Shown here: positions 1 through 64,000 of the stretch, one piece after another
How positions within the stretch are numbered: the first letter of the stretch is position 1
Layout: each line of letters opens with the position of its first letter
From: an uncultured Alistipes sp.
GTDB lineage: Bacteria > Bacteroidota > Bacteroidia > Bacteroidales > Bacteroidaceae
Assembly: GCA_963590505.1 (NCBI GenBank)
Contig: CAVAPC010000008.1
Location: 32,162 to 96,161 of the forward strand
Length of the DNA: 64,000 bases
Direction: 5' to 3'
Position numbers and translations under genes: made by a program
The notes under the pieces: model-generated
Database searches by the model: none
The model's input: the letters and a program-made list of their open reading frames with translations, nothing else
Told to the model about the DNA's origin: nothing

Positions 1-1467
1 AAACAAGGTAAAGTGTATGTTGCCGATGTTCCGGAATTTAACGGACGCCCGCTCGAATTCCGCCAATTATGGGTAAACGGCGTGAAAGCAGACCGTGCCC
101 GCGACGTTGCAGACTTTGAGAAAATGTACCGCATCTGTAGTGTTGATAAAAAGAAAGAAACTCTTTATGTTCCGGCAGCTGCAGTTAAGAAAATACAGAA
201 CGCCAAGCATGCCGAGATGGTGTTGCATGAGATGTGGTGTGTTGCCAACTTGCGCATAAAGGGCGTGAAAATACAGGGCGACAGTGCTGCCGTAACATTC
301 CATCAGCCTGAAAGCCATATCCATTTCATGCATCCATGGCCGTCGCCAATGGTGACTTCCGACGGTCACAACTCGGCGTTCTATCTCACCAATGCGCGTG
401 AATTGCTTGACAATCCCGGCGAATGGTATCTTGATGCACAGGCTCAGAAAGTTTACTATATGCCGCGTAAGGGCGAGAACATGGCCACTGCCGATGTTGA
501 AGTGCCTGCCGTAGAAACACTTCTTCGTGTTGAAGGAACTCCCGACAATCCTGTAAAGGATGTTGTTCTCGAAGGTATAACATTCAGCTACGCTACGTGG
601 ATGCGCCCGTCGATTAGCGGACATGCACCGCTTCAGGCGGGAATGTATATGACAGAAGCCTATAAACTGCGTCCGAAACAGGTTCGTCCCAACGGTGATC
701 ATAAGTTGGACAATCAAGGATGGGTGGGCAGACCTGCCGCTGCTGTAAGCGTGAACGCAGCTCAGAACGTTAGCTTCAAGTCTTGTGTCTTTGAGCATTG
801 CGCTTCAACCGGAGTGGAGTTTCATCAGTATACAAAAGGCGGAAGTATTGAACGTTGCACGCTACGTGACATCGGCGGCAATGGCATACTCGCAGGCAGC
901 TTTGGTCCTGAAGCACACGAAGCCCATTTGCCATACAATCCGAGTGACACAAGGATAATATGCACTGGACTTTCGATAGAAAACAACTTGATTACTGATG
1001 TGACCAACGAAGATTGGGGTTGTGTCGGCATAGGAGCCGGTTTCGTGCGCGATATACGTATCTGCCACAACGAGATAAACGAAGTCTCTTACACGGGAAT
1101 CAGTATGGGTTGGGGCTGGAACCAGCAAGCTTGTTCAATGGCTAACAATCTTGTGCAAGGCAATCTCATTCATCACTACGCCAAACACATGTATGATACA
1201 GCGGGAATCTATACGTTAGGCTCGCAGCCGCATTCGCTAATAGAGGGAAATGTGGTGCGTGACATATATTCTCCTGGTTATGCTCACGATCCAAACCATT
1301 GGTTTTACCTTTATACCGACGAGGGTTCTTCCTGTATTACGGTAAAGAACAACTGGACACCTGCCGAGAAGTACTTGAAAAACGCAAACGGACCGTGTAA
1401 CATTTGGGAAAACAATGGTCCGACGGTGGCAGACAGCATAAAGGCTAAGGCCGGTATACAGAAATAG
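1..1467 (+). CDS. right-handed parallel beta-helix carbohydrate-active enzyme, N-terminus outside window (GH141-like candidate)
   Basis: Frame 1 is open from nt 1, so the M at nt 13 is probably internal. Short beta-helix rungs are visible: NNLITDVTNEDWGCVGIGAGFVRDIRICHNEINEVSYTGISMGWGW, VQGNLIHH, IEGNVVRDIY. It sits next to other pectin-type glycanases. Confidence 0.6.
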   Translation, partial: KQGKVYVADVPEFNGRPLEFRQLWVNGVKADRARDVADFEKMYRICSVDKKKETLYVPAAAVKKIQNAKHAEMVLHEMWCVANLRIKGVKIQGDSAAVTFHQPESHIHFMHPWPSPMVTSDGHNSAFYLTNARELLDNPGEWYLDAQAQKVYYMPRKGENMATADVEVPAVETLLRVEGTPDNPVKDVVLEGITFSYATWMRPSISGHAPLQAGMYMTEAYKLRPKQVRPNGDHKLDNQGWVGRPAAAVSVNAAQNVSFKSCVFEHCASTGVEFHQYTKGGSIERCTLRDIGGNGILAGSFGPEAHEAHLPYNPSDTRIICTGLSIENNLITDVTNEDWGCVGIGAGFVRDIRICHNEINEVSYTGISMGWGWNQQACSMANNLVQGNLIHHYAKHMYDTAGIYTLGSQPHSLIEGNVVRDIYSPGYAHDPNHWFYLYTDEGSSCITVKNNWTPAEKYLKNANGPCNIWENNGPTVADSIKAKAGIQK

Positions 1468-1612
1468 TATGTCTTTTCCACGATTCTTTAATACGGTAAG
1501 ACAGGTGTTCCACAAAGTTTAATATAGCGAGGTGATTTATTATAGAACAATCCTAAAGATACTTATTGCTTTTCGCTAAAATTAAGACTAGCAATAAAGC
1601 AATTATACTAGG

Positions 1613-1658
1613 GGAGGATATTTTCGGCTAGCAAGACTATCTGCTGAAAATATCCTCC
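1613..1658 (+). terminator. Rho-independent terminator candidate
   Basis: Perfect 13-bp inverted repeat GGAGGATATTTTC (1613-1625) / GAAAATATCCTCC (1646-1658), followed by TTGCTTTTTGTGTTTTC. It lies downstream of the CDS ending at 1467. Confidence 0.6.
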
Positions 1659-1820
1659 TTGCTTTTTGTGTTTTCTGAAATCAGAATGTGTCGGTAGAAG
1701 CTGTGCTGAGTCTTAACCGCAAGCCTCGATATGATGCGCTCGTTCGATTCACAATTTTACGTTGAACGAACATTCTGACGACTTGGCCTTTCGTTTAAGG
1801 CAAAATAAACGCAATTATAA

Positions 1821-1842
1821 GCAAATCGAATAACCGATTTGC
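1821..1842. promoter_or_regulatory. palindrome, candidate operator upstream of the MFS transporter
   Basis: GCAAATCG (1821-1828) / CGATTTGC (1835-1842), perfect 8-bp arms with a 6-nt spacer, about 120 bp upstream of the ATG at 1960. Confidence 0.2.
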
Positions 1843-1959
1843 ATTAAAAACAAGTTACATATTACACGTGCATACGTTATAATATATAGGCGGCATGATG
1901 TACTGTCATATTCTTTCAGCCGCAAGTAAAAACCGGAAAATTAAATTTAAATCGAAATT

Positions 1960-3327
1960 ATGGGAACAAATAAAGGAAGTTTAAAAAGTACGATAGCCGT
2001 GTCGCTTACTAACTATCTTGATGCAGGCGCTATTGTGGCAGGAGCAAGTGGACTCTCGCTGTGGCAGAGTTATCTTGGATTGACAGAGGTGCACCTCGGT
2101 TTTCTGAATGCTATAAGCGCCAATTGTCTTGGCGCGGCAATTGGAGCCATCATAGGTGGATTTCTTGCCGATAAGTACGGACGCAAGGCAATCTATACCT
2201 ATAATATGCTCATATACATGCTTGGAGTGTTGTTTATTGTGTTTACAATGAATTTTCCCATGCTGCTCGCCGGTTTTCTTATAACTGGAATAAGCGTAGG
2301 TGTTGGTGTGCCTGCCTCGTGGACATACATCTCTGAAAGTTCAGAAGTGGGTAATCGCGGTCGCAATATAGGTATATCGCAAATGGCATGGGGCATCGGT
2401 CCGCTCATCATCCTGTTGCTTGGCTGGTTTTTGGCGCCACCTTCCAACGGGGCTGAGGCTGGTTTCCTTTTCCCGTTAGTCAGCCGTTCGGCAAGTGAGA
2501 TACTTGGTGCTGGAGCTCCCGAAGCGGCAATCAATGTGTTCAGCAGTCGTATTGTGTTTGCATCACTTTTCGTCGTAGCCTTGATCGCATGGTTGCTGCA
2601 GCGTCAGCTTGACGAATCGGCGGAATGGAAAGCTGCACAGACAGAAACGCAAGGGAAAGAGAAGAAAGGAGTATTCTCGTCTTTCGGAACTCTCTTCCGC
2701 AACAAGGTAAATGTGCGCACAATGTTGTTCCTGGCAGGCATGTATCTTACCTGGAACTTGGTTAGTTCTGTTATGGGATTCTTTCAGCAGCATATATATG
2801 AAACTGCGGGCGGCCTTTCCAACGGAGAGGCAAACATGCTTTCTGCCGGTCAGTGGGTGATAATCATCGGTATGACATTTGTCTTTTCAATGCTTGTTGA
2901 CAAAGTAAACCAGCGTGGTTTGTATATCGTTGGCGTCGGTGCAGCAGTGTTGGCATGGGTGATGATTGTTACTGTAGGTATCGGCAGCATGAGCGGACTG
3001 TTGTTCTTCACCCTTCTTTGGGGTATACAAGGAGGAATCTCCGTTCAAGGTTTCTATGCTCTGTGGGCATCTGAATTGTTTCCAGCCAAATACAGAGCTG
3101 CGGCACAGGGCGTAATGTTCTTTATGGTGCGCGGTCTGTCTGCTGTTTGGGGACTGGTATTTGTCTATATCTATGGTGAGCAAGGTGAAGGCTTCACGCT
3201 TGCTGCCTATCTGATGATGGCATTGCTCATCGTTTCCTTGCTTATCGGAGCGATATGGACGCCCAAGACGCGCGGAAAGTCGCTGGAACAGATAACAGAG
3301 GAAAGATACGGTAAAAACGTTGACTGA
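1960..3327 (+). CDS. MFS transporter, sugar-porter type
   Basis: 455 aa with about 12 hydrophobic segments. Loop 2-3 signature LADKYGRKA and late signature ELFPAKYRAAAQG are typical of sugar-porter MFS proteins. Central hydrophilic loop present. Confidence 0.8.
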   Translation: MGTNKGSLKSTIAVSLTNYLDAGAIVAGASGLSLWQSYLGLTEVHLGFLNAISANCLGAAIGAIIGGFLADKYGRKAIYTYNMLIYMLGVLFIVFTMNFPMLLAGFLITGISVGVGVPASWTYISESSEVGNRGRNIGISQMAWGIGPLIILLLGWFLAPPSNGAEAGFLFPLVSRSASEILGAGAPEAAINVFSSRIVFASLFVVALIAWLLQRQLDESAEWKAAQTETQGKEKKGVFSSFGTLFRNKVNVRTMLFLAGMYLTWNLVSSVMGFFQQHIYETAGGLSNGEANMLSAGQWVIIIGMTFVFSMLVDKVNQRGLYIVGVGAAVLAWVMIVTVGIGSMSGLLFFTLLWGIQGGISVQGFYALWASELFPAKYRAAAQGVMFFMVRGLSAVWGLVFVYIYGEQGEGFTLAAYLMMALLIVSLLIGAIWTPKTRGKSLEQITEERYGKNVD

Positions 3328-3343
3328 TTACGGTTATAGTAAT

Positions 3344-3386
3344 TTGCTGTCCCTTTGCGTGGCGTATGCCAGTCGGGGGACAGCAA
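3344..3386 (+). terminator. stem-loop between the MFS and rhamnosidase-like genes (terminator or attenuator candidate)
   Basis: TTGCTGTCCC (3344-3353) / GGGACAGCAA (3377-3386), a 10-bp perfect stem followed by TATTTGTAATAT. Confidence 0.4.
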
Positions 3387-3417
3387 TATTTGTAATATAA
3401 AAAACATTCGAGCATAG

Positions 3418-5532
3418 ATGGAAAACAAGAAAAATGTCGACCAGGCAACATGGATATGGTATCCTGGAGACTTCGAAATATGGCTTGGAAACAAGTTCAA
3501 CAATCGTCGTACTGAGCGCGGGGCTATGTTCCCGCCTTTTTGGAAGCAGGACAGTCATTATGTAACGGTTGAATTTTCTACAATGGTAACGCTTCAGCAG
3601 CATGAAACGATAAGCATAGCAGCGGAAGGAGACTTCAATCTGATGGTTGACGGCAAACTGCAGTTCGGTATGCCTGCGCGTTTCACCTTGTCTCCCGGCG
3701 AACACTCTCTCAACATCAAGGTGCACAATCAGCATACTCCCCCCGCACTTTTCGTAAAGGGAAAGACTATAAAGACAAACAAATCTTGGCTCGCCACATA
3801 TGAGGACAAAATATGGATTGATGAGAACGGAGAGGCACACGGTTCGGGCGTGTATGTACCGGCGGCTTCGTGGAATTTCAACAAAATGACGACACCACCG
3901 TCTGCATTTCAACTTCAACGTACCAGACTCCAGGCTATTGATTTTAAAATTGTGAGCAGAAAAGCTTGCGTTTATGATTTTGGTCTGGAAACTTTTGGTT
4001 ATCCGCTTCTTGTCTCTCTCCGCGGAAAAGGTCGAATTAGCCTTTATTATGGCGAGAGCTTAGAGGAAGCAACAGATAAAGAACATTGCGAGACACTTGA
4101 TCATATAAATGTTGACAACGTTGAGCCATTGGATTATATGGTGAAAGGCTCTAAGGCCTTCAGGTTTGTGTTAGTGGAAATTAAAGGCGACGTTGAATAT
4201 GATACGCTTGATTATTACTACGAATATTCCGGATTCAACAAGAATCGCAGTGGCAACTTCAGGTGCAATGACAAATTGCTTAACCGCATTTGGGACATAG
4301 CGGCCTATACGATGGATCTTACTACAAGGGAATTTTTTGTTGATGGAATAAAGCGTGACAGATGGACGTGGTCGGGAGACGCCATACAGTCGTACTTGAT
4401 GAATTATTACCTAAGATTCGATTCCGACTGCGTGCGTCGCACAATACGGCAGCTCAGAGGAAAGGATCCCGTAACGGCACACGTGAATACAATAATGGAT
4501 TACACGTTCTATTGGTTTAAGTCAGTTTACGATTTCTATCAATATACAGGCGATATAGACTTCGTTCGCGAAATTTATCCCCGCATGCAAACACTGATGC
4601 AGTATGTTTTGCAGCGAACCAACGCTGAGGGGATGGCGGAAGGCAAGCCTGACGACTGGATATTCGTTGATTGGGTGGATTTCCCCATGCACAAACGCGG
4701 CACTTTGTGTTTCGAGCAAATTCTCTTTTGCAAAGCTCTGCAAACAATGGCTCTGTGTGCAGACACGTTGGCGCATAATCCTGTGGAAAATCCGCCTCAA
4801 GGCAGCATAACGGTTGGACAGTATCTTGAAGATGCCGCCAAGTACAACGCTCTTGCCGATGCACTCCACAAAAAACTAAAGCCAACATTTTGGGACGCAA
4901 AGGCACAGGCGTTCATGCACGCCATTGAAGACGGACAGATGAACCGAGACATTACGATGTTCCCTAACATGTTTGCTGTGATTTATGACATGGTGAGCGA
5001 AGAAGACAAGCGCACTATAATTACATCGGTATTGCATAATCCCAATGTTCAACCTATAACTACGCCATATATGCGTTTCTATGAGTTGGAAGCGTTGGGA
5101 GAACTCGGTGAACAGGAAAGGATGTTGAAGGAAATACTCTCTTACTGGGGAGGAATGTGCCTGCTCGGTGCAACTTCTTTTTGGGAGAAATACGTTCCAA
5201 GCGACAGTGGTGCCGAGCATCTTGCCATGTATGGCCGTCCTTATGGCAAGAGCCTTTGCCATGCATGGGGGGCAAGTCCCGTTTATTTGCTTGGAAAATA
5301 TTTTCTTGGAATAAAGCCAACTAAACCTGGATACACCGAATATGAAGTGAAACCTGTGCTCGGAGGACTGCAATGGATGAAAGGAAGCGTGCCAACGCCC
5401 TTCGGACTTATAAAAGTAACGATGAACAGTAAAACAATTACAGTGAAGAGCGATGGCGGAAAAGGAACGCTTGTGGTTGGAAACAAGAGCTACGACATCC
5501 CCGCAGGCAAAGAGATAGAAATTGATTACTAG
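3418..5532 (+). CDS. alpha-L-rhamnosidase-like (alpha/alpha)6 glycoside hydrolase (GH78-like)
   Basis: 704 aa. KRDRWTWSGDA resembles the GH78 R-E/D-R-x-G-W-x-GD motif. The C-terminal half (FWEKY, SLCHAWGASPVYLL) looks like a six-hairpin glycosidase. No signal peptide seen. Confidence 0.6.
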   Translation: MENKKNVDQATWIWYPGDFEIWLGNKFNNRRTERGAMFPPFWKQDSHYVTVEFSTMVTLQQHETISIAAEGDFNLMVDGKLQFGMPARFTLSPGEHSLNIKVHNQHTPPALFVKGKTIKTNKSWLATYEDKIWIDENGEAHGSGVYVPAASWNFNKMTTPPSAFQLQRTRLQAIDFKIVSRKACVYDFGLETFGYPLLVSLRGKGRISLYYGESLEEATDKEHCETLDHINVDNVEPLDYMVKGSKAFRFVLVEIKGDVEYDTLDYYYEYSGFNKNRSGNFRCNDKLLNRIWDIAAYTMDLTTREFFVDGIKRDRWTWSGDAIQSYLMNYYLRFDSDCVRRTIRQLRGKDPVTAHVNTIMDYTFYWFKSVYDFYQYTGDIDFVREIYPRMQTLMQYVLQRTNAEGMAEGKPDDWIFVDWVDFPMHKRGTLCFEQILFCKALQTMALCADTLAHNPVENPPQGSITVGQYLEDAAKYNALADALHKKLKPTFWDAKAQAFMHAIEDGQMNRDITMFPNMFAVIYDMVSEEDKRTIITSVLHNPNVQPITTPYMRFYELEALGELGEQERMLKEILSYWGGMCLLGATSFWEKYVPSDSGAEHLAMYGRPYGKSLCHAWGASPVYLLGKYFLGIKPTKPGYTEYEVKPVLGGLQWMKGSVPTPFGLIKVTMNSKTITVKSDGGKGTLVVGNKSYDIPAGKEIEIDY

Positions 5533-5563
5533 CATTCACAGACAAACAACATAACTCTAAGAC

Positions 5564-8236
5564 ATGAATTTAAAAGAAACAGCATTTGCCTTGGGAACAG
5601 TCGCAATACTGTCGGCCTGTGGCGGAAACAAGATTACTACAGTCTCAACACTGCAGCAACTTCCACAGACAGATTATGCTTCATCAATAATTTCCGGCAA
5701 TATCGCAAGCATGCCAAAGGGCTACAGAATAAGTATCGGAGTGGCCGAAGACACAGTAGGCAAGCCACATGAGGGCTTTTCCATCTTTAAAAAAGGAAGA
5801 AACATACGCATTGTCGGCAACGACGCTTCGGGAGCAATCTACGGAGCCAACAGACTTGTTGAATATTGCAGGCAAAACAATTCGCTTGAGATACCTTATA
5901 CTATTGTCGACGCACCGGAGATGAAATTGCGCGGAGCTTGTGTAGGACTACAGAAGACTGTTTATTTGCCCGGACACAAGGTATATGAATATCCTTATAC
6001 GCCAGAAAATTTTCCATGGTTCTACGATAAGGAACTGTGGGTTAAGTATCTTGATATGCTTGCCGCAGACAACATGAATGCAGTGTTTCTGTGGAACGGA
6101 CATCCATTTGCGTCATTGGTGAAACTCAAGGACTATCCGTTTGCACCAGAGGTTGATGATGCTACGATGAAGAAGAACCAGGAAATGTTTTCGTTCCTTA
6201 CAACTGAAGCAAGCAAGAGAGGCATAAGGGTCATACAGATGTTTTACAATATCATAGTGTCGAAGCCTTTTGCCGACCACTATGGTATAAAAACGCAAGA
6301 CCGCAACCGTCCTATAACTCCGCTCATTGCTGATTATACGCGCAAGAGTATCGCTGCGTTTATAGAAAACTATCCAAATGTAGGTTTCCTCGTTTGCCTT
6401 GGAGAAGCAATGTCCGGCATTGAGAACGATATCAAGTGGATGAACGAAACCATTATCCCGGGAATAAAAGACGGTTTGCGTGCATCCGGACGCAACGATG
6501 AACCGCCAATAATCCTGCGCTCTCACGATACTGACGGACCGCGCGTTCTTCGTGAAGCACTGCCACACTATGGCAACATCTATACGATGAGCAAGTATAC
6601 CGGTGAGTCGCTTACTACATATCAGCCGCAAGGACCATGGGCAGAGACGCATCGTCAGCTTGCCGCCGCCGCACCGATTCATATAAGCAATGTTCATATA
6701 CTTGCCAATCTTGAGCCCTGGCGTTGGAGTTCGCCCGCATTTGTCGAGAAAACCGTGCAGGCAATGCACAATGTTCATCATGCAAACGGACTTCATCTGT
6801 ATCCGCAGGCAAATTACTGGGACTGGCCATACTCTGCCGACAAACTGCCGGACGGAACTAGGGAACTGCAGATTGACCGCGACTGGATGTGGTATTCGGC
6901 ATGGGGACGCTACGCATGGAACTGTCATAGGGGAGATGACAAAAGTTACTGGAAGAAAACACTGGCAGAATACTATGGTGTTGACACGCTCAAAGCCGCA
7001 CGCATACTTGAAGCATATGACGAGAGCGGAGAAATAGCCCCAAAATTGATACGCCGTTTCGGAATAACGGAGGGTAACCGCCAGTGTCTGCTCCTCGGAA
7101 TGAAGATGAGCCAGCTTGTAAATCCATACAAGTACACCATCTATCCAGGCTTTTATGAAAGCTGCGGACCCACAGGCGAGAAACTGATAGAGTATGTCGA
7201 GAAAGAGTGGAAACATGAAAAGCATGTTGGCGAATTGCCCCTTGACATTGTTGAACAGTGTGCGGAACACGGCGACAAGGCAGTGGCAGCCCTTGAGGGA
7301 CTGTCTTCCGACGTTACGAGGAACGTAGACGAATTCAAAAGACTTGTAAATGATATCCGCTGTTACCGCGATTTCGCTTATTCATTCAAGTATAAGGTGC
7401 TTGCAGCCGAGCAAGTGCTTAACTACAAGTGGAGCAAGCAAACGTCTTATCTGAACAAAGCATTGCCTTTGCTTGAAAAAAGCAACGAGTTTTATAGCCA
7501 ACTTGTTGAGAAGACAAAGGACACATACTACAATGCAAACAGTATGCTGACTTCGCAACGCCGTATTCCTGTGGGAGGTGACGCCGGGAAATATTCTACG
7601 TGGAAGGAAATGATGCCGGTTTACCAGGAAGAGTATGACAATCTGAAGAAGAATACGGATGATCTCACTTCAACAGGTTCGATTACTGCGGTCACTCCAG
7701 TAATAGTAAAAGCAAACGACGCTCTAGGCGGTAAGGCTGGCGCCAAGAATGCGTGCGTAAAACTTGTGGGCAACGTCAAAACCGTGAGTCTTGTGAAGGG
7801 AGCACGCCTTTTTGAAGGCCGCGATGAAGCGGTAGATACAGTGGCTAAGGAGCTGGCAGGTATGAAAGCACTCGTTCTGAACCGTGACACAGCGCGCGAA
7901 AAGGGAATCACGGTTGAGTTTGATGCAGCCCGTCCTGTAAAGATGCTTGTTGGCTTCTATGTTGACGACCAGACTAAATTCGCTCGCCCGCCCAAACTTG
8001 AAGTAGATGCCACGGGAAATGAATACGGCCAGGCGGAACCTGTTTTGAGCAATGCTCTTATAATGACGAATATGCCTGTGGCAAACATACACGCCTACCA
8101 TTTCGGCGCGGGTCACCATGTGATAAATTTGCCAAAAGGCATAATAATGGTGGCAGGATTCACAGAAACGGACATAAAGATTCGTGATGCAAAATTAAAC
8201 GGCGCAGGAACAGAAGTTGACTGGCTGTTTATGTAA
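5564..8236 (+). CDS. lipoprotein, putative glycoside hydrolase (family not assignable by eye; GH138-like is a hypothesis)
   Basis: 890 aa. Lipoprotein signal MNLKETAFALGTVAILSAC. The N-terminal segment FSIFKKGRNIRIVGNDASGAIYGANRLVEY resembles N-domains of GH20/GH67-type enzymes. It probably sits in one operon with its GH neighbours (31-bp and 48-bp gaps). Confidence 0.45.
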   Translation: MNLKETAFALGTVAILSACGGNKITTVSTLQQLPQTDYASSIISGNIASMPKGYRISIGVAEDTVGKPHEGFSIFKKGRNIRIVGNDASGAIYGANRLVEYCRQNNSLEIPYTIVDAPEMKLRGACVGLQKTVYLPGHKVYEYPYTPENFPWFYDKELWVKYLDMLAADNMNAVFLWNGHPFASLVKLKDYPFAPEVDDATMKKNQEMFSFLTTEASKRGIRVIQMFYNIIVSKPFADHYGIKTQDRNRPITPLIADYTRKSIAAFIENYPNVGFLVCLGEAMSGIENDIKWMNETIIPGIKDGLRASGRNDEPPIILRSHDTDGPRVLREALPHYGNIYTMSKYTGESLTTYQPQGPWAETHRQLAAAAPIHISNVHILANLEPWRWSSPAFVEKTVQAMHNVHHANGLHLYPQANYWDWPYSADKLPDGTRELQIDRDWMWYSAWGRYAWNCHRGDDKSYWKKTLAEYYGVDTLKAARILEAYDESGEIAPKLIRRFGITEGNRQCLLLGMKMSQLVNPYKYTIYPGFYESCGPTGEKLIEYVEKEWKHEKHVGELPLDIVEQCAEHGDKAVAALEGLSSDVTRNVDEFKRLVNDIRCYRDFAYSFKYKVLAAEQVLNYKWSKQTSYLNKALPLLEKSNEFYSQLVEKTKDTYYNANSMLTSQRRIPVGGDAGKYSTWKEMMPVYQEEYDNLKKNTDDLTSTGSITAVTPVIVKANDALGGKAGAKNACVKLVGNVKTVSLVKGARLFEGRDEAVDTVAKELAGMKALVLNRDTAREKGITVEFDAARPVKMLVGFYVDDQTKFARPPKLEVDATGNEYGQAEPVLSNALIMTNMPVANIHAYHFGAGHHVINLPKGIIMVAGFTETDIKIRDAKLNGAGTEVDWLFM

Positions 8237-8284
8237 GAAGAAAGATGTTGCCTTTGGGCATATTAAACAATCACTCTAAACAAG

Positions 8285-11200
8285 ATGAAAAGACTTTATA
8301 TCATATTAACTCTCAGTGTCGTTTTTGCGCTGAACATAACTGCCGCACGCAAGCAACGTTCTCCACAGAAGGCAAGAACGGTAAGCCAGACTGAGATGCA
8401 GAAGATTTACGACAGTGCAAAGACGCCTTACAAGTTCGGACTTGTTGTAGCGCCACAAGACAACAGTCATAAAATAGACTGTCCTACCGTCTTCTCAAAA
8501 GACGGCAAATGGTTTATGACATATGTCTGCTATAATGGCAAGAGCGGCACCGACGGACGAGGCTATGAAACATGGCTCGCCACTAGCAATGACCTTCTTC
8601 ATTGGACAACACTAGGGCGCATTCTTGAATTTTCAGATTCCGGATGGGACAAAAACCAGCGTGGAGGATTCCCCTCTCTCGTTGACTGGAACTGGGGCGG
8701 AAGCTATGGCATTGAAAAATACAAGGGACATTACTGGATGACTTATATAGGAGGCGAGGGCACAGGCTATGAGGCTGTGAACGCTCCGCTCAGCATCGGA
8801 CTTGCTTCAACGCGTGGCGATGTTACAACGGCTCATCCTTGGGAAACGCTCGACAAGCCGATACTTTCGTATAACGAGAAGAACGCACAATGGTGGGAGC
8901 AGATGACGCAGTATAAAAGCACAGTTTACCGCGTAGACAAAAAGCTTTTCGGATACCAGTTTATGATGTACTACAACGCCGGCGGAAAGAATGCTTCTCA
9001 TCCAAAGGGTGAGCGTATCGGAGTGGCTTTCTCAAACGACATGAAGAAGTGGACACGCTATAGCGGAAATCCTATATTTGCCCACGACACCGATGGAACC
9101 ATAACCGGTGACGCTCAGATCGTGAAGATGGGCAGCATGTACGTGATGTTTTATTTCTCTGCTTTCAATCCGACACGCGAGTATTATGCCTACAACACTT
9201 TTGCCGCAAGCTACGATCTGATTCATTGGACCGACTGGCAAGGCGCTGATCTTATCGTGCCTTCCAAGCCGTATGACGAAATGTTCGCCCACAAAAGTTA
9301 CGTTGTGAAGCATGATGGAGTAGTTTACCATTTCTATTGCGCCGTAAACAACAGCGGACAGCGAGGCATCGCCGTTGCTACCAGCATGCCTATGGGCAAG
9401 AGCGAAGTGAATTTCCCCGCACCCGAGCCTGTGGGCAAACGCATCACGAAAAATATCGACGGTAAATGGCAAATTACTTTCAACGGTGAAACGTTTACAA
9501 GGAACGTTCCTTTCAATCTTGACGACTATTACGGCGCATTGCAAAAGGAACATGGAAATCTTCACGGCAAAGCGGTATTCAAAAAATCTTTCACTGCTCC
9601 CGCATTTGAAGACAAGGAGTATTTCCTGCGTTTCGAAGGCGTTGGCACATATTGCGACATATTGCTTAACGGTAAGAAACTGGGTTCGTATGACATAGGG
9701 CGCACTACGGAAACCATAGACATAACGGCAAACGTTTTGAAAGGACAGGAAAACAAACTGGAAGTGCGCGTCTCCCATCCAAAAGGCATTACAGATATGC
9801 CGTGGGTCTGTGGCGGATGCAGTTCCGAATGGGGATTCAGCGAAGGTTCGCAGCCTTTCGGTATATTCAGACCCGTTGAACTTGAAATAACGGACAAGGT
9901 CCGTATCGAACCTTTTGGCGTTCATGTCTGGAGCAATCAAAACACCGACAGTGTGTTTGTTGAGACCGAATTGAAAAACTATGATGCTAAAAGCGTTACA
10001 GTCTCACTGGTAAACAAATTGAGCGAATCTACGGGAAAACAAGTCGTACGCCTTACAGACGAAGTGACATTGCTCCCTGGTGAAACGAGAACCGTCAGAC
10101 AGCAGGCTGCTGTGGTCAATCCGAAATTGTGGTCACAGGAGAAACCTTATCTGTATAACTTGAACACTATGGTAAAGCGCGACGGAAAAGCAACAGACGA
10201 CCTGCTTACACCTTTCGGATTCCGCACCATTTCATGGCCTCTTACTCGCAACGACGGTGATAAGCGTTTCTTCCTGAACGGCACGCCTGTCTATATAAAT
10301 GGCGTATGCGAATACGAACATCTGTTTGGACAGAGCCACGCTTTCAGCAACGAGCAGATAGAGGCACGCATAAAAGAAGTAAAAGATGCCGGTTTCAATG
10401 CTTTCCGCGACGCCCACCAGCCACACAATCTTTACTACAAACAGTTGATTGACAAAGAGGGCCTTCTGTGGTGGCCGCAATTCTCTGCGCATATTTGGTA
10501 CGACACGCCACAATTCAAGGAGAGTTTCAAGCGACATCTCGTGAAATGGGTGAAAGAGCGGCGCAACTCCCCTTCGATAATATTGTGGGGACTTCAGAAT
10601 GAGAGCACCATACCTGCCGATTTTGCAAAAGAATGCAGCGATATAATCCGTAGCCTTGATCCGACATGCGGCACGCAGCGTCTTATAACGACATGTAACG
10701 GTGGAGAAGGAACAGACTGGAATGTAGTTCAGAATTGGAGCGGCACTTACGGAGGAAAAATTGACGATTATGCTCGTGAACTTTCACGCGACGACCAACT
10801 CTTGAACGGTGAGTACGGAGCTTGGCGCACACTTGGCAACCACACAGGCGAGCGCTATACGGAAGAAAAGCAGTGTGATATACTTGAGCGCAAGGTTCAA
10901 CTTGCCGAAAGCGTAAAGGACAGCGTCTGCGGACAGTTCTTGTGGACATTGCAAAGTCACGACAATCCTGGCCGTCGTCAGCCGGAAGAAGGATTGCGAA
11001 TGATAGACAAGGTGGGGCCGTTCAACCACAAAGGGCTGTTTACTGCATGGGAGCAGCCTACAGATGCATATTATATGTACAAGTCACATTACGTAAGTGC
11101 AGACGCAGATCCAGTGGTTTACATCGTGCCGGGGCTTCACAGCGACAGTATCCGCGTTTACAGTAACTGCGAGAAGGTGACACTTTCTTGTGGAAACTGG

Positions 11201-12328
11201 GCTCAGACGCAATCAAAAGCTCCCGGCAACACTACGCTTTTCCTGTTCCGCAACGTTCCTCTTTCTGATGGAAACTCTGTTGTGGCAACGGCATCGCACG
11301 CAGGAAAGACTGCCGTCGTAGATTCTCTTGCCTTGCCTTCATTCAATTCGTGGGACGAACAGATTCTGAAGCCTGAAAACGACTACAACTATATCGCTCG
11401 TATAAATTGCGGCGGCGATGACTATACCGACAGTTACGGTTTGACGTGGAATCAGGACAACACAAACTGGTCTGCATCATGGGCAGACAAATTCAAGAAA
11501 GAGGCCAATCCGTATAAGGCGAGCCAGACTTACAATCCTTCTCTCTTTGTTTCGCCTCTGTTCAAGACTGCACGTTTTGGAAGGCACCTGCTTTCCTATT
11601 CTATACCAGCTGCACCTGGCGACTATCGGATAGAGTTGTATTTCATTGAACCTTGGTATGGACGCGGTTCTTCGCCTGCTACTGATTGCGAAGGCTTGCG
11701 TTTGTTTGATGTGGTAGTTAACGATTCCGTCTATATCCACGATCTCGACATTTGGGGACAGGTTCGTTTCGGAAAACCGTACAAGCGTGTGGTTAATGTC
11801 CATAATACAACAGGAGAGCTTCGTTTAAGTTTCCCACGTGTTAATGCCGGACAAGCAATAATTTCTGCCATTGCCGTTGCCACAAAGAATGTTGATATGA
11901 AGCCTGTCGCAGTGAAACCAGCTAAGGAGAGCAGTACAATGTGGGCAGACTTCGAGAAAGAAACTTACACAACAACCCCCGACAGTTTGCTACCACCGAA
12001 GACAAACAGCGCCATCACAGCGGAAGGCATTCCCGGGAAAGGGAGTATAGTATTCGAATACAATGTGGGAGTGGCAAAAGTCTATGCATTGCGTTTCCGT
12101 TATTACAATCCGGAAAAGGAACGCACGCTGCGTGTCAAGATAACCGACCTTAACGGAGTTGTATATAAGGAAGACGATATCATGTTTGTGAAGACGCCGG
12201 AAAAGAAGACCAAGCGTCGTAATACAAGCATCACAACCGGAAGCCAGATAAATGCCGGTTCTTATAAGGTTAAAGTGACGGGCGAAGGAATAGACAAGAT
12301 GCTTTTCGATAAGCTTACGATAGAATAG
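8285..12328 (+). CDS. multidomain glycoside hydrolase: N-terminal 5-bladed beta-propeller-like domain, GH2 module, C-terminal malectin-like domain
   Basis: 1347 aa with a signal peptide. The N-terminus has repeated propeller-like blades (KWFMTYVCYNG, HYWMTYIGG, FMMYYNAGG, MYVMFYFSA, VVYHFYCAV). The GH2-like core shows FNAFRDAHQPHN and SIILWGLQNEST (NE acid/base). The malectin-like region contains INCGGDDYTDSYGLTWNQDN. Confidence 0.7.
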   Translation: MKRLYIILTLSVVFALNITAARKQRSPQKARTVSQTEMQKIYDSAKTPYKFGLVVAPQDNSHKIDCPTVFSKDGKWFMTYVCYNGKSGTDGRGYETWLATSNDLLHWTTLGRILEFSDSGWDKNQRGGFPSLVDWNWGGSYGIEKYKGHYWMTYIGGEGTGYEAVNAPLSIGLASTRGDVTTAHPWETLDKPILSYNEKNAQWWEQMTQYKSTVYRVDKKLFGYQFMMYYNAGGKNASHPKGERIGVAFSNDMKKWTRYSGNPIFAHDTDGTITGDAQIVKMGSMYVMFYFSAFNPTREYYAYNTFAASYDLIHWTDWQGADLIVPSKPYDEMFAHKSYVVKHDGVVYHFYCAVNNSGQRGIAVATSMPMGKSEVNFPAPEPVGKRITKNIDGKWQITFNGETFTRNVPFNLDDYYGALQKEHGNLHGKAVFKKSFTAPAFEDKEYFLRFEGVGTYCDILLNGKKLGSYDIGRTTETIDITANVLKGQENKLEVRVSHPKGITDMPWVCGGCSSEWGFSEGSQPFGIFRPVELEITDKVRIEPFGVHVWSNQNTDSVFVETELKNYDAKSVTVSLVNKLSESTGKQVVRLTDEVTLLPGETRTVRQQAAVVNPKLWSQEKPYLYNLNTMVKRDGKATDDLLTPFGFRTISWPLTRNDGDKRFFLNGTPVYINGVCEYEHLFGQSHAFSNEQIEARIKEVKDAGFNAFRDAHQPHNLYYKQLIDKEGLLWWPQFSAHIWYDTPQFKESFKRHLVKWVKERRNSPSIILWGLQNESTIPADFAKECSDIIRSLDPTCGTQRLITTCNGGEGTDWNVVQNWSGTYGGKIDDYARELSRDDQLLNGEYGAWRTLGNHTGERYTEEKQCDILERKVQLAESVKDSVCGQFLWTLQSHDNPGRRQPEEGLRMIDKVGPFNHKGLFTAWEQPTDAYYMYKSHYVSADADPVVYIVPGLHSDSIRVYSNCEKVTLSCGNWAQTQSKAPGNTTLFLFRNVPLSDGNSVVATASHAGKTAVVDSLALPSFNSWDEQILKPENDYNYIARINCGGDDYTDSYGLTWNQDNTNWSASWADKFKKEANPYKASQTYNPSLFVSPLFKTARFGRHLLSYSIPAAPGDYRIELYFIEPWYGRGSSPATDCEGLRLFDVVVNDSVYIHDLDIWGQVRFGKPYKRVVNVHNTTGELRLSFPRVNAGQAIISAIAVATKNVDMKPVAVKPAKESSTMWADFEKETYTTTPDSLLPPKTNSAITAEGIPGKGSIVFEYNVGVAKVYALRFRYYNPEKERTLRVKITDLNGVVYKEDDIMFVKTPEKKTKRRNTSITTGSQINAGSYKVKVTGEGIDKMLFDKLTIE

Positions 12329-12374
12329 TCTCTTATCTATACAAACATTATTTGCAATTGGAGGCAAGCAAAAC

Positions 12375-12421
12375 AAGTCCGGGACAAGCAATCACGTTGC
12401 GTGAATTGCAGTCCCGGACTT
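12375..12421. terminator. bidirectional terminator between convergent genes
   Basis: AAGTCCGGGAC (12375-12385) / GTCCCGGACTT (12411-12421), an 11-bp perfect stem between the + CDS ending at 12328 and the - CDS ending at 12505. Confidence 0.65.
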
Positions 12422-12504
12422 TATCGTTGTAAAGGCCTTGTCAATACTGGACCGTTTGCTTTTTGCAATGTTTTTCAGTAGGTTGAAAAAATCTCAGCCC
12501 TATT

Positions 12505-13884
12505 TTAAAGCATTGCTCCGAAGCGTATTGACGGTAGAGGAGCGGTGAAATAGTAATTTTGGTCAAGCAGAGCATCAAGGAACGCAACTTTTTTGATTCC
12601 GAAGAAAGCTAGTCCGTTAGGAAAAATCCTTTGGAAATCCGTCGCACCGCCAGTCAATGCTTTGCTATTGCTTGAAAGAGAGAAATCCCATGCCTTGTCG
12701 AATGGAAGAGGCGCACCTTTTTCTGTGTCGTCAACCTCGCAGTTCACGTTCATTTTAGGGTTCTGGATAAAATTCTTCAACAACGGATCGTTTTCGCCTG
12801 CCGATGAACTGTGAATGTCTGTGTCCAACCAAATGCCAAGACTAGCATCCTTTGCCATCTGTTTAACGCCGGTTGCGGTAGAAGCATAGTAATAGTTGGG
12901 TGTGAGACGGCTGTTTGTCATGTCAACCCCGTCCTCTTTCGGTTGTTTCAGCCCAAAGCGGCAATCGTATACAAGGTTGTTCACCAACACAGGTCGCGCT
13001 GCTTTTTCAACCCATATAGAGCCGCCTTTCTTGTTTTTGGAGCGTCTCCATCCGCAGTCAACTATGGTGTTGTTGTAAACAGTCATTTCCGTTAGCGGAA
13101 CAGTCTCGCTGTTGCCGGCGTTTGAGAGCTTGAATGCATTTGTGCAAGCATTGTAAATGATGTTGTTGGCAATGTCCAGTTTACATCCTGACTTCACATT
13201 GATTGCTTCGCCGCCGTCGGCAGCATTTCCGCTGTCGGCAAAGATGTTGTTGACAATTATTCCGTTGCCGCCGGTGAAATATGTTTGGTCGTTGTAATTG
13301 TCGTGGAAGAAACTGTTTGCCATTACAAATTTTCCGTTAACGTTGCAGAAATGGAATGCAGGCACGCCTCCGTCGATCGTTGTCTTGAAGAGTTTGTTTT
13401 GAAATGAAGCCGACGATTCTGTTGGCGTAGCGCCGGCGTATGCTATGTCAACGTGGTTTAGTACGACTTCTTCTGAATTGTATCCGCATATTATGCCGCC
13501 CCAGTCGGCAGGTTTCTTTGTGTCTGAAGTTATCGTAACGGGCTTGTCTTCCGTTCCCATGCAGTATAGGTTTCCTAGTACGACAATCTCAATCGGAACT
13601 TTCACTTCCGACTTGCAAGTCACCGTTACTCCCTGTTCTATGTAAAGCGATGTGCCGACGGGTATCTCCACGCTTTCGCTAAGAGTTGTGTCTTTTGTCC
13701 AAACAATCGACCCTTTGGGGTATTCGGCGATTTTGGTCTTTACAACATCAGTCGACCCTTGGTTTGTTGTGTCTGCCTTGCTTACATAGTCGTAAGGATT
13801 GATGTTGTCGTTCTCGCATGAGGTTGAGAACGTTGCCGTTGCAGCTGTGGCGAGCATACAGGCAAAAATGTTTATCTTGTTCAT
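12505..13884 (-). CDS. surface lipoprotein with right-handed beta-helix repeats
   Basis: 459 aa. Lipoprotein signal ...ATFSTSC. Beta-helix rung repeats: GIIVNNIFADSGN, DIANNIIYNACTN, TVYNNTIVDCG, VLVNNLVYDC. It lies 71 bp downstream of the TonB-dependent receptor gene. Confidence 0.6.
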   Translation of the reverse strand: MNKINIFACMLATAATATFSTSCENDNINPYDYVSKADTTNQGSTDVVKTKIAEYPKGSIVWTKDTTLSESVEIPVGTSLYIEQGVTVTCKSEVKVPIEIVVLGNLYCMGTEDKPVTITSDTKKPADWGGIICGYNSEEVVLNHVDIAYAGATPTESSASFQNKLFKTTIDGGVPAFHFCNVNGKFVMANSFFHDNYNDQTYFTGGNGIIVNNIFADSGNAADGGEAINVKSGCKLDIANNIIYNACTNAFKLSNAGNSETVPLTEMTVYNNTIVDCGWRRSKNKKGGSIWVEKAARPVLVNNLVYDCRFGLKQPKEDGVDMTNSRLTPNYYYASTATGVKQMAKDASLGIWLDTDIHSSSAGENDPLLKNFIQNPKMNVNCEVDDTEKGAPLPFDKAWDFSLSSNSKALTGGATDFQRIFPNGLAFFGIKKVAFLDALLDQNYYFTAPLPSIRFGAML

Positions 13885-13955
13885 GATTCGTCTCTTTTGT
13901 TTTGTTGCTTAATGAATATAACTTATTATGGAAGTTGTGCTTGTTAAACTATTGC

Positions 13956-16742
13956 CTATAGAGTGTATCTCACTCCGAGCAGGAATGTGCGTCCGTATTT
14001 GTATGTACCCACAATGGTGCGGTCAGACTTTTGGCCTTCGTATTGCAGATTGCTTTGGTTCACGGTCTTCAAGTATCTTTCGCGCTTTGCATCGGTGAGG
14101 TTGTTTGCCTTGAAGAAAATGCTCAGTCCGTTTGTAAATTTCTTCTCTGCGCTTAGATCCAGCCCGAACATGGCCTTGTCCCATTGGTCTGCATCCTTGA
14201 ACGGCGACACGAGAGCGAGTTTCACACCCGTGAACGAAGCTGCAAGTTGTGCGTTCCATCCGTGGTCGGTGTCCTTGTATAACAGTGACAGGTTGGCAGT
14301 GTGAGGTGCTTGGTTAACCAACGGGCGTGTCTGTTTGACTCCTTCCTCGTATTCTGCACTTCCCTGTTTGTACTGTCGCTTTGTTGTTGTAATGGTCGAG
14401 TGGGTGTATGTATAGTTCGCCTTCAGTCCGAAGTGGCGTATGTATTTCACTACGTCAATTTCAAAACCCATGTTTTTGGCGTTGCCCAGGTTGTCGGGTG
14501 TGTAGTAAGCGTCTGCTCCGCTGCCGATTTTTCCGTCAGACGTAACGAAGACTTGTTCGATAGGGTCTTTCAGATATTTGTAGAACACTCCGGCAAAGAT
14601 CTGTTCGGTCTTCGATGGAAACCATTCCCAGCGCAGGTCGATGTTGTCGATGCGTGCACGCTTCAAGTCCGGATTTCCTTTTTCCATGTATTCCTCGCCC
14701 ATAATCTGATAAGGCACTATCTCGTAGAATCCCGGACGGTTGATGCTGCGGTAGTAGGAAAGGCGAACGTTCATTTTCTTCGTTGGCGTCCATTTCAGAC
14801 TCGCCGACGGCAGATAATCCCAGTAGCTCTGTTCGCCCACCTGTCCCATGTTGCGGAATTTTTGCAGCATGGTGTAAATCTGGTTTGTGTGCTCAGCACG
14901 GAATCCAATGTTCATTTCTCCGATTTCGCTTTTCAGCGTAACCATTGCATAAGCAGCGCCGATGTGTTCTTTTGAGTTGTAGTTCAGTTGAGAAGCTTGG
15001 CTATAAGGCGTCTTGCATGCCCAGTCAATGTTTTGGAATTGGTCGAAACCGTTGCCTGACAACTGTTGCGAAATATCATTTGGCCCAAAGATGTATGAGT
15101 AATAGCGGTTGTTCCGTTCTTTGCGGCGGTATTGCGCACCTGCTTTCCATACGGCGTTGGCTTTGTCTGTCAGTCGCATGTCGTATGTAAGGTTCAGGTA
15201 TCCAGCCAGGTCCTTGTCGTCGTTGTGCTGAAAACGGCGTTCCATGTCTTTCGGCAGCGTCTTCACTATTTTATTGTCTGCGCTCCATATCGATGCACCA
15301 CTTGCCGTGTTTGCTTCAACAGTGTTTGTAAGCGTAAGGTAGACACGGTCAGGATCCTTTGATTTCGCTTCAGAGAATATTCCTGCCCAGTCAACCGTAA
15401 GTGCTTTCGTTAAGTGATGCGTTCCTTTCAGTTCTGTGGCAAACACGCTTTGCTTCTGTTCCATGGATCGCGTTTCGTCGTCTTGCGTGTATGTCTCAGC
15501 GTCAATGTATTCTGTATTTATCGAATTGTTGTAGCGGATGCTGCGTGAATCAGTGCTCACCAGCATATTGTACCATTCCAATTTGTGGTTGCCCAGCTGA
15601 AGATCGAACTTCGCATGCGCGCCAAGTGTCAAGTCGTGAATGCTGTAGTAACGGTGTTGTAAATTGGATATGTACATAGCCTGTTGTCCGGAAGCCATCT
15701 TTACCGAATTGTAAGTGCGTTCTGTACCGCGAAACACGTTCTGCACGCTTGCAGCAAGCATCACTCCCAAGCGGTCGTGCCAGAAACGGTTTCCAACCGA
15801 CAGCCCGCCGATGAAATTTGGGGCTGGCATGGAATGGCTGCTCACTTTGGTTGCGCCGTTTCTGAAGTCGTCGGCGGTAGCCTTGTAGTCTCCTCCGAAT
15901 TTTTCGTAAGGTGCTTTTTCCGTAGTGTTGGAGCGGTCTGACGACAGATAGTCTCGATCTCCGTTCCAGAAATAGTCGCTCATTCCAATTGCAGCGTTAG
16001 CCTGAAGTTGAAACCGCGAAGGCGCATCTTTCATTACCATGTCAACCACACCTCCGGCAGCGTCACCCTCCATGTCGGCCGTTAGAGATTTTGTAACAAC
16101 AAGCCTGTCCATCAGGTCAGATGGGAAGATATTCAGCGGAATGTAACGGTTCTTGTCGTCGGGACTGGGTATCTTAACACCGTTCACCAGCGTGTAGTTG
16201 TAGCGTTTGTCCATGCCTCGCAGAATGGCATAGGAAGCTTCGCCTGATGCGTCGCGTTCCATAGTAACGCCCGAAACACGCTGCAGCACACTTGCCACGT
16301 TGACGTCTGGCGAAAGCTGTATGCTCTGCTGGCTCATCACGTTGAGAACGTTTCCGGAGTTCTTTTCCAAGTCGATGGCACTGCGGTCGCTGTGATATTC
16401 ATGATGCCCCGTTACAACAACTTCTCCCAATTGTTGCGCATCTTCGTCAAGCGGAATTTCAATCGGGCGCTTTTCAGACACTTCAATCTGTATTTCCTTC
16501 GTCTTGTAAGACATGTATGTAACCACCAGCGTGTAGCGTCCTTTTGCCGGCAGTTCATGCAGGGTGAACGTTCCGTCAAGGCCTGTTGTGGTGCTAACTC
16601 CGGGCAGTTCCTTCACCTTCACCACTGTTCCGATTAGCGGTTCGCCCGTCTTGTGGTCCTTCACTGTGCCGTCTACGGTATGGGCGAAGGCTGCTGTCGC
16701 TATGGATGCAAGCATCGCTCCGCAGATAATTGTTTTGTTCAT
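13956..16742 (-). CDS. TonB-dependent receptor with N-terminal carboxypeptidase-regulatory-like domain
   Basis: 928 aa with a signal peptide. CarboxypepD_reg-like segment VDGTVKDHKTGEPLIGTVVKVKE...GRYTLVVTYMSYK. Plug-like region AILRGMDKRYNYTLVNGVKIP and DAAGGVVDMVMK. Long beta-barrel ending GRTFLLGVRYTL. Confidence 0.9.
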   Translation of the reverse strand: MNKTIICGAMLASIATAAFAHTVDGTVKDHKTGEPLIGTVVKVKELPGVSTTTGLDGTFTLHELPAKGRYTLVVTYMSYKTKEIQIEVSEKRPIEIPLDEDAQQLGEVVVTGHHEYHSDRSAIDLEKNSGNVLNVMSQQSIQLSPDVNVASVLQRVSGVTMERDASGEASYAILRGMDKRYNYTLVNGVKIPSPDDKNRYIPLNIFPSDLMDRLVVTKSLTADMEGDAAGGVVDMVMKDAPSRFQLQANAAIGMSDYFWNGDRDYLSSDRSNTTEKAPYEKFGGDYKATADDFRNGATKVSSHSMPAPNFIGGLSVGNRFWHDRLGVMLAASVQNVFRGTERTYNSVKMASGQQAMYISNLQHRYYSIHDLTLGAHAKFDLQLGNHKLEWYNMLVSTDSRSIRYNNSINTEYIDAETYTQDDETRSMEQKQSVFATELKGTHHLTKALTVDWAGIFSEAKSKDPDRVYLTLTNTVEANTASGASIWSADNKIVKTLPKDMERRFQHNDDKDLAGYLNLTYDMRLTDKANAVWKAGAQYRRKERNNRYYSYIFGPNDISQQLSGNGFDQFQNIDWACKTPYSQASQLNYNSKEHIGAAYAMVTLKSEIGEMNIGFRAEHTNQIYTMLQKFRNMGQVGEQSYWDYLPSASLKWTPTKKMNVRLSYYRSINRPGFYEIVPYQIMGEEYMEKGNPDLKRARIDNIDLRWEWFPSKTEQIFAGVFYKYLKDPIEQVFVTSDGKIGSGADAYYTPDNLGNAKNMGFEIDVVKYIRHFGLKANYTYTHSTITTTKRQYKQGSAEYEEGVKQTRPLVNQAPHTANLSLLYKDTDHGWNAQLAASFTGVKLALVSPFKDADQWDKAMFGLDLSAEKKFTNGLSIFFKANNLTDAKRERYLKTVNQSNLQYEGQKSDRTIVGTYKYGRTFLLGVRYTL

Positions 16743-16810
16743 CAGTGTATTGTTTTTTGTTTTCCTGAATGCTTGTCGTTCTATTCTTGCCGGTTGCCGG
16801 CATGACTTTA

Positions 16811-17881
16811 TTATTTTGTCTTGACTATCTCGTGGATAATGTTGCCTGCATTGTCAATCATTTGCATGCGCAGTTGTTTCTTGTCGGCGGAGATTACCGA
16901 AAAACCGTCGGCTGATGAACAGAAAACTGTGCCTTCTACTGCCTTGACCGGGCGTGCAAGTGATGCAGACGAATTTACCACATAGTCAATGTCATCGTCT
17001 TTCATGCGCAGATGCTGGAAACTGTGGATGTGTCCGCAGGCGTAAATCGCAACGTTGCCGTATCGCCGCAGTATTGGCAACACGCGCTTCTGCATGTCGG
17101 TGCGTTCAGATTCCGATTTTTCTGTGTATGCAAATATTGGATGATGCCCCACAACCACTGTCCAGTCTTCTTTCGCTTCTTTCAGTGTGCGGTCCAACCA
17201 GTCCAGTTGCGCCTGCATGTCTTGTTTGCATGCGTCGGGATATACTTCTTTGTCGGTGCGGTATTTGTCTATTAGCGGTGTAGTGTCAAGAAATACAATG
17301 CGCACTGAAACGCCTTTCTTGCTGAAAACTTTAGAGTAGTATTTGCTTGGCATCATCCACCGGCGACTTATCTTTGAATAGTCAAGCACCGCCTGTGTGT
17401 TTCCCCTGTATTCATGATTCCCGCAAACGGGAAACCAGTCTATCATCAAGTCCGGATGCGAATACACCGTTTCGTAGTTTGTCAGCCAAAGAGGGTCGCT
17501 TACAGATGCAACGCCGTTGAAATGATGTATGTCGCCTGCTGCAATGACACACTGCGGATCTGCCGTTCCTGCCATTTCACCCATGAGTTCGGCTATAGGC
17601 TTTTGGTCGTAATATCCGTTTCTGCCCAAGTCGTTGGCCATATAGAACGTGAGTGTGGCCTTAAGGCGCTTCCAACTGTTGCGGCTAGCATAGTCGCGCT
17701 TCTCCAAATTGTTGGGCTGCACTCTGCATCCGTCCTGTAGTCCGCCAACAGTTTGACTTTCTACTGTTCCTTGCGCCACTGCCATAGCATTGCTCCCGAA
17801 CGTGAGAGCAAAAGCCAACGCCAATGCGGCAACACGCTTGCCCCTTGACGTGAAAATGTTTCCTTTTTTAAGTTTTTCCAT
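16811..17881 (-). CDS. secreted calcineurin-like metallophosphoesterase (purple / tartrate-resistant acid phosphatase type)
   Basis: 356 aa with a signal peptide. Metallophosphoesterase motifs in order: ANDLGRNG, AAGDIHHFNG, CGNHEY, VVGHHP, CGHIHSFQH. Confidence 0.85.
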   Translation of the reverse strand: MEKLKKGNIFTSRGKRVAALALAFALTFGSNAMAVAQGTVESQTVGGLQDGCRVQPNNLEKRDYASRNSWKRLKATLTFYMANDLGRNGYYDQKPIAELMGEMAGTADPQCVIAAGDIHHFNGVASVSDPLWLTNYETVYSHPDLMIDWFPVCGNHEYRGNTQAVLDYSKISRRWMMPSKYYSKVFSKKGVSVRIVFLDTTPLIDKYRTDKEVYPDACKQDMQAQLDWLDRTLKEAKEDWTVVVGHHPIFAYTEKSESERTDMQKRVLPILRRYGNVAIYACGHIHSFQHLRMKDDDIDYVVNSSASLARPVKAVEGTVFCSSADGFSVISADKKQLRMQMIDNAGNIIHEIVKTK

Positions 17882-17964
17882 TGATTGATATCTGATAATT
17901 GCTTGAAAGTTGGTTTTGTTTTCCGATAAAAAAGACTGTTACCTGATTGCTATAAAATTTTGTG

Positions 17965-17972
17965 CAAAATTA
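17965..17972 (-). promoter_or_regulatory. candidate Bacteroidota -7 promoter box (TAATTTTG on the minus strand)
   Basis: Plus-strand CAAAATTA is the reverse complement of TAnnTTTG. It lies 84 bp upstream of the ATG at 17881. Confidence 0.3.
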
Positions 17973-18231
17973 CGTCCGTCGTGTGACAATGCCGTTACGG
18001 CGGTTTTAACAATCGGTGCAATTTGTGTTTCAAGAAAGTTACAATGTCGCGTAGAACGCTGCCGCCACTGACGGTCAGCATTCGGCAAACAAGGAAATGG
18101 CCCTTTAAAAATTATCCTGTTTCGGGAAGAACGCAATGACTTCCCCTCTTATTCGAACAACAAAACGGGCAAGAAAACGGAAAATGCAGCTATTGGCAAA
18201 ACGTAGTCTTGTGTTTTATGCTGAAACTTAT

Positions 18232-18239
18232 TAACTTTG
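18232..18239 (+). promoter_or_regulatory. candidate -7 promoter box TAACTTTG
   Basis: Matches TAnnTTTG, 38 bp upstream of the ATG at 18277. Confidence 0.4.
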
Positions 18240-18276
18240 TGGAAGTAAACACTTGACATTCAAAATTACATAAACA

Positions 18277-18960
18277 ATGAAGATAAAAACAATTCTCCTA
18301 AGTCTGCTTGCCGTTATGTGCTTGTCGGCAGCAGCACAAGTGAAGCCAACCGTAGCGATATTGGGCGACTCTTATTCCACTTTCCAAGGCTTCTTGCCCG
18401 AAGGCCACGCCGTATGGTATAAGGTTCCAGCCAATCCGGAACATACTGATGTGACGAAAGTGGAGCAAACATGGTGGTGGCAGGTTGTGAAGGAAGGCGG
18501 ATACAAGTTGGGCACAGTGAATTCTTATTCAGGGGCCACTATCTGCAACACCGGATACAAGGACGAAGATTATACAGACCGCTCATTTCTCACGCGTGCC
18601 ACGAAGCTTGGCAATCCTGACATAATACTGGTGTGCGGAGGAACAAACGACAGTTGGGCAAATTCGCCAATCGGTGAATACAAATACGATAACTGGACGC
18701 GTGCCGACCTATATTCCTTCCGCCCCGCAATGGCAAAGATGCTCAATACACTACAGGAACATTATCCTAATGTCGAGGTTTATTTCATTTTAAACTCAGG
18801 GCTGAAAGACGAAATCAACGAGTCGGTAGAACAGATATGCCGCCACTATAACGTGCCGCTTGTCAAGTTGAAGGATATAGACAAAACAAAGAACCATCCG
18901 AATGTAAAGGGTATGAAGAGTTTTGCCCAGCAAGTCTTGAAGGCAATGAAAAAGCATTGA
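18277..18960 (+). CDS. secreted SGNH/GDSL-family hydrolase (esterase)
   Basis: 227 aa with a signal peptide. Block I VAILGDSYS (Ser nucleophile), block III VCGGTNDS, and a C-terminal NHPN consistent with the His block. Confidence 0.75.
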   Translation: MKIKTILLSLLAVMCLSAAAQVKPTVAILGDSYSTFQGFLPEGHAVWYKVPANPEHTDVTKVEQTWWWQVVKEGGYKLGTVNSYSGATICNTGYKDEDYTDRSFLTRATKLGNPDIILVCGGTNDSWANSPIGEYKYDNWTRADLYSFRPAMAKMLNTLQEHYPNVEVYFILNSGLKDEINESVEQICRHYNVPLVKLKDIDKTKNHPNVKGMKSFAQQVLKAMKKH

Positions 18961-18985
18961 CCGCAACTGGCAGTGACGAATAAAG

Positions 18986-19022
18986 AATGGGGAGCAAGGA
19001 TATATTCGGTTTGCCCCCCATT
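18986..19022 (+). terminator. Rho-independent terminator candidate
   Basis: AATGGGGAGCAA / TTGCCCCCCATT, a 12-bp stem with one mismatch, followed by CTTTTTAT. It starts 26 bp after the stop at 18960. Confidence 0.6.
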
Positions 19023-19360
19023 CTTTTTATAGGTCAACGTACAACACGAATGCTTTTGTGCGTGACCTGAAAATGCCGTGCTGAGAATTTAGCTTGGCCA
19101 ATAGGCGTATTACCCATTTGTTTTAGCCAACTGCAGCGCTTCCCCCAGTTGTCAATAACGTCGTTGCGCCGATGCAACAAAAAAACAAGCCGAAAATTAT
19201 TGTAAAAAACAGCCAATATCCTTTTCATTCTTGTTTGTGTTTATTTTATTGTTAGCTTCGTTTCGATTTATTGTCAACGTCGTTTTGTATAAGAATGAAC
19301 TTCCTTGTTGTTGTAACGCAGTGGCTTTTATGCGGTAAACAAGTTAAACAAATTCATAGT

Positions 19361-19375
19361 TATACAGGCTGTATA
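19361..19375. promoter_or_regulatory. perfect palindrome TATACAG-G-CTGTATA, candidate operator
   Basis: 7-bp arms with a 1-nt spacer, about 130 bp upstream of the first gene of the lipid cluster. Confidence 0.2.
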
Positions 19376-19460
19376 TAAAAGATGACGTGAAATGGCGAGA
19401 ATAGTAATCGTAAAGTAATCTTTTTTATCTTTTTTTTCTTGTCGAAACCCTAAGATTTCT

Positions 19461-19468
19461 TATCTTTG
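19461..19468 (+). promoter_or_regulatory. candidate -7 promoter box TATCTTTG for the 26-gene cluster
   Basis: Matches TAnnTTTG, 35 bp upstream of the ATG at 19503. A CTTG (3 of 4 match to the -33 TTTG) lies about 19 nt upstream. Confidence 0.45.
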
Positions 19469-19502
19469 CAATCTAAATAGGAATTGGAAACAACGTAATG
19501 TA

Positions 19503-20234
19503 ATGAAATACGCACTGATAACGGGAGCATCCCGCGGCATAGGCAAGGCCGTTGCACTAAGGCTGGCAGCCAAAGGCTATGCGGTGATAATAAACTATCT
19601 CAGCAATGAAAATGCCGCCAACGAAGTGGTTCGCGAGATTGCTGAAGCGGGGGGCAAAGCGGAATTGCTGCCGTTTGACACACAGAATGCCGCTGCAATA
19701 GAAACGGCGATAGACAAGTGGGAAACGGAACACCCCGAAGAATGGATATCAGTGCTGGTTAACAATGCCGGCGTCCGTCGCGACAACGTGATGTTTATGA
19801 TGTCTGACGAGGATTGGCAGACAGTGCTTGACACCAACCTCACAGGCTTCTTCCATATCACCCGCAGGCTGCTGAAGCATATGATGCCGCGCCGTCATGG
19901 AGGCAGAATAGTGAACATGGCTTCGCTTTCCGGGCTGAAGGGAATGCCGGGACAGGTGAACTACAGTGCGGCAAAGGCTGCACTGATAGGGGCGACCAAG
20001 GCTTTGGCTCAGGAGGTTGCACCCAGGAATATTACGGTGAACGCCGTTGCTCCCGGATTTATAGCAACCGACATGACGAAGGACCTTCCGCAGGATGAAC
20101 TGAAAAAGATGGTGCCGGCAGGACGCTTTGGCAAACCGGAAGAAGTGGCGGCGCTCGTGGACTTTCTCTGTTCCGATGAGGCGGCTTACATAACGGGCGA
20201 AGTGATAAACGTGAACGGCGGGCTCTATTCTTGA
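19503..20234 (+). CDS. fabG: 3-oxoacyl-ACP reductase (SDR, FabG / ApeQ-like ketoreductase)
   Basis: 243 aa. ALITGASRGIGKAVA (TGxxxGxG), NNAG, catalytic YSAAKAA (YxxxK), PGFIATDM. Confidence 0.9.
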   Translation: MKYALITGASRGIGKAVALRLAAKGYAVIINYLSNENAANEVVREIAEAGGKAELLPFDTQNAAAIETAIDKWETEHPEEWISVLVNNAGVRRDNVMFMMSDEDWQTVLDTNLTGFFHITRRLLKHMMPRRHGGRIVNMASLSGLKGMPGQVNYSAAKAALIGATKALAQEVAPRNITVNAVAPGFIATDMTKDLPQDELKKMVPAGRFGKPEEVAALVDFLCSDEAAYITGEVINVNGGLYS

Positions 20235-20261
20235 CAACAACGTAAAAAAAAACAAGTCGGT

Positions 20262-20930
20262 ATGAAAACGATGAAAAGTCTTGTATTGCTCATTTTCCTT
20301 GTGCTTGCCATGCAGACCAACGCACAAGAAGAGAACCTTGAGACAAAGACGGCTTTCCGCAAGGCAAAGGCAGTGGAGGTGAAAGTAGACTTGACAAAAA
20401 CGTCGTTTGCCGGTCTTGATTCGCTTTCGTTCGTTGAATACATGGCCGGGAAAGAAAACAAACCGGTGGCTTACGTAAGCAAGTTTTTCCATTTCTTCCG
20501 ACAAAGAATGATTGACAAGATGAACGCTGTATACAAGAACGGTTCGGCAGCAAAGAAATACACGCTGAGACAAAATCCGGCAGCAGAATTCCGCTTGGAT
20601 ATAGCCATAGACGAAATAACAGAGAATGCAGGCTTGAGAGGTTCTGCGAAGCTTTATCCTAAAAGCAACAATGGAAATGCTTTGGTTTATGACTTCAAAT
20701 TTAAAGACGGCCGCTGGAACAGTTTCGAAGAACTGCTGTATGAAGCAGCAGAGGCTTTGGGCAAAGATCTTGTCAAGGCTTTGAAAGCATATACATGTAA
20801 TTACCAATATCCAAACACTCTGCCTGGAGCGTTCAAACAGGGAGCAGACAATATAAAGCAGTCAGTGAAAAAAGCACAGGGCAAGTTTGTGGAAGCAGTG
20901 AAGGAGAACAATCCTTTCAAAAACGAATAA
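20262..20930 (+). CDS. small secreted protein, unknown function (member 1 of an apparent in-cluster paralog trio)
   Basis: 222 aa. Signal peptide MKTMKSLVLLIFLVLAMQTNAQ. Its motif order matches the ORFs at 22243 and 22875. Confidence 0.6.
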   Translation: MKTMKSLVLLIFLVLAMQTNAQEENLETKTAFRKAKAVEVKVDLTKTSFAGLDSLSFVEYMAGKENKPVAYVSKFFHFFRQRMIDKMNAVYKNGSAAKKYTLRQNPAAEFRLDIAIDEITENAGLRGSAKLYPKSNNGNALVYDFKFKDGRWNSFEELLYEAAEALGKDLVKALKAYTCNYQYPNTLPGAFKQGADNIKQSVKKAQGKFVEAVKENNPFKNE

Positions 20931-20974
20931 CAGTACATACGTTACTGAAGCAAGATAAAACGGCAAAAAGATAA

Positions 20975-22204
20975 ATGGAAAAGAGAGTAGTAATCACAGG
21001 TATGGGAATATGGTCGTGCCTTGGTACAGACCTGAATACCGTGAAAGAGGCGTTATATACAGGAAAGTCTGGCATCGGGATGCAGCCCGAACGCCTGACT
21101 TACGGCTATCGTTCGGCACTTACCGGCATAGTGGAAGAGCCGAAGATAACCAAGCAGATGCTGGACCGCCACACTCGTGCCGGAATGTCGGAAGAGGCAA
21201 AGTATGCATATATGGCAAGCAGACAGGCTTTCAGCCAGGCAGAAATAACCGACGAATATCTTCTTCAGAACGAGGTGGGATGTATCTTCGGAAACGATTC
21301 GTCGGCACAGCCTGTGATAGAGGCATCCAAGATCATGGACGAAAAGCATGATTCGGCGATGCTTGGCTACGGACTTATTTTCCAGTCGATGAACTCAACC
21401 GTGAACATGAACCTTAGCACGATTTTCCATCTTCGCGGCGTTAACTTCACGGTGAGCTCGGCTTGCGCTTCGGGAAGCCATTCCATAGGGCTTGGTTTCA
21501 TGATGATAAAACAGGGATTGCAGGACATGGTACTTTGCGGAGGAGCCCAGGAAACGAACTACTACTCTATGGCTTCGTTCGATGCACTAGGCGCATTCTC
21601 CGTGCGTATGGACGAACCGACAAAGGCGAGCCGTCCTTTCGACAAAGACCGCGACGGACTTATTCCAAGCGGCGGTGCGGCAGCTCTCGTGCTTGAGGAC
21701 TATGAACACGCAAAGGCGCGCGGTGCCGAAATCTTGGCAGAGGTTGTCGGTTACGGTTTCTCAAGCAATGGCGGAGGAATAAGCCAACCTTCAGACGATG
21801 GAAGCGTGCTTGCCATGAATCGTGCCCTTGACTGTGCTGGAGTAAAGGCGGACGATGTAGACTATATAAACGCACATGCTACAAGCACACATCAGGGAGA
21901 CATGTATGAAGCAATAGCACTCGACCGCATCTTCCACGGGAAACACGCTCTGATATCCTCCACAAAAGGAATGACTGGACATGAATGCTGGATGGCAGGA
22001 GCTTCAGAAATAGTTTACAGCACGCTGATGATGCAGAACAACTTTGTGGCTCCCAATGTTAACTTTGAGAATCCCGATGAATATTCGGAAAAGCTCAACA
22101 TCGCAGCCACTACAGTTGAAACGGAAATCAACACGGTTCTAAGCAACTCCTTCGGCTTCGGGGGAACAAACTCGGCATTGGTAATAAAGAAATTCAAAGA
22201 TTGA
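20975..22204 (+). CDS. beta-ketoacyl-ACP synthase (KAS I/II-like)
   Basis: 409 aa. VVITGMGIWS, active-site Cys in VSSACASGSHSIG, His in NAHATSTHQGD and MTGHECWMAG, C-terminal NSFGFGGTNSALV. Confidence 0.9.
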   Translation: MEKRVVITGMGIWSCLGTDLNTVKEALYTGKSGIGMQPERLTYGYRSALTGIVEEPKITKQMLDRHTRAGMSEEAKYAYMASRQAFSQAEITDEYLLQNEVGCIFGNDSSAQPVIEASKIMDEKHDSAMLGYGLIFQSMNSTVNMNLSTIFHLRGVNFTVSSACASGSHSIGLGFMMIKQGLQDMVLCGGAQETNYYSMASFDALGAFSVRMDEPTKASRPFDKDRDGLIPSGGAAALVLEDYEHAKARGAEILAEVVGYGFSSNGGGISQPSDDGSVLAMNRALDCAGVKADDVDYINAHATSTHQGDMYEAIALDRIFHGKHALISSTKGMTGHECWMAGASEIVYSTLMMQNNFVAPNVNFENPDEYSEKLNIAATTVETEINTVLSNSFGFGGTNSALVIKKFKD

Positions 22205-22242
22205 AATAAACACTAAAGTTAAAATTTAAAAGCAAAACGATT

Positions 22243-22773
22243 ATGAAAAAGAATTTAACCTTATTGCTATTCATGCTTGTAAGCATGGTTGCACTTGCAG
22301 GAAACCCTTTCAAAGGATTCACAGGAAAAGAAAATCTCAAGGAGATTATGGGAAGTGACGCAACGGCTCTGCTTGTATTCGATTGGAGCGAAGCCAAATA
22401 CGACTATACCAAAGATATAAAGGAAGGACTGAAGGATGACTACGACTTCGTTACAAGCGATTGCTTCAACAAGTTCCTGGAAGGTTTTAACCACAAGTCG
22501 AAACATCTGAAGCTGACAACAACCGAGAGCGGAGCAAAATACAAGTTCCTTCTCAAGGTAACGAACATAGACAAGCGCTTCCAGCCGTTTGCTTTCGTTC
22601 CAAAGCACGAAGGACTGATGTGGGGAAAGCTTGAAATCATTGAAGTGGAAACGAACAAAACACTTTCAACAATAGACATTATCAAGGCAATGGACGGAAC
22701 TGATTTTGTTCCGAAGGCTAGTTTTGGTGCAACATTCTATCTTGTAGGCGAAAACACCGCAAAACTCAAATAG
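22243..22773 (+). CDS. small secreted protein, unknown function (paralog trio member 2)
   Basis: 176 aa. Signal peptide MKKNLTLLLFMLVSMVALAG. Confidence 0.6.
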   Translation: MKKNLTLLLFMLVSMVALAGNPFKGFTGKENLKEIMGSDATALLVFDWSEAKYDYTKDIKEGLKDDYDFVTSDCFNKFLEGFNHKSKHLKLTTTESGAKYKFLLKVTNIDKRFQPFAFVPKHEGLMWGKLEIIEVETNKTLSTIDIIKAMDGTDFVPKASFGATFYLVGENTAKLK

Positions 22774-22813
22774 AATTTCCGCCAGTATAAAAGTTATATC
22801 AGGTAAAAGACAA

Positions 22814-22845
22814 CCGGCAAGCGCTACGTTTGGGATGCTTGCCGG
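22814..22845 (+). terminator. intra-operon stem-loop (attenuator, processing site or weak terminator candidate)
   Basis: CCGGCAAGC (22814-22822) / GCTTGCCGG (22837-22845), a perfect 9-bp GC-rich stem followed by ATTTGTAATT. It sits in the largest internal gap of the cluster (101 bp). Confidence 0.35.
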
Positions 22846-22874
22846 ATTTGTAATTCATATAAAACGGCAAAATC

Positions 22875-23408
22875 ATGAACAAAATATTATCAATTATAGC
22901 AGTATTCTTGCTGACACTTAGTGCAAATGCACAGAAAGTGATATTTGAAGGACAGGCACCGTCGCTGAAAGGAGAGAACAAACTGAACGTTGAGGTTGAC
23001 TTCTCGGAAATGAAAATAGACAAGAAGAACGTCAGTGACTGGTTGGAATTCAGACAATCGCAGCAACCAGACTACGATGCCAAGAAAGAACTTGAGGACG
23101 AACTCAAGCCAACCATTCTCGAACAACTGTGCTACGGATTGAACAGCACGCTAAAAAGGGCAAAAGCCTATGCCGTTATAGGTGCGCAGACCAACTATAC
23201 TGTTGTCGTAAAGCCTATGTCGGTAGAAAAGAAGGGTTCGAACGTGAACAAATGTTCCGTTGTTGACAAAAACGGCACAACGCTGATTGTTTTTGAAGTG
23301 AAAGGCAAAGGCGGAACTTTCGGCTCAATGGCAAATCTCTTTGGCGACGGTTACAAAGATACTGGCAAGAATCTGGGCAAAATATTGGCGGACTACATAA
23401 AAAAGTGA
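22875..23408 (+). CDS. small secreted protein, unknown function (paralog trio member 3)
   Basis: 177 aa. Signal peptide MNKILSIIAVFLLTLSANAQ. Confidence 0.6.
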   Translation: MNKILSIIAVFLLTLSANAQKVIFEGQAPSLKGENKLNVEVDFSEMKIDKKNVSDWLEFRQSQQPDYDAKKELEDELKPTILEQLCYGLNSTLKRAKAYAVIGAQTNYTVVVKPMSVEKKGSNVNKCSVVDKNGTTLIVFEVKGKGGTFGSMANLFGDGYKDTGKNLGKILADYIKK

Positions 23409-23442
23409 CGCCAAACGCCGGGAACATAAACATCAAATACAA

Positions 23443-24540
23443 ATGAACCTATTCAAATCGGAAGAAGAACGTTACACAAAAGAACATTTGTCAGCTCGTG
23501 AGGCTCAGCGTCTGGCTGAGTTCATCGCATGGGGACCGGTGGTATTCCAAGTATCAAGGCTCATGGTCAAGTATGGCATACTTGATTTGTTGCGCGATAG
23601 CCTTGACGGGTTGACGCTTGGCGAGGTGCAGGCAAAGACAAGCTTCTCTGAATATGCTTTGAAGATACTCTTCGAAGCATCTCTCAGTGCAGGAACTGTG
23701 ATTATCGACAAGGAGACAGACCGCTTTTCATTGTCGAAAACAGGATGGTTTCTGCTCAACGACCCTGCCACTCGCGCCAACATGGATTTCAACCATGACG
23801 TGAACTATCGTGGAATGTTCTATCTTGACGAAGCACTTGAACAGGGAAAACCGGCGGGACTTAAAACGTTGGGAGGCTGGAACACCATATACGAGGGACT
23901 GTCGCAGCTTGAACCGCAGGTGCAGAAGAGTTGGTTCGGTTTTGATCACTTTTATAGCGATCACTCTTTTGATGTCGCTCTTGACACAGTGCTCGCAAAG
24001 AATCCAAAACGCATAATGGATGTCGGTGGCAACACCGGACGTTTTGCTTTGAAATGTGTGGAGCGCGATACCGATGTAACGGTGACCATTGTTGACTTGC
24101 CCGGGCAAATAAACATGATGCGCAAGAACATAGAAGGAAAGCCAGGGGCTAAGCGCATAGAGGGCTTTGCCACAGATATCCTTGACAAGCGGAACCTGTT
24201 GCCTTCAGGCAGTTGGGATGCAATATGGATGAGCCAGTTCCTTGACTGTTTCTCTGAAAATGAAATATTCAGCATCCTCTCACGGGCAGCAAGGCAGATG
24301 GACAAAAACACTACCTTATATATAATGGAGACATTCTGGGACAGACAGAAATACGAACCCGCTTCGTTTTGTCTGACTATGACCAGCGTATATTTCACTG
24401 TAATGGCAAACGGCAACAGTAAGATGTATCATTCCGATGACATGGCAAGACAGATAGAACGTGCCGGACTGGAAATAACGGCAGTTCACGATGGAATAGG
24501 CCAAGGACATACAATCATGGAGTGCAGAATTAAGGACTAA
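23443..24540 (+). CDS. class I SAM-dependent O-methyltransferase (ApeB-like)
   Basis: 365 aa. SAM motif I IMDVGGNTGRFA with the acidic post-I residue in VTIVDLPG. An N-terminal winged-helix / dimerisation-like region is typical of small-molecule O-methyltransferases. Confidence 0.75.
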   Translation: MNLFKSEEERYTKEHLSAREAQRLAEFIAWGPVVFQVSRLMVKYGILDLLRDSLDGLTLGEVQAKTSFSEYALKILFEASLSAGTVIIDKETDRFSLSKTGWFLLNDPATRANMDFNHDVNYRGMFYLDEALEQGKPAGLKTLGGWNTIYEGLSQLEPQVQKSWFGFDHFYSDHSFDVALDTVLAKNPKRIMDVGGNTGRFALKCVERDTDVTVTIVDLPGQINMMRKNIEGKPGAKRIEGFATDILDKRNLLPSGSWDAIWMSQFLDCFSENEIFSILSRAARQMDKNTTLYIMETFWDRQKYEPASFCLTMTSVYFTVMANGNSKMYHSDDMARQIERAGLEITAVHDGIGQGHTIMECRIKD

Positions 24541-24558
24541 TATTTAAAACAAACATAA

Positions 24559-24801
24559 ATGGAAAGAGCAGAAATAGAAGAAAAAGTAAGAAATTTCCTA
24601 ATCGATGACCTTGAAATAGACGAAGAAAAGATTGCTCCGGAAGCAAAGCTAAAGGATGATCTTGGCATTGACAGTCTGGATTTCGTTGACATCGTAGTTA
24701 TCGTGGAAAAGAATTTCGGCTTCAAGATAAAGCCAGAAGAGATGCAGGGCGTGGTGACGTTAAGTCAGTTCTGCGACTATATCGAGAGTAAGGTGGCATA
24801 G
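24559..24801 (+). CDS. acyl carrier protein
   Basis: 80 aa, acidic. Phosphopantetheine site DLGIDSLDFVDIV. Confidence 0.85.
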   Translation: MERAEIEEKVRNFLIDDLEIDEEKIAPEAKLKDDLGIDSLDFVDIVVIVEKNFGFKIKPEEMQGVVTLSQFCDYIESKVA

Positions 24802-24805
24802 AATA

Positions 24806-25675
24806 GTGAAGAATACAACTTTCGGCAACGGCTGGATGCATCGGCAGCTAGTGGCAACATTACGCTGGATGGACGTACGGCTTATCTACATCTTCACTGC
24901 TGTCTTTATAATACCCGTCTGTTTGTTGCTGAATACCAACCACAGCCGTACAACGGCATACCGGTATTTCAGAACAAGACAACGTTATGGACGATTGCAT
25001 GCTGCATGGGCAACGTATGTAAACCACTGTATGTTTGCGCAAGTGGTGGTTGACCGTTTCGCAATGTTTGCCGGTCAGAAATACAAAGTAAAAGTTGTGG
25101 GATACGAAAGTTTCAAATATCTTTCCGAACAACCCGAGGCTTTTATGCAGTTGAGCTCCCACATAGGTTGTTATGAAGTGGCAGGCTATTCGCTCAAGGC
25201 TGAGAAAAAACGTTTCAACGCTTTGGTGTTCGGCGGCGAAAAGAAAACCGTGATGGAAGGGCGAAAGCAACAGCTCGAACGCAACAACATTCGCATGATA
25301 CCCGTAATGCCGGACATGAGTCACCTTTTCGTTATAAACGAGGCTTTGGCTCAAAATGAAACGGTCAGCATGCCGGCCGACCGTATCGTCGGTTCTTCAA
25401 AATCTGTAACCGTTGAATTCTTCGGAGATGAGGCACGCTTACCGATGGGACCGTTTTCTGTAGCAACAATGCGCAGTTTGGACGTTATAGCAGTTAACGT
25501 CATGAAGACGTCGGTTAAGGGCTACACCATTTACATCACTCCGCTTGGCTACGACAAGGATGCGCCAAGAAAGGAGCAAATACGACAGTTGGCGCAAAGT
25601 TATGCGTCGGAACTGCAACGCATGGTGGAGCAATACCCAACACAATGGTATAATTTCCATGATTTCTGGGCATAG
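24806..25675 (+). CDS. LpxL/HtrB-family (lipid A-type) lysophospholipid acyltransferase, ApeD-like
   Basis: 289 aa. N-terminal TM segment and an HX4E-type motif SSHIGCYE. Size and position after an ACP match ape-type clusters. The start is uncertain: GTG at 24806 or ATG at 24838. Confidence 0.6.
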   Translation: MKNTTFGNGWMHRQLVATLRWMDVRLIYIFTAVFIIPVCLLLNTNHSRTTAYRYFRTRQRYGRLHAAWATYVNHCMFAQVVVDRFAMFAGQKYKVKVVGYESFKYLSEQPEAFMQLSSHIGCYEVAGYSLKAEKKRFNALVFGGEKKTVMEGRKQQLERNNIRMIPVMPDMSHLFVINEALAQNETVSMPADRIVGSSKSVTVEFFGDEARLPMGPFSVATMRSLDVIAVNVMKTSVKGYTIYITPLGYDKDAPRKEQIRQLAQSYASELQRMVEQYPTQWYNFHDFWA

Positions 25676-25692
25676 AATCAACTAAGTGACAA

Positions 25693-26154
25693 ATGACTTT
25701 CAATTCAACAAGTATACACGAGCAAGCATTAAGCAAGATTGACATTCATGAACTGTTGCCTCAGCAGGAACCTTTCGTGATGGTCGGCAGTCTAGTTAAA
25801 ATAGACGAGCGGATAACAGTGACGCAAACGGAAGTGAAAGGAAACAATATCTTTGTTGACGGAAATTTCCTGAGCGCATCGGGACTTGTAGAAAATATTG
25901 CGCAAACTTGTGCTGCCCGTATCGGTTATGTAAACAAATACATACTGAAAAAGGACATTCAGCTTGGTTTCATCGGCGCTATAAGAAACATGGAGATAAA
26001 AAGTTTGCCAGCCGTTGGCGACGTGATAGAAACAACCGTAGACGTTATCGAAGAGGTGTTCGGCATGACTCTTGCCAATGCGCGTGTTATGTGTAACGGC
26101 AAGACACTGGCAACAACAGAAATGAAGATTGCCATAAAGGAGAGTGCATCATGA
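25693..26154 (+). CDS. hotdog-fold 3-hydroxyacyl-ACP dehydratase (FabZ/ApeI-like)
   Basis: 153 aa. N-terminal LLPQQEPFVMVGSL resembles FabZ LLPHRYPFLLVD. Size fits a single hotdog domain. Confidence 0.6.
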   Translation: MTFNSTSIHEQALSKIDIHELLPQQEPFVMVGSLVKIDERITVTQTEVKGNNIFVDGNFLSASGLVENIAQTCAARIGYVNKYILKKDIQLGFIGAIRNMEIKSLPAVGDVIETTVDVIEEVFGMTLANARVMCNGKTLATTEMKIAIKESAS

Positions 26155-26576
26155 AGAAGATACTTAAAACATCGAAATTCTTCGAAGTGCGCTTCAGCGA
26201 GGTTGACTCGATGAATGTAGTATGGCATGGCTCATATCCGCTTTATTTCGAAGATGCCCGGGAGGCTTTTGGAAAGGAGTTCGGACTTGAATACATGGGC
26301 TTCTTCAAACATGGATATTTTGCTCCTCTCGTAGAACTGACATTCCATTACAAGAAACCAATCCGTTATGGAATGACACCGCGAATAGACATAATCTATC
26401 GCCCCACAGAGGCGGCAAAGATTGTGTTCGACTACGAAATTCATGACCCTTGCGACGATTCAATTATTGCCACAGGACATTCCGTTCAGGTTTTCATGGA
26501 TACACAGTACAATCTAGTGTGGGATAATCCTAAGTTCTATGAAGAGTGGAAGAAACATTGGGAACAAATAGAATAA
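26151..26576 (+). CDS. 4HBT/YbgC-type acyl-CoA/ACP thioesterase (ApeK-like)
   Basis: 141 aa. VRFSEVDSMNVVWHGSYPLYFEDAREAF matches the YbgC/4HBT signature (D...V.H..Y..YFE.AR). Its start overlaps the upstream stop (ATGA). Confidence 0.75.
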   Translation: MKKILKTSKFFEVRFSEVDSMNVVWHGSYPLYFEDAREAFGKEFGLEYMGFFKHGYFAPLVELTFHYKKPIRYGMTPRIDIIYRPTEAAKIVFDYEIHDPCDDSIIATGHSVQVFMDTQYNLVWDNPKFYEEWKKHWEQIE

Positions 26577-26591
26577 TAGGAACTACTGACA

Positions 26592-28337
26592 ATGGCATAT
26601 ATACTGTCTGACAACATTGTGTCGCCGTTAGGCTACACGTCGGCAGAGAACTATCAGGCTGTCAAGTCTGGACGTTCTTCACTTGCTGCTTATCCTGCAT
26701 CATTAAAAGCGGTGGGCGAAGATTTCTGTGCTTCGCTTTTCTGTGATGGGCAGAACAGTGAACTTGCCGTTGACGGGTTGTCATCTTTTGAATCAATAGT
26801 TTTCCGCTCTGCCGAAGTGGCAATGCGAAACTGCGGTTTGCAGACAGTTTGCAGAGAGAACGGCGGCACAACGCAGATGCCTTGTGCCAATGTCGTGTTT
26901 ATAATGAGTACAACAAAAGGCAATGCAGATTTAGAATCGCCGGCTGACAGTGCCCGCCGTATAGCTCGCCGCCTTGGTATAAACACTCGCCCTATTGTTG
27001 TATGCAATGCTTGCATATCAGGCTTGTCGGCAATTCTGCTGGCAAAACGCCTTATTGACGCTTCTGTCTATGACTACGCTGTAGTCTGTGGGGCTGACCG
27101 GCAAGGCCAATTCATAATTTCTGGCTTTCAGTCGCTCAAGGCACTGTCGCCAAAAGAATGCCGTCCTTTCGATATGGAGCGGCAAGGCTTGAACTTGGGA
27201 GAAGCAGCAGCGGCAATCGTAATAGGAAAGGAAAGCCAAAACGGAGCGCAATGGAAGATTGTAAGCGGTGCTATACGTAATGACGCATTTCATGTTAGTG
27301 CTCCTTCAAAGAAGGCGGATGGACTGTATTTGTCGTTGAAGCAGACTATTGGAAGAAGAAACACAGACAAGTTGGCTTTTGTAAACGCTCACGGTACGGC
27401 AACACTGTTCAACGACCAAATGGAGTCGGTTGCTTTAGACAGAATGTCACTTTGTGGTGTTCCCGTAAATGCGCTGAAAGGATATTATGGCCATACGATG
27501 GGGGCAGCAGGATTGTTGGAAACAATAATTTCCATGCATGCTGTAGATGACTGCACCGTTTTGTCAACACGAGGTTATGAAGAAAAAGGTGTGTCAGGGA
27601 AGCTTAGTATTGTGACAGAAAACAAGACGACTGACAAAAAAGACTTTGTCAAGATGTTGTCCGGTTTTGGCGGATGCAATGCTTCCGTATGGCTGAGCAA
27701 AAGCAACGAGAGTTGTGATAAAGAGACGATATACAGTCTTAGGCCAACGCACCGTGTTCTTATTACTCCTCAAAGTGTGGATGTAGACGGAAAAGGAATA
27801 GGCATAAAAGAAGGAAGTGACGATATTATTACGTCTTTGTACAAGCAGTTCGTAGGAGGGTATCCCAAATACTATAAAATGGACAAACTTTGTCGTTTGG
27901 GATTTGTTGCCACGGAGATGTTGTTGAAAGCGGAATGTGGTGCATTAGGCAGAGAGAATACGATAACGGCAAACAAAGTTGGCCATGAACCGGATTTAAA
28001 TGAAAATCGTTCTATAGTCCTGTTCAACCACTCGTCTTCTGTGGATTCAGACCGTAGGCACATGGAAGCTATAGCCGATAGCGACAACTATTTTCCAAGT
28101 CCGTCAGTGTTCGTCTATACTCTTCCCAATATTGTGACGGGAGAGATTGCGATGAAAAACGGTTATCATGGTGAAACATCTTTTTATTTACTTGACGAAC
28201 GAGATGACAAGATTATAAACAATGTTATTGGCACTGCATTTTCCGACGGTATGACACAGAGCGTGATAGGTGGTTGGATGAATTATGAAAGTGAAAATGA
28301 TTTTACGGCAGATATAAGCATATTTGTCAGAAAGTAA
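26592..28337 (+). CDS. beta-ketoacyl synthase with C-terminal CLF-like (ketoacyl-synt_2-like) extension
   Basis: 581 aa. Cys in VCNACISGLSAILLA, His in VNAHGTATLFND and YYGHTMGAAG. About 190 aa extra at the C-terminus contains FPSPSVFVYTLPNIVTGEIAMKNGYHG. Confidence 0.75.
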   Translation: MAYILSDNIVSPLGYTSAENYQAVKSGRSSLAAYPASLKAVGEDFCASLFCDGQNSELAVDGLSSFESIVFRSAEVAMRNCGLQTVCRENGGTTQMPCANVVFIMSTTKGNADLESPADSARRIARRLGINTRPIVVCNACISGLSAILLAKRLIDASVYDYAVVCGADRQGQFIISGFQSLKALSPKECRPFDMERQGLNLGEAAAAIVIGKESQNGAQWKIVSGAIRNDAFHVSAPSKKADGLYLSLKQTIGRRNTDKLAFVNAHGTATLFNDQMESVALDRMSLCGVPVNALKGYYGHTMGAAGLLETIISMHAVDDCTVLSTRGYEEKGVSGKLSIVTENKTTDKKDFVKMLSGFGGCNASVWLSKSNESCDKETIYSLRPTHRVLITPQSVDVDGKGIGIKEGSDDIITSLYKQFVGGYPKYYKMDKLCRLGFVATEMLLKAECGALGRENTITANKVGHEPDLNENRSIVLFNHSSSVDSDRRHMEAIADSDNYFPSPSVFVYTLPNIVTGEIAMKNGYHGETSFYLLDERDDKIINNVIGTAFSDGMTQSVIGGWMNYESENDFTADISIFVRK

Positions 28338-28384
28338 CATAAAATGTTTCCGGCAAGAGACATTTTTAAAAAAAAGAATGAACA

Positions 28385-28645
28385 ATGGAAGAATTGATAA
28401 ATGAATTGAAGGAAGAGATAATAGCGGCACTCAATCTGGAAGAAATGACGCCCAATGACATTGCCGACAACGATGCCCTTTTTGGTGACGAAGGCTTGGG
28501 GCTAGATTCTATCGACGCTCTTGAGCTTATCGTGCTGCTTGAGAAAAAATACGGTATAAAGCTGGCCAATCCGTCTGAGGGTAAGGAGATTTTCAAGAGT
28601 GTTGCCACAATTGCAGATTATGTGGCAAAGAACAGAAAGAAATAA
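28385..28645 (+). CDS. acyl carrier protein
   Basis: 86 aa. Phosphopantetheine site EGLGLDSIDALELIV. Confidence 0.85.
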   Translation: MEELINELKEEIIAALNLEEMTPNDIADNDALFGDEGLGLDSIDALELIVLLEKKYGIKLANPSEGKEIFKSVATIADYVAKNRKK

Positions 28646-28714
28646 CAATACAAAAGACTGTAGAGTAGCATGCATGTACAAAAGTCATGTTACATGCAGC
28701 GTAAAGTTAAGCAG

Positions 28715-30475
28715 ATGAATGTAGTTGTGACAGGCGTAGGAATCGTTTCAGCGATTGGAAACAATGAAGAAGAAGTCCTTTCGTCATTGCTTTCCATGGA
28801 GAGCGGCATCGGAAAGATGCGCAATCTGGATTCGATTCACAAGGATTTGCCAGTTGGTGAAGTGAAGATGTCTAACGACGAGATGAAACAGCTTGCTGGC
28901 ATTCCCGTTGCAGAGCAAGTTTGTCGAACGTCGTTGCTGGGCATAATAGCCGTAAATCAGTTGGAAGATCAGTTGCCAAAAGATCCGAAACAGCGTATCG
29001 CCCTCATTTCCGGTACTACGGTAGGGACGATGGACTTGACGGAACGTCACTATGATACATTCCTTTCTGAAAGCGACGTGAGCTTTTTCCGTCAGCACGG
29101 TTGTGGCGGAAGCACACAACGTATAGCCGACCATTTCGGTATTTTCCATGATGTTGCCACGGTTTCCACGGCATGTTCCTCAGCAGCCAATGCCATTATT
29201 CTTGGGGCAAACATGATAAAAGCTGGCGAGGCAGACATTGTTGTGGCTGGAGGAAGTGAAGCTTTGTCGCGTTTTCACCTGGACGGTTTCAATTCCCTTA
29301 TGATATTAGACAAAGAGAGGTGTCGACCGTTCGACAGTACTCGTGCAGGACTTAATTTGGGGGAGGGTGCCGCTTATGTAGTACTGGAAACAGAAAAACA
29401 TGCAAGAGAGCGCGGGGCAAAAATCCGTGCATGGCTGACTGGTTATGGCAATGCTTGCGATGCATACCATCAAACAGCGTCTTCACCAGACGGTGAGGGA
29501 GCTTTCCTTGCCATGAATGAAGCATTGCAGACAGCAGGCTTAAAGCCGGAAGACATACAGTATGTCAATGCTCATGGCACAGCTACGCCAAACAATGACC
29601 AGAGTGAGAGCGTTGCTCTACGTCGTATTTTCTCAGACACTATGCCCCCTGTGTCAAGTACAAAGGCATTTACGGGACACACTACAAGTGCTTCGGGAGC
29701 TATCGAAACTGTCATTTGCCTGATTGCAATGAAAAATGGTTTTGTCCCCGCCAACTTGGGATGGAAAGAACAGATGCAAGATGGTATAACTCCTACGTTA
29801 GGCATGAAGCAAGCCACCCTGCATAATGTCGTTTGTAACTCTTTCGGTTTCGGTGGCAACGACAGTTCTCTCGTATTTTCCGCATCATCTCCATATGGAG
29901 CAGCACAGTTGACCATAACTGATACTTCTTCAAAGAGAATAAATGTTCTCTCTCGCATAGAGATAAAGTCTGTTGATGAACTTTCTGCTATTCGCAACTA
30001 CGTAAAGCCGATTGAAGCACGCCGCATGGGTAAACTTATGAAGGCTTCTCTTCTTTCGTCGTTACGTGCCCTTGAGGAGGCCGGAATAGAGAAACCGGAT
30101 GCTATTATTACGGCAACTGCTTATGGTTGCCTCGACAACACAGTCCGCTTATTGGACTGCATTAGCGATGGAGGTGAAGAAACTGTTAGTCCAACGTATT
30201 TCATGCAAAGTACTCATAACACAATAGGTAGCAATATTGCGATACGTCTGCATTGTCACGGATACAATTCCACCTACAGTCAGGGACGTGAATCGTTGGA
30301 TTGGGCGTTGCGTGATGCACGGCTTCTACTGCAAAGCGGAAAAGTAAAAACAGTCCTTGTTGGATGCCATGACGAAGCAAACGTCCGTTTGAATGCGATG
30401 TTGAAGAAAGCAGGAATGGAAGTGCCTGAATATGAAATGAATTCATTAGCAATGGTTCTGTCATGTGGAGAATAG
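28715..30475 (+). CDS. beta-ketoacyl synthase with C-terminal CLF-like extension
   Basis: The ORF is open from 28670, but MNVVVTGVGIVS at 28715 is the canonical KS N-terminus. Cys in VSTACSSAANAIILG, His in VNAHGTATPNND and FTGHTTSASG, then NSFGFGGNDSSLVF. About 180 aa extra follows, containing VSPTYFMQSTHNTIGSNIAIRLHCHG. Confidence 0.8.
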   Translation: MNVVVTGVGIVSAIGNNEEEVLSSLLSMESGIGKMRNLDSIHKDLPVGEVKMSNDEMKQLAGIPVAEQVCRTSLLGIIAVNQLEDQLPKDPKQRIALISGTTVGTMDLTERHYDTFLSESDVSFFRQHGCGGSTQRIADHFGIFHDVATVSTACSSAANAIILGANMIKAGEADIVVAGGSEALSRFHLDGFNSLMILDKERCRPFDSTRAGLNLGEGAAYVVLETEKHARERGAKIRAWLTGYGNACDAYHQTASSPDGEGAFLAMNEALQTAGLKPEDIQYVNAHGTATPNNDQSESVALRRIFSDTMPPVSSTKAFTGHTTSASGAIETVICLIAMKNGFVPANLGWKEQMQDGITPTLGMKQATLHNVVCNSFGFGGNDSSLVFSASSPYGAAQLTITDTSSKRINVLSRIEIKSVDELSAIRNYVKPIEARRMGKLMKASLLSSLRALEEAGIEKPDAIITATAYGCLDNTVRLLDCISDGGEETVSPTYFMQSTHNTIGSNIAIRLHCHGYNSTYSQGRESLDWALRDARLLLQSGKVKTVLVGCHDEANVRLNAMLKKAGMEVPEYEMNSLAMVLSCGE

Positions 30476-30816
30476 TTGTATTGTCAGTGTTGCAAAGCGC
30501 ATTGCTCTGTGGTGGCCAAGTCTTTCTTAAGTTTGCTTTGTCAAAAATGCTCCCGTTTGCGTGGACACGTGTCTTTTGGCAGAGCGTATTGCTTAATTGG
30601 CAATTCGCCGCATGCGGACTTATGTTTGGAGCAAGTTCCGTATTATGGATGTATATCGTCAAGCATTATCCATTAAGCGTAGCCTATCCGATGATAAGTC
30701 TGAGTTATGTGTTCGGCATGATAGCTGCAATGATATTCTTTAACGAACAGGTGTCGCCAATAAAATGGATGGGCATAGCCCTGATAATAATAGGATGTTG
30801 TTTAATAGCAAAATAA
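30463..30816 (+). CDS. small EamA/DMT-like membrane protein (half-size transporter)
   Basis: 117 aa, predicted to be 4 TM segments. Overlaps the upstream gene by 13 nt. Confidence 0.55.
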   Translation: MWRIVVLSVLQSALLCGGQVFLKFALSKMLPFAWTRVFWQSVLLNWQFAACGLMFGASSVLWMYIVKHYPLSVAYPMISLSYVFGMIAAMIFFNEQVSPIKWMGIALIIIGCCLIAK

Positions 30817-30823
30817 TGAGTTT

Positions 30824-31447
30824 ATGAATAGATTATTGTTTGTCCTGATTGCTGCGTTGCTTTTTGTGGCTCCGGGACGTTCCCAGTCTACAGGTGATGC
30901 AAAGATAAAGCAGCAGATAAATGCCGTCGCTTCAAAAATGAAGACGATGCAGTGTGATTTCGTACAGACCAAATACATGAAAATGCTTAACGACAAGATG
31001 GTATCTTATGGCAGAATGTATTATCAGCAGAGTGACAAACTGCGGTGGGAGTATACTTCGCCATATACTTACACGTTTGTTCTCAATGGCTCAAAGGTTT
31101 TGCTCAACAAGGGAACGCGAAGCGATGTAATAAACGTCAACCAGAGCAAATTCTTCAAGGAGATAGCACGTATAATGATGAACTCTGTCGTGGGCAAGTG
31201 TCTTACAGACGAGAAAGATTTCAAAGTGTCCATTTCTACCAATGCAACAGAATGGGTTGCGACTTTAACGCCTCAACGCAAGGACATGAAGCAGATGTTT
31301 CAGAAGATAGTACTCCATTTCAGTCGCTCTCAGATGATGGTTTCTACCGTTGAACTGGTGGAGAAAAAAGGAGACAGAACGGTGATACAGTTGAAGAACG
31401 TTAAGACAAATACCTCGATAAATGCAAAGATGTTTAATGTTGGTTAG
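30824..31447 (+). CDS. LolA-like outer-membrane lipoprotein carrier protein (ApeL-like)
   Basis: 207 aa with a signal peptide. CDFVQTKYMKMLNDKMVSYGRMYYQQSDKLRWEY resembles the LolA family pattern F.Q......L....SG......P.K.RW.Y. Confidence 0.7.
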   Translation: MNRLLFVLIAALLFVAPGRSQSTGDAKIKQQINAVASKMKTMQCDFVQTKYMKMLNDKMVSYGRMYYQQSDKLRWEYTSPYTYTFVLNGSKVLLNKGTRSDVINVNQSKFFKEIARIMMNSVVGKCLTDEKDFKVSISTNATEWVATLTPQRKDMKQMFQKIVLHFSRSQMMVSTVELVEKKGDRTVIQLKNVKTNTSINAKMFNVG

Positions 31448-31838
31448 TACGCTTTTTGCTATTGTGCTTAGCGTTTCTGCACAGTCGCTCTATCCTTTTT
31501 CCGAAGGCGACAGAGTAAAATGTTCTGCAATGATAGAGATGCCAAAAGGATATGTTAGCGGAATTTGCATGATGTATAATGATGGTACGGAAGTGAAGGT
31601 AAGTATTTTCAACGAGTTCGGAATCTCTGCCATAGACTTTTCTTATAATATTGCAAAGGACAAGGTTAAACTTCACGACCTCCTTCATATGCTGGACAAG
31701 TGGTATATAAGAAAATTGCTAAGGAATGACTTACGCATGGTCCTGCATAACCTTCGACAAGGAGTAGGAGAATATCGTAACGAAAAGTACAAGATAAAAT
31801 ATAAATTCAGTACACTTTCAAATGATTCTGAAGAATGA
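31422..31838 (+). CDS. small secreted hypothetical protein
   Basis: 138 aa. N-terminal hydrophobic signal LMLVSTLFAIVLSVSAQ. Overlaps both neighbours, which suggests translational coupling. Confidence 0.5.
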   Translation: MQRCLMLVSTLFAIVLSVSAQSLYPFSEGDRVKCSAMIEMPKGYVSGICMMYNDGTEVKVSIFNEFGISAIDFSYNIAKDKVKLHDLLHMLDKWYIRKLLRNDLRMVLHNLRQGVGEYRNEKYKIKYKFSTLSNDSEE

Positions 31839-32202
31839 CCTTTATACAGTGACGGCGAAAGAATCAAATGGTTCAGGAGCAACGTACACAGTAAATCTGA
31901 ATGGTGGACATTTTATTTTTAAAGCCCATTTCCCCGGGCAGCCGATAATGCCAGGAGTATGTATAGTGCAAATGGTGAAGGAACTGTTGGAAGACTATGC
32001 AGGGATGCCTTTGAGTATAGTAAAAATAAAAAACGTCAAGTTCCTTTCTGTTGTGACACCTTTGGAAGAGACAAAACTTTTATGTCAGTTAACTAAAGTT
32101 ACGGAAGAAAGCGCAGAATCATCCATTAAGGTTCAAGCTACGTTGACTTCTGGAAACGAGACTAAAGCCAAGGTTTCGCTTGTATGTTCCTTTGAGGCAT
32201 AA
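31822..32202 (+). CDS. hotdog-fold 3-hydroxyacyl-ACP dehydratase (FabZ/ApeP-like)
   Basis: 126 aa. HFPGQPIMPGVCIVQMV matches the FabZ active-site region HFP..P.MPGV. Confidence 0.75.
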   Translation: MILKNDLYTVTAKESNGSGATYTVNLNGGHFIFKAHFPGQPIMPGVCIVQMVKELLEDYAGMPLSIVKIKNVKFLSVVTPLEETKLLCQLTKVTEESAESSIKVQATLTSGNETKAKVSLVCSFEA

Positions 32203-32244
32203 ATACAATGTTGCGTGTGTCCTAGTAGAATAAAAAGTAGTTTT

Positions 32245-33750
32245 ATGTCGAAAGAAGATATTGATATATTGAAAACGACGCTTCACGACAGAGGCATCTG
32301 CGTTGTAATACCCACTTACAACAACGTACAGACGGTTGTCGGCGTTATTGAAAGTGTAAAGTCGTATTGCAACGATGTCATTGTGGTAGACGACGGATGC
32401 ACCGATGGAACTTCGCAGAAGCTGCAATCCACAGAAGGTATACACATAGTGCATCATTCTGCAAACAAAGGCAAGGGTGCTGCTTTGCGTACTGCCTTTC
32501 GCAAGGCGTTGGAATTAGGCTTCAGTTATGCAATAACTATTGATGCCGATGCTCAACATTATGCCTCAGACATACCGAAGTTTCTTGCCTCGAACATAAA
32601 ACATCCTGGTGCTCTCATTGTTGGAAGCCGCAATCTTAATGGCGTTGACAGGTCTAAAGGAAGCGATTTTGCCAACAAATTTTCCAATTTCTGGTTTATG
32701 ATACAAACTGGACGCAATCTTGCCGATACCCAAACAGGTTATCGTCTTTATCCATTGCGGAAACTCAAGGGGCTTTCTTTGTTGACTTCGCGTTATGAAG
32801 CAGAATTGGAATTGCTCGTGTTCGCCTCGTGGCACGGAGTGAAAATAGTTTCCATTCCCGTTGATGTGTATTACCCTCCACGTGAAGAGCGTGTGAGTCA
32901 TTTCCGTCCGGGCAAGGATTTCGCCCGTATAACACTTCTCAACACGGTGCTCTGTTTCCTTGCTGTCGTCTATGGTTTGCCTTTGCGCATGATGCGTTTT
33001 CTCCTGAAATTTGTGCGTACGTTATATGCCATAATCTTCTTCCTGTTCTTTATGATGATATTGATAACCCCTTTTGTGTGGATATATATAAAAATAGGTA
33101 AGATGTCAGAACGAAAACGGCGCACGCTGCATCGGATAATTTACCATTCGGCGCGAATTATAACTATACATCATGGCATACCTGGCACTAAGTTCCGTTA
33201 TAAAGTGGATGATGACGTTGACTTTCGCAAGCCTCGTGTGATAATATGTAACCATCAGTCTCATTTGGATCTTGTATGCCAGCTCATATTCACTCCCAAT
33301 ATTGTGTTCTTGACCAAGGAATGGGTATGGAATAACCCATTCTATGGACTGTTGATTCGCAATGCCGAATACTTACCTGTGGTAGAAGGAATAGAGTCAT
33401 TGCTTCCACAACTCAAATCTTTGGTGCAAAGGGGCTACAGTATAGCTGTCTATCCGGAAGGAACGCGCTCTAAAGACTGCAATATAGGACGTTTCCATCA
33501 AGGAGCTTTCTATATAGCCGAGAAGTTTGGACTTGAAATATTGCCTATGTATCTCTATGGACCTGGCAAGATATTGCCTAAGAAAAGCTATTATTTGAGG
33601 AAAGGACTGATACAGATTGAGGTTGGTAAGCCCATTAGTCGCCATGAACTTGAGAATATGGGTGATACACTGCAACAGGCAAAAGCCATGCGCAAACGTT
33701 ATAAACACGAATATGAGAGGATGGCAAACGCCATAGAACAATATGTCTGA
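32245..33750 (+). CDS. fusion protein: family 2 glycosyltransferase + TM region + PlsC-type acyltransferase
   Basis: GT2 motifs VVIPTYNN, VVDDGCTDGT, IDADAQH. A central hydrophobic segment follows, then PlsC motifs CNHQSHLD (HX4D) and VYPEGTRS. An alternative GTG start lies at 32215. Confidence 0.8.
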   Translation: MSKEDIDILKTTLHDRGICVVIPTYNNVQTVVGVIESVKSYCNDVIVVDDGCTDGTSQKLQSTEGIHIVHHSANKGKGAALRTAFRKALELGFSYAITIDADAQHYASDIPKFLASNIKHPGALIVGSRNLNGVDRSKGSDFANKFSNFWFMIQTGRNLADTQTGYRLYPLRKLKGLSLLTSRYEAELELLVFASWHGVKIVSIPVDVYYPPREERVSHFRPGKDFARITLLNTVLCFLAVVYGLPLRMMRFLLKFVRTLYAIIFFLFFMMILITPFVWIYIKIGKMSERKRRTLHRIIYHSARIITIHHGIPGTKFRYKVDDDVDFRKPRVIICNHQSHLDLVCQLIFTPNIVFLTKEWVWNNPFYGLLIRNAEYLPVVEGIESLLPQLKSLVQRGYSIAVYPEGTRSKDCNIGRFHQGAFYIAEKFGLEILPMYLYGPGKILPKKSYYLRKGLIQIEVGKPISRHELENMGDTLQQAKAMRKRYKHEYERMANAIEQYV

Positions 33751-35245
33751 AAGAAAAAAGGTAGTGATCATAGGCAGTGGCTTGGGTGGTTTGTCCTGCG
33801 GCGTAATTCTGCAGAAGAACGGATATGATGTAACTGTTGTTGAGCAGTCTACTCAAATTGGGGGCTGTCTTCAGTGTTTCAAACGTAAGGGTGCCAAGTT
33901 TGAAACTGGTATGCATTTTATAGGAAGTGCTGCCAGTGGCCAGACAATGGATCGCTTGATGCGTTATCTGGAAATAAAGCCAGATGTACGGCTCTCGCCT
34001 CTTGCCACAGACGGCTACGATGTGATAAACCTAAACGGCAAGGAATATCGCATTCCCTGTGGCAAGGAAGCATTCATAAGGCAGATGAACGAATATTTTC
34101 CCGGGCAAACGGAAAATGTGTGCCGCTATTATGAAACAGTGGAACTGATATCCAATGCTTCGTCTTTGCATTCTCTGAAATATGCCGATCGCGACAACTC
34201 ATCTGCCACAGAATACCACTTACGTTCTATTGACGATGTAATGGGCGAGCTTATTACAGATCCATTGCTTGCAAGTGTGCTAGTAGGAAACCTTCCGCTT
34301 TATGCGGCAGAGAAAGGCAAGACTCCTTTTTCCGTTCATGCCTTCATTATGGACTTCTATAACCAGAGCTCTTTTCGCTTTGTGGGAGGAAGCGACTGCG
34401 TGGCACGCTCGCTCTGCTCTACGATAGAAAAATATGGTGGAACTGTGCGCAACCGAAGCAAGGCTACGCATATCGTGTGTAATGACATATGTGCCACAGA
34501 GGTAGAGATTAACGGTGAAGAACACTTGCCTGCCGATTTTGTGATTTCTGATACTCATCCATTGCGCACGTTGGAAATGCTTGACACAAAGATTATACGT
34601 CCGGCTTTTCGAAACAGGATAAAGTCAATACCGCAAACTGTGGGTAGCTTTTCCGTATATTTGAAGTTCAAGGAGGGAAGAGTGCCGTATATGAATTACA
34701 ACTATTATGCCTATAATCAAGATTCTCCATGGGATTGCGAACTGTATACCGAAGCAGACTGGCCGAAGGGTTTCCTCTATATGCATTTCTGCCAAGAAGA
34801 GAAACCAAGATTTGCCACTACAGGAGTAATTCTTTCATACATGTGTATGCACGACGTGGAAAGATGGAAAGGTACAAGGGTTGGGCATCGCGGAGATGAC
34901 TACGAACATTTCAAACATGTCAAGGCTGAACGTCTGCTCAATACGCTTGAGAGTTTCTTTCCGGGTATTCGCAATGATATAGAAGATTACTATACTTCAA
35001 CACCGCTCACATACCTTGACTATACAGGCACAGAGGGCGGCTCAATGTACGGTATAGCAAAGGATGTTGCCAATGGCGCTGCTTATCGTGTGCCACACCG
35101 CACAAAAGTTCCCAACGTGTATCAAACGGGGCAGAACATAAACTCTCATGGAATGTTAGGTGTTCTTGTTGGCTCGATTGTTACATGCAGCGAATTTTTA
35201 TCGACAAAGACCATTTACGAACAGATTAAAGCGTGCGATAAATGA
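33743..35245 (+). CDS. FAD-dependent oxidoreductase, phytoene desaturase (CrtI)-like, copy 1
   Basis: 500 aa. Dinucleotide-binding motif VVIIGSGLGGLSCG...VVEQ...IGG. Paralogous to the next gene. Confidence 0.75.
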   Translation: MSERKKVVIIGSGLGGLSCGVILQKNGYDVTVVEQSTQIGGCLQCFKRKGAKFETGMHFIGSAASGQTMDRLMRYLEIKPDVRLSPLATDGYDVINLNGKEYRIPCGKEAFIRQMNEYFPGQTENVCRYYETVELISNASSLHSLKYADRDNSSATEYHLRSIDDVMGELITDPLLASVLVGNLPLYAAEKGKTPFSVHAFIMDFYNQSSFRFVGGSDCVARSLCSTIEKYGGTVRNRSKATHIVCNDICATEVEINGEEHLPADFVISDTHPLRTLEMLDTKIIRPAFRNRIKSIPQTVGSFSVYLKFKEGRVPYMNYNYYAYNQDSPWDCELYTEADWPKGFLYMHFCQEEKPRFATTGVILSYMCMHDVERWKGTRVGHRGDDYEHFKHVKAERLLNTLESFFPGIRNDIEDYYTSTPLTYLDYTGTEGGSMYGIAKDVANGAAYRVPHRTKVPNVYQTGQNINSHGMLGVLVGSIVTCSEFLSTKTIYEQIKACDK

Positions 35246-36753
35246 ACAGCGAGGAAAAAGACATTTTAATAATAGGTGGTGGACTTGGAGGTCTCTTCAC
35301 AGGAGCAATACTTGCCAAAGAAGGACGCAGGGTTTGCGTGGTGGAAAAAAATGTTACTGCGGGTGGAGGCCTACAATCGTTCCGTCGTTTTGGCGAAACA
35401 TTCGATACCGGTATGCATATAATAGGAGGCATGCAACCAGGTGGAAACATACGTCGAATCTGTGAGTACCTGGGAATCATGGACAAAGTGAGTATCATGG
35501 ATGTTGATGACAATTGTACTGACTCCCTTTACTTTGCTGAAGACGGAAAGACGTATCGCATAGCAAAAGGCAGGCAAGGTTACATTGATTCTTTGTCTGC
35601 ATATTTTCCATCCGAACGTACCAATATAGAGGCATACGTGGATGCAATATTCTCCATTACACGCGAGGTTCCGCTTTTTAATCTTGAACCCTCAAGGTCA
35701 GGGATACCCGTGCATTCAGATAATTTCACAATGGCGGCAGACGCTTTTATAGCTAAATACATCAACGACAGGAAACTGCGTAGCATCATCGCATACATGA
35801 ATCCGCTTTATGGCGGACGTGGCAATCAGACACCGGCCTATGTGCATGCCATAATCAATGTACTCTATATTTGCGGGGCAAGTCGTTTCGTTGGCGGCAG
35901 TAGCCACTTTGCCGACTTGCTTTGCGGAGTGATAACCGGTAATGGTGGTGAGGTAATAACCGGCGACGGCGTTGATTGGATTGAAGTTTCTGACCGTCGT
36001 GTGGAATATGTCAGAACAAAAAGCGGACGGAAGTTTACGGCCAATGTGTATGTATCGGCAATACATCCCTGCACGATGTTAACTCTTATGCCGCCAAAAG
36101 CTTTCCCTAAGGCATACCGCGACCGACTCAACTCTTTGCCAAATGCTTATTCTGCTTTCTCTCTCTATGTAAAGTTCAAAAAGGAAACATTTCATTATAT
36201 CAATCATTCCGAGTTTTATATGACCAGATATGACGATATATGGAACTTTGGATGTGCTGATAAAAAATGGCCATTGGGTTTCCTCTTTATGACGTCGCCA
36301 GACAATAACCAGGGAGATTGGGCAACTCATGCCCTTGTTACTGCTCCCATGCTTTTCGATGAAGTGCGTCAATGGGAAGATACCACCGTTGGGCGGCGAG
36401 GAACAGAATATGCCAAGTGGAAAAGACGACAATCCTTGCGGTTGCTTGCACTGATAGAGGAGATTCATCCAGAATTTACAGATGCGGTAGAAAGCATGGA
36501 ATCAGCTTCACCGCTCACCATCCGTGATTTCTATGGTGCCAAAGATGGTACACTTTGCGGTTTCAGCAAAGATTACTCCAATCTTGCTTTAACTCAAGTT
36601 CCAGTGGTAACAAAGGTAAGTAATCTGTTGCTGACTGGCCAGAACATAAACCTCCATGGTTTCTGTGGCGTTCCTCTAACGGCCATACAAACTTGCGAGG
36701 TAATATTGGGACAGGGACACGTTATAGAAAGCATACGACAACACAATAAATAA
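35242..36753 (+). CDS. FAD-dependent oxidoreductase, phytoene desaturase (CrtI)-like, copy 2
   Basis: 503 aa. ILIIGGGLGGLFTG...VVEKN...GGG. Collinear similarity to copy 1 (FETGMHFIGS versus FDTGMHIIGG; GQNINSHGMLGV versus GQNINLHGFCGV). ATGA start/stop overlap. Confidence 0.75.
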   Translation: MNSEEKDILIIGGGLGGLFTGAILAKEGRRVCVVEKNVTAGGGLQSFRRFGETFDTGMHIIGGMQPGGNIRRICEYLGIMDKVSIMDVDDNCTDSLYFAEDGKTYRIAKGRQGYIDSLSAYFPSERTNIEAYVDAIFSITREVPLFNLEPSRSGIPVHSDNFTMAADAFIAKYINDRKLRSIIAYMNPLYGGRGNQTPAYVHAIINVLYICGASRFVGGSSHFADLLCGVITGNGGEVITGDGVDWIEVSDRRVEYVRTKSGRKFTANVYVSAIHPCTMLTLMPPKAFPKAYRDRLNSLPNAYSAFSLYVKFKKETFHYINHSEFYMTRYDDIWNFGCADKKWPLGFLFMTSPDNNQGDWATHALVTAPMLFDEVRQWEDTTVGRRGTEYAKWKRRQSLRLLALIEEIHPEFTDAVESMESASPLTIRDFYGAKDGTLCGFSKDYSNLALTQVPVVTKVSNLLLTGQNINLHGFCGVPLTAIQTCEVILGQGHVIESIRQHNK

Positions 36754-36756
36754 GAG

Positions 36757-37662
36757 ATGGCATATATTCAAGGTACACAACAGCAGCGGATGATACGTGC
36801 ATTTGTACTGCTTGCGTTATTGGCTGCACCACTTTTAGTCCTGCGCTCACAGGTAAATATATGGCAGGGTACGCCTGGTCATTGCCGCGTGGAAATGACT
36901 CCATATCTTGCTCCAGGAAAAGGAAACGTAGCTGTTGTCATATGTCCTGGTGGAAGTTATTTTTGGCACGACATGCAGACAGAGGGGCATACAGTGGCGC
37001 GTTGGCTACAGATGAACGGCATTTCTGCTTTTGTATTGCGCTACCGTACAGCAATGGTGCCGGCTTTCGTGACGCATTACCGGTATGTGTTGCGCGGAAA
37101 CCGCTATCCTGATCCACAGGACGATTTGCGCCGTGCCATACTTTACATCAAGGCGCGCGCTGATCAATATGGTATTGATACGCGCAAAACAGGCGCAATG
37201 GGATTTTCGGCCGGTGGTCATCTGGTGATGTCTGCGGCAGAACTTTTCGACGGTACGGAACGCCCGGCATTTGTGGCTTCCATATATCCTGTGGTAACTA
37301 TGACGGAAAATTGTGTCCACAAACGCTCGCGCAGGGCACTGCTTGGTGACAACCGTAAGAACAACCGTCTCTTGCGGGATTCTCTCTCGCTGGAGCGCCA
37401 TGTACCTGCCGATTGTCCGCCTGTATTCCTTGTGAACTGCAAGGACGACCCTGTGGTGGACTATCGCAATTCCATTCTTCTTGATTCAGCGCTCACTGCT
37501 ATGGGTGTTCCTCACCGTTATATCCAATATTCGACAGGCGGCCATGGCTTTGGAGCATCAGATGAAAAGGGATCGTCAGAGTGCAGACAATGGAAAACAG
37601 AATTCCTTTCATGGCTTAAAGCCACATTGGATAATTTAACAAAAGAAACGACAAAACAATGA
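36757..37662 (+). CDS. secreted alpha/beta hydrolase (esterase/lipase-like)
   Basis: 301 aa. Signal-like N-terminus RAFVLLALLAAPLLVLRSQ, oxyanion-region ICPGGSYFW, nucleophile elbow GFSAGGH, and a late GGHGF providing a candidate His. Confidence 0.7.
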   Translation: MAYIQGTQQQRMIRAFVLLALLAAPLLVLRSQVNIWQGTPGHCRVEMTPYLAPGKGNVAVVICPGGSYFWHDMQTEGHTVARWLQMNGISAFVLRYRTAMVPAFVTHYRYVLRGNRYPDPQDDLRRAILYIKARADQYGIDTRKTGAMGFSAGGHLVMSAAELFDGTERPAFVASIYPVVTMTENCVHKRSRRALLGDNRKNNRLLRDSLSLERHVPADCPPVFLVNCKDDPVVDYRNSILLDSALTAMGVPHRYIQYSTGGHGFGASDEKGSSECRQWKTEFLSWLKATLDNLTKETTKQ

Positions 37663-38789
37663 CAGACACAGAATTTGACGACATCCGTCCTTACTACGAA
37701 AGCGAGATACCTGCCGCTATGCAGCGTATAGCAGCCAGTCGTTCATTTCCTATCCTTGCCTCATATGTTTATCCTGACGAGCCGCTCGATAAGGTGAAAC
37801 TCCGTATAGCATCATATACAACAGTGCGTGACTTCCAGACAGAAACTATGGCACTTGTCAATGAGCGCGTTATCGAAGGCAGTACTGAAGGCTATGAGTG
37901 TGCAGGCTTGGACCGTCTTGTCCCAGGCAAGCCATATCTCTATGTGTCCAATCACCGTGATATAATGCTCGATTCCAGTTTGCTTCAGTATTCATTGGTG
38001 CGGCATGGTTTCGATACCACAGAGATTACCTTCGGCGCTAACCTGATGATGAACGAACTTGTGATAGACATTGGCAAGAGCAACAAAATGTTCCGTGTTG
38101 AGCGGCCCGGCGGTAGTGCAAAAGAGTTCTATCGTAGCTCACGCCATTTGTCTGACTACATTCGCCATGTGTTGTGCGAAAAGAAAAGTTCCGTGTGGAT
38201 AGCCCAACGCAATGGACGCACAAAAGACGGCAACGACCTTACCGATCAGGGCATAATAAAGATGTTTTGCATGAGTCATCCAACCGACAAAATAAGAGCT
38301 ATTTCCGAACTCAATATAGTGCCGGTGAGCATATCATACGAATGGGAGCCTTGCGACGTATTGAAAACGCTGGAACTTTATGAGTCGCAATTTGCACAGT
38401 ATACCAAGAAGCCTGGCGAAGACTTGAACAGCATTCTGACAGGCATAGTGCAGAAGAAAGGACATGTACACATGGAACTGTGTAAGCCGTTGCAACTTGA
38501 GGAACTTGAGGCTTTAGACACGCTCACGAATAACGAATACCACAAGGCGGTAGCGGCGCTTATCGATAAACGGATACACACAGCATACAGACTTTATCCC
38601 AATAACTTCATTGCCCATGATTTGAGATACGGCTCCACGAAGTATTCCGACAGATACACACCGGAACAGAAAGCGGCATTTATGAAGCGAGTTGAACGCC
38701 TTACATATTACGACACGTGCAACATTGATCAGCTTACCGATATATTCCTTGGCATTTACGCCAATCCGGTGAGGAAAGAAAACGCTTGA
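37659..38789 (+). CDS. PlsC-family (1-acyl-sn-glycerol-3-phosphate-type) acyltransferase
   Basis: 376 aa. HX4D motif SNHRDIMLD, followed by FGANLM and AQRNGRTKDG blocks. ATGA overlap with the upstream gene. Confidence 0.65.
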   Translation: MTDTEFDDIRPYYESEIPAAMQRIAASRSFPILASYVYPDEPLDKVKLRIASYTTVRDFQTETMALVNERVIEGSTEGYECAGLDRLVPGKPYLYVSNHRDIMLDSSLLQYSLVRHGFDTTEITFGANLMMNELVIDIGKSNKMFRVERPGGSAKEFYRSSRHLSDYIRHVLCEKKSSVWIAQRNGRTKDGNDLTDQGIIKMFCMSHPTDKIRAISELNIVPVSISYEWEPCDVLKTLELYESQFAQYTKKPGEDLNSILTGIVQKKGHVHMELCKPLQLEELEALDTLTNNEYHKAVAALIDKRIHTAYRLYPNNFIAHDLRYGSTKYSDRYTPEQKAAFMKRVERLTYYDTCNIDQLTDIFLGIYANPVRKENA

Positions 38790-38873
38790 TGTGGCAATGA
38801 CCGCTAGGAAATCGCAGATGTATTATAAAATGATGCAAACCAATTTAATTTCAATCCGAAAGGAAAGCAACAG

Positions 38874-41800
38874 ATGACAGAACTCATTATACGAATATAT
38901 TCACACTTGCGGAAACATCGCTTGCTGGCAACGGCATCGTTCCTGTTAGTCACGTCAGTGCTTGTGTTGTCAGTGATGAGGATGTCTTACAAGGAGGATA
39001 TTGCAGATTTCCTGCCACTTGACGGTAACAGCGGCAAAGCACTAAAAGTTTATCAGAACATTGCGGGAGCTGACAAAATCATCGCTGTTTTCCAGTATCG
39101 TGATACAACGAATGCCGAACCGGACACTATGGTAGCTGCAATTGAAAGCTATATAAGTGGACTGGCACAGCGTGACACCGCGCATCTGATAGCAGGTGTT
39201 ACGGCTCAGGTGGATATGGAAAAAATAACAGGACTTACTGACTTCGTCTATTCAAACATTCCGTATTTCCTTACCGAAGCCGACTACACGCGTATGGACT
39301 CGCTTCTTGCAGATTCTGGCTACATCACGAAACAACTGCAAGCCGACATGCAAATGCTTATGTTTCCATCGGGAGGATTGCTGACCGATAATATCAGCCG
39401 TGACCCGTTAAACTTGTTTACTCCTATTGTAGAGAAACTTCAGCATACAGGCAACGGAATGCGTTATGAGATGTATGACGGATACATATTCTCGCCCGAC
39501 ATGCAGCGTGCTATCGTTATCATTGATTCTCCTTTCGGCGGAAGTGAGACGGAAAACAACTCACGCCTTGTGAAGTTGCTTGAAGATGAGGCAGGCAATA
39601 TGCGAACGGCTCATCCCGCAATTGACGTGCACCTGACGGGCGGGCCTGTGATAGCTGTGGGCAATGCGCAGCGTATAAAGACTGACAGTATATTGTCAGT
39701 AGCTATTGCCGTAACGCTAATTCTATTGCTGCTTTATCTGTCGTTCCGTAGTCTGCGAAATCTGTTGCTTATCGCCGTTTCCATTGCATGGGGATGGCTG
39801 TTTGCCATGGGGTTACTTGCGGTGATACACGACAGTGTTTCTATAATAGTTGTAGGCATATCCTCTGTGATTGTGGGCATAGCGGTGAACTATCCGCTTC
39901 ATTTTATTGCCCATCTCTCGCATACTCCCGACAAACGTAAAGCTCTTCGCGAGATTGTCATGCCGCTTGTGGTTGGTAACGTGACTACAGTGGGCGCATT
40001 TCTGGCATTGGTGCCTCTGCAGTCGGTGGCCATGCGCGATCTCGGATTGTTCAGCTCATTCCTGCTCATAGGCACAATACTCTTTGTTCTGCTTTTCCTT
40101 CCCCACGTAACGAATGTGAAGAAGCATAAGGAAAAACACCTGTTCAGCCGTATTGGCGATGTGTCGTTGGAGAATAAACCTGTTGTTGTGATTATAGTAG
40201 CTGTGCTTACGCTTGTGTTTGGATATTTCAGCTTTGATACGCGCTTTGATACCAACATGAGTCATATCAACTATATGACAGATGAACAAAAGGCTGATAT
40301 GGCTTATTTTCAACATGCCATGACGGAAGCTGGCTCGCTGCCAAAGGTGTATGCACTCTCCAATGCTTCTACCGTGCACGAGGCTCTCGACAGCAGTGCA
40401 ATGCGGCAGCATTTGTTCAGCGAACTGCTCGATTCTGGGCTTGTTGTGAGCCATGCTGGATGCAAACAGTTCCTCTCGTCTGAAGCAGAACAACGTATAA
40501 GGCTAAAGAGATGGAATCGTTTCGTTGCTGAGCATGCCGCACAGCTTAAGTCGCAACTCGCAACGGCAGCGGTTGATGAAGGTTTCACCACAGGGTCGTT
40601 CGATGCGTTCAGTGAAATTATCGACGGCAGTTATAAGCCAAAACCTGTCGGTTGTTTCGGCATATTGACAAAGTCGGCGTTTGCATCAAACGTGAGCGCT
40701 GGCGATGATGGCACTTGCTCTGTTGTGGACATTCTGACAGTGAAACCTGAGAATGTGAAAAGGGTAGAGCAATGGCTTGAGGAACACGGTTGCTACAGTT
40801 TCGATGTGGAAAGCATGAACAGTGCTCTTGCCGACAATCTGTCTGACGACTTCAACTATATTGGCTGGGCATGTGGTTGCATAGTGTTCTTTTTCCTGTG
40901 GCTCTCGCTTGGCAGTATAGAGCTTGCTATACTTTCGTTCGTTCCTATGGCGGTGAGTTGGTTGTGGATACTGGGAATAATGGCGTTGTGCGGAATACAG
41001 TTCAACATTGTTAACGTGATTCTTGCCACGTTCATCTTCGGACAAGGTGACGACTATACTATATTTATGACAGAAGGAGCCAGTTACGAATACGCTTACC
41101 GGCGCAAGATGCTGGCGTCATACAAAAATTCCATCATTATCTCTGCTTTAATCATGTTCATTGGCATAGGAACGCTTATTGTTGCGCGTCATCCGGCTCT
41201 GCGCTCGCTTGCCGAAGTAACTATTGCAGGTATGTTCTCCGTGGTGCTTATGGCTTATCTGTTCCCGCCGCTGATATTCAATTTCCTTGTGCGTTCTTCT
41301 GGCGTATACAGGCTTCGCCCTGTAAGCCTCGTGCCTTTGTTGCGTATGGTTTACTCCGCCACGATATTCTTCGTTCAGCTTGCCACGGTGTACGTTTTGG
41401 GAATATTCCTTTTTGAAATTACAGGGAAGACAGAACGAAAGACGCTCTTATTCCGCCGTTATGTGCGCCGCCTTTACTCATGGGATCTCAATCATATTCC
41501 TGGTGTGAAGCTTTCTGTCAACAATCCGTATGGCGACAGAGCTTTCGATAGCCCAGCAGTTGTAGTGTGCAACCATCAGTCGATGCTTGATGCAGCAGTA
41601 TTTATGATGCTCAGCGACAAAACTGTACTTGTGGCAAACAACAATCCAAGTTCCAGCCGTATCGTAGGGACAGTGTTCAAATGGATGGACTTCGTGAATA
41701 TATCGCAGGAGGATATTACTGATATCACTCGTTTTGAACGGCTCGTTGACAAGGGCTACAGCATTGTGATGTTCCCGGAAGGGGCACGTAGCGACTATTC

Positions 41801-42377
41801 GTCTGTAACTCGTTTCCACAAGGGAGCGTTCTATCTTGCAGAGAAACTTGGATTGGACGTGCTGCCCGTTGTTATTCATGGCTTCAATCATGTGGTTCCC
41901 CGCAATAGTGTGTGTGTCTACAAAGGGTGCGCGACCATTGATGTAGGAGAACGTGTAACATGTGAAATGCAGAAAGAATGGGGAGGATATGCCGAGACAA
42001 CACGCCGCATTCATGCTTATTATGTGGCGAATTACCGGCGTATTGCCGACCGTGTTGAGACAGCCGGCTATTGCGCCGAACTGGTGAAAGACCGTTATCG
42101 CTACAAGGGAGTAGACATTTTCAATACGGTGAAAAACAACCTTAAACGCAATTCAAACTATGCGGCTGATGTAGAGACGGCTCGCGGATTGGACGAAATA
42201 AAACTGGTTAATTCTGGTTATGGTGAGAAAGCTCTGCTTATGGCTCTCGCCTTGCCGCAGACAAGATTTGTTGTAGTGGAGAAAGATGCGGAGGTGGCAG
42301 ATGTCCTGCGTTACAGCGCAGAAGGAATTGCTTCAAACCTGAAAGTAGTTTTACAGAAAAGTGAACAGACTGACTAA
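38874..42377 (+). CDS. MMPL/RND-type exporter fused to a PlsC-type acyltransferase and a short methyltransferase-like tail (ApeM-like core)
   Basis: 1167 aa. Two clusters of TM helices (about residues 270-420 and 650-800) are separated by soluble domains, as in MMPL/RND exporters. PlsC motifs follow: VVCNHQSMLD (about residue 899) and MFPEGARSD (about residue 966). Rossmann-like motif KLVNSGYGE and then FVVVEKD sit near the C-terminus. Confidence 0.8.
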   Translation: MTELIIRIYSHLRKHRLLATASFLLVTSVLVLSVMRMSYKEDIADFLPLDGNSGKALKVYQNIAGADKIIAVFQYRDTTNAEPDTMVAAIESYISGLAQRDTAHLIAGVTAQVDMEKITGLTDFVYSNIPYFLTEADYTRMDSLLADSGYITKQLQADMQMLMFPSGGLLTDNISRDPLNLFTPIVEKLQHTGNGMRYEMYDGYIFSPDMQRAIVIIDSPFGGSETENNSRLVKLLEDEAGNMRTAHPAIDVHLTGGPVIAVGNAQRIKTDSILSVAIAVTLILLLLYLSFRSLRNLLLIAVSIAWGWLFAMGLLAVIHDSVSIIVVGISSVIVGIAVNYPLHFIAHLSHTPDKRKALREIVMPLVVGNVTTVGAFLALVPLQSVAMRDLGLFSSFLLIGTILFVLLFLPHVTNVKKHKEKHLFSRIGDVSLENKPVVVIIVAVLTLVFGYFSFDTRFDTNMSHINYMTDEQKADMAYFQHAMTEAGSLPKVYALSNASTVHEALDSSAMRQHLFSELLDSGLVVSHAGCKQFLSSEAEQRIRLKRWNRFVAEHAAQLKSQLATAAVDEGFTTGSFDAFSEIIDGSYKPKPVGCFGILTKSAFASNVSAGDDGTCSVVDILTVKPENVKRVEQWLEEHGCYSFDVESMNSALADNLSDDFNYIGWACGCIVFFFLWLSLGSIELAILSFVPMAVSWLWILGIMALCGIQFNIVNVILATFIFGQGDDYTIFMTEGASYEYAYRRKMLASYKNSIIISALIMFIGIGTLIVARHPALRSLAEVTIAGMFSVVLMAYLFPPLIFNFLVRSSGVYRLRPVSLVPLLRMVYSATIFFVQLATVYVLGIFLFEITGKTERKTLLFRRYVRRLYSWDLNHIPGVKLSVNNPYGDRAFDSPAVVVCNHQSMLDAAVFMMLSDKTVLVANNNPSSSRIVGTVFKWMDFVNISQEDITDITRFERLVDKGYSIVMFPEGARSDYSSVTRFHKGAFYLAEKLGLDVLPVVIHGFNHVVPRNSVCVYKGCATIDVGERVTCEMQKEWGGYAETTRRIHAYYVANYRRIADRVETAGYCAELVKDRYRYKGVDIFNTVKNNLKRNSNYAADVETARGLDEIKLVNSGYGEKALLMALALPQTRFVVVEKDAEVADVLRYSAEGIASNLKVVLQKSEQTD

Positions 42378-42407
42378 ATCAACAACAATATTCTGTAGGA
42401 GAAATAA

Positions 42408-43733
<1,326 letters not shown>

Positions 43734-43809
43734 CCTTTCGAAACAAAGTTATTGAAGCTTGCAACCGCTGACGTTTGAACTACGATTGAAAATCATTAAA
43801 ACACCGATT

Positions 43810-44037
43810 ATGAAAGAAAGAATAAGACAAATACTGGACGAGGCACTGCCGCTGGTTAACCTTGACTCCGATTTCCTTTTCAACGAACTTGATTCGCTTG
43901 GCATTACAACCATACTCATGCTCCTTTCTGAGGAGTATGGCGTGCAGCTTGAATCGTCTGACGTGACACCGCGCAATTTCCGTTCGCTCGAGTCACTCGC
44001 AGCAATGGTGAAGAAGAAGTTGGACGATAAAGCATAA
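43810..44037 (+). CDS. carrier protein (ACP / aryl-carrier-like) paired with the adenylating enzyme
   Basis: About 75 aa from MKERIRQ (the ORF is open from 43759). Phosphopantetheine-type motif FNELDSLGITTILML. Confidence 0.7.
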   Translation: MKERIRQILDEALPLVNLDSDFLFNELDSLGITTILMLLSEEYGVQLESSDVTPRNFRSLESLAAMVKKKLDDKA

Positions 44038-44041
44038 TATA

Positions 44042-45376
44042 GTGACGATGCTTACGCTTGAGGATTATCTTGAGAAAAATGCCCGTGAAATACCGGATAA
44101 ACTTGCTGTAATAAGTGGTTCGCAGAGGTTGACTTACAGCCAGCTCTACTTGAAAGCAGCAGAGCGCGCCGCACGAATTTGTATAAAAGAAAGGATTGTG
44201 CCGTTCCGTGCTACTCAGGATGCGGAGTTTCTTGTTGAATATTTTGCCTTGCACATGGCAGACAAAGTGGCAATGCCCTTGGAAAGGGATATACCCGACT
44301 GCCTTTTCGACAAGTGTGTGCGGATGGCAGAAGAAAATGAAGTGGCAGATGGTGCGGCCGACGTACTCTTCACAACGGGAACTACCGGCAGTTCGAAAGG
44401 TGTCGTGGTAAGTAAGGAAACCATCATCGCTAATGCAGAAAATCTTATAGAGGCACAGGGGTACGACAGAACTCTAACATTCATAATATGTGGGCCGCTG
44501 AATCACATAGGCTCTTTGTCTAAAGTTTATCCGACAATTGTTGTGGGTGGGACTATTCATATCCTTGAAGGGATGAAGCGTATGGACGATTTTTTCCTTG
44601 CCGCAGAATTGGCAGAAGGCAAGGTGGCAACTTTCCTTGTGCCTGCGAGCATACGAATGATGCTGGCTTTCGGTTCAGAAAGGTTGGCGGCGTTGGCGGG
44701 GAAGATTGCTTTTGTTGAAACTGGAGCAGCACCGATTGCCGTTGCCGATATGCGGCGCTTGTGTGAAGTTTTGCCAAAGAGCAGGCTTTTCAATACATAT
44801 GCCTCAACAGAGACAGGAATAATTGCTACATACGATTACAAGGCAGGCGGATGTATTGCAGGTTGCCTGGGACGTCCAATGCGCCATTCTTCTGTCGTAA
44901 TAACAGCCGAGGGCTACGTGGCATGCAAGGGACGTACGCTAATGATGGGTTATTTGGGAGATGAAAAACAGACGGCGCAAGTGTTGCGTGGCGGCATGCT
45001 TGTGACTTCAGATATAGGGCATATGGACGCAGAGGGAAGACTTATACTTGAAGGACGCAGCAACGACGTGATTAACGTGGGCGGATATAAGGTTGTCCCT
45101 ACAGAGGTGGAGAATGTTGCTATGGCGTTGCCGCAGGTTGCCGACTGCTTGTGTGTTCCTGCTAATCATGCTGTGTTGGGTACAGTTCTGAAGCTTGTTG
45201 TCGTACCGGCAGAGAATTGTGAATTCGACAGGCGCGTTATTGCGCAATCGTTGAAAGCCTCGCTTGAAACTTACAAAGTGCCGATGCTTTATGAGCAGGT
45301 AACGGAAATACGCCGTACGTTCAACGGAAAGCCTGACAGGAAAAGTTATCTTCCTTCAGTTACATCTTGGATGTGA
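44042..45376 (+). CDS. AMP-dependent synthetase/ligase (adenylate-forming enzyme, ApeH-like starter activation)
   Basis: 444 aa. AMP-binding P-loop LFTTGTTGSSKGVV, YASTETG, TSDIG, GGYKV and a C-terminal NGKPDRK lysine motif. Start is GTG at 44042 or ATG at 44048. Confidence 0.85.
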   Translation: MTMLTLEDYLEKNAREIPDKLAVISGSQRLTYSQLYLKAAERAARICIKERIVPFRATQDAEFLVEYFALHMADKVAMPLERDIPDCLFDKCVRMAEENEVADGAADVLFTTGTTGSSKGVVVSKETIIANAENLIEAQGYDRTLTFIICGPLNHIGSLSKVYPTIVVGGTIHILEGMKRMDDFFLAAELAEGKVATFLVPASIRMMLAFGSERLAALAGKIAFVETGAAPIAVADMRRLCEVLPKSRLFNTYASTETGIIATYDYKAGGCIAGCLGRPMRHSSVVITAEGYVACKGRTLMMGYLGDEKQTAQVLRGGMLVTSDIGHMDAEGRLILEGRSNDVINVGGYKVVPTEVENVAMALPQVADCLCVPANHAVLGTVLKLVVVPAENCEFDRRVIAQSLKASLETYKVPMLYEQVTEIRRTFNGKPDRKSYLPSVTSWM

Positions 45377-45467
45377 CCGTTTCTCAATGCTTCTGTAATC
45401 TCCTTGCATTCAAGTCCTGCGTTGCTAACGGTGTTGCGCCAGGATTTCATTCATTCAAAATAAGAAA

Positions 45468-45518
45468 CCGGAAGTTCCGATAGTGGATGCTTTACCACTG
45501 CTTTTGCGGAACTTCCGG
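45468..45518. terminator. bidirectional terminator between convergent genes
   Basis: CCGGAAGTTCCG (45468-45479) / CGGAACTTCCGG (45507-45518), a perfect 12-bp stem extended by GAAA / TTTC and flanked by T/A runs. It lies between the CDS ends at 45376 (+) and 45553 (-). Confidence 0.7.
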
Positions 45519-45552
45519 CTTTCTTTTATAATGTAGATGAATGAAGAAAACG

Positions 45553-47298
45553 TTACATCAGACTTGTCTTTCCTTCAAGGGTATCGTGGTTGTTCTTCAG
45601 GTCAGTCCAGTCAACCTTTTCTTTTGTACTGATGCCGTTGATGTATTTCTCAATGTTTGTATATCCGTCTCCGTTGCAGTCTTTCACTGCGTCGCTTGGA
45701 TCATTTGGATTCAAACCGTTCGCAATTTCCCATTCGTCAGGCATTCCGTCACCGTCGGAGTCCTTCCATGTTTTGTATTTCTTGTATTTTGGATAACCGC
45801 CCATTTGCGCAATGTCGGTAATGATGCCGTATTTGTATGAGTCGTTGTCCAGTCGGCGATATTTGAAAGTGCCGTCTTCCTTCTGTGATACGGGTGCGAG
45901 TCCCCAAAGGTTTCCGTACGGGTTCTTCTTGGGAAGTTTCTTCTCATAGTAAGCCTGTCCGGTACGTACTTCTTCAACGATGCGCTGATCAACTATGTCG
46001 CGGCAAGGAATTGTCGCACCAACATTGTCGAGCACCTTGTCGAAGGTCTGTTCAGAAGGAATAATCGTCATGTGAGGCATTTCGAAAGGCTCGTCGCTTC
46101 TCATCAGCGCTTTCACGTCAGCAGGTATTCCGTTTGGCAGGTCTTTGTCGGCTACTTGTATGCCGCCGTCCCAGTTGTCTTTGGTCACGCGCTCGTTGCC
46201 CTCTACAATGTTTCCAACGGCATACACACGTCCGTATTGCGGATAATCGAAGAGTTTGTTGCTGCGACTTTCTGTTTTTACGATGCGATAGCGTATTGGC
46301 GAATTGGGCGTGAGAGGCCCTGGCTTGTAATAGTTGTTGATGAAGTTGCTCATTGTTGAGTATTCTCCACCGTCGGCAGTGCGGTGAACCCAGTTGTAGA
46401 TGATGTTGTTGACGAAGTTGAAAACTCCGCCCCAGCCAATCGACGGATTTCGACCAGTGTTGTCTGCCCACAGATTACGCATGAAAGATGCGTTTTCTCC
46501 CCCTATTGTGCTTCCGAATGCATGGTTGTAGGTGTCAAGAGCCTTTGCTGAAATTGTATTCTGAATGGTTACGTTGACAGTAGCCACTTTGCGCTTTGCT
46601 TTTCCGTCGTGCAAATCGAACATGTGTCGGTAGAAAGAAATGTTCTCGTCCAGTCCCCATTCGCATGAACAGTGGTCAATCATTATGTTTCCAATGGGGT
46701 TTCCTCCGAAAGAATCTTCACGATACCATACGTTTGTGTTGCCACGGCGGAAACGCATGTGGCGTACGATGACATCGTGCGTGTCAACCTGAAACGATTC
46801 ACCTGTAATCATCACTCCGTCGCCTGGAGCTGTTTGTCCGGCAATTGTCACGTATGGAGCGCGCAAAATGATTGGAGTTTTCAGCGTTATTATACCCGAA
46901 ACGTTGAAAACTATGATGCGTGCACCTCCTTGTTCACACGCCCAGCGGAAAGAGCCTTCTCCGCTGTCGTTGAGGTTCGTAACGGTTAAAACCTTGCCTC
47001 CGCGTCCGCCGAATGTGTACATTCCGCCACCTTCTGCACCTGGAAATGCAGGTATCTTGGCTTGTCTTAGATCATAAGGACGTGAAGCCCAAGGCACGTA
47101 TGGGCGTCCTTTCATTGCTTCCTCCTTTACTATAGGAAAAGCCACGGCCCAGGCTGAATCGCTGTGTGCCGACCAAGCGGCTGACAGGGAGTCTATCTTG
47201 GCTTTTGCTTCTTTTGTAATCTGCGGATACTGTGCGTAAGCCGCTTGGGTGCCGACTGCAATTGTCAGCGCTGCCAATAATAAAGTCTTGTTGTTCAT
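45553..47298 (-). CDS. secreted pectate lyase (PL1-like beta-helix) with C-terminal Ca-binding TSP3-like repeats
   Basis: 581 aa with a signal peptide. PL1-like blocks VIVRHMRFRRG, IMIDHCSCEWGLDE (xWxDH-type) and NTGRNPSIG. The tail is DSDGDGMPDEWEIANGLNPNDPSDAVKDCNGDGYTNIEKY (nt 45643-45762). Confidence 0.75.
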   Translation of the reverse strand: MNNKTLLLAALTIAVGTQAAYAQYPQITKEAKAKIDSLSAAWSAHSDSAWAVAFPIVKEEAMKGRPYVPWASRPYDLRQAKIPAFPGAEGGGMYTFGGRGGKVLTVTNLNDSGEGSFRWACEQGGARIIVFNVSGIITLKTPIILRAPYVTIAGQTAPGDGVMITGESFQVDTHDVIVRHMRFRRGNTNVWYREDSFGGNPIGNIMIDHCSCEWGLDENISFYRHMFDLHDGKAKRKVATVNVTIQNTISAKALDTYNHAFGSTIGGENASFMRNLWADNTGRNPSIGWGGVFNFVNNIIYNWVHRTADGGEYSTMSNFINNYYKPGPLTPNSPIRYRIVKTESRSNKLFDYPQYGRVYAVGNIVEGNERVTKDNWDGGIQVADKDLPNGIPADVKALMRSDEPFEMPHMTIIPSEQTFDKVLDNVGATIPCRDIVDQRIVEEVRTGQAYYEKKLPKKNPYGNLWGLAPVSQKEDGTFKYRRLDNDSYKYGIITDIAQMGGYPKYKKYKTWKDSDGDGMPDEWEIANGLNPNDPSDAVKDCNGDGYTNIEKYINGISTKEKVDWTDLKNNHDTLEGKTSLM

Positions 47299-47416
47299 GC
47301 TTATTGTTTTGTTGAAAAATCTTTATTCTCTTTACCTTTTTATATATGTATTACATAATTTGCAGTTGCTGCATTATATATAATAACGTGCCAAAAGTTG
47401 CTTTGTACCCACATAA

Positions 47417-47451
47417 AATCCCTCCCATAGTGTTCAGGTATGAGAGGGATT
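47417..47451 (-). terminator. stem-loop downstream of the T9SS cargo gene
   Basis: AATCCCTC (47417-47424) / GAGGGATT (47444-47451), an 8-bp perfect stem. The minus-strand trailing T-tract is weak (TTTATGT). Confidence 0.4.
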
Positions 47452-47496
47452 GTGTCTTTTTTTCATTTCTCCTTGTATGGGAGTGAGGCTTTGGGG

Positions 47497-48462
47497 TTAC
47501 TTCATGTATTTCTTGCCGTTCTGGATAACGAGTCCCTTGGCGCTCTTGTCAACGCGCTGTCCTGCCAAATTGTAAATTGGAGCGTTCTCGTTAATTGTGT
47601 TTGTTTGAATTTCGCTGATACCGCTTGTGCCTGCTGTAAATTCAAAACCGCCAAAGCCAATTTGTGTGTTCTTGCAGAAGATATAGTATGTTTCGTTTGC
47701 AGTAGCGTTAAAGTTAAGGTATGCCCAAACCGGACGGTTTCCTGCACCGATAACGTAAGCGTCTGTGCCTTCAGTTCCCTTCATCGGTATGTTCTCCTGA
47801 TAGAGCATGTATCCGTAGAGAGGGCTGCCTTCTTCAACATCGTTGTTCGTTGCCTGCACGTATCCACTTGGTGTGATGTCTGTTCCGAAAGCCAATGCTT
47901 TTGCATCGCTTGCCTTTGCAACGTATACGTCGCGGCTTCCTTTGTTTATCCAAACGGCGACTCTCAATTTGCCGTCTGCCTTTGTTGTCAGTGTGATGTA
48001 GGTTCCGTTCTTTGGCAATCCTGCTGTTCCGTCTGGCAAATAGTAAGAATCGTCCCATTTTGCGCGATAGTTGCCTGTTGGCTCTCCGTCGCTTACGATT
48101 TCCTCCCAGGTAATCTTGTCAAGATTAACGGGATTTCCTTTGCCTTGTACGTAGTAGAACGGAGCCACGGAACCGTCAGCGCTCAATGCCTGCGCTTTTA
48201 TTCCGCCCCAAGTGTTGTCAACTTTTGCTTCCAGCTTGCCGTCAACCAGCGGACCGTCGTTGTAACCGGCAACAGGACCTGATGTGTGTGTGCCGTTTAC
48301 ATTTGTAGTAGCGAACGAAACTACAGACATCGCGTTTGCGTCACTGTTTGCAACGTATTCTGCCTTGAGTGTTCCGTCTGTGTTATTGATTGTCCAAGTT
48401 TCCTGGGAGTTGGCTGCAACGGCACAAAGTGCAGCTGAAACAAGAGTAAAAATCTTTTTCAT
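47497..48462 (-). CDS. secreted protein of unknown function with T9SS C-terminal sorting domain
   Basis: 321 aa with a signal peptide. The C-terminus IYNLAGQRVDKSAKGLVIQNGKKYMK is typical of the Por secretion tail (type A CTD). Confidence 0.7.
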   Translation of the reverse strand: MKKIFTLVSAALCAVAANSQETWTINNTDGTLKAEYVANSDANAMSVVSFATTNVNGTHTSGPVAGYNDGPLVDGKLEAKVDNTWGGIKAQALSADGSVAPFYYVQGKGNPVNLDKITWEEIVSDGEPTGNYRAKWDDSYYLPDGTAGLPKNGTYITLTTKADGKLRVAVWINKGSRDVYVAKASDAKALAFGTDITPSGYVQATNNDVEEGSPLYGYMLYQENIPMKGTEGTDAYVIGAGNRPVWAYLNFNATANETYYIFCKNTQIGFGGFEFTAGTSGISEIQTNTINENAPIYNLAGQRVDKSAKGLVIQNGKKYMK

Positions 48463-48533
48463 TCTAAATTTAGTTTTAAGATTATATTATTAGGTAGATT
48501 ATGATTGTTTTGTGAATAAGTTCACTTTCAATG

Positions 48534-48541
48534 CAAAGATA
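48534..48541 (-). promoter_or_regulatory. candidate -7 promoter box (TATCTTTG on the minus strand)
   Basis: Plus-strand CAAAGATA, 72 bp upstream of the ATG at 48462. Confidence 0.4.
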
Positions 48542-48636
48542 ATAATTATTAGAAAAAGTACACACTAAAATGCTCCATTTTTTTAACCGTTGCATTTTCT
48601 TATTTCCGTAGTACTTTAGGTTCTTACCTTTTTTAC

Positions 48637-48644
48637 TATATTTG
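48637..48644 (+). promoter_or_regulatory. candidate -7 promoter box TATATTTG
   Basis: Matches TAnnTTTG, 41 bp upstream of the ATG at 48685. Confidence 0.45.
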
Positions 48645-48684
48645 CAAGGTATAATCGTTCGTTCTACGAAATAACACTGATACT

Positions 48685-49872
48685 ATGCATAAATTCTTTA
48701 AAATGCCATTGTTGGTGCGCATTGTAATTGCCATCGTGCTTGGTGTAATCTTCGGCCAAGTTGCAAACGACACTTGTGTAAGGTTATTCTTAACTTTCAA
48801 TGGATTGTTCGGACAATTTTTAGGGTTTCTTATACCTATTATTATAGTAGGTCTTGTTACACCGGCCATTGCGGACATTGGCGGAGGAGCAGGAAAGCTT
48901 TTGGCACTTACTGTTTTCGTGGCATTTGCAGACACAGTGATTGCCGGTTATCTGGCCTACGGTACAGGTGAAATACTCTTCCCTTCCATGGTGGCTTCTG
49001 CCGGACAAGTAAACGCTCCCGGTAATGTGGAAACACTGAAGCCGTTTTTTGAATTGCAGATACCCCCTCTCTTTGATGTGATGAGCGCTCTTGTGCTTTC
49101 CTTCGTAATGGGATTGGGCATAGCTTACAAGAGTAGTAAGGTTCTGCATGGGGCTTTCTCTGAATTGCGTGATATCATAGACGCAACTATATCGCGCGTC
49201 GTGATACCTTTGTTGCCCATATACATATTCTCTATATTCTTGAACATGACACATTCGGGAGAGGCATTCCGCATAATAAGTGTCTTTGCTCAGATTATAC
49301 TCGTAATAGTGGTGTTGCATATAGTGATTCTTTTGTATGAATATATTGTAGTTGGGATTGTCTGCGGTCGCAATCCGTTGCGCCTTCTTATAAACATGAT
49401 GCCGGCATATTTCACTGCTTTGGGCACTTCTTCCTCTGCTGCCACAATTCCTGTCACCTTGCGTCAGACGCTAAAGAACGGCGTAAGCGAGGATATCGCT
49501 GGCTTTACTATACCATTGTGTGCCACGATACATCTTTCCGGTTCAATGATGAAGATAACTGCTTGCGCCCTTACTATATGTATGCTCAACGGTGTTCCTC
49601 ATGATATCATGCTTTTTACGCATTTCATGCTTCTTCTTGCGATATGTATGGTAGCTGCTCCTGGAGTGCCTGGAGGGGCGGTGATGGCAGCTCTCGCTCC
49701 GCTTGCTTCCGTATTGGGCTTTGATGCCGACATGCAGGCCTTGATGATTGCGCTTTACATAGCCATGGACAGTTTTGGCACGGCTTGTAATGTCACGGGC
49801 GACGGTGCGATAGCAATATTGATAGACAGAATAAAAAATGTAGCAAAGCGAAAAACAGTAAAAACCAACTGA
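48685..49872 (+). CDS. dicarboxylate/amino acid:cation symporter family protein (SstT-like serine/threonine transporter)
   Basis: 395 aa, polytopic. Blocks collinear with DAACS/SstT proteins: FTALGTSSSAATIPVTL, IPLCATIHLSGSMMKIT, APGVPGGAVMAAL, MDSFGTACNVTGDG. Confidence 0.8.
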   Translation: MHKFFKMPLLVRIVIAIVLGVIFGQVANDTCVRLFLTFNGLFGQFLGFLIPIIIVGLVTPAIADIGGGAGKLLALTVFVAFADTVIAGYLAYGTGEILFPSMVASAGQVNAPGNVETLKPFFELQIPPLFDVMSALVLSFVMGLGIAYKSSKVLHGAFSELRDIIDATISRVVIPLLPIYIFSIFLNMTHSGEAFRIISVFAQIILVIVVLHIVILLYEYIVVGIVCGRNPLRLLINMMPAYFTALGTSSSAATIPVTLRQTLKNGVSEDIAGFTIPLCATIHLSGSMMKITACALTICMLNGVPHDIMLFTHFMLLLAICMVAAPGVPGGAVMAALAPLASVLGFDADMQALMIALYIAMDSFGTACNVTGDGAIAILIDRIKNVAKRKTVKTN

Positions 49873-50065
49873 TCATCCAAATTCATTTGCTAGTCTTTGG
49901 GTTTTGGTTGAAAATAAAAAGTAAACAAACATTTTGTTTCAGTAACAATAATTGCTTTTGTTCTTTGTTTTCTGTGAGAATTGTTATAATTTTGCATTCG
50001 TTAAATGTTGTAGAGATTTTTTTTGTAACATCTTTGCAACGATGTGAAACCGAAACAAATAACTT

Positions 50066-50554
50066 ATGGCAAACAGTGCAAGAAGAAAGATTGCTACTGC
50101 TGTTTTAGCAATGCTGGTTACTGCAACTTATGCTGACAACGAGAATATTTCCGTGGTTACTGCCAACGGAACAACCTCGTTTGACATAGAAAGCGTAGGG
50201 CGCATTGATTTCAGCGAAGCCGGAATAACAGTTGTATCTACTGACAATGGTGAAACGACGTTCGCCTTCGAGGAAATCAGAAAAATAGTATTTTCTGAAA
50301 CAGAAACGGGTATTCAACCACAGACGGTTGTGAGAAAATCAAAGTTGACGCTTACCTTGTTCGATTCCGGAAGGCAACTTAGAGTAAACGGCTGGACAGC
50401 CGATAAAGCGACCGAACTAACGGTCTTTGCCCTAACAGGAGAAAGAACTGTACAGAAAGGCGGATGGAACGGTGAAACAGTAGATATTTCATCGCTTCCA
50501 CATGGTGTCTATGTTGTGAAAGTGGGCAACGAAGTTGCAAAATTCAGAAAATAG
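50066..50554 (+). CDS. small secreted protein with T9SS C-terminal sorting domain
   Basis: 162 aa. Internal duplicated motif VVTANGTTSFDIESVGRIDFSE / VVSTDNGETTFAFEEIRKIVFSE. CTD-like tail LTVFALTGERTV...DISSLPHGVYVVKVGNEVAKFRK. Confidence 0.65.
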   Translation: MANSARRKIATAVLAMLVTATYADNENISVVTANGTTSFDIESVGRIDFSEAGITVVSTDNGETTFAFEEIRKIVFSETETGIQPQTVVRKSKLTLTLFDSGRQLRVNGWTADKATELTVFALTGERTVQKGGWNGETVDISSLPHGVYVVKVGNEVAKFRK

Positions 50555-50604
50555 CAGTGCTCTTCTAGCACATTCCCCCAAAAACAAACAAAAACATTAT
50601 TCTT

Positions 50605-51831
50605 ATGAAAAAGACAATACTTTCCTTGTTCTGTATGGTATTGGCAACTTTTGCTTCTGCACAGACAAAATCAACATTCGTCCACATGAAATCGGGCGAA
50701 ATAAAAGAGATTCCTTATAGTGAAATAGACAGTATCACCTTTGGCAACCATGTTGATTACGACAAAGAACTGAAGGCAGAATATACAAAGAACATATATT
50801 ATGGCGGTGGACAATATATGGTTCACCTTAGCGATGCTCCTATAAGCGATAGCGGATTGCCGACAGAAGTAGGGCAAACGGTGCTGCGCTTTGTGGCATT
50901 CAATGTTGAGGACCCTGACGGAAAAAACGCTCAATTGCCAAGTGGAACATATTCTTCTGATTTGGAATCGTTTGCCGAATGGTCTCTTTACAACAACGAA
51001 TCTTATCTTTGTGTAATGGTTTGCACAGGAATCGTAGACGGACAGGTTGACGGCTATTCAGTTCCCCTTACTACGGCAAAGGCACGCGTAAAGAACAACA
51101 ACGGTAATTATTACATTGATTTTACCGGTGACACAGGTGAGAAATACGATAACGTGGATTTCCAGACAATCCGCATTACATACAGCGGAGAATTGGCTTT
51201 CGACAACCAGGATCCAAAGAGTTATAATAAACTTTCAGAAGACGTGACTATGGTTCCAACAGCGATTTCCGGACGTTATACAAATTCTGATAATTACGGA
51301 AACTATTCCATAGCGCTTTACAACTGTCCTCTTGACAGCGACGGCTATATCATTGGCGCGGGAGAACTGATGAATTTCGAGATTTTGACGGCACCTGGTG
51401 CACCGATGGACATAAACAACATTGCCGGCGACTACACAGTTGCATCAGTTACAGAAGGTCCCTATGAAGCAGGAAAAGTGCTTTCCGGAACTCTTTATGA
51501 GTACTACGGCATGTATATACCGATGGGTACATATTATACTTCGTATGGAAGTGATGGTTCTTCAACAAACACATATGGATTTGTTACTGGCGGAACCGCT
51601 AATTTTTCTACCGACGGAACGAATGTGACTTTCAATTGCAACTTTGAAGTGGAAGGCGGAAAGAAACTCACAGTTAATTACACCGGTCCTGTAAGTGGCA
51701 TATCAGACTATACAAGCGGATCCACATCTTATGCCCCTGCGTTGAAGAGCAATGTCGTAACTCCTTTGAGAGCTGTTGGTGCGGTCAATGTATTCAAGGC
51801 AGTGCCTGCATTGAAACTCATCAAGAAATAA
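50605..51831 (+). CDS. secreted hypothetical protein
   Basis: 408 aa. Signal peptide MKKTILSLFCMVLATFASAQ. The N-terminal segment FVHMKSGEIKEIPYSEIDSITFGN resembles the repeat in the upstream ORF. Composition is rich in Gly, Tyr, Thr and Asn, which suggests a beta-rich fold. Confidence 0.55.
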   Translation: MKKTILSLFCMVLATFASAQTKSTFVHMKSGEIKEIPYSEIDSITFGNHVDYDKELKAEYTKNIYYGGGQYMVHLSDAPISDSGLPTEVGQTVLRFVAFNVEDPDGKNAQLPSGTYSSDLESFAEWSLYNNESYLCVMVCTGIVDGQVDGYSVPLTTAKARVKNNNGNYYIDFTGDTGEKYDNVDFQTIRITYSGELAFDNQDPKSYNKLSEDVTMVPTAISGRYTNSDNYGNYSIALYNCPLDSDGYIIGAGELMNFEILTAPGAPMDINNIAGDYTVASVTEGPYEAGKVLSGTLYEYYGMYIPMGTYYTSYGSDGSSTNTYGFVTGGTANFSTDGTNVTFNCNFEVEGGKKLTVNYTGPVSGISDYTSGSTSYAPALKSNVVTPLRAVGAVNVFKAVPALKLIKK

Positions 51832-51874
51832 TACTGCTCAATTATTGCAGATAAAATTCCCAATAAAAAAAGTA

Positions 51875-51920
51875 AAAGATAGTTCCATTGCTTCTGATTT
51901 TTTGCATTGGAACTATCTTT
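51875..51920. terminator. bidirectional terminator between convergent genes
   Basis: AAAGATAGTTCCA (51875-51887) / TGGAACTATCTTT (51908-51920), a perfect 13-bp stem with A-run and T-run flanks. Confidence 0.65.
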
Positions 51921-51979
51921 TTTTATAAGTCTTTTCGACTGGTTCTTGTCTGATGTTCAACTATTTGCAGAACTTGACG

Positions 51980-54900
51980 TTATTCGTTGCCATTTCTTTT
52001 GGTTTGCCTATATTCCAGCGGGGGCATGCCGTATTTTTTCTTGAAGCATTTGCCGAAATAGCTTGATTCCTTGAATCCCACAGCAAAGGCAATTTCCTGT
52101 GCACTTTTGTCGGTTGTCACAACGAGGTGTCTTGCCTTGCCCAAACGTATTTCTTTTACAAGATCTGCGGGTGCAAAACCTGTCAGACTCTTCAGCTTCT
52201 TGAAAAAGGAAGAGCGGCTCAAACCTGCGCTTTCTGCCAGAGTGTCAACGTTGAAGCTTTGGTCATCCAAGTGTTCATCAATTATTCCTTTTATGCGTTC
52301 AACGAAATCCAGGTCGTTTTTCGCCAAGTGTTGTTCATATTGACCGTCGTATGCATCGTTGTCATGCTGCTGGTCTTTCATCAGCACAATCTTGCGTTGG
52401 AACACACTCTGCTCTTTCAGCAGTTGTTCTATTCTTGCCATCAGCATGTCGTGGCTGAACGGTTTTGTTATGAATGCGTTGGCGCCGTTGGCTATGGCGT
52501 GTAACTTGTCTGTATCGCTGTTCTTTGCAGTAAGCACTATTATTGGCACGTGGCTGACGCTAAAGTCTTTGCGCACGCGTTTAATAAGCTCCACACCGTC
52601 CATGCGCGGCATCATGAGGTCTGTTATTATCAAGTCTGGATGGCACGCTTTGATTTTCTCAATTCCTTCCACTCCGTCTTCTGCGTCAACCACGCTGAAT
52701 TTGTGGCGCAGCTGCATCGTCAGCATGCGCCTGAGGTCGCTGTTGTCTTCAACCAGCACGATGAGCGGGCGTTCGTCAACGTCAGGACTGGTGCGTTCGT
52801 TATTATGTTCCACATCATTGTGATTGTCGTCTGCCATTTCTGACCCTGTTGAACATTCCTTGGACGTTAGTGCATCAGTTGTGTTGTCGTCGAAATAAAT
52901 CTCCGTCTTGTCTTCGTTGAAGGCTTCGCGTTGTGTGGGAATCTCTATTGTGAATGCCACTCCTCCGGTAGACAAGTTTTCTGCCCATATCTTTCCGTGG
53001 TGCATCTGCACGAATTCGCGTGCCAGACTTAGTCCAATTCCGGTTCCTGCATGCTGCGAGTCACCGGCAGTGGTGTTGCTGGCCATAGAGAAACGCTCGA
53101 AAATGTTTTCCAATTGTTCTTCCGGTATAGATGCCCCGTCGTCTTCAATACGTATAATGGCCGTATGTTCCGCAGGATTTTCCTTTAGAACCACGTCAAT
53201 GTGTCCACCGTGATAGGTGTATTTGAATGCGTTGTTGATAAGGTTGTTAAGTATTATTCCTATCTTTTCGGCGTCACACCATGCCATTATTCGGTCAGGC
53301 ATTGTGAAATTCAGGCTTATGCCGCGTTCCTTTGCCGCCAAACTGTATTCTTCGCGGTATATTGCAGCAATGCCGTTTAGATAGGTATTGGTAAGATGTA
53401 GTGGCATTTTGCCGTTTTGTACTTTTCGGAAGTCAAGTATTTGGTTTATCAGATGCAGCATCTTTGATGCGTTGCGGTCAATCAGTCTGATGTATTCCTT
53501 TCCTTCGCGCGACAGTTTCTCGCCCCGTTTCAATGCTTCCACCGGAGCTTTTATCAAAGTGAGCGGCGTGCGCAGTTCGTGACTGATATTTGTAAAGAAG
53601 CGTATTTTCAGTTCAGCCAGTCTGTTGTTGATGTATATTTCGTTTCGCATGCGCACCATAGACAATATTATGCGAACGGCACCTGTAATTGCTGCACCAA
53701 TCAACAATATATATATAAGGTAAGCCCACCACGTGGCCCACCATGGTGGCAGAACAGTAATGTGCAAAATACATTCGGGCGAGTTTCCGTCGATAGACCT
53801 TACGCGGAATGTGTAGTGTCCCGGTGGTACGTTGGCATAAGATGCAACTTTGCTGTTGTCGCCAGTGTGCCATTGATTTTCGTATCCGTCAAGGATATAT
53901 GTGAAAGCCGTGTTGAGATTGCCGCAGAATTTCAGTGCGGCAAATTCAATAGAGAACATGTTTTGGTCGTGGCTTAGGGTTATTGTTTTTGCATAGGTGG
54001 GCGCAATGTCTGTTATTGGCGGGTCAAAGCTCGAAAGACTGCGGTTTTGCACTTTAAAGTCAACTATGAAAGTTTTGTATCGACGCTTCCCTATGTTTTC
54101 AACTTCGTTTGGATTGAACATCACTATACCTTGTCTGCTGCCGATAAGAACTTTGCCGTTGTTCATGCATATGGTGGCATTGTCTTCTATGTCGCTGTTT
54201 ATGAAACCGTCTAGGTAGCCGTAGCTTAACACTTGGCTTCCGTTTTGGGCAATGCAAGCTATACCGTTTTCTGTTGTGAACCATATCCGGTGCCGTTGAT
54301 CCTCTACCAGTGCGGAGACGATGGTTCCCTGCAGACCGTTGTCTGCAAGAGTTTCCGTTGTCAGTCGGCCGGTATTCCTGTCATAGTCCGTTATTTTGTT
54401 CAGTCCGTTGCCGAATACGCTTAGCCACACCGTGCCTTTTGAATCTTTTAGAATGCAGAAGATATCGTTGTCAACAACTTCCTTGTTTCCTTCTTTGCGG
54501 AAGTTGTTGAATGAAATGCGTTTGGGATCAATCTCTTTTGTGTCAAAAGCCAGGAGACCGTCGGTCGTTGCAACCCACATGGTATGGTTGTTGTCTTCCA
54601 CCACCTGGCGTACACTCATGTAAAGGTCGTTGGCCGGATAATTTTTCAAAAGGTTATTCCTGTTGATGAAGCGCACCTTTCCGCCTTTGTTGTCAATCAT
54701 GTTCAGTCCGCCACCGTATGTACATACCCATATCCGTCCGTTTGAGTCTTCGTAACTGTAGTACACTTTGTCGCTGCTTAGCGAAAAACGGTCTGCGTTA
54801 TTGTGTCGGTAGAATGTCAGTCGTAGTCCTTGGCTGCTGTTTTTGTCGGGTGTTCCTTTTATAAGTCCGCCCCCCTTCGATGAGAACCAGTAGTTTCCAT

Positions 54901-56407
54901 GTCTGTCTTTCATTATATGGTAGACTATGCCCATTTCGGAACCGAATTTTCTTTTGGTCTTTCCGGTTTTTCCGTCCACACAGTAAAGGTTTTGCTGGCG
55001 CGTACCAATCCATATGTCGCCGTCTGAAGCCTGATACAGAGCTCTCACGCCGTAGTTGTTGTCGTTGTATCCCACGTCGTCCTTCAGAAGGGTAGGGAAG
55101 AGAAGGCTAACGTTGTATTGAGGAAAGCGGATTTTGTATAGACCATCGGTTATTGACGATAGCCAAAGTATGCCTTCTTTGTCGAGATCCATGTCGTAGA
55201 ACGACGGTTTAGCCGCATCCTTTGCAGTATTAAACGCAAACGATAACTGATTCTGGCTCTTTTCCTTGTTGACATTCAGTTCTCCGATGGATGATGTCTT
55301 TCTGTCGTATTTCCAAATCTTTCCGTTTCTGAGCAATATGAACAGGCCGTTTTTCCCTGCATCGCAGAATTTCGCTGCGTCAAGCGTTGCTTTTTGTGGC
55401 GTAGGCCAGTTCCTCACGGCATGTGTCTTGGGGTTAAACATTGTCAGTCCGCCTTGCAGTCCGTACAGCCATAGCATGCCGTCTTTTGCGATGAAAGCCG
55501 ATTCTGCTTTTGTTTTTATGCTTGCCGCTTTGCGTCCGTTGTGGAATATGACGTTGTCTGTCGTTGCATAGATATCGTAGCCTTTAGCAGCTATTGCCGT
55601 TACCTTTTGTCTTTGTGGAAGTTGTTGCTGTTGAACTTTTCCGTTTGACAGGTCTACGGTAATAATGCTTCCGTCAGATGTTCCTATGTGTATGCGTTGC
55701 CACGACTTGGCAAAGCAAGTGGGTTCGGTTTTATGTTGCAAAATTCCAAGCAGTTTCTTTCCTGTCAGTCGTTTTCCTTTTACTGCAATCTGTGTCTCGT
55801 AGTTCGGCCCGAGCCAAAACACGTATTTTGCGTTTTCCCCAGCCACGTTATGACGCAGTTTCATTGTTGCCGGGTCTATGTCTTTTTCTGAGTTGTGAAT
55901 CAGTTCAATGTGTGAGAGGCCGTTCTTGTCGGTATAAACTTCATAAATGTTCTTGTTGCGTGTATAGATAAGAACATTGCCGTTGTCTATTGTCTGCACC
56001 TTTATAACCCTTAGGTTAGGCGATGCCTTTTCCAGTTCAGCATACATGTCGTGAAATGAGCCGTGTGTCTTGTCGAATCTGTAGAACCGGTTCTCGGTAG
56101 TGCGCATCCAGAGATTGTTTGCCCTGTCTTCAACAATGTTTATTACCTTGCGTGGCGGTATGTCGGAGTTGTTGTTGCGCCTTTTGGTGTAAGGATTGAA
56201 GCTTGTTCCGTTGAAAGAGCATAGGCCATACCACGAACCGGTCCAAATGAAGCCGTCGTGGTCTTTCATTGTACAGTAAACTGTATTCGACGGCATGCCA
56301 TTGTCCGTTGAATATCTCATGACAATCATTTCCGTCTGTGCGTCAGCGTTGACTGTTGGCAAGACGGTGAGAAAGAGTATATGTAGCAGGAGACGCAAAG
56401 ATTTCAT
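51980..56407 (-). CDS. hybrid two-component system sensor kinase / response regulator with AraC-type HTH (HTCS)
   Basis: 1475 aa. Signal peptide and a long periplasmic beta-propeller-type repeat region. Y_Y_Y-like FTYILDGYENQWH, then TM WWAYLIYILLIGAAITGAV. H-box FFTNISHELRTPLTLI, ATPase GTGIGLSLAREFVQMHHGKIWAE, receiver LIVLVEDNSDL...IITDLMMPRMDG, and AraC HTH IAFAVGFKESSYFGKCFKKKYGMPP. Confidence 0.9.
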   Translation of the reverse strand: MKSLRLLLHILFLTVLPTVNADAQTEMIVMRYSTDNGMPSNTVYCTMKDHDGFIWTGSWYGLCSFNGTSFNPYTKRRNNNSDIPPRKVINIVEDRANNLWMRTTENRFYRFDKTHGSFHDMYAELEKASPNLRVIKVQTIDNGNVLIYTRNKNIYEVYTDKNGLSHIELIHNSEKDIDPATMKLRHNVAGENAKYVFWLGPNYETQIAVKGKRLTGKKLLGILQHKTEPTCFAKSWQRIHIGTSDGSIITVDLSNGKVQQQQLPQRQKVTAIAAKGYDIYATTDNVIFHNGRKAASIKTKAESAFIAKDGMLWLYGLQGGLTMFNPKTHAVRNWPTPQKATLDAAKFCDAGKNGLFILLRNGKIWKYDRKTSSIGELNVNKEKSQNQLSFAFNTAKDAAKPSFYDMDLDKEGILWLSSITDGLYKIRFPQYNVSLLFPTLLKDDVGYNDNNYGVRALYQASDGDIWIGTRQQNLYCVDGKTGKTKRKFGSEMGIVYHIMKDRHGNYWFSSKGGGLIKGTPDKNSSQGLRLTFYRHNNADRFSLSSDKVYYSYEDSNGRIWVCTYGGGLNMIDNKGGKVRFINRNNLLKNYPANDLYMSVRQVVEDNNHTMWVATTDGLLAFDTKEIDPKRISFNNFRKEGNKEVVDNDIFCILKDSKGTVWLSVFGNGLNKITDYDRNTGRLTTETLADNGLQGTIVSALVEDQRHRIWFTTENGIACIAQNGSQVLSYGYLDGFINSDIEDNATICMNNGKVLIGSRQGIVMFNPNEVENIGKRRYKTFIVDFKVQNRSLSSFDPPITDIAPTYAKTITLSHDQNMFSIEFAALKFCGNLNTAFTYILDGYENQWHTGDNSKVASYANVPPGHYTFRVRSIDGNSPECILHITVLPPWWATWWAYLIYILLIGAAITGAVRIILSMVRMRNEIYINNRLAELKIRFFTNISHELRTPLTLIKAPVEALKRGEKLSREGKEYIRLIDRNASKMLHLINQILDFRKVQNGKMPLHLTNTYLNGIAAIYREEYSLAAKERGISLNFTMPDRIMAWCDAEKIGIILNNLINNAFKYTYHGGHIDVVLKENPAEHTAIIRIEDDGASIPEEQLENIFERFSMASNTTAGDSQHAGTGIGLSLAREFVQMHHGKIWAENLSTGGVAFTIEIPTQREAFNEDKTEIYFDDNTTDALTSKECSTGSEMADDNHNDVEHNNERTSPDVDERPLIVLVEDNSDLRRMLTMQLRHKFSVVDAEDGVEGIEKIKACHPDLIITDLMMPRMDGVELIKRVRKDFSVSHVPIIVLTAKNSDTDKLHAIANGANAFITKPFSHDMLMARIEQLLKEQSVFQRKIVLMKDQQHDNDAYDGQYEQHLAKNDLDFVERIKGIIDEHLDDQSFNVDTLAESAGLSRSSFFKKLKSLTGFAPADLVKEIRLGKARHLVVTTDKSAQEIAFAVGFKESSYFGKCFKKKYGMPPLEYRQTKRNGNE

Positions 56408-56502
56408 ATCCGCAATGGTTAAGTCATTAGAATTGTTTTCCTATCCTAAGCGAGCGGCGCAAATTGGCGTTAATGCGTCATTCTTTGGCGCCATTCTCCT
56501 GC

Positions 56503-56510
56503 CAAAGATA
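56503..56510 (-). promoter_or_regulatory. candidate -7 promoter box (TATCTTTG on the minus strand) for the HTCS gene
   Basis: Plus-strand CAAAGATA, 96 bp upstream of the ATG at 56407. Confidence 0.35.
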
Positions 56511-56540
56511 CTTTAAATATTTTGAATACAGAAAAAATAA

Positions 56541-56567
56541 AAGGCGGGAATGTGTTGTTCCCGCCTT
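56541..56567 (-). terminator. Rho-independent terminator (minus strand)
   Basis: AAGGCGGGAA (56541-56550) / TTCCCGCCTT (56558-56567), a 10-bp perfect stem. On the minus strand it is followed by TTTTATTTTTTC. Confidence 0.65.
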
Positions 56568-56681
56568 GATACAGTCTTTTTATTGTTGTAATAACTATAA
56601 ACTAATTCCTGAAAACAATTTTATTTATCAGAGTTATGATATGAAGTTTTAACGGTATATTCTTTCCTTTTGGCTTTATGT

Positions 56682-56822
56682 TTACGCCATCCTGTTGTTT
56701 ATTGCAAGCATTATGCGCATTTTCAGTTCTGCCTTTTCCTCGTTTGAGAGAGGCTTCGCAGCATATACCTTTTTCTTTGAAGCGATATGCCGTTCTTTGT
56801 AGTCTTTGTAATTGTTAGTCAT
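56682..56822 (-). CDS. 46-aa hypothetical ORF downstream of the sigma factor (below the ORF-track cutoff)
   Basis: My translation is MTNNYKDYKERHIASKKKVYAAKPLSNEEKAELKMRIMLAINNRMA. It starts 91 bp after the sigma-factor stop and ends upstream of the 56541-56567 terminator. No TM segment and no recognisable motif. Confidence 0.25.
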   Translation of the reverse strand: MTNNYKDYKERHIASKKKVYAAKPLSNEEKAELKMRIMLAINNRMA

Positions 56823-56912
56823 TTCCTTTCGTGTCTTAATTGAGCAGTAAATTTATCAAATCATTTATAAGACGGCGTTAGGTTGACTTTGTAATCAATT
56901 ATTCCGATTTTT

Positions 56913-57422
56913 TTATTCTTTGTTTTTTGTTGCCATGTCCTTTAGTCGGCTCATGGAACGGTGCATCAGGTTGCGCACTGACTGGTAGTTTATTCCCATG
57001 ATACGGCATATGTCGTCGTATTTGCGGTGCTCTATATAGAAAAGGTGTATTATCTGTTGTTGTCTTGGCGAGAGATTGCTGACATATTGCTGCATGGCTA
57101 TATTGCGGTTGCGCTCCTCTTCGTTGCGCTCTATGTCGTATTCCTCGTAAGAGTCAATTAGCGGTTTCATGTTCTGGTCTGTGATTTCGTCGTCGCACAA
57201 GTGTGTTTGACGGCGGAATTCATCGTTTATTCTGTTGCGAAGCGAAACATAGAGGTACGACTCAATGTTGCCAACATTGCCAAGTTCGTTGCGTTTGTTG
57301 TAGAGTTTAACAAAAACATCTTGTATACAGTCTTTGATAAGTTCGCGATCGGCAGTGAACTTGTTGCCGAACATAAAGAGACTGTCGATGTGTTTGTCGT
57401 AGAGTTGGGTGAAGTTAATCAT
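56913..57422 (-). CDS. RNA polymerase sigma-70 family factor (ECF-like)
   Basis: 169 aa. Region 2-like IQDVFVKLYNKRNEL...YLYVSLRNRINDEFRR. Region 4 HTH LSPRQQQIIHLFYIEHRKYDDICRIMGINYQSVRNLMHRSMSRLK. Confidence 0.85.
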   Translation of the reverse strand: MINFTQLYDKHIDSLFMFGNKFTADRELIKDCIQDVFVKLYNKRNELGNVGNIESYLYVSLRNRINDEFRRQTHLCDDEITDQNMKPLIDSYEEYDIERNEEERNRNIAMQQYVSNLSPRQQQIIHLFYIEHRKYDDICRIMGINYQSVRNLMHRSMSRLKDMATKNKE

Positions 57423-57513
57423 AGATTTGTTTGATAATACTGCTTGCTAAGGCAGACATGCCATTGCCGCTGCATGCGGAAATATGTCTTGTAACAAAGA
57501 TTTTTTGTTGTTG

Positions 57514-57521
57514 CAAAGATA
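57514..57521 (-). promoter_or_regulatory. candidate -7 promoter box (TATCTTTG on the minus strand) for the sigma-factor gene
   Basis: Plus-strand CAAAGATA, 92 bp upstream of the ATG at 57422. Confidence 0.35.
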
Positions 57522-57593
57522 CTAAAAATTTGGTATAATTGCTTTAAATCAAGTCCTTTTTGATGGTAAAAACTGGTTTTTACATATAAAAAA

Positions 57594-57622
57594 CAGGTAT
57601 CGCAAGCTGTTTGCGATACCTG
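57594..57622 (-). terminator. Rho-independent terminator (minus strand)
   Basis: CAGGTATCGCAA (57594-57605) / TTGCGATACCTG (57611-57622), a perfect 12-bp stem with a 5-nt loop. On the minus strand it is followed by TTTTTTATATG. It lies 66 bp after the stop of the 1021-aa gene. Confidence 0.7.
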
Positions 57623-57687
57623 TGAAATGCGTTTTATGTTGCAAAGCATATTTTGACTTATGTCAATTCTTGTCCTTGCCTTTTATG

Positions 57688-60600
57688 CTATTTTATTTTC
57701 TCCAGCCAGTAGATTTTGTCCTTTTGCGGTTCCGGCAGTGTGTAGGTGCCGTTTGAATACACTTTTACGGCTATTCTTTTTACTGTGCCGTTTGTCCTGT
57801 CGACAGAGTTAATACGATAGTTTCCTGTTGCAACGTTTATGCTTTGTGGCTTGCCGCTATGACAGTAAACCACGTAGCCTGTTTCTGCTTCGCCCATCAC
57901 GTCATGCTCTTCGCCACTGCCGTTTCCTGAGATAGCTTTCATGTGTGCTGCGTCTTTAAGAAACTTGTTGTCGTTGACAGGGATGTTGGGAAGCGAACCG
58001 CCAGCCAACAGTATTGCCCAACCGTATTCGGGATATTGTTGTGCGAAGAACGTTATCGCTTTGTCGGGGAAACGGCTGGTGTATTCCCTGACGGCCTTGT
58101 AAGCCTCGGCGTAGCCGGTCTTTCCAACTTTCATCTTACGCATGAACTGACGCATTGCCATGTTCTTGCCGGCAGGTGGAGCCCATAGCCCGCTTGTGTT
58201 GTAATGCCAATAGCGTATGTCTATGATGTCTACTGTTTTCGACAGCACCGGATCGGCAAGAATTGAGTCTTGTGCGTCTTTAGGACAACTGAGGGCTACC
58301 ATCGGATGTCTGCCTGTTTCTGCCTCCCATTCGGCAATGGTCTCAAGCCAAAAACGCGTGAAGTGCAGTGGGCCGGTGTATTCCTTGCTTACTAGTTGCA
58401 CTACGTTGCCGTTGTCTTTCAATTGGTCGAGGCACATGCGAATGTATGTCTTGTGGAGAGGTCTTAGTGCGGGATCGTTCTCGTTGTAGAACTGTTCCGC
58501 CATGAATACGCGTTTGTCGCCTGCAAAGGGCACTGGCTCAGGGAAGCTTGTGCCGTTGATGTTGTTGACGGGACGCCATGGCGCATCTACCCAGTGTGCA
58601 CCCGCTTCGATGATGTTGTGCTGGAAGTAGTTCTCGTTGAAAAGCAGTATTCCGTCTTTTGCCCCGGCATTGGCAAACTGTCGCAGCCTTGTCCAGTACC
58701 ATTCGTTAGGCTTTGTAAGGTCGTATTTGCTCAGTCCGTCCCATGCCGTGCCTTTTCCGCTTCTTGCGAAAGGCTGCTCATAAAATGGAGCGGAAACTTC
58801 ACCGTCGGCACGTTTAACGCGTTCATGGTCAATGCGGCGCAGATCATACCACAAACCGTAGTGCTGGTCGAACATGCAGTAGCCCTGTTGGGTAAGAAAC
58901 GAAGCTACGGAATCTATCCTGTCTGTCCATCCTGTGCCCTCGCGCCCTGGCACGAATCGCGTTATTGCGGGCTTTGCACTTTTTTGTATGAAGTTGTCTT
59001 TTGTCCTGCCGTTCCACCATGGCGTAGCGTAGCTGTTGCCGGCAATCAGTCTGCCGTCTACTGTTATATGTCCGTTGTCGACTTTATATGCATACGAACT
59101 GTTGGATACGAATTTTGAAGGTTTTGCAGATTTAGTTCTTACGGCGTCTATGTCTTTAAGCCCACTTGAAGACAGACTTGCGGTATATGGTACGGAATCC
59201 TGCCACATTTCTATTGTAACACGTGGCGTGGTAACCGACTCCATGGCAAGCTTCTGAGCCTGTTCTATCGTAGGGCTGCTTGTGGCGGTGATATCTCTGT
59301 CGTAAATGTAACCGTCTATGCCGTTGCCTCCTGTGCGCTTTTTTAGCTGGTCGTAAAACAGGCTTCTTGGTTTGCAGGCATCGTTGCTGCCAGTCCATTC
59401 TCCATTTCCTGTCATTGTTCCCCAACAGGCGTTTGCGCTGCACTTGTTGTCTTCATCCGGCGAGTAGCAGAATATTGTTGAGGCGGTGCATTGCCAGAAC
59501 ATACTGTTTGCGGTTGTCCACCCCGTGCCCATCTGCCAGTTCTCCATGTTACGGAAAGACAAGTCGTTCCCCTCTATGTTCACCACATCGAAGAGGAGGC
59601 CTGCCGCCCATGAACCGATACTTCCACTGAAGCTTAATGCACCTTCGGCATCGCACTGAACGAAGGCGTTAGGCCCAGGAGCACAGTAGTCGGCGGCGAA
59701 GTCGTGGTAGCCGTCCTTTGAAACGCAGCGTTGCACAAGGTTCTGTTCCCCTCTTGTCAGAAACACGTTCCTTCGCCAGCCTCCGATTTCAGACACTGGC
59801 TCACTTGCCACGCAGTCTTCCACTGTTATGCGGCTTGTTTGCTTCTGCATGTTCACTGCACTGCCGGCAAAGTGGCGGAAGTTTACCCGTCTTGTCCAGC
59901 AGTCGCGTGCATTGTTTATCCACACGCCATCCCAACAGTGGTCTTCGTCTTTTGGATTCCATGAGTTGACGGTTGATTCAAGTGTCATGTTCTCCACACC
60001 ACATTCGCTTATTTCGCCTTTGTTGTATGTGGTAACAAGTATGGCACCACCGTAGCTGCTGTCTAAAGTTGTTGTAATAGGTGCATCCAGTGTAATGACG
60101 TTTCCGTTTACTTCTACAACAGTGCGGTTCCATCTAATGTCTATGTCTGTCGGTTTCCATCCTGTGTAGTCAAGAGATCCACCGTAGTCGTCACATTTTA
60201 GAGCGCTTATCCATTCCTTTGTAGAAGGTCTCAGAATCTGTACTCTCTCGCCAGCTTTCAGATTCGGGGCTGAACTAAGGCGGATTTGCGTGCTTCCCGC
60301 TTTTACTTTAGTGTCAACGTTCAGGGTGTCCCCCTTTGTCCATTGGCTTTTGCCCTCTATATATATAAGTGCCCCTCTGTCGTAACCTTCTTTCACGAGG
60401 GTGGTTCTGTTCTTTCCCATGCCGCGAAGCACTATTCCTGAGGTGCTTATTCTTAGCGGACGCTTGAGCCGGAAAATTCCCTCGCCGATCAGTATTGTGC
60501 CTCGAAGTCCGTTTTTGTCAGCTTTAAGCGAAGCTACGTAGTCTATTGCCTTCTGCAGTCGATCGCTTGCGTCGCCGTCTGTATATCCAACAGTTACAAC

Positions 60601-60753
60601 GTTTCTAACGTTGGGAATGTTCTTTTCCGATGCGTGGTATCCGCATGTTGAATAGTCCATCGGTATGAATATTTCCTTCTTGGGCTTACCTGCCAGGACG
60701 GCTGTGCTTGCGGCAGCGGCAAGCGACATCACTGCAATTGTTCTTACATTCAT
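57688..60753 (-). CDS. large secreted protein: N-terminal pectate-lyase-superfamily beta-helix-like domain plus uncharacterised C-terminal domain (putative glycanase)
   Basis: 1021 aa with a signal peptide. The N-terminus DASDRLQKAIDYVA...GTILIGEGIFRLKRPLRI...GIVLRGMG resembles the Pectate_lyase_3-type entry of beta-helix glycanases. The C-terminal half (WYDLRRIDHERV..., ILLFNENYFQHNIIEAGAHWVDAPWRP) has no family I can name. Confidence 0.45.
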   Translation of the reverse strand: MNVRTIAVMSLAAAASTAVLAGKPKKEIFIPMDYSTCGYHASEKNIPNVRNVVTVGYTDGDASDRLQKAIDYVASLKADKNGLRGTILIGEGIFRLKRPLRISTSGIVLRGMGKNRTTLVKEGYDRGALIYIEGKSQWTKGDTLNVDTKVKAGSTQIRLSSAPNLKAGERVQILRPSTKEWISALKCDDYGGSLDYTGWKPTDIDIRWNRTVVEVNGNVITLDAPITTTLDSSYGGAILVTTYNKGEISECGVENMTLESTVNSWNPKDEDHCWDGVWINNARDCWTRRVNFRHFAGSAVNMQKQTSRITVEDCVASEPVSEIGGWRRNVFLTRGEQNLVQRCVSKDGYHDFAADYCAPGPNAFVQCDAEGALSFSGSIGSWAAGLLFDVVNIEGNDLSFRNMENWQMGTGWTTANSMFWQCTASTIFCYSPDEDNKCSANACWGTMTGNGEWTGSNDACKPRSLFYDQLKKRTGGNGIDGYIYDRDITATSSPTIEQAQKLAMESVTTPRVTIEMWQDSVPYTASLSSSGLKDIDAVRTKSAKPSKFVSNSSYAYKVDNGHITVDGRLIAGNSYATPWWNGRTKDNFIQKSAKPAITRFVPGREGTGWTDRIDSVASFLTQQGYCMFDQHYGLWYDLRRIDHERVKRADGEVSAPFYEQPFARSGKGTAWDGLSKYDLTKPNEWYWTRLRQFANAGAKDGILLFNENYFQHNIIEAGAHWVDAPWRPVNNINGTSFPEPVPFAGDKRVFMAEQFYNENDPALRPLHKTYIRMCLDQLKDNGNVVQLVSKEYTGPLHFTRFWLETIAEWEAETGRHPMVALSCPKDAQDSILADPVLSKTVDIIDIRYWHYNTSGLWAPPAGKNMAMRQFMRKMKVGKTGYAEAYKAVREYTSRFPDKAITFFAQQYPEYGWAILLAGGSLPNIPVNDNKFLKDAAHMKAISGNGSGEEHDVMGEAETGYVVYCHSGKPQSINVATGNYRINSVDRTNGTVKRIAVKVYSNGTYTLPEPQKDKIYWLEKIK

Positions 60754-60836
60754 TTATTGTCTTCCTTATTTGTCTTTTCGTATGCCAATACGAATAGAAG
60801 ACGCCGTCGTATGCCGTAATGTAACCTATTTGCAGT

Positions 60837-62087
60837 CTATTGTTTTGTACCGCTCTTGGCCAACTGTGCTACGCTTTGATTGAAATCGTTTATTGCAGCT
60901 GCACGTTTCATCCTTGATTGGAATGCAGTTTGTAATGCTGCTGCATATTCAACATAGCCAATTTCCCCGTGTTCATATTCCAGTTGTGCCAATCTGCTAA
61001 TCTCTTCCGTCTGTTTAGCGTCTTCGCCATTGTAGAAGTCTATGCGCTTTTGGGCTTCATGACATTTGGCCATGTTTTCGGCATAATAGCGTTGCGATTC
61101 CATACGCTTCTGCTGAATCTGCATTTCCGCTGCCTCGCATTCACGTTTTGCAGCCTTCACCCGGGCTTTGGTCGCACTGAAGAACAAAGGCACGCCAATG
61201 CTTACTTCAAATCCCATGAAGTTGCCTCCATCGAAGCGTGAACGGTCTTGCTTGTATGGATTCCATGAAGATATTACCATTTGTGAACTGAGTTGCACCG
61301 ACAACGACGGTGCGTATCCACCTTTTGCAACGTTCACTGCACGTCTCAATGCGTTTAGTTGGTTTGCGTCATGTTCGGCTGCATCTGTGAGAGCATAGTT
61401 AAAACCGTCTTCGGGCAAGGGTAGGGGGATTAACTCCTTGCTGCTTGGCAAAACAGTGTAATCAACGTTCATCAACAGTTTGAGCCGTGTTTGGGCATTG
61501 GCCAAATCAATTTGGGCTGCTTGCAGTTCAATCTTGTTTTCATTCCTCATACGTTGCGCCGAAATCAGTTCCAGTCGGCTCGCTTCTCCTGCTGCATGAC
61601 GCTTGTTCGCCACATCGGTGTATCTTTTCAGCGTGGAGTCGTTGCTTTCAAATAGGCTTATACGTTCAGCATGGTATGCAAGCTCAGCATAAGCGGAAAT
61701 AACGTCAGCCATCAAACTGTTCTCTTCCATTTTCAGCATGCTGCGCTGCGCTTGTGTTTCAGCCTTTAGCTGGCGCCGGCGAGCTACATAAGTCGTAGGA
61801 AAGTCGATGCTCTGCTTGATGCTAAGTGCGTTGTCTGGGCTCCCGCCAGATGTGGGGTCTTGTGACAGAGAGAGCTCCGTGCGCTCTATGTCCCATGCCG
61901 TTCCTTCCATGGCACGGCGTTGTTCTACCTGTTTCGCTGCGGCATGCAATGCAAAACTGTTTTCTTTTGCTGTGGCCAAACAGTCGTTTAGCGTAATATA
62001 GCGTACAGTATTCTGTGCATGTGTGGTTGCAGCGAAAATAACCGCCGCAAACCACAAGATTGTTCTTTTCGTTGTTATGTATTTCAT
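60837..62087 (-). CDS. TolC-family outer membrane efflux protein
   Basis: The ORF is open to 62141, but the likely start is MKYITTKRTILWFAAVIFAATTHAQ at 62087. Two long helical repeats of TolC/CzcC style are present (LNDCLATAKENSFALHAA..., IDLANAQTRLKLLMN). It lies directly downstream of the RND pump gene. Confidence 0.8.
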   Translation of the reverse strand: MKYITTKRTILWFAAVIFAATTHAQNTVRYITLNDCLATAKENSFALHAAAKQVEQRRAMEGTAWDIERTELSLSQDPTSGGSPDNALSIKQSIDFPTTYVARRRQLKAETQAQRSMLKMEENSLMADVISAYAELAYHAERISLFESNDSTLKRYTDVANKRHAAGEASRLELISAQRMRNENKIELQAAQIDLANAQTRLKLLMNVDYTVLPSSKELIPLPLPEDGFNYALTDAAEHDANQLNALRRAVNVAKGGYAPSLSVQLSSQMVISSWNPYKQDRSRFDGGNFMGFEVSIGVPLFFSATKARVKAAKRECEAAEMQIQQKRMESQRYYAENMAKCHEAQKRIDFYNGEDAKQTEEISRLAQLEYEHGEIGYVEYAAALQTAFQSRMKRAAAINDFNQSVAQLAKSGTKQ

Positions 62088-62257
62088 TGTTTTAAGCATT
62101 GTTTCCGGCTTCAGGGACAACTGGGAATTATATAACCGCAAGTTGCGGAAGCTACGCCATGGGTTGTTGTTATATATATAAAGGTGAGAAGATATATATA
62201 TGCCAAGCTTTCGCTAAAGGCACGCTAAACAGTTTGTCTACTTGTGCTGCGCTAATG

Positions 62258-64000
62258 CTATGCTGGTACTTGCGCAGAAGCAATGTCATTGTTGTCTTCT
62301 CTAATCTCACGGCTGAACATTTTGTATATTGCAGGAAGTACGAACAGAGTGAGCAATGTAGACGTTACAAGTCCACCGATAACCACCGTTGCCAATGGTC
62401 TCTGCACTTCTGCTCCGTCGCCAGTAGAAAGTGCCATGGGCAGGAAGCCCATTGAGGCAACAAGGGCCGTCATCAACACAGGGCGTAAGCGTGTCATGCA
62501 ACTGAGCCGTATGCGCTCGTCAATGTCCTTTATGTCCTCGCGCTCCATGCGGTTCATTTGTCCTACAAGTACTATGCCGTTAAGCACAGCTACGCCGAAC
62601 AGGGCAATGAAACCCACCCCTGCCGATATGCTGAAAGGCATACCGCGCAGCCACAATGCCCACACACCACCAATTGCAGCCAGTGGTATGGCAGAGAATA
62701 CAAACAGCGATTCGCGTATGCTATGGAGAGTGGCGTAAAGCAGAAGCAGTATAACAATCAGCGCAACTGGTATCACAATCATTAATCTGTTGATTGCCGA
62801 CTGCATGTTTTGAAATTCCCCACCATAGGTATAGTAATATCCTTCAGGCAGCTTTAACTTACTGTCGAGCAGCCCTTGAATTTCTGCTACGGCAGACTTT
62901 ACATCGCGTCCCTTCACGTTGAATCCTACATATATGCGCCGTCCACCGTCCTCATGAGACACTTGGGCAGGAGCAGGCATAAACTTCACTTCGGCAATTT
63001 GGCTCAGTGGTATGCTGCCTTTGCCTGCCAATGGTATTTGGAGGGCCGCCAGTCTCTCGGCGTTGCGCTCTGAGGAATCTAGCCTCAGTACAAGATCGAA
63101 ACGCTTCTCGTCCTCATATACGCAGCCCGCAGTGCCGCCTGCAAAAGCAGTCTGAAGCAGACTGTTTGCATCGGCAATACTAACACCGTATTCTGCCATT
63201 CGTTCATGATTATATACCACCTGCAACTGTGGCAATCCTGACACTTCCTCAACGAATATACCGCTAACACCGTCAACACCGGATATGATGTTCTTTACCC
63301 TTTGTGCCTGTTGCGACAACGTTTCCATGTCGTTCCCGAATATCTTTATAGCTACATCTTGCTTTATGCCGGTAAGAAGTTCGTTGTTTCTCATCTGTAT
63401 CGGCTGCGATATCTCCGCTTCCATTCCAGGTATGTCTGCAAGCGCTTGACTCATCTTCTCCATCAATTCGCCTGTAGTATGGGCCGAAGTCCACTCTTCC
63501 TTAGGGGTAAGGGCCACCATTATATCGGCTCTTTCAACAGGCATAGGGTCGGTGGGAATCTCAGCGCTGCCGATACGACTCACCACTTGCTTTACTTCCG
63601 GGAATTTCTCACGTAGCAATTTTTCTGCTTTCGTACATGTCTGAACCATCTGTGGCAGAGACGTGCCCTGCTTCATGCTCATCTCTATGGCGAAATCACC
63701 TTCCTCGAGACTTGGAATGAACTCTCCGCCCAAATAGCTGAATGCCACAACACTCACGCAGAATAAAGCAATCGAAACGGTTAAAACATCGTTACGACGC
63801 TTTAGTGCAAAGGAGAGCATAGGCTCATACCATCGCTGCAGCCGCTCTATTAGCCGTTGGCTTACGCTTCGGCGCAGGCTTATGTTCCTGCTAAGAAACA
63901 AAGAACTGGCCATAGGCACATATGTGAGCGACAGAATGAATGCTCCGAGAATGGCGAAGAACACAGTGAGGGCCATCGGACGGAACATCTTGCCTTCAAT
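62258..64000 (-). CDS. RND efflux permease, CzcA/CusA-like, C-terminal part (N-terminus outside window)
   Basis: 576 aa visible, open to the window edge. RND TM bundle blocks include LTVFFAILGAFILSLTYVPMASS, and a periplasmic porter-domain-like region lies between the TM clusters. Terminal VIGGLVTSTLLTLFVLPAIY is typical of RND pumps. Confidence 0.85.
   Translation of the reverse strand: MEGKMFRPMALTVFFAILGAFILSLTYVPMASSLFLSRNISLRRSVSQRLIERLQRWYEPMLSFALKRRNDVLTVSIALFCVSVVAFSYLGGEFIPSLEEGDFAIEMSMKQGTSLPQMVQTCTKAEKLLREKFPEVKQVVSRIGSAEIPTDPMPVERADIMVALTPKEEWTSAHTTGELMEKMSQALADIPGMEAEISQPIQMRNNELLTGIKQDVAIKIFGNDMETLSQQAQRVKNIISGVDGVSGIFVEEVSGLPQLQVVYNHERMAEYGVSIADANSLLQTAFAGGTAGCVYEDEKRFDLVLRLDSSERNAERLAALQIPLAGKGSIPLSQIAEVKFMPAPAQVSHEDGGRRIYVGFNVKGRDVKSAVAEIQGLLDSKLKLPEGYYYTYGGEFQNMQSAINRLMIVIPVALIVILLLLYATLHSIRESLFVFSAIPLAAIGGVWALWLRGMPFSISAGVGFIALFGVAVLNGIVLVGQMNRMEREDIKDIDERIRLSCMTRLRPVLMTALVASMGFLPMALSTGDGAEVQRPLATVVIGGLVTSTLLTLFVLPAIYKMFSREIREDNNDIASAQVPA

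Follow-up and report, generated by a model that had tools for sequence, protein, structure and literature searches.

Two kinds of described gene clusters resemble the locus studied here. The flexirubin references are flxA-flxY of Chitinophaga pinensis DSM 2588 (MIBiG BGC0000839) and the cluster of Flavobacterium johnsoniae UW101 (Fjoh_1075-1110), and the aryl-polyene (APE) references are apeA-R of Escherichia coli CFT073 and the cluster of Xenorhabdus doucetiae, for which the APE-lipid structure is solved. In the Xenorhabdus lipid, the APE is esterified to GalNAc-1-phosphate-glycerol bearing a conjugated fatty acyl chain (bioRxiv 10.1101/2020.12.19.423268).

We found that the window, i.e., the whole analysed stretch of 64,000 nucleotides, belongs to a gut or rumen Prevotella and carries an operon which most probably makes and exports an aryl-polyene lipid; within the APE gene-cluster family, it would represent the form that the "flexirubin-like" branch of Bacteroidota takes in Prevotellaceae. 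Three NCBIfam flexirubin equivalogs score above cut-off: FlxB_rubin_SDR (o1, 397 bits against 340), FlxJ_fam_MTase (o6, 604 against 560) and LolA2_flexi (o15, 231 against 125). Direct BLASTP against the apeA-R proteins matched 14 operon proteins with ApeB/C/D/E/F/I/J/K/L/M/O/Q/R of CFT073, and the genes run collinearly with flxB-flxV of C. pinensis (PMC3992019, Table S4). The aryl-polyene/flexirubin class proposed in a preliminary description of this DNA is thus upheld. Prevotella APE or "flexirubin-homologue" clusters are already widely catalogued and routinely reported by genome mining, and the cluster type is common; what is unusual in this cluster is its putative starter-loading module and its built-in feruloyl-esterase-type genes.

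Operon layout and conservation

Positions 19503-45376 form one 26-gene operon (Table 1). The ORF listing of the window yields exactly 26 plus-strand ORFs in unbroken succession, as the preliminary description had it, and the seven start/stop overlaps that it named (26151, 30463, 31422, 31822, 33743, 35242, and 37659) are all in place. The widest gaps are 101 bp (5' of 22875) and 84 bp (5' of 38874). A 76-bp gap, also reported, arises with the ATG start that gene callers place at about 43810 in the third ACP gene (75 aa; so called in related loci L001 and L083), not with the mechanical TTG at 43759. As the window has no excess of the Bacteroidota -7 consensus TAnnTTTG (44 matches vs. 49 expected), position is the sole support for the box at 19461. 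This box exists, yet its description as the single good one was slightly overstated, since the 101-bp gap before o5 contains another intergenic plus-strand match, at 22825. The strong bidirectional terminator claimed at 45468-45518 corresponds to a hairpin of -31.7 kcal/mol (z = -6.0; 0/200 shuffles as good).

With o19 as query, 432 related loci were found, and about 80 of them, all Prevotellaceae, show synteny over the o6-o26 block; per-gene conservation was counted over 81 related loci. The 5' block of the operon is conserved in related locus L084.

Table 1. Genes and signals of the operon, in window positions.
Feature	Position	Strand	Assignment	Domains and remarks
-7 box	19461..19468	+	Bacteroidota-type promoter box TAtcTTTG	35 nt 5' of first ATG
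o1	19503..20234	+	SDR ketoreductase, FlxB/ApeQ type	
o2	20262..20930	+	secreted 222-aa protein without family, near-orphan	signal peptide
o3	20975..22204	+	FabB-like ketosynthase, FlxC/ApeR type	PF00109/PF02801
o4	22243..22773	+	secreted 176-aa protein without family	signal peptide
o5	22875..23408	+	secreted 177-aa protein without family, variable accessory gene	101-bp gap upstream
o6	23443..24540	+	SAM methyltransferase, FlxJ/ApeB orthologue	putative aryl head-group methylation
o7	24559..24801	+	ACP, ApeF-like/FlxD	PF00550; DSLD motif
o8	24806..25675	+	LpxL-type acyltransferase (FlxE), resembling ApeJ C-terminal half	PF03279
o9	25693..26154	+	putative hotdog dehydratase, ApeP-like (FlxF)	weak FabZ matches
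o10	26151..26576	+	4HBT thioesterase, ApeK/FlxH	PF13279
o11	26592..28337	+	KS with CLF-like C-terminal extension (FlxI+FlxL equivalent)	PF00109/PF02801
o12	28385..28645	+	ACP, ApeE-like/FlxM	NCBIfam PRK09184, 77.7 bits (cut-off 70)
o13	28670..30475	+	KS-CLF fusion (ApeO + ApeC; FlxN + FlxO)	PF00109/PF02801; PF13723 at residues 443-570
o14	30463..30816	+	4-TM EamA/ArnE-ArnF-like small membrane protein	PF00892
o15	30824..31447	+	LolA2, flexirubin-cluster periplasmic carrier, ApeL-like	signal peptide
o16	31422..31838	+	LolB2-like protein, FlxR position	adjoins LolA2
o17	31822..32202	+	hotdog dehydratase, ApeI-like (FlxS)	PF07977; weak PF22818 ApeI-like
o18	32215..33750	+	GT2 + PlsC acyltransferase fusion (ApeJ N-terminus + ApeD; FlxT)	PF00535 + PF01553
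o19	33743..35245	+	CrtI/CrtD-family flavoenzyme, FlxV type	PF01593; crtI_fam below cut-off
o20	35242..36753	+	second CrtI/CrtD-family flavoenzyme	PF01593
o21	36757..37662	+	secreted BD-FAE-family alpha/beta-hydrolase	PF20434; signal peptide
o22	37659..38789	+	divergent acyltransferase-like protein	PF01553, marginal (24.9 bits; cut-off 23)
o23	38874..42377	+	MMPL/RND exporter + PlsC acyltransferase fusion (ApeM + ApeD-like; FlxU)	PF03176 + PF01553
o24	42411..43733	+	CE1 ferulic-acid esterase, CBM48-like N-terminus	PF00756; lipoprotein signal
o25	43759..44037	+	third ACP, adenylase partner	PF00550; DSLG motif
o26	44042..45376	+	short PF00501 adenylate-forming enzyme, candidate starter acyl-ACP synthetase	PF00501 + PF13193
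Terminator	45462..45525	.	bidirectional intrinsic terminator hairpin	A-run and T-run on its flanks

Predicted chain-building, anchor and export genes

Pfam/NCBIfam searches with each ORF bore out the earlier motif-level parts list, the PlsC-type call in o22 being marginal, and the best-scoring models were flexirubin-specific. The parts list needs two corrections: two of the ketosynthases (KS) are KS-CLF fusions, and a LolB2-like gene lies 3' of LolA2. Cys-His-His is intact in all three KS (o3, o11, and o13), and the three ACPs (o7, o12, and o25) all retain the DS(L/I) attachment-serine motif. By BLASTP, o1 is 43% identical to E. coli ApeQ over its full length, o7 42% to ApeF, o10 32% to ApeK, and o17 34% to ApeI over 61 aa (PDB 6qsr is also matched). 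The o3 protein aligns with ApeR at full length (35%, E 1e-73), scores under both the FabB and FabF equivalog cut-offs and, by comparison with solved structures, lies nearer to FabB than to ApeR. ApeO-like o11 aligns with o13 up to residue 532 (E 9e-39), and o13 itself matches ApeO (E 7e-58), ApeC (E 3e-8), and PDB 6qsp, the X. doucetiae ApeO (E 3e-53). That o9 is a dehydratase is suggested by weak matches (PDB FabZ-type dehydratases at E 0.006) and by one precomputed label (PF22817 ApeP-like) that the identical protein of related locus L086 bears. The gene previously read as an O-methyltransferase does encode a methyltransferase; its identity, however, is that of an ApeB/FlxJ orthologue (o6; 44% identity with ApeB over 355 aa, E 1e-104), which would methylate the aryl head group while the chromophore is being made. 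The flavoenzyme o20 is a paralogue of o19 (32% identity).

As for the anchor and export genes, o8 matches residues 318-549 of ApeJ (E 3e-15), and o18, with a GT2 domain of the polyprenyl-/lipid-phosphate sugar transferase type and HX4D at residue 347, matches both ApeJ (E 1e-34) and ApeD (E 1e-13). The o23 product, which has ~13 TM segments and carries HX4D at residue 901, shows BLASTP matches to ApeM and ApeD, and o22, in which no HX4D motif was found, is present in 77/81 related loci. A possible lipid-linked sugar flippase subunit is o14, which has four TM segments, scores below cut-off with the ArnE and ArnF models and is conserved in 72/81 loci. Although o16 reaches only 27 bits with LolB2_flexi (cut-off 60), it adjoins LolA2 just as Fjoh_1084 adjoins Fjoh_1085 (PMC11885536). 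Seven operon products carry export signals.

Secreted hydrolases and putative starter loading

The operon also includes two secreted feruloyl-esterase-family hydrolases, a further correction to the preliminary description. One of them, o21, matching PDB 6a6o and 7dwc, is a core gene of this Prevotellaceae cluster type: it is present in 78/81 loci, with GxSxG kept in 77/77 and its slot always between o20 and o22, to the latter of which it is translationally coupled. The other, o24 (E 3e-81 to the ferulic acid esterases of PDB 8bbp and 6rzn), is an accessory gene that about one locus in four carries (20/81, two sequence classes), in a fixed slot between o23 and the ACP wherever its position was checkable. 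Among the remaining secreted proteins, neither o2 nor o4 has a Pfam/NCBIfam match, and o5 has no credible family match. The o2 protein has only three relatives among 5.8e9 proteins, and weak o2-like paralogues occur within the cluster in related loci L043 and L063; a gene resembling o4 stands at the equivalent place in L038 and L084, and o5 is missing from L084, L031, and L020.

The adenylating enzyme o26, conserved in 69/81 loci, is collinear with ApeH at 21% identity (E 1e-4), ApeH being likewise a PF00501 protein (452 aa), and, as the candidate starter acyl-ACP synthetase, may be considered its functional analogue and remote homologue. Its best PDB matches (MenE, DltA, FadD, feruloyl-CoA synthetase, and 4CL) all score similarly and point to no single substrate. 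Profile searches gave no aromatic ammonia-lyase among ORFs of at least 150 aa across the 64-kb window, and its six-frame translation contains no MIO signature. The reported absence of MIO-type ammonia-lyase (TAL) and DarA/DarB genes in cis is confirmed for the window and extends to the 81 related loci, which sum to 1.69 Mb. Nor was any other aromatic-starter supply gene, such as chorismate lyase or chorismatase, recognised in the window.

Predicted product and relation to known systems

The observed gene content, homologies, synteny, and conservation suggest a pathway in which starter, chain length, anchor, and every enzymatic step are predictions. Either 4-hydroxybenzoate or a hydroxycinnamate would, as the aromatic starter acid, be activated by o26 and loaded on the enzyme's own ACP, o25, much as ApeH charges ApeE with no CoA intermediate. 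The chain would be extended by o3 and the fusions o11 and o13, using malonyl units on o12 and o7, with ketoreduction by o1 and then dehydration by the o9/o17 pair in each cycle giving a conjugated polyene, whose ring o6 would methylate and which o19/o20 may modify. Thioesterase o10, the acyltransferases o8, o22, and the C-terminal domains of o18 and o23, and the GT2 of o18 would join the chromophore, and probably also a second acyl chain, to an anchor of the sugar-phosphate-glycerolipid type at the inner membrane; o23, o14, and the o15/o16 pair would then move the lipid to the outer membrane, and o21 and o24 would act outside the cytoplasm. The likely product is a ring-methylated aryl-polyene acyl chain on a glyco- or phospholipid anchor, with MMPL plus LolA2/LolB2 as its likely exporters. 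Points against this reading are the ambiguous ligase matches of o26 and its low identity with ApeH, the lack of an aromatic-starter supply gene in the window, the FabB-like character of o3, the sub-threshold LolB2 score and the weak dehydratase matches of o9. The earlier proposal of an acyl chain that is anchored on a glyco- or glycerolipid and exported to the outer membrane agrees with the sole solved APE-lipid, and the roles of Xenorhabdus ApeD, ApeJ, ApeM, ApeL, and ApeN map onto domains present in the operon. We found no paper giving the structure of any Prevotella cluster product, in line with the earlier statement that such products are structurally undefined.

It is improbable that the product has no aryl head and consists of nothing but a fatty acyl chain, conjugated or polyunsaturated, like C26:5 of Xenorhabdus APE-lipids, with o25/o26 loading a fatty or amino acid in the DltA/DltC or FadD manner. 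The equal scores of o26 for DltA, FadD, and MenE vs. aromatic-acid ligases, the lack of a starter supply gene in the window and the very FabB-like o3 would fit, yet o6 is a full-length orthologue of ApeB/FlxJ, apeB deletion leads to desmethyl aryl heads, o12 shares 52% identity with ApeE, on which the aryl chain is carried, and the KS-CLF arrangement is that used for APE. A true flexirubin, i.e., a polyene esterified to a dialkylresorcinol, with TAL, 4-coumarate ligase and DarA/DarB encoded elsewhere in the genome, appears quite improbable: the cluster otherwise keeps the flx order but lacks FlxA, FlxK, the FlxY-type ligase, and FlxW, which is proposed to couple the polyene to the DAR, the 1.69 Mb of related loci contain not one MIO signature, the different loading pair o25/o26 is conserved instead, and the GT2/PlsC/LpxL genes point to an APE-lipid-like anchor. 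These points weigh against the three passing equivalogs, the flx gene order, the separate dar locus of C. pinensis and the frequent co-occurrence of resorcinol and APE clusters in oral taxa (PMC13455363).

Housekeeping fatty-acid synthesis, or a known lipid A, ornithine-lipid or sulfonolipid pathway, is hardly credible and was already disfavoured. The KS, KR, DH, and ACP proteins do belong to FAS families, and o1 also passes the FabG model and o7 the generic ACP model; however, flexirubin-specific models score best, all KS fall far under the FabF and FabB equivalog cut-offs (338 vs. 494; 375 vs. 630), FabD, FabH, and enoyl reductase are missing, and matches to lipid A and ornithine-lipid acyltransferase models are far below cut-off.

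Compared with the flx clusters, the operon shares the order SDR-KS-ACP-LpxL acyltransferase-DH-TE-KS-MT-ACP-KS/CLF, followed by LolA2-LolB2-DH-GT2-exporter/acyltransferase-CrtI-like reductase. It is not a classical flexirubin cluster, as it lacks in cis TAL (FlxA), halogenase (FlxK), CE4 deacetylase (FlxP), C45 Ntn-hydrolase (FlxW), PPTase (FlxX), PaaK/F390-type 4-coumarate-CoA ligase (FlxY), and DarA/DarB. In turn, it possesses single-protein KS/CLF fusions, the BD-FAE hydrolase, the CE1 esterase, the EamA protein, two CrtI-like genes instead of one, a PF00501 adenylase with its own ACP and three small secreted unknowns. With proteobacterial APE clusters it shares homologues of ApeB, C, D, E, F, I, J, K, L, M, O, Q, and R and an ApeP-like DH, at identities of only 25-52%, as well as a short PF00501 enzyme beside an ACP (as ApeH/ApeE), the GT2, PlsC, and LpxL-like anchor domain types and the MMPL + LolA export set. 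Yet domains are shuffled, GT2 being fused to PlsC in o18 but to an LpxL-like domain in ApeJ, and MMPL to PlsC in o23; ApeG, ApeA, and DUF3261 (ApeN) are absent, with the LolB2-like protein in ApeN's place, the operon adds CrtI-like enzymes and secreted esterases, and o26 is only a remote ApeH relative. Similar to the CE1/BD-FAE feruloyl/acetyl-xylan esterases of Bacteroidota PULs (PDB 6rzn/8bbp; PMC8165983), o24 has the same CBM48-like N-terminus, o21 is a PF20434 member, and the GxSxG nucleophile is retained in both of these secreted proteins; in contrast to them, o21 and o24 are located within a lipid/polyketide operon and not a PUL.

Gene content and starter loading

We found that the cluster belongs to the aryl-polyene (APE)/flexirubin class, as proposed in the preliminary description, and this is supported by three flexirubin equivalogs, by matches to Ape proteins and by a gene order that follows the flx genes. 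The gene inventory read earlier from the sequence also agrees with the Pfam and NCBIfam results, with Cys-His-His intact in all three ketosynthases and the attachment serine motif present in all three ACPs. Judged against the curated cut-offs of the flexirubin-specific NCBIfam equivalogs, o1 (the ORFs are numbered o1 to o26 in 5' to 3' order) scores as FlxB (397 bits, cut-off 340), o6 as FlxJ (604 bits, cut-off 560) and o15 as LolA2 (231 bits, cut-off 125). The o16 protein remains below the LolB2 cut-off (27 bits versus 60) and adjoins LolA2, a position fitting for LolB2. Both LolA2 and LolB2 have been reported from flexirubin-type loci only (PMC11885536).

The experimentally studied ape cluster of E. 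coli CFT073 served as the reference for direct BLASTP comparison of the proteins (see the table). The o3 ketosynthase resembles FabB structures more closely than those of ApeR. Since o11 has a C-terminal extension that can be aligned with the CLF-like portion of o13, the cluster encodes two KS-CLF fusions. For o9, matches to FabZ models were weak only, and hmmscan of this ORF against Pfam-A gave nothing, even at E ≤ 5. Yet the identical protein encoded in the related loci L086 and L087 bears the precomputed Pfam label PF22817 'ApeP-like', a discrepancy which may stem from Pfam copies differing in version or filtering. The divergent acyltransferase-like o22 passes the PlsC gathering score only marginally and has NHRDIMLD without the canonical HX4D; it is nevertheless kept in 77 of 81 related loci.

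Features of the window, with protein matches in the E. coli CFT073 ape cluster
Feature	Window coordinates	Match	Details
Flank ORF, 890 aa	5564-8236		no Pfam match
-7 box TAtcTTTG	19461-19468		Bacteroidota type; first ATG 35 nt downstream
Cluster, o1-o26	19503-45376, plus strand		26 consecutive ORFs
o1		ApeQ	43% identity
o2	20262-20930		secreted, family-less
o3		ApeR	35% identity, full length, E 1e-73
o4	22243-22773		secreted, family-less
Second TAnnTTTG	22825-22832, plus strand		in 101-bp gap, 43 nt upstream of o5 start
o5	22875-23408		secreted, family-less
o6		ApeB	44% identity, full length
o7		ApeF	42% identity
o8		ApeJ	C-terminal acyltransferase half
o9	25693-26154
o10		ApeK
o12		ApeE	52% identity
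o13		ApeO + ApeC	fused in one protein; ApeO E 7e-58; ApeC at C-terminus, E 3e-8, also PF13723
o15		ApeL
o17		ApeI	E 4e-7 over 61 aa; PF22818 match weak
o18		ApeJ + ApeD	GT2 half of ApeJ
o22	37659-38789		start overlaps o21 stop
o23		ApeM + ApeD-like domain	ApeM in N-terminal part, E 3e-10, PF03176
o24	42411-43733		CE1 ferulic-acid esterase
Flank ORF, 408 aa	50605-51831		no Pfam match
Flank ORF, 1021 aa	57688-60753		mostly DUF6298 (717 bits)

The additional genes encode a second CrtI-like flavoenzyme (o19 and o20 forming the pair), a 4-TM EamA/ArnE-F-like protein, two secreted esterases and three small secreted proteins without a family (o2, o4 and o5), the latter being placed among the core PKS genes. 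A relaxed Pfam search of o2, o4, o5, o16, the o11 C-terminus and the o23 termini revealed no credible family. Only three relatives of o2 were found among 5.8 billion proteins, and weak o2-like paralogues lie between o21 and o22 in loci L043 and L063. A gene resembling o4 is found again in L038 and L084, and o5 is missing from L084, L031 and L020.

The 3' end of the cluster is formed by the ACP o25 and by o26, a 444-aa PF00501/PF13193 protein that is the sole adenylating enzyme of the cluster. The E. coli enzyme ApeH activates 4-hydroxybenzoate by adenylation and transfers it to an ACP with no CoA intermediate (PMC8253772). By Pfam scan ApeH is a 452-aa PF00501 protein, and o26 resembles it in family, size and the adjoining ACP. 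The alignment of the two is collinear but weak (21% identity, E about 1e-4), surfacing in a relaxed search and not at the E cut-off of 1e-3. Judging by these sequence features, the o26/o25 pair appears functionally analogous to the loading step carried out by ApeH, with o26 a putative remote homologue of ApeH. Among solved structures, MenE, DltA, FadD, feruloyl-CoA synthetase and 4CL all match o26 at E 1e-24 to 1e-17 and, because they score so similarly, the substrate is not callable from sequence. The matches listed in the o26 protein search all share 55% identity or more.

Operon layout and conservation in Prevotellaceae

The ORF listing of the window reproduced the run of 26 consecutive plus-strand ORFs described previously, including seven start/stop overlaps at identical positions and internal gaps of at most 101 bp; the 76-bp gap is obtained with the gene-caller ATG for the third ACP (75 aa). 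The -7 box upstream of o1 stands, but calling it single is a slight overstatement, as a second intergenic plus-strand match lies upstream of o5 and may represent an internal promoter within the operon. Across the window, TAnnTTTG is not enriched (44 found versus 49 expected). A sigma-70 promoter scan of the window gave nothing useful, this model being irrelevant to Bacteroidota. The terminator proposed at the 3' end was recovered as a long hairpin with A-run/T-run flanks (-31.7 kcal/mol, z = -6.0).

The arrangement is reproduced in three independent assemblies of the same Prevotella species, of which GCA_963612425.1 and GCA_963641465.1 extend over the 5' flank plus genes 1-15, and GCA_963641035.1 over genes 19-26 plus the 3' flank. 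The flanks encode rhamnogalacturonan-type glycan degradation (GH141, rhamnosidase, GH2 with a malectin domain and beta-helix proteins), together with a TonB-dependent receptor, a GDSL esterase and a hybrid two-component regulator, which at the family level fits the setting among pectin-degradation genes suggested before. Three large flank ORFs, two of them without a Pfam match, are included in the table.

Conservation was scanned with o19 as the query and one genome per species. Virtually all of the best 80 of the 432 relatives found are rumen, gut and mouth Prevotellaceae, among them P. denticola, P. jejuni, P. aurantiaca, P. amnii and Hallella colorans. According to tblastn of the 26 proteins, o6-o23, o25 and o26 are conserved and syntenic across the loci. 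In a relative at 58% identity (L084) the 5' block is kept as o2, o3 and an o4-like gene, followed by the methyltransferase onward. Two loci are reduced or rearranged variants. In L038 (CADCBZ010000012.1), the thioesterase is directly followed by an ApeI-like DH, and the KS-CLF genes, LolA2/LolB2, o21 and a full exporter are absent; in L031, o11 is not intact and an additional, inverted DH pair lies 3' of a shortened exporter.

Many GenBank MAG records with '..._cleanbin_...' titles are assigned by those titles to unrelated taxa (Oscillibacter, Akkermansia muciniphila, Lachnospiraceae, Sphaerochaetaceae, Eggerthellaceae), yet their contigs bear a Prevotella-type cluster at 65-78% protein identity (L007, L010, L012-L014, L016, L018, L019, L021, L025, L028, L033, L036, L040, L050, L055, L059 and L061), and the organism names of these records appear unreliable.

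Esterases encoded within the operon

The product of o21 is a secreted alpha/beta-hydrolase and belongs to the BD-FAE family, whose name derives from a bifunctional feruloyl/acetyl-xylan esterase (PMC8165983). The gene was found in 78 of the 81 loci, in every case between o20 and o22, and its GxSxG nucleophile is kept in 77/77 cases; o21 therefore behaves as a core gene of the cluster type. In the literature on such clusters we found no discussion of a conserved secreted hydrolase of this kind.

The second esterase, o24, has a CBM48-like N-terminus and a lipoprotein-type signal and matches solved ferulic-acid esterases at E 3e-81. It is present in only 20 of the 81 loci, with a phylogenetically patchy distribution, and is missing from close relatives of carriers. 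Wherever the position is checkable, o24 is flanked by the exporter gene on one side and the ACP on the other, and the sequences fall into two divergent classes (57-84% and 41-46% identity), a pattern that points to repeated loss or replacement and not to a single accidental insertion. Loci L002, L009, L017, L035 and L045, among others, exemplify the slot and the classes. In P. jejuni (L035), o24 was split into two ORFs by an ATG-only ORF caller and may be a pseudogene.

It is conceivable, and in our judgment rather unlikely, that o21 and o24 free p-coumarate or ferulate from dietary xylan or pectin and that o26/o25 loads it as the aryl starter; under this reading, a plant phenolic may replace the missing TAL and 4CL route. 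If true, production of an outer-membrane polyene lipid would be diet-dependent and, should this lipid be an antioxidant, a dominant gut genus would have its cell-envelope chemistry coupled to the breakdown of fibre. Alternatively, by analogy, the esterases may act on the product as periplasmic deacylases or transacylases beside the MMPL exporter. An APE-sugar ester is a vinylogous feruloyl-sugar ester, and Ag85, likewise of CE1, works with MmpL3.

Predicted product and relation to flexirubin and APE clusters

In metagenomes from gut, mouth and rumen, APE clusters rank with the most abundant BGC classes, and one study counted 2,800 in 8,160 rumen genomes. For Prevotella examples, expression has been reported along with links to feed efficiency and to caries (PMC13455363; 10.1101/2020.05.19.105130). 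Prevotella APE or 'flexirubin-homologue' BGCs are known from oral genome mining in P. denticola (PMC13455363) and P. oralis (PMC6469967), from rumen genomes (10.1101/2020.05.19.105130) and, judging by survey titles, from gut microbiomes, and the flexirubin 'gene cluster cloud' covers 5/6 Bacteroidetes classes (PMC9248904). Since such clusters are already catalogued, the present one adds a member to a known class. We found no structure for any Bacteroidales product in the literature, and the Prevotellaceae architecture, of which the window holds a complete, well-bounded example, is a distinct, chemically unsolved sub-type.

The Xenorhabdus chromophore is assembled on ApeE, beginning with a 4-hydroxyphenyl starter. 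ApeF carries the assembly of another chain, a conjugated fatty acyl chain, which ApeD places on a lysophospholipid. The phosphate receives GalNAc through ApeJ, which next uses the APE to acylate this sugar, and the lipid is exported by ApeM, ApeL and ApeN (bioRxiv 10.1101/2020.12.19.423268). Every domain type of this scheme is present in the cluster, with different fusions, and the best-supported model would transfer the Xenorhabdus/E. coli scheme to it, each step being drawn from homology. The ApeB/FlxJ orthologue o6 argues for a methylated aromatic head group on the predicted product, and the presence of two KS-CLF fusions and three ACPs would suit the synthesis of more than one chain. Less probable is a product that lacks an aryl head group: the untyped o26 and the strong FabB likeness of o3 leave room for it, but the ApeB/FlxJ and ApeE orthologies argue against it.

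The cluster follows the C. pinensis gene order from flxB to flxV (Table S4, PMC3992019), and o1, o6 and o15 represent FlxB, FlxJ and LolA2. With flexirubin BGCs defined according to Schoner 2014 and McBride 2009, the C. pinensis/F. johnsoniae genes without a counterpart in the window are those for FlxA TAL, FlxK halogenase, FlxP CE4 deacetylase, FlxX PPTase, FlxW C45 Ntn-hydrolase, FlxY and DarA/DarB. The absence of an MIO-type ammonia-lyase, noted at the outset, holds in the window: no ORF of at least 150 aa in the 64 kb matched PF00221, and six-frame translations of the window and the 81 loci (1.69 Mb in total) contain no MIO signature. The PaaK/F390-type 4-coumarate-CoA ligase FlxY, for which the window has no counterpart, is set apart by annotation (F390-synthetase-like and phenylacetate-CoA ligase are the labels of FlxY and Fjoh_1075). 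Likewise, the reported lack of DarA/DarB-like genes is borne out among the cluster and flanking ORFs: KAS III is the best-matching family of none of them, and peptidase C45 was not matched at all. In flexirubin clusters, FlxW has been proposed to couple the polyene to dialkylresorcinol, and because neither FlxW nor DarAB is encoded in cis, a glyco- or phospholipid is the more likely anchor, and not a dialkylresorcinol. A classical flexirubin whose missing genes act in trans is disfavoured: although the cluster is collinear in other respects, it has lost the coupling enzyme and both starter enzymes, and it conserves another loading pair (o25/o26).

Housekeeping type II FAS was rejected, all KSs scoring below the FabF/FabB equivalog cut-offs and no member of the FabD, FabH, FabI or FabK families being matched in the window; lipid A, ornithine-lipid and sulfonolipid pathways were rejected on curated cut-offs and missing genes.

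The APE core set of Grammbitter et al. consists of KS (apeO/R), CLF (apeC), ACP (apeE/F), DH (apeI/P), KR (apeQ) and the transporter apeM. In the cluster, the ApeO-type KS and ApeC-type CLF are found in o13, with o11 as a second such fusion; the FabB-like KS (ApeR) corresponds to o3, despite its structural proximity to FabB, the two dedicated ACPs to o12 and o7, the ketoreductase to o1 and the MMPL transporter to o23. The cluster thus lacks, in cis, the genes that define flexirubin proper and has most of those defining the APE family, and it departs from the two characterised models in its other loading module, its lack of a dialkylresorcinol route and its duplicated CrtI-like enzymes.
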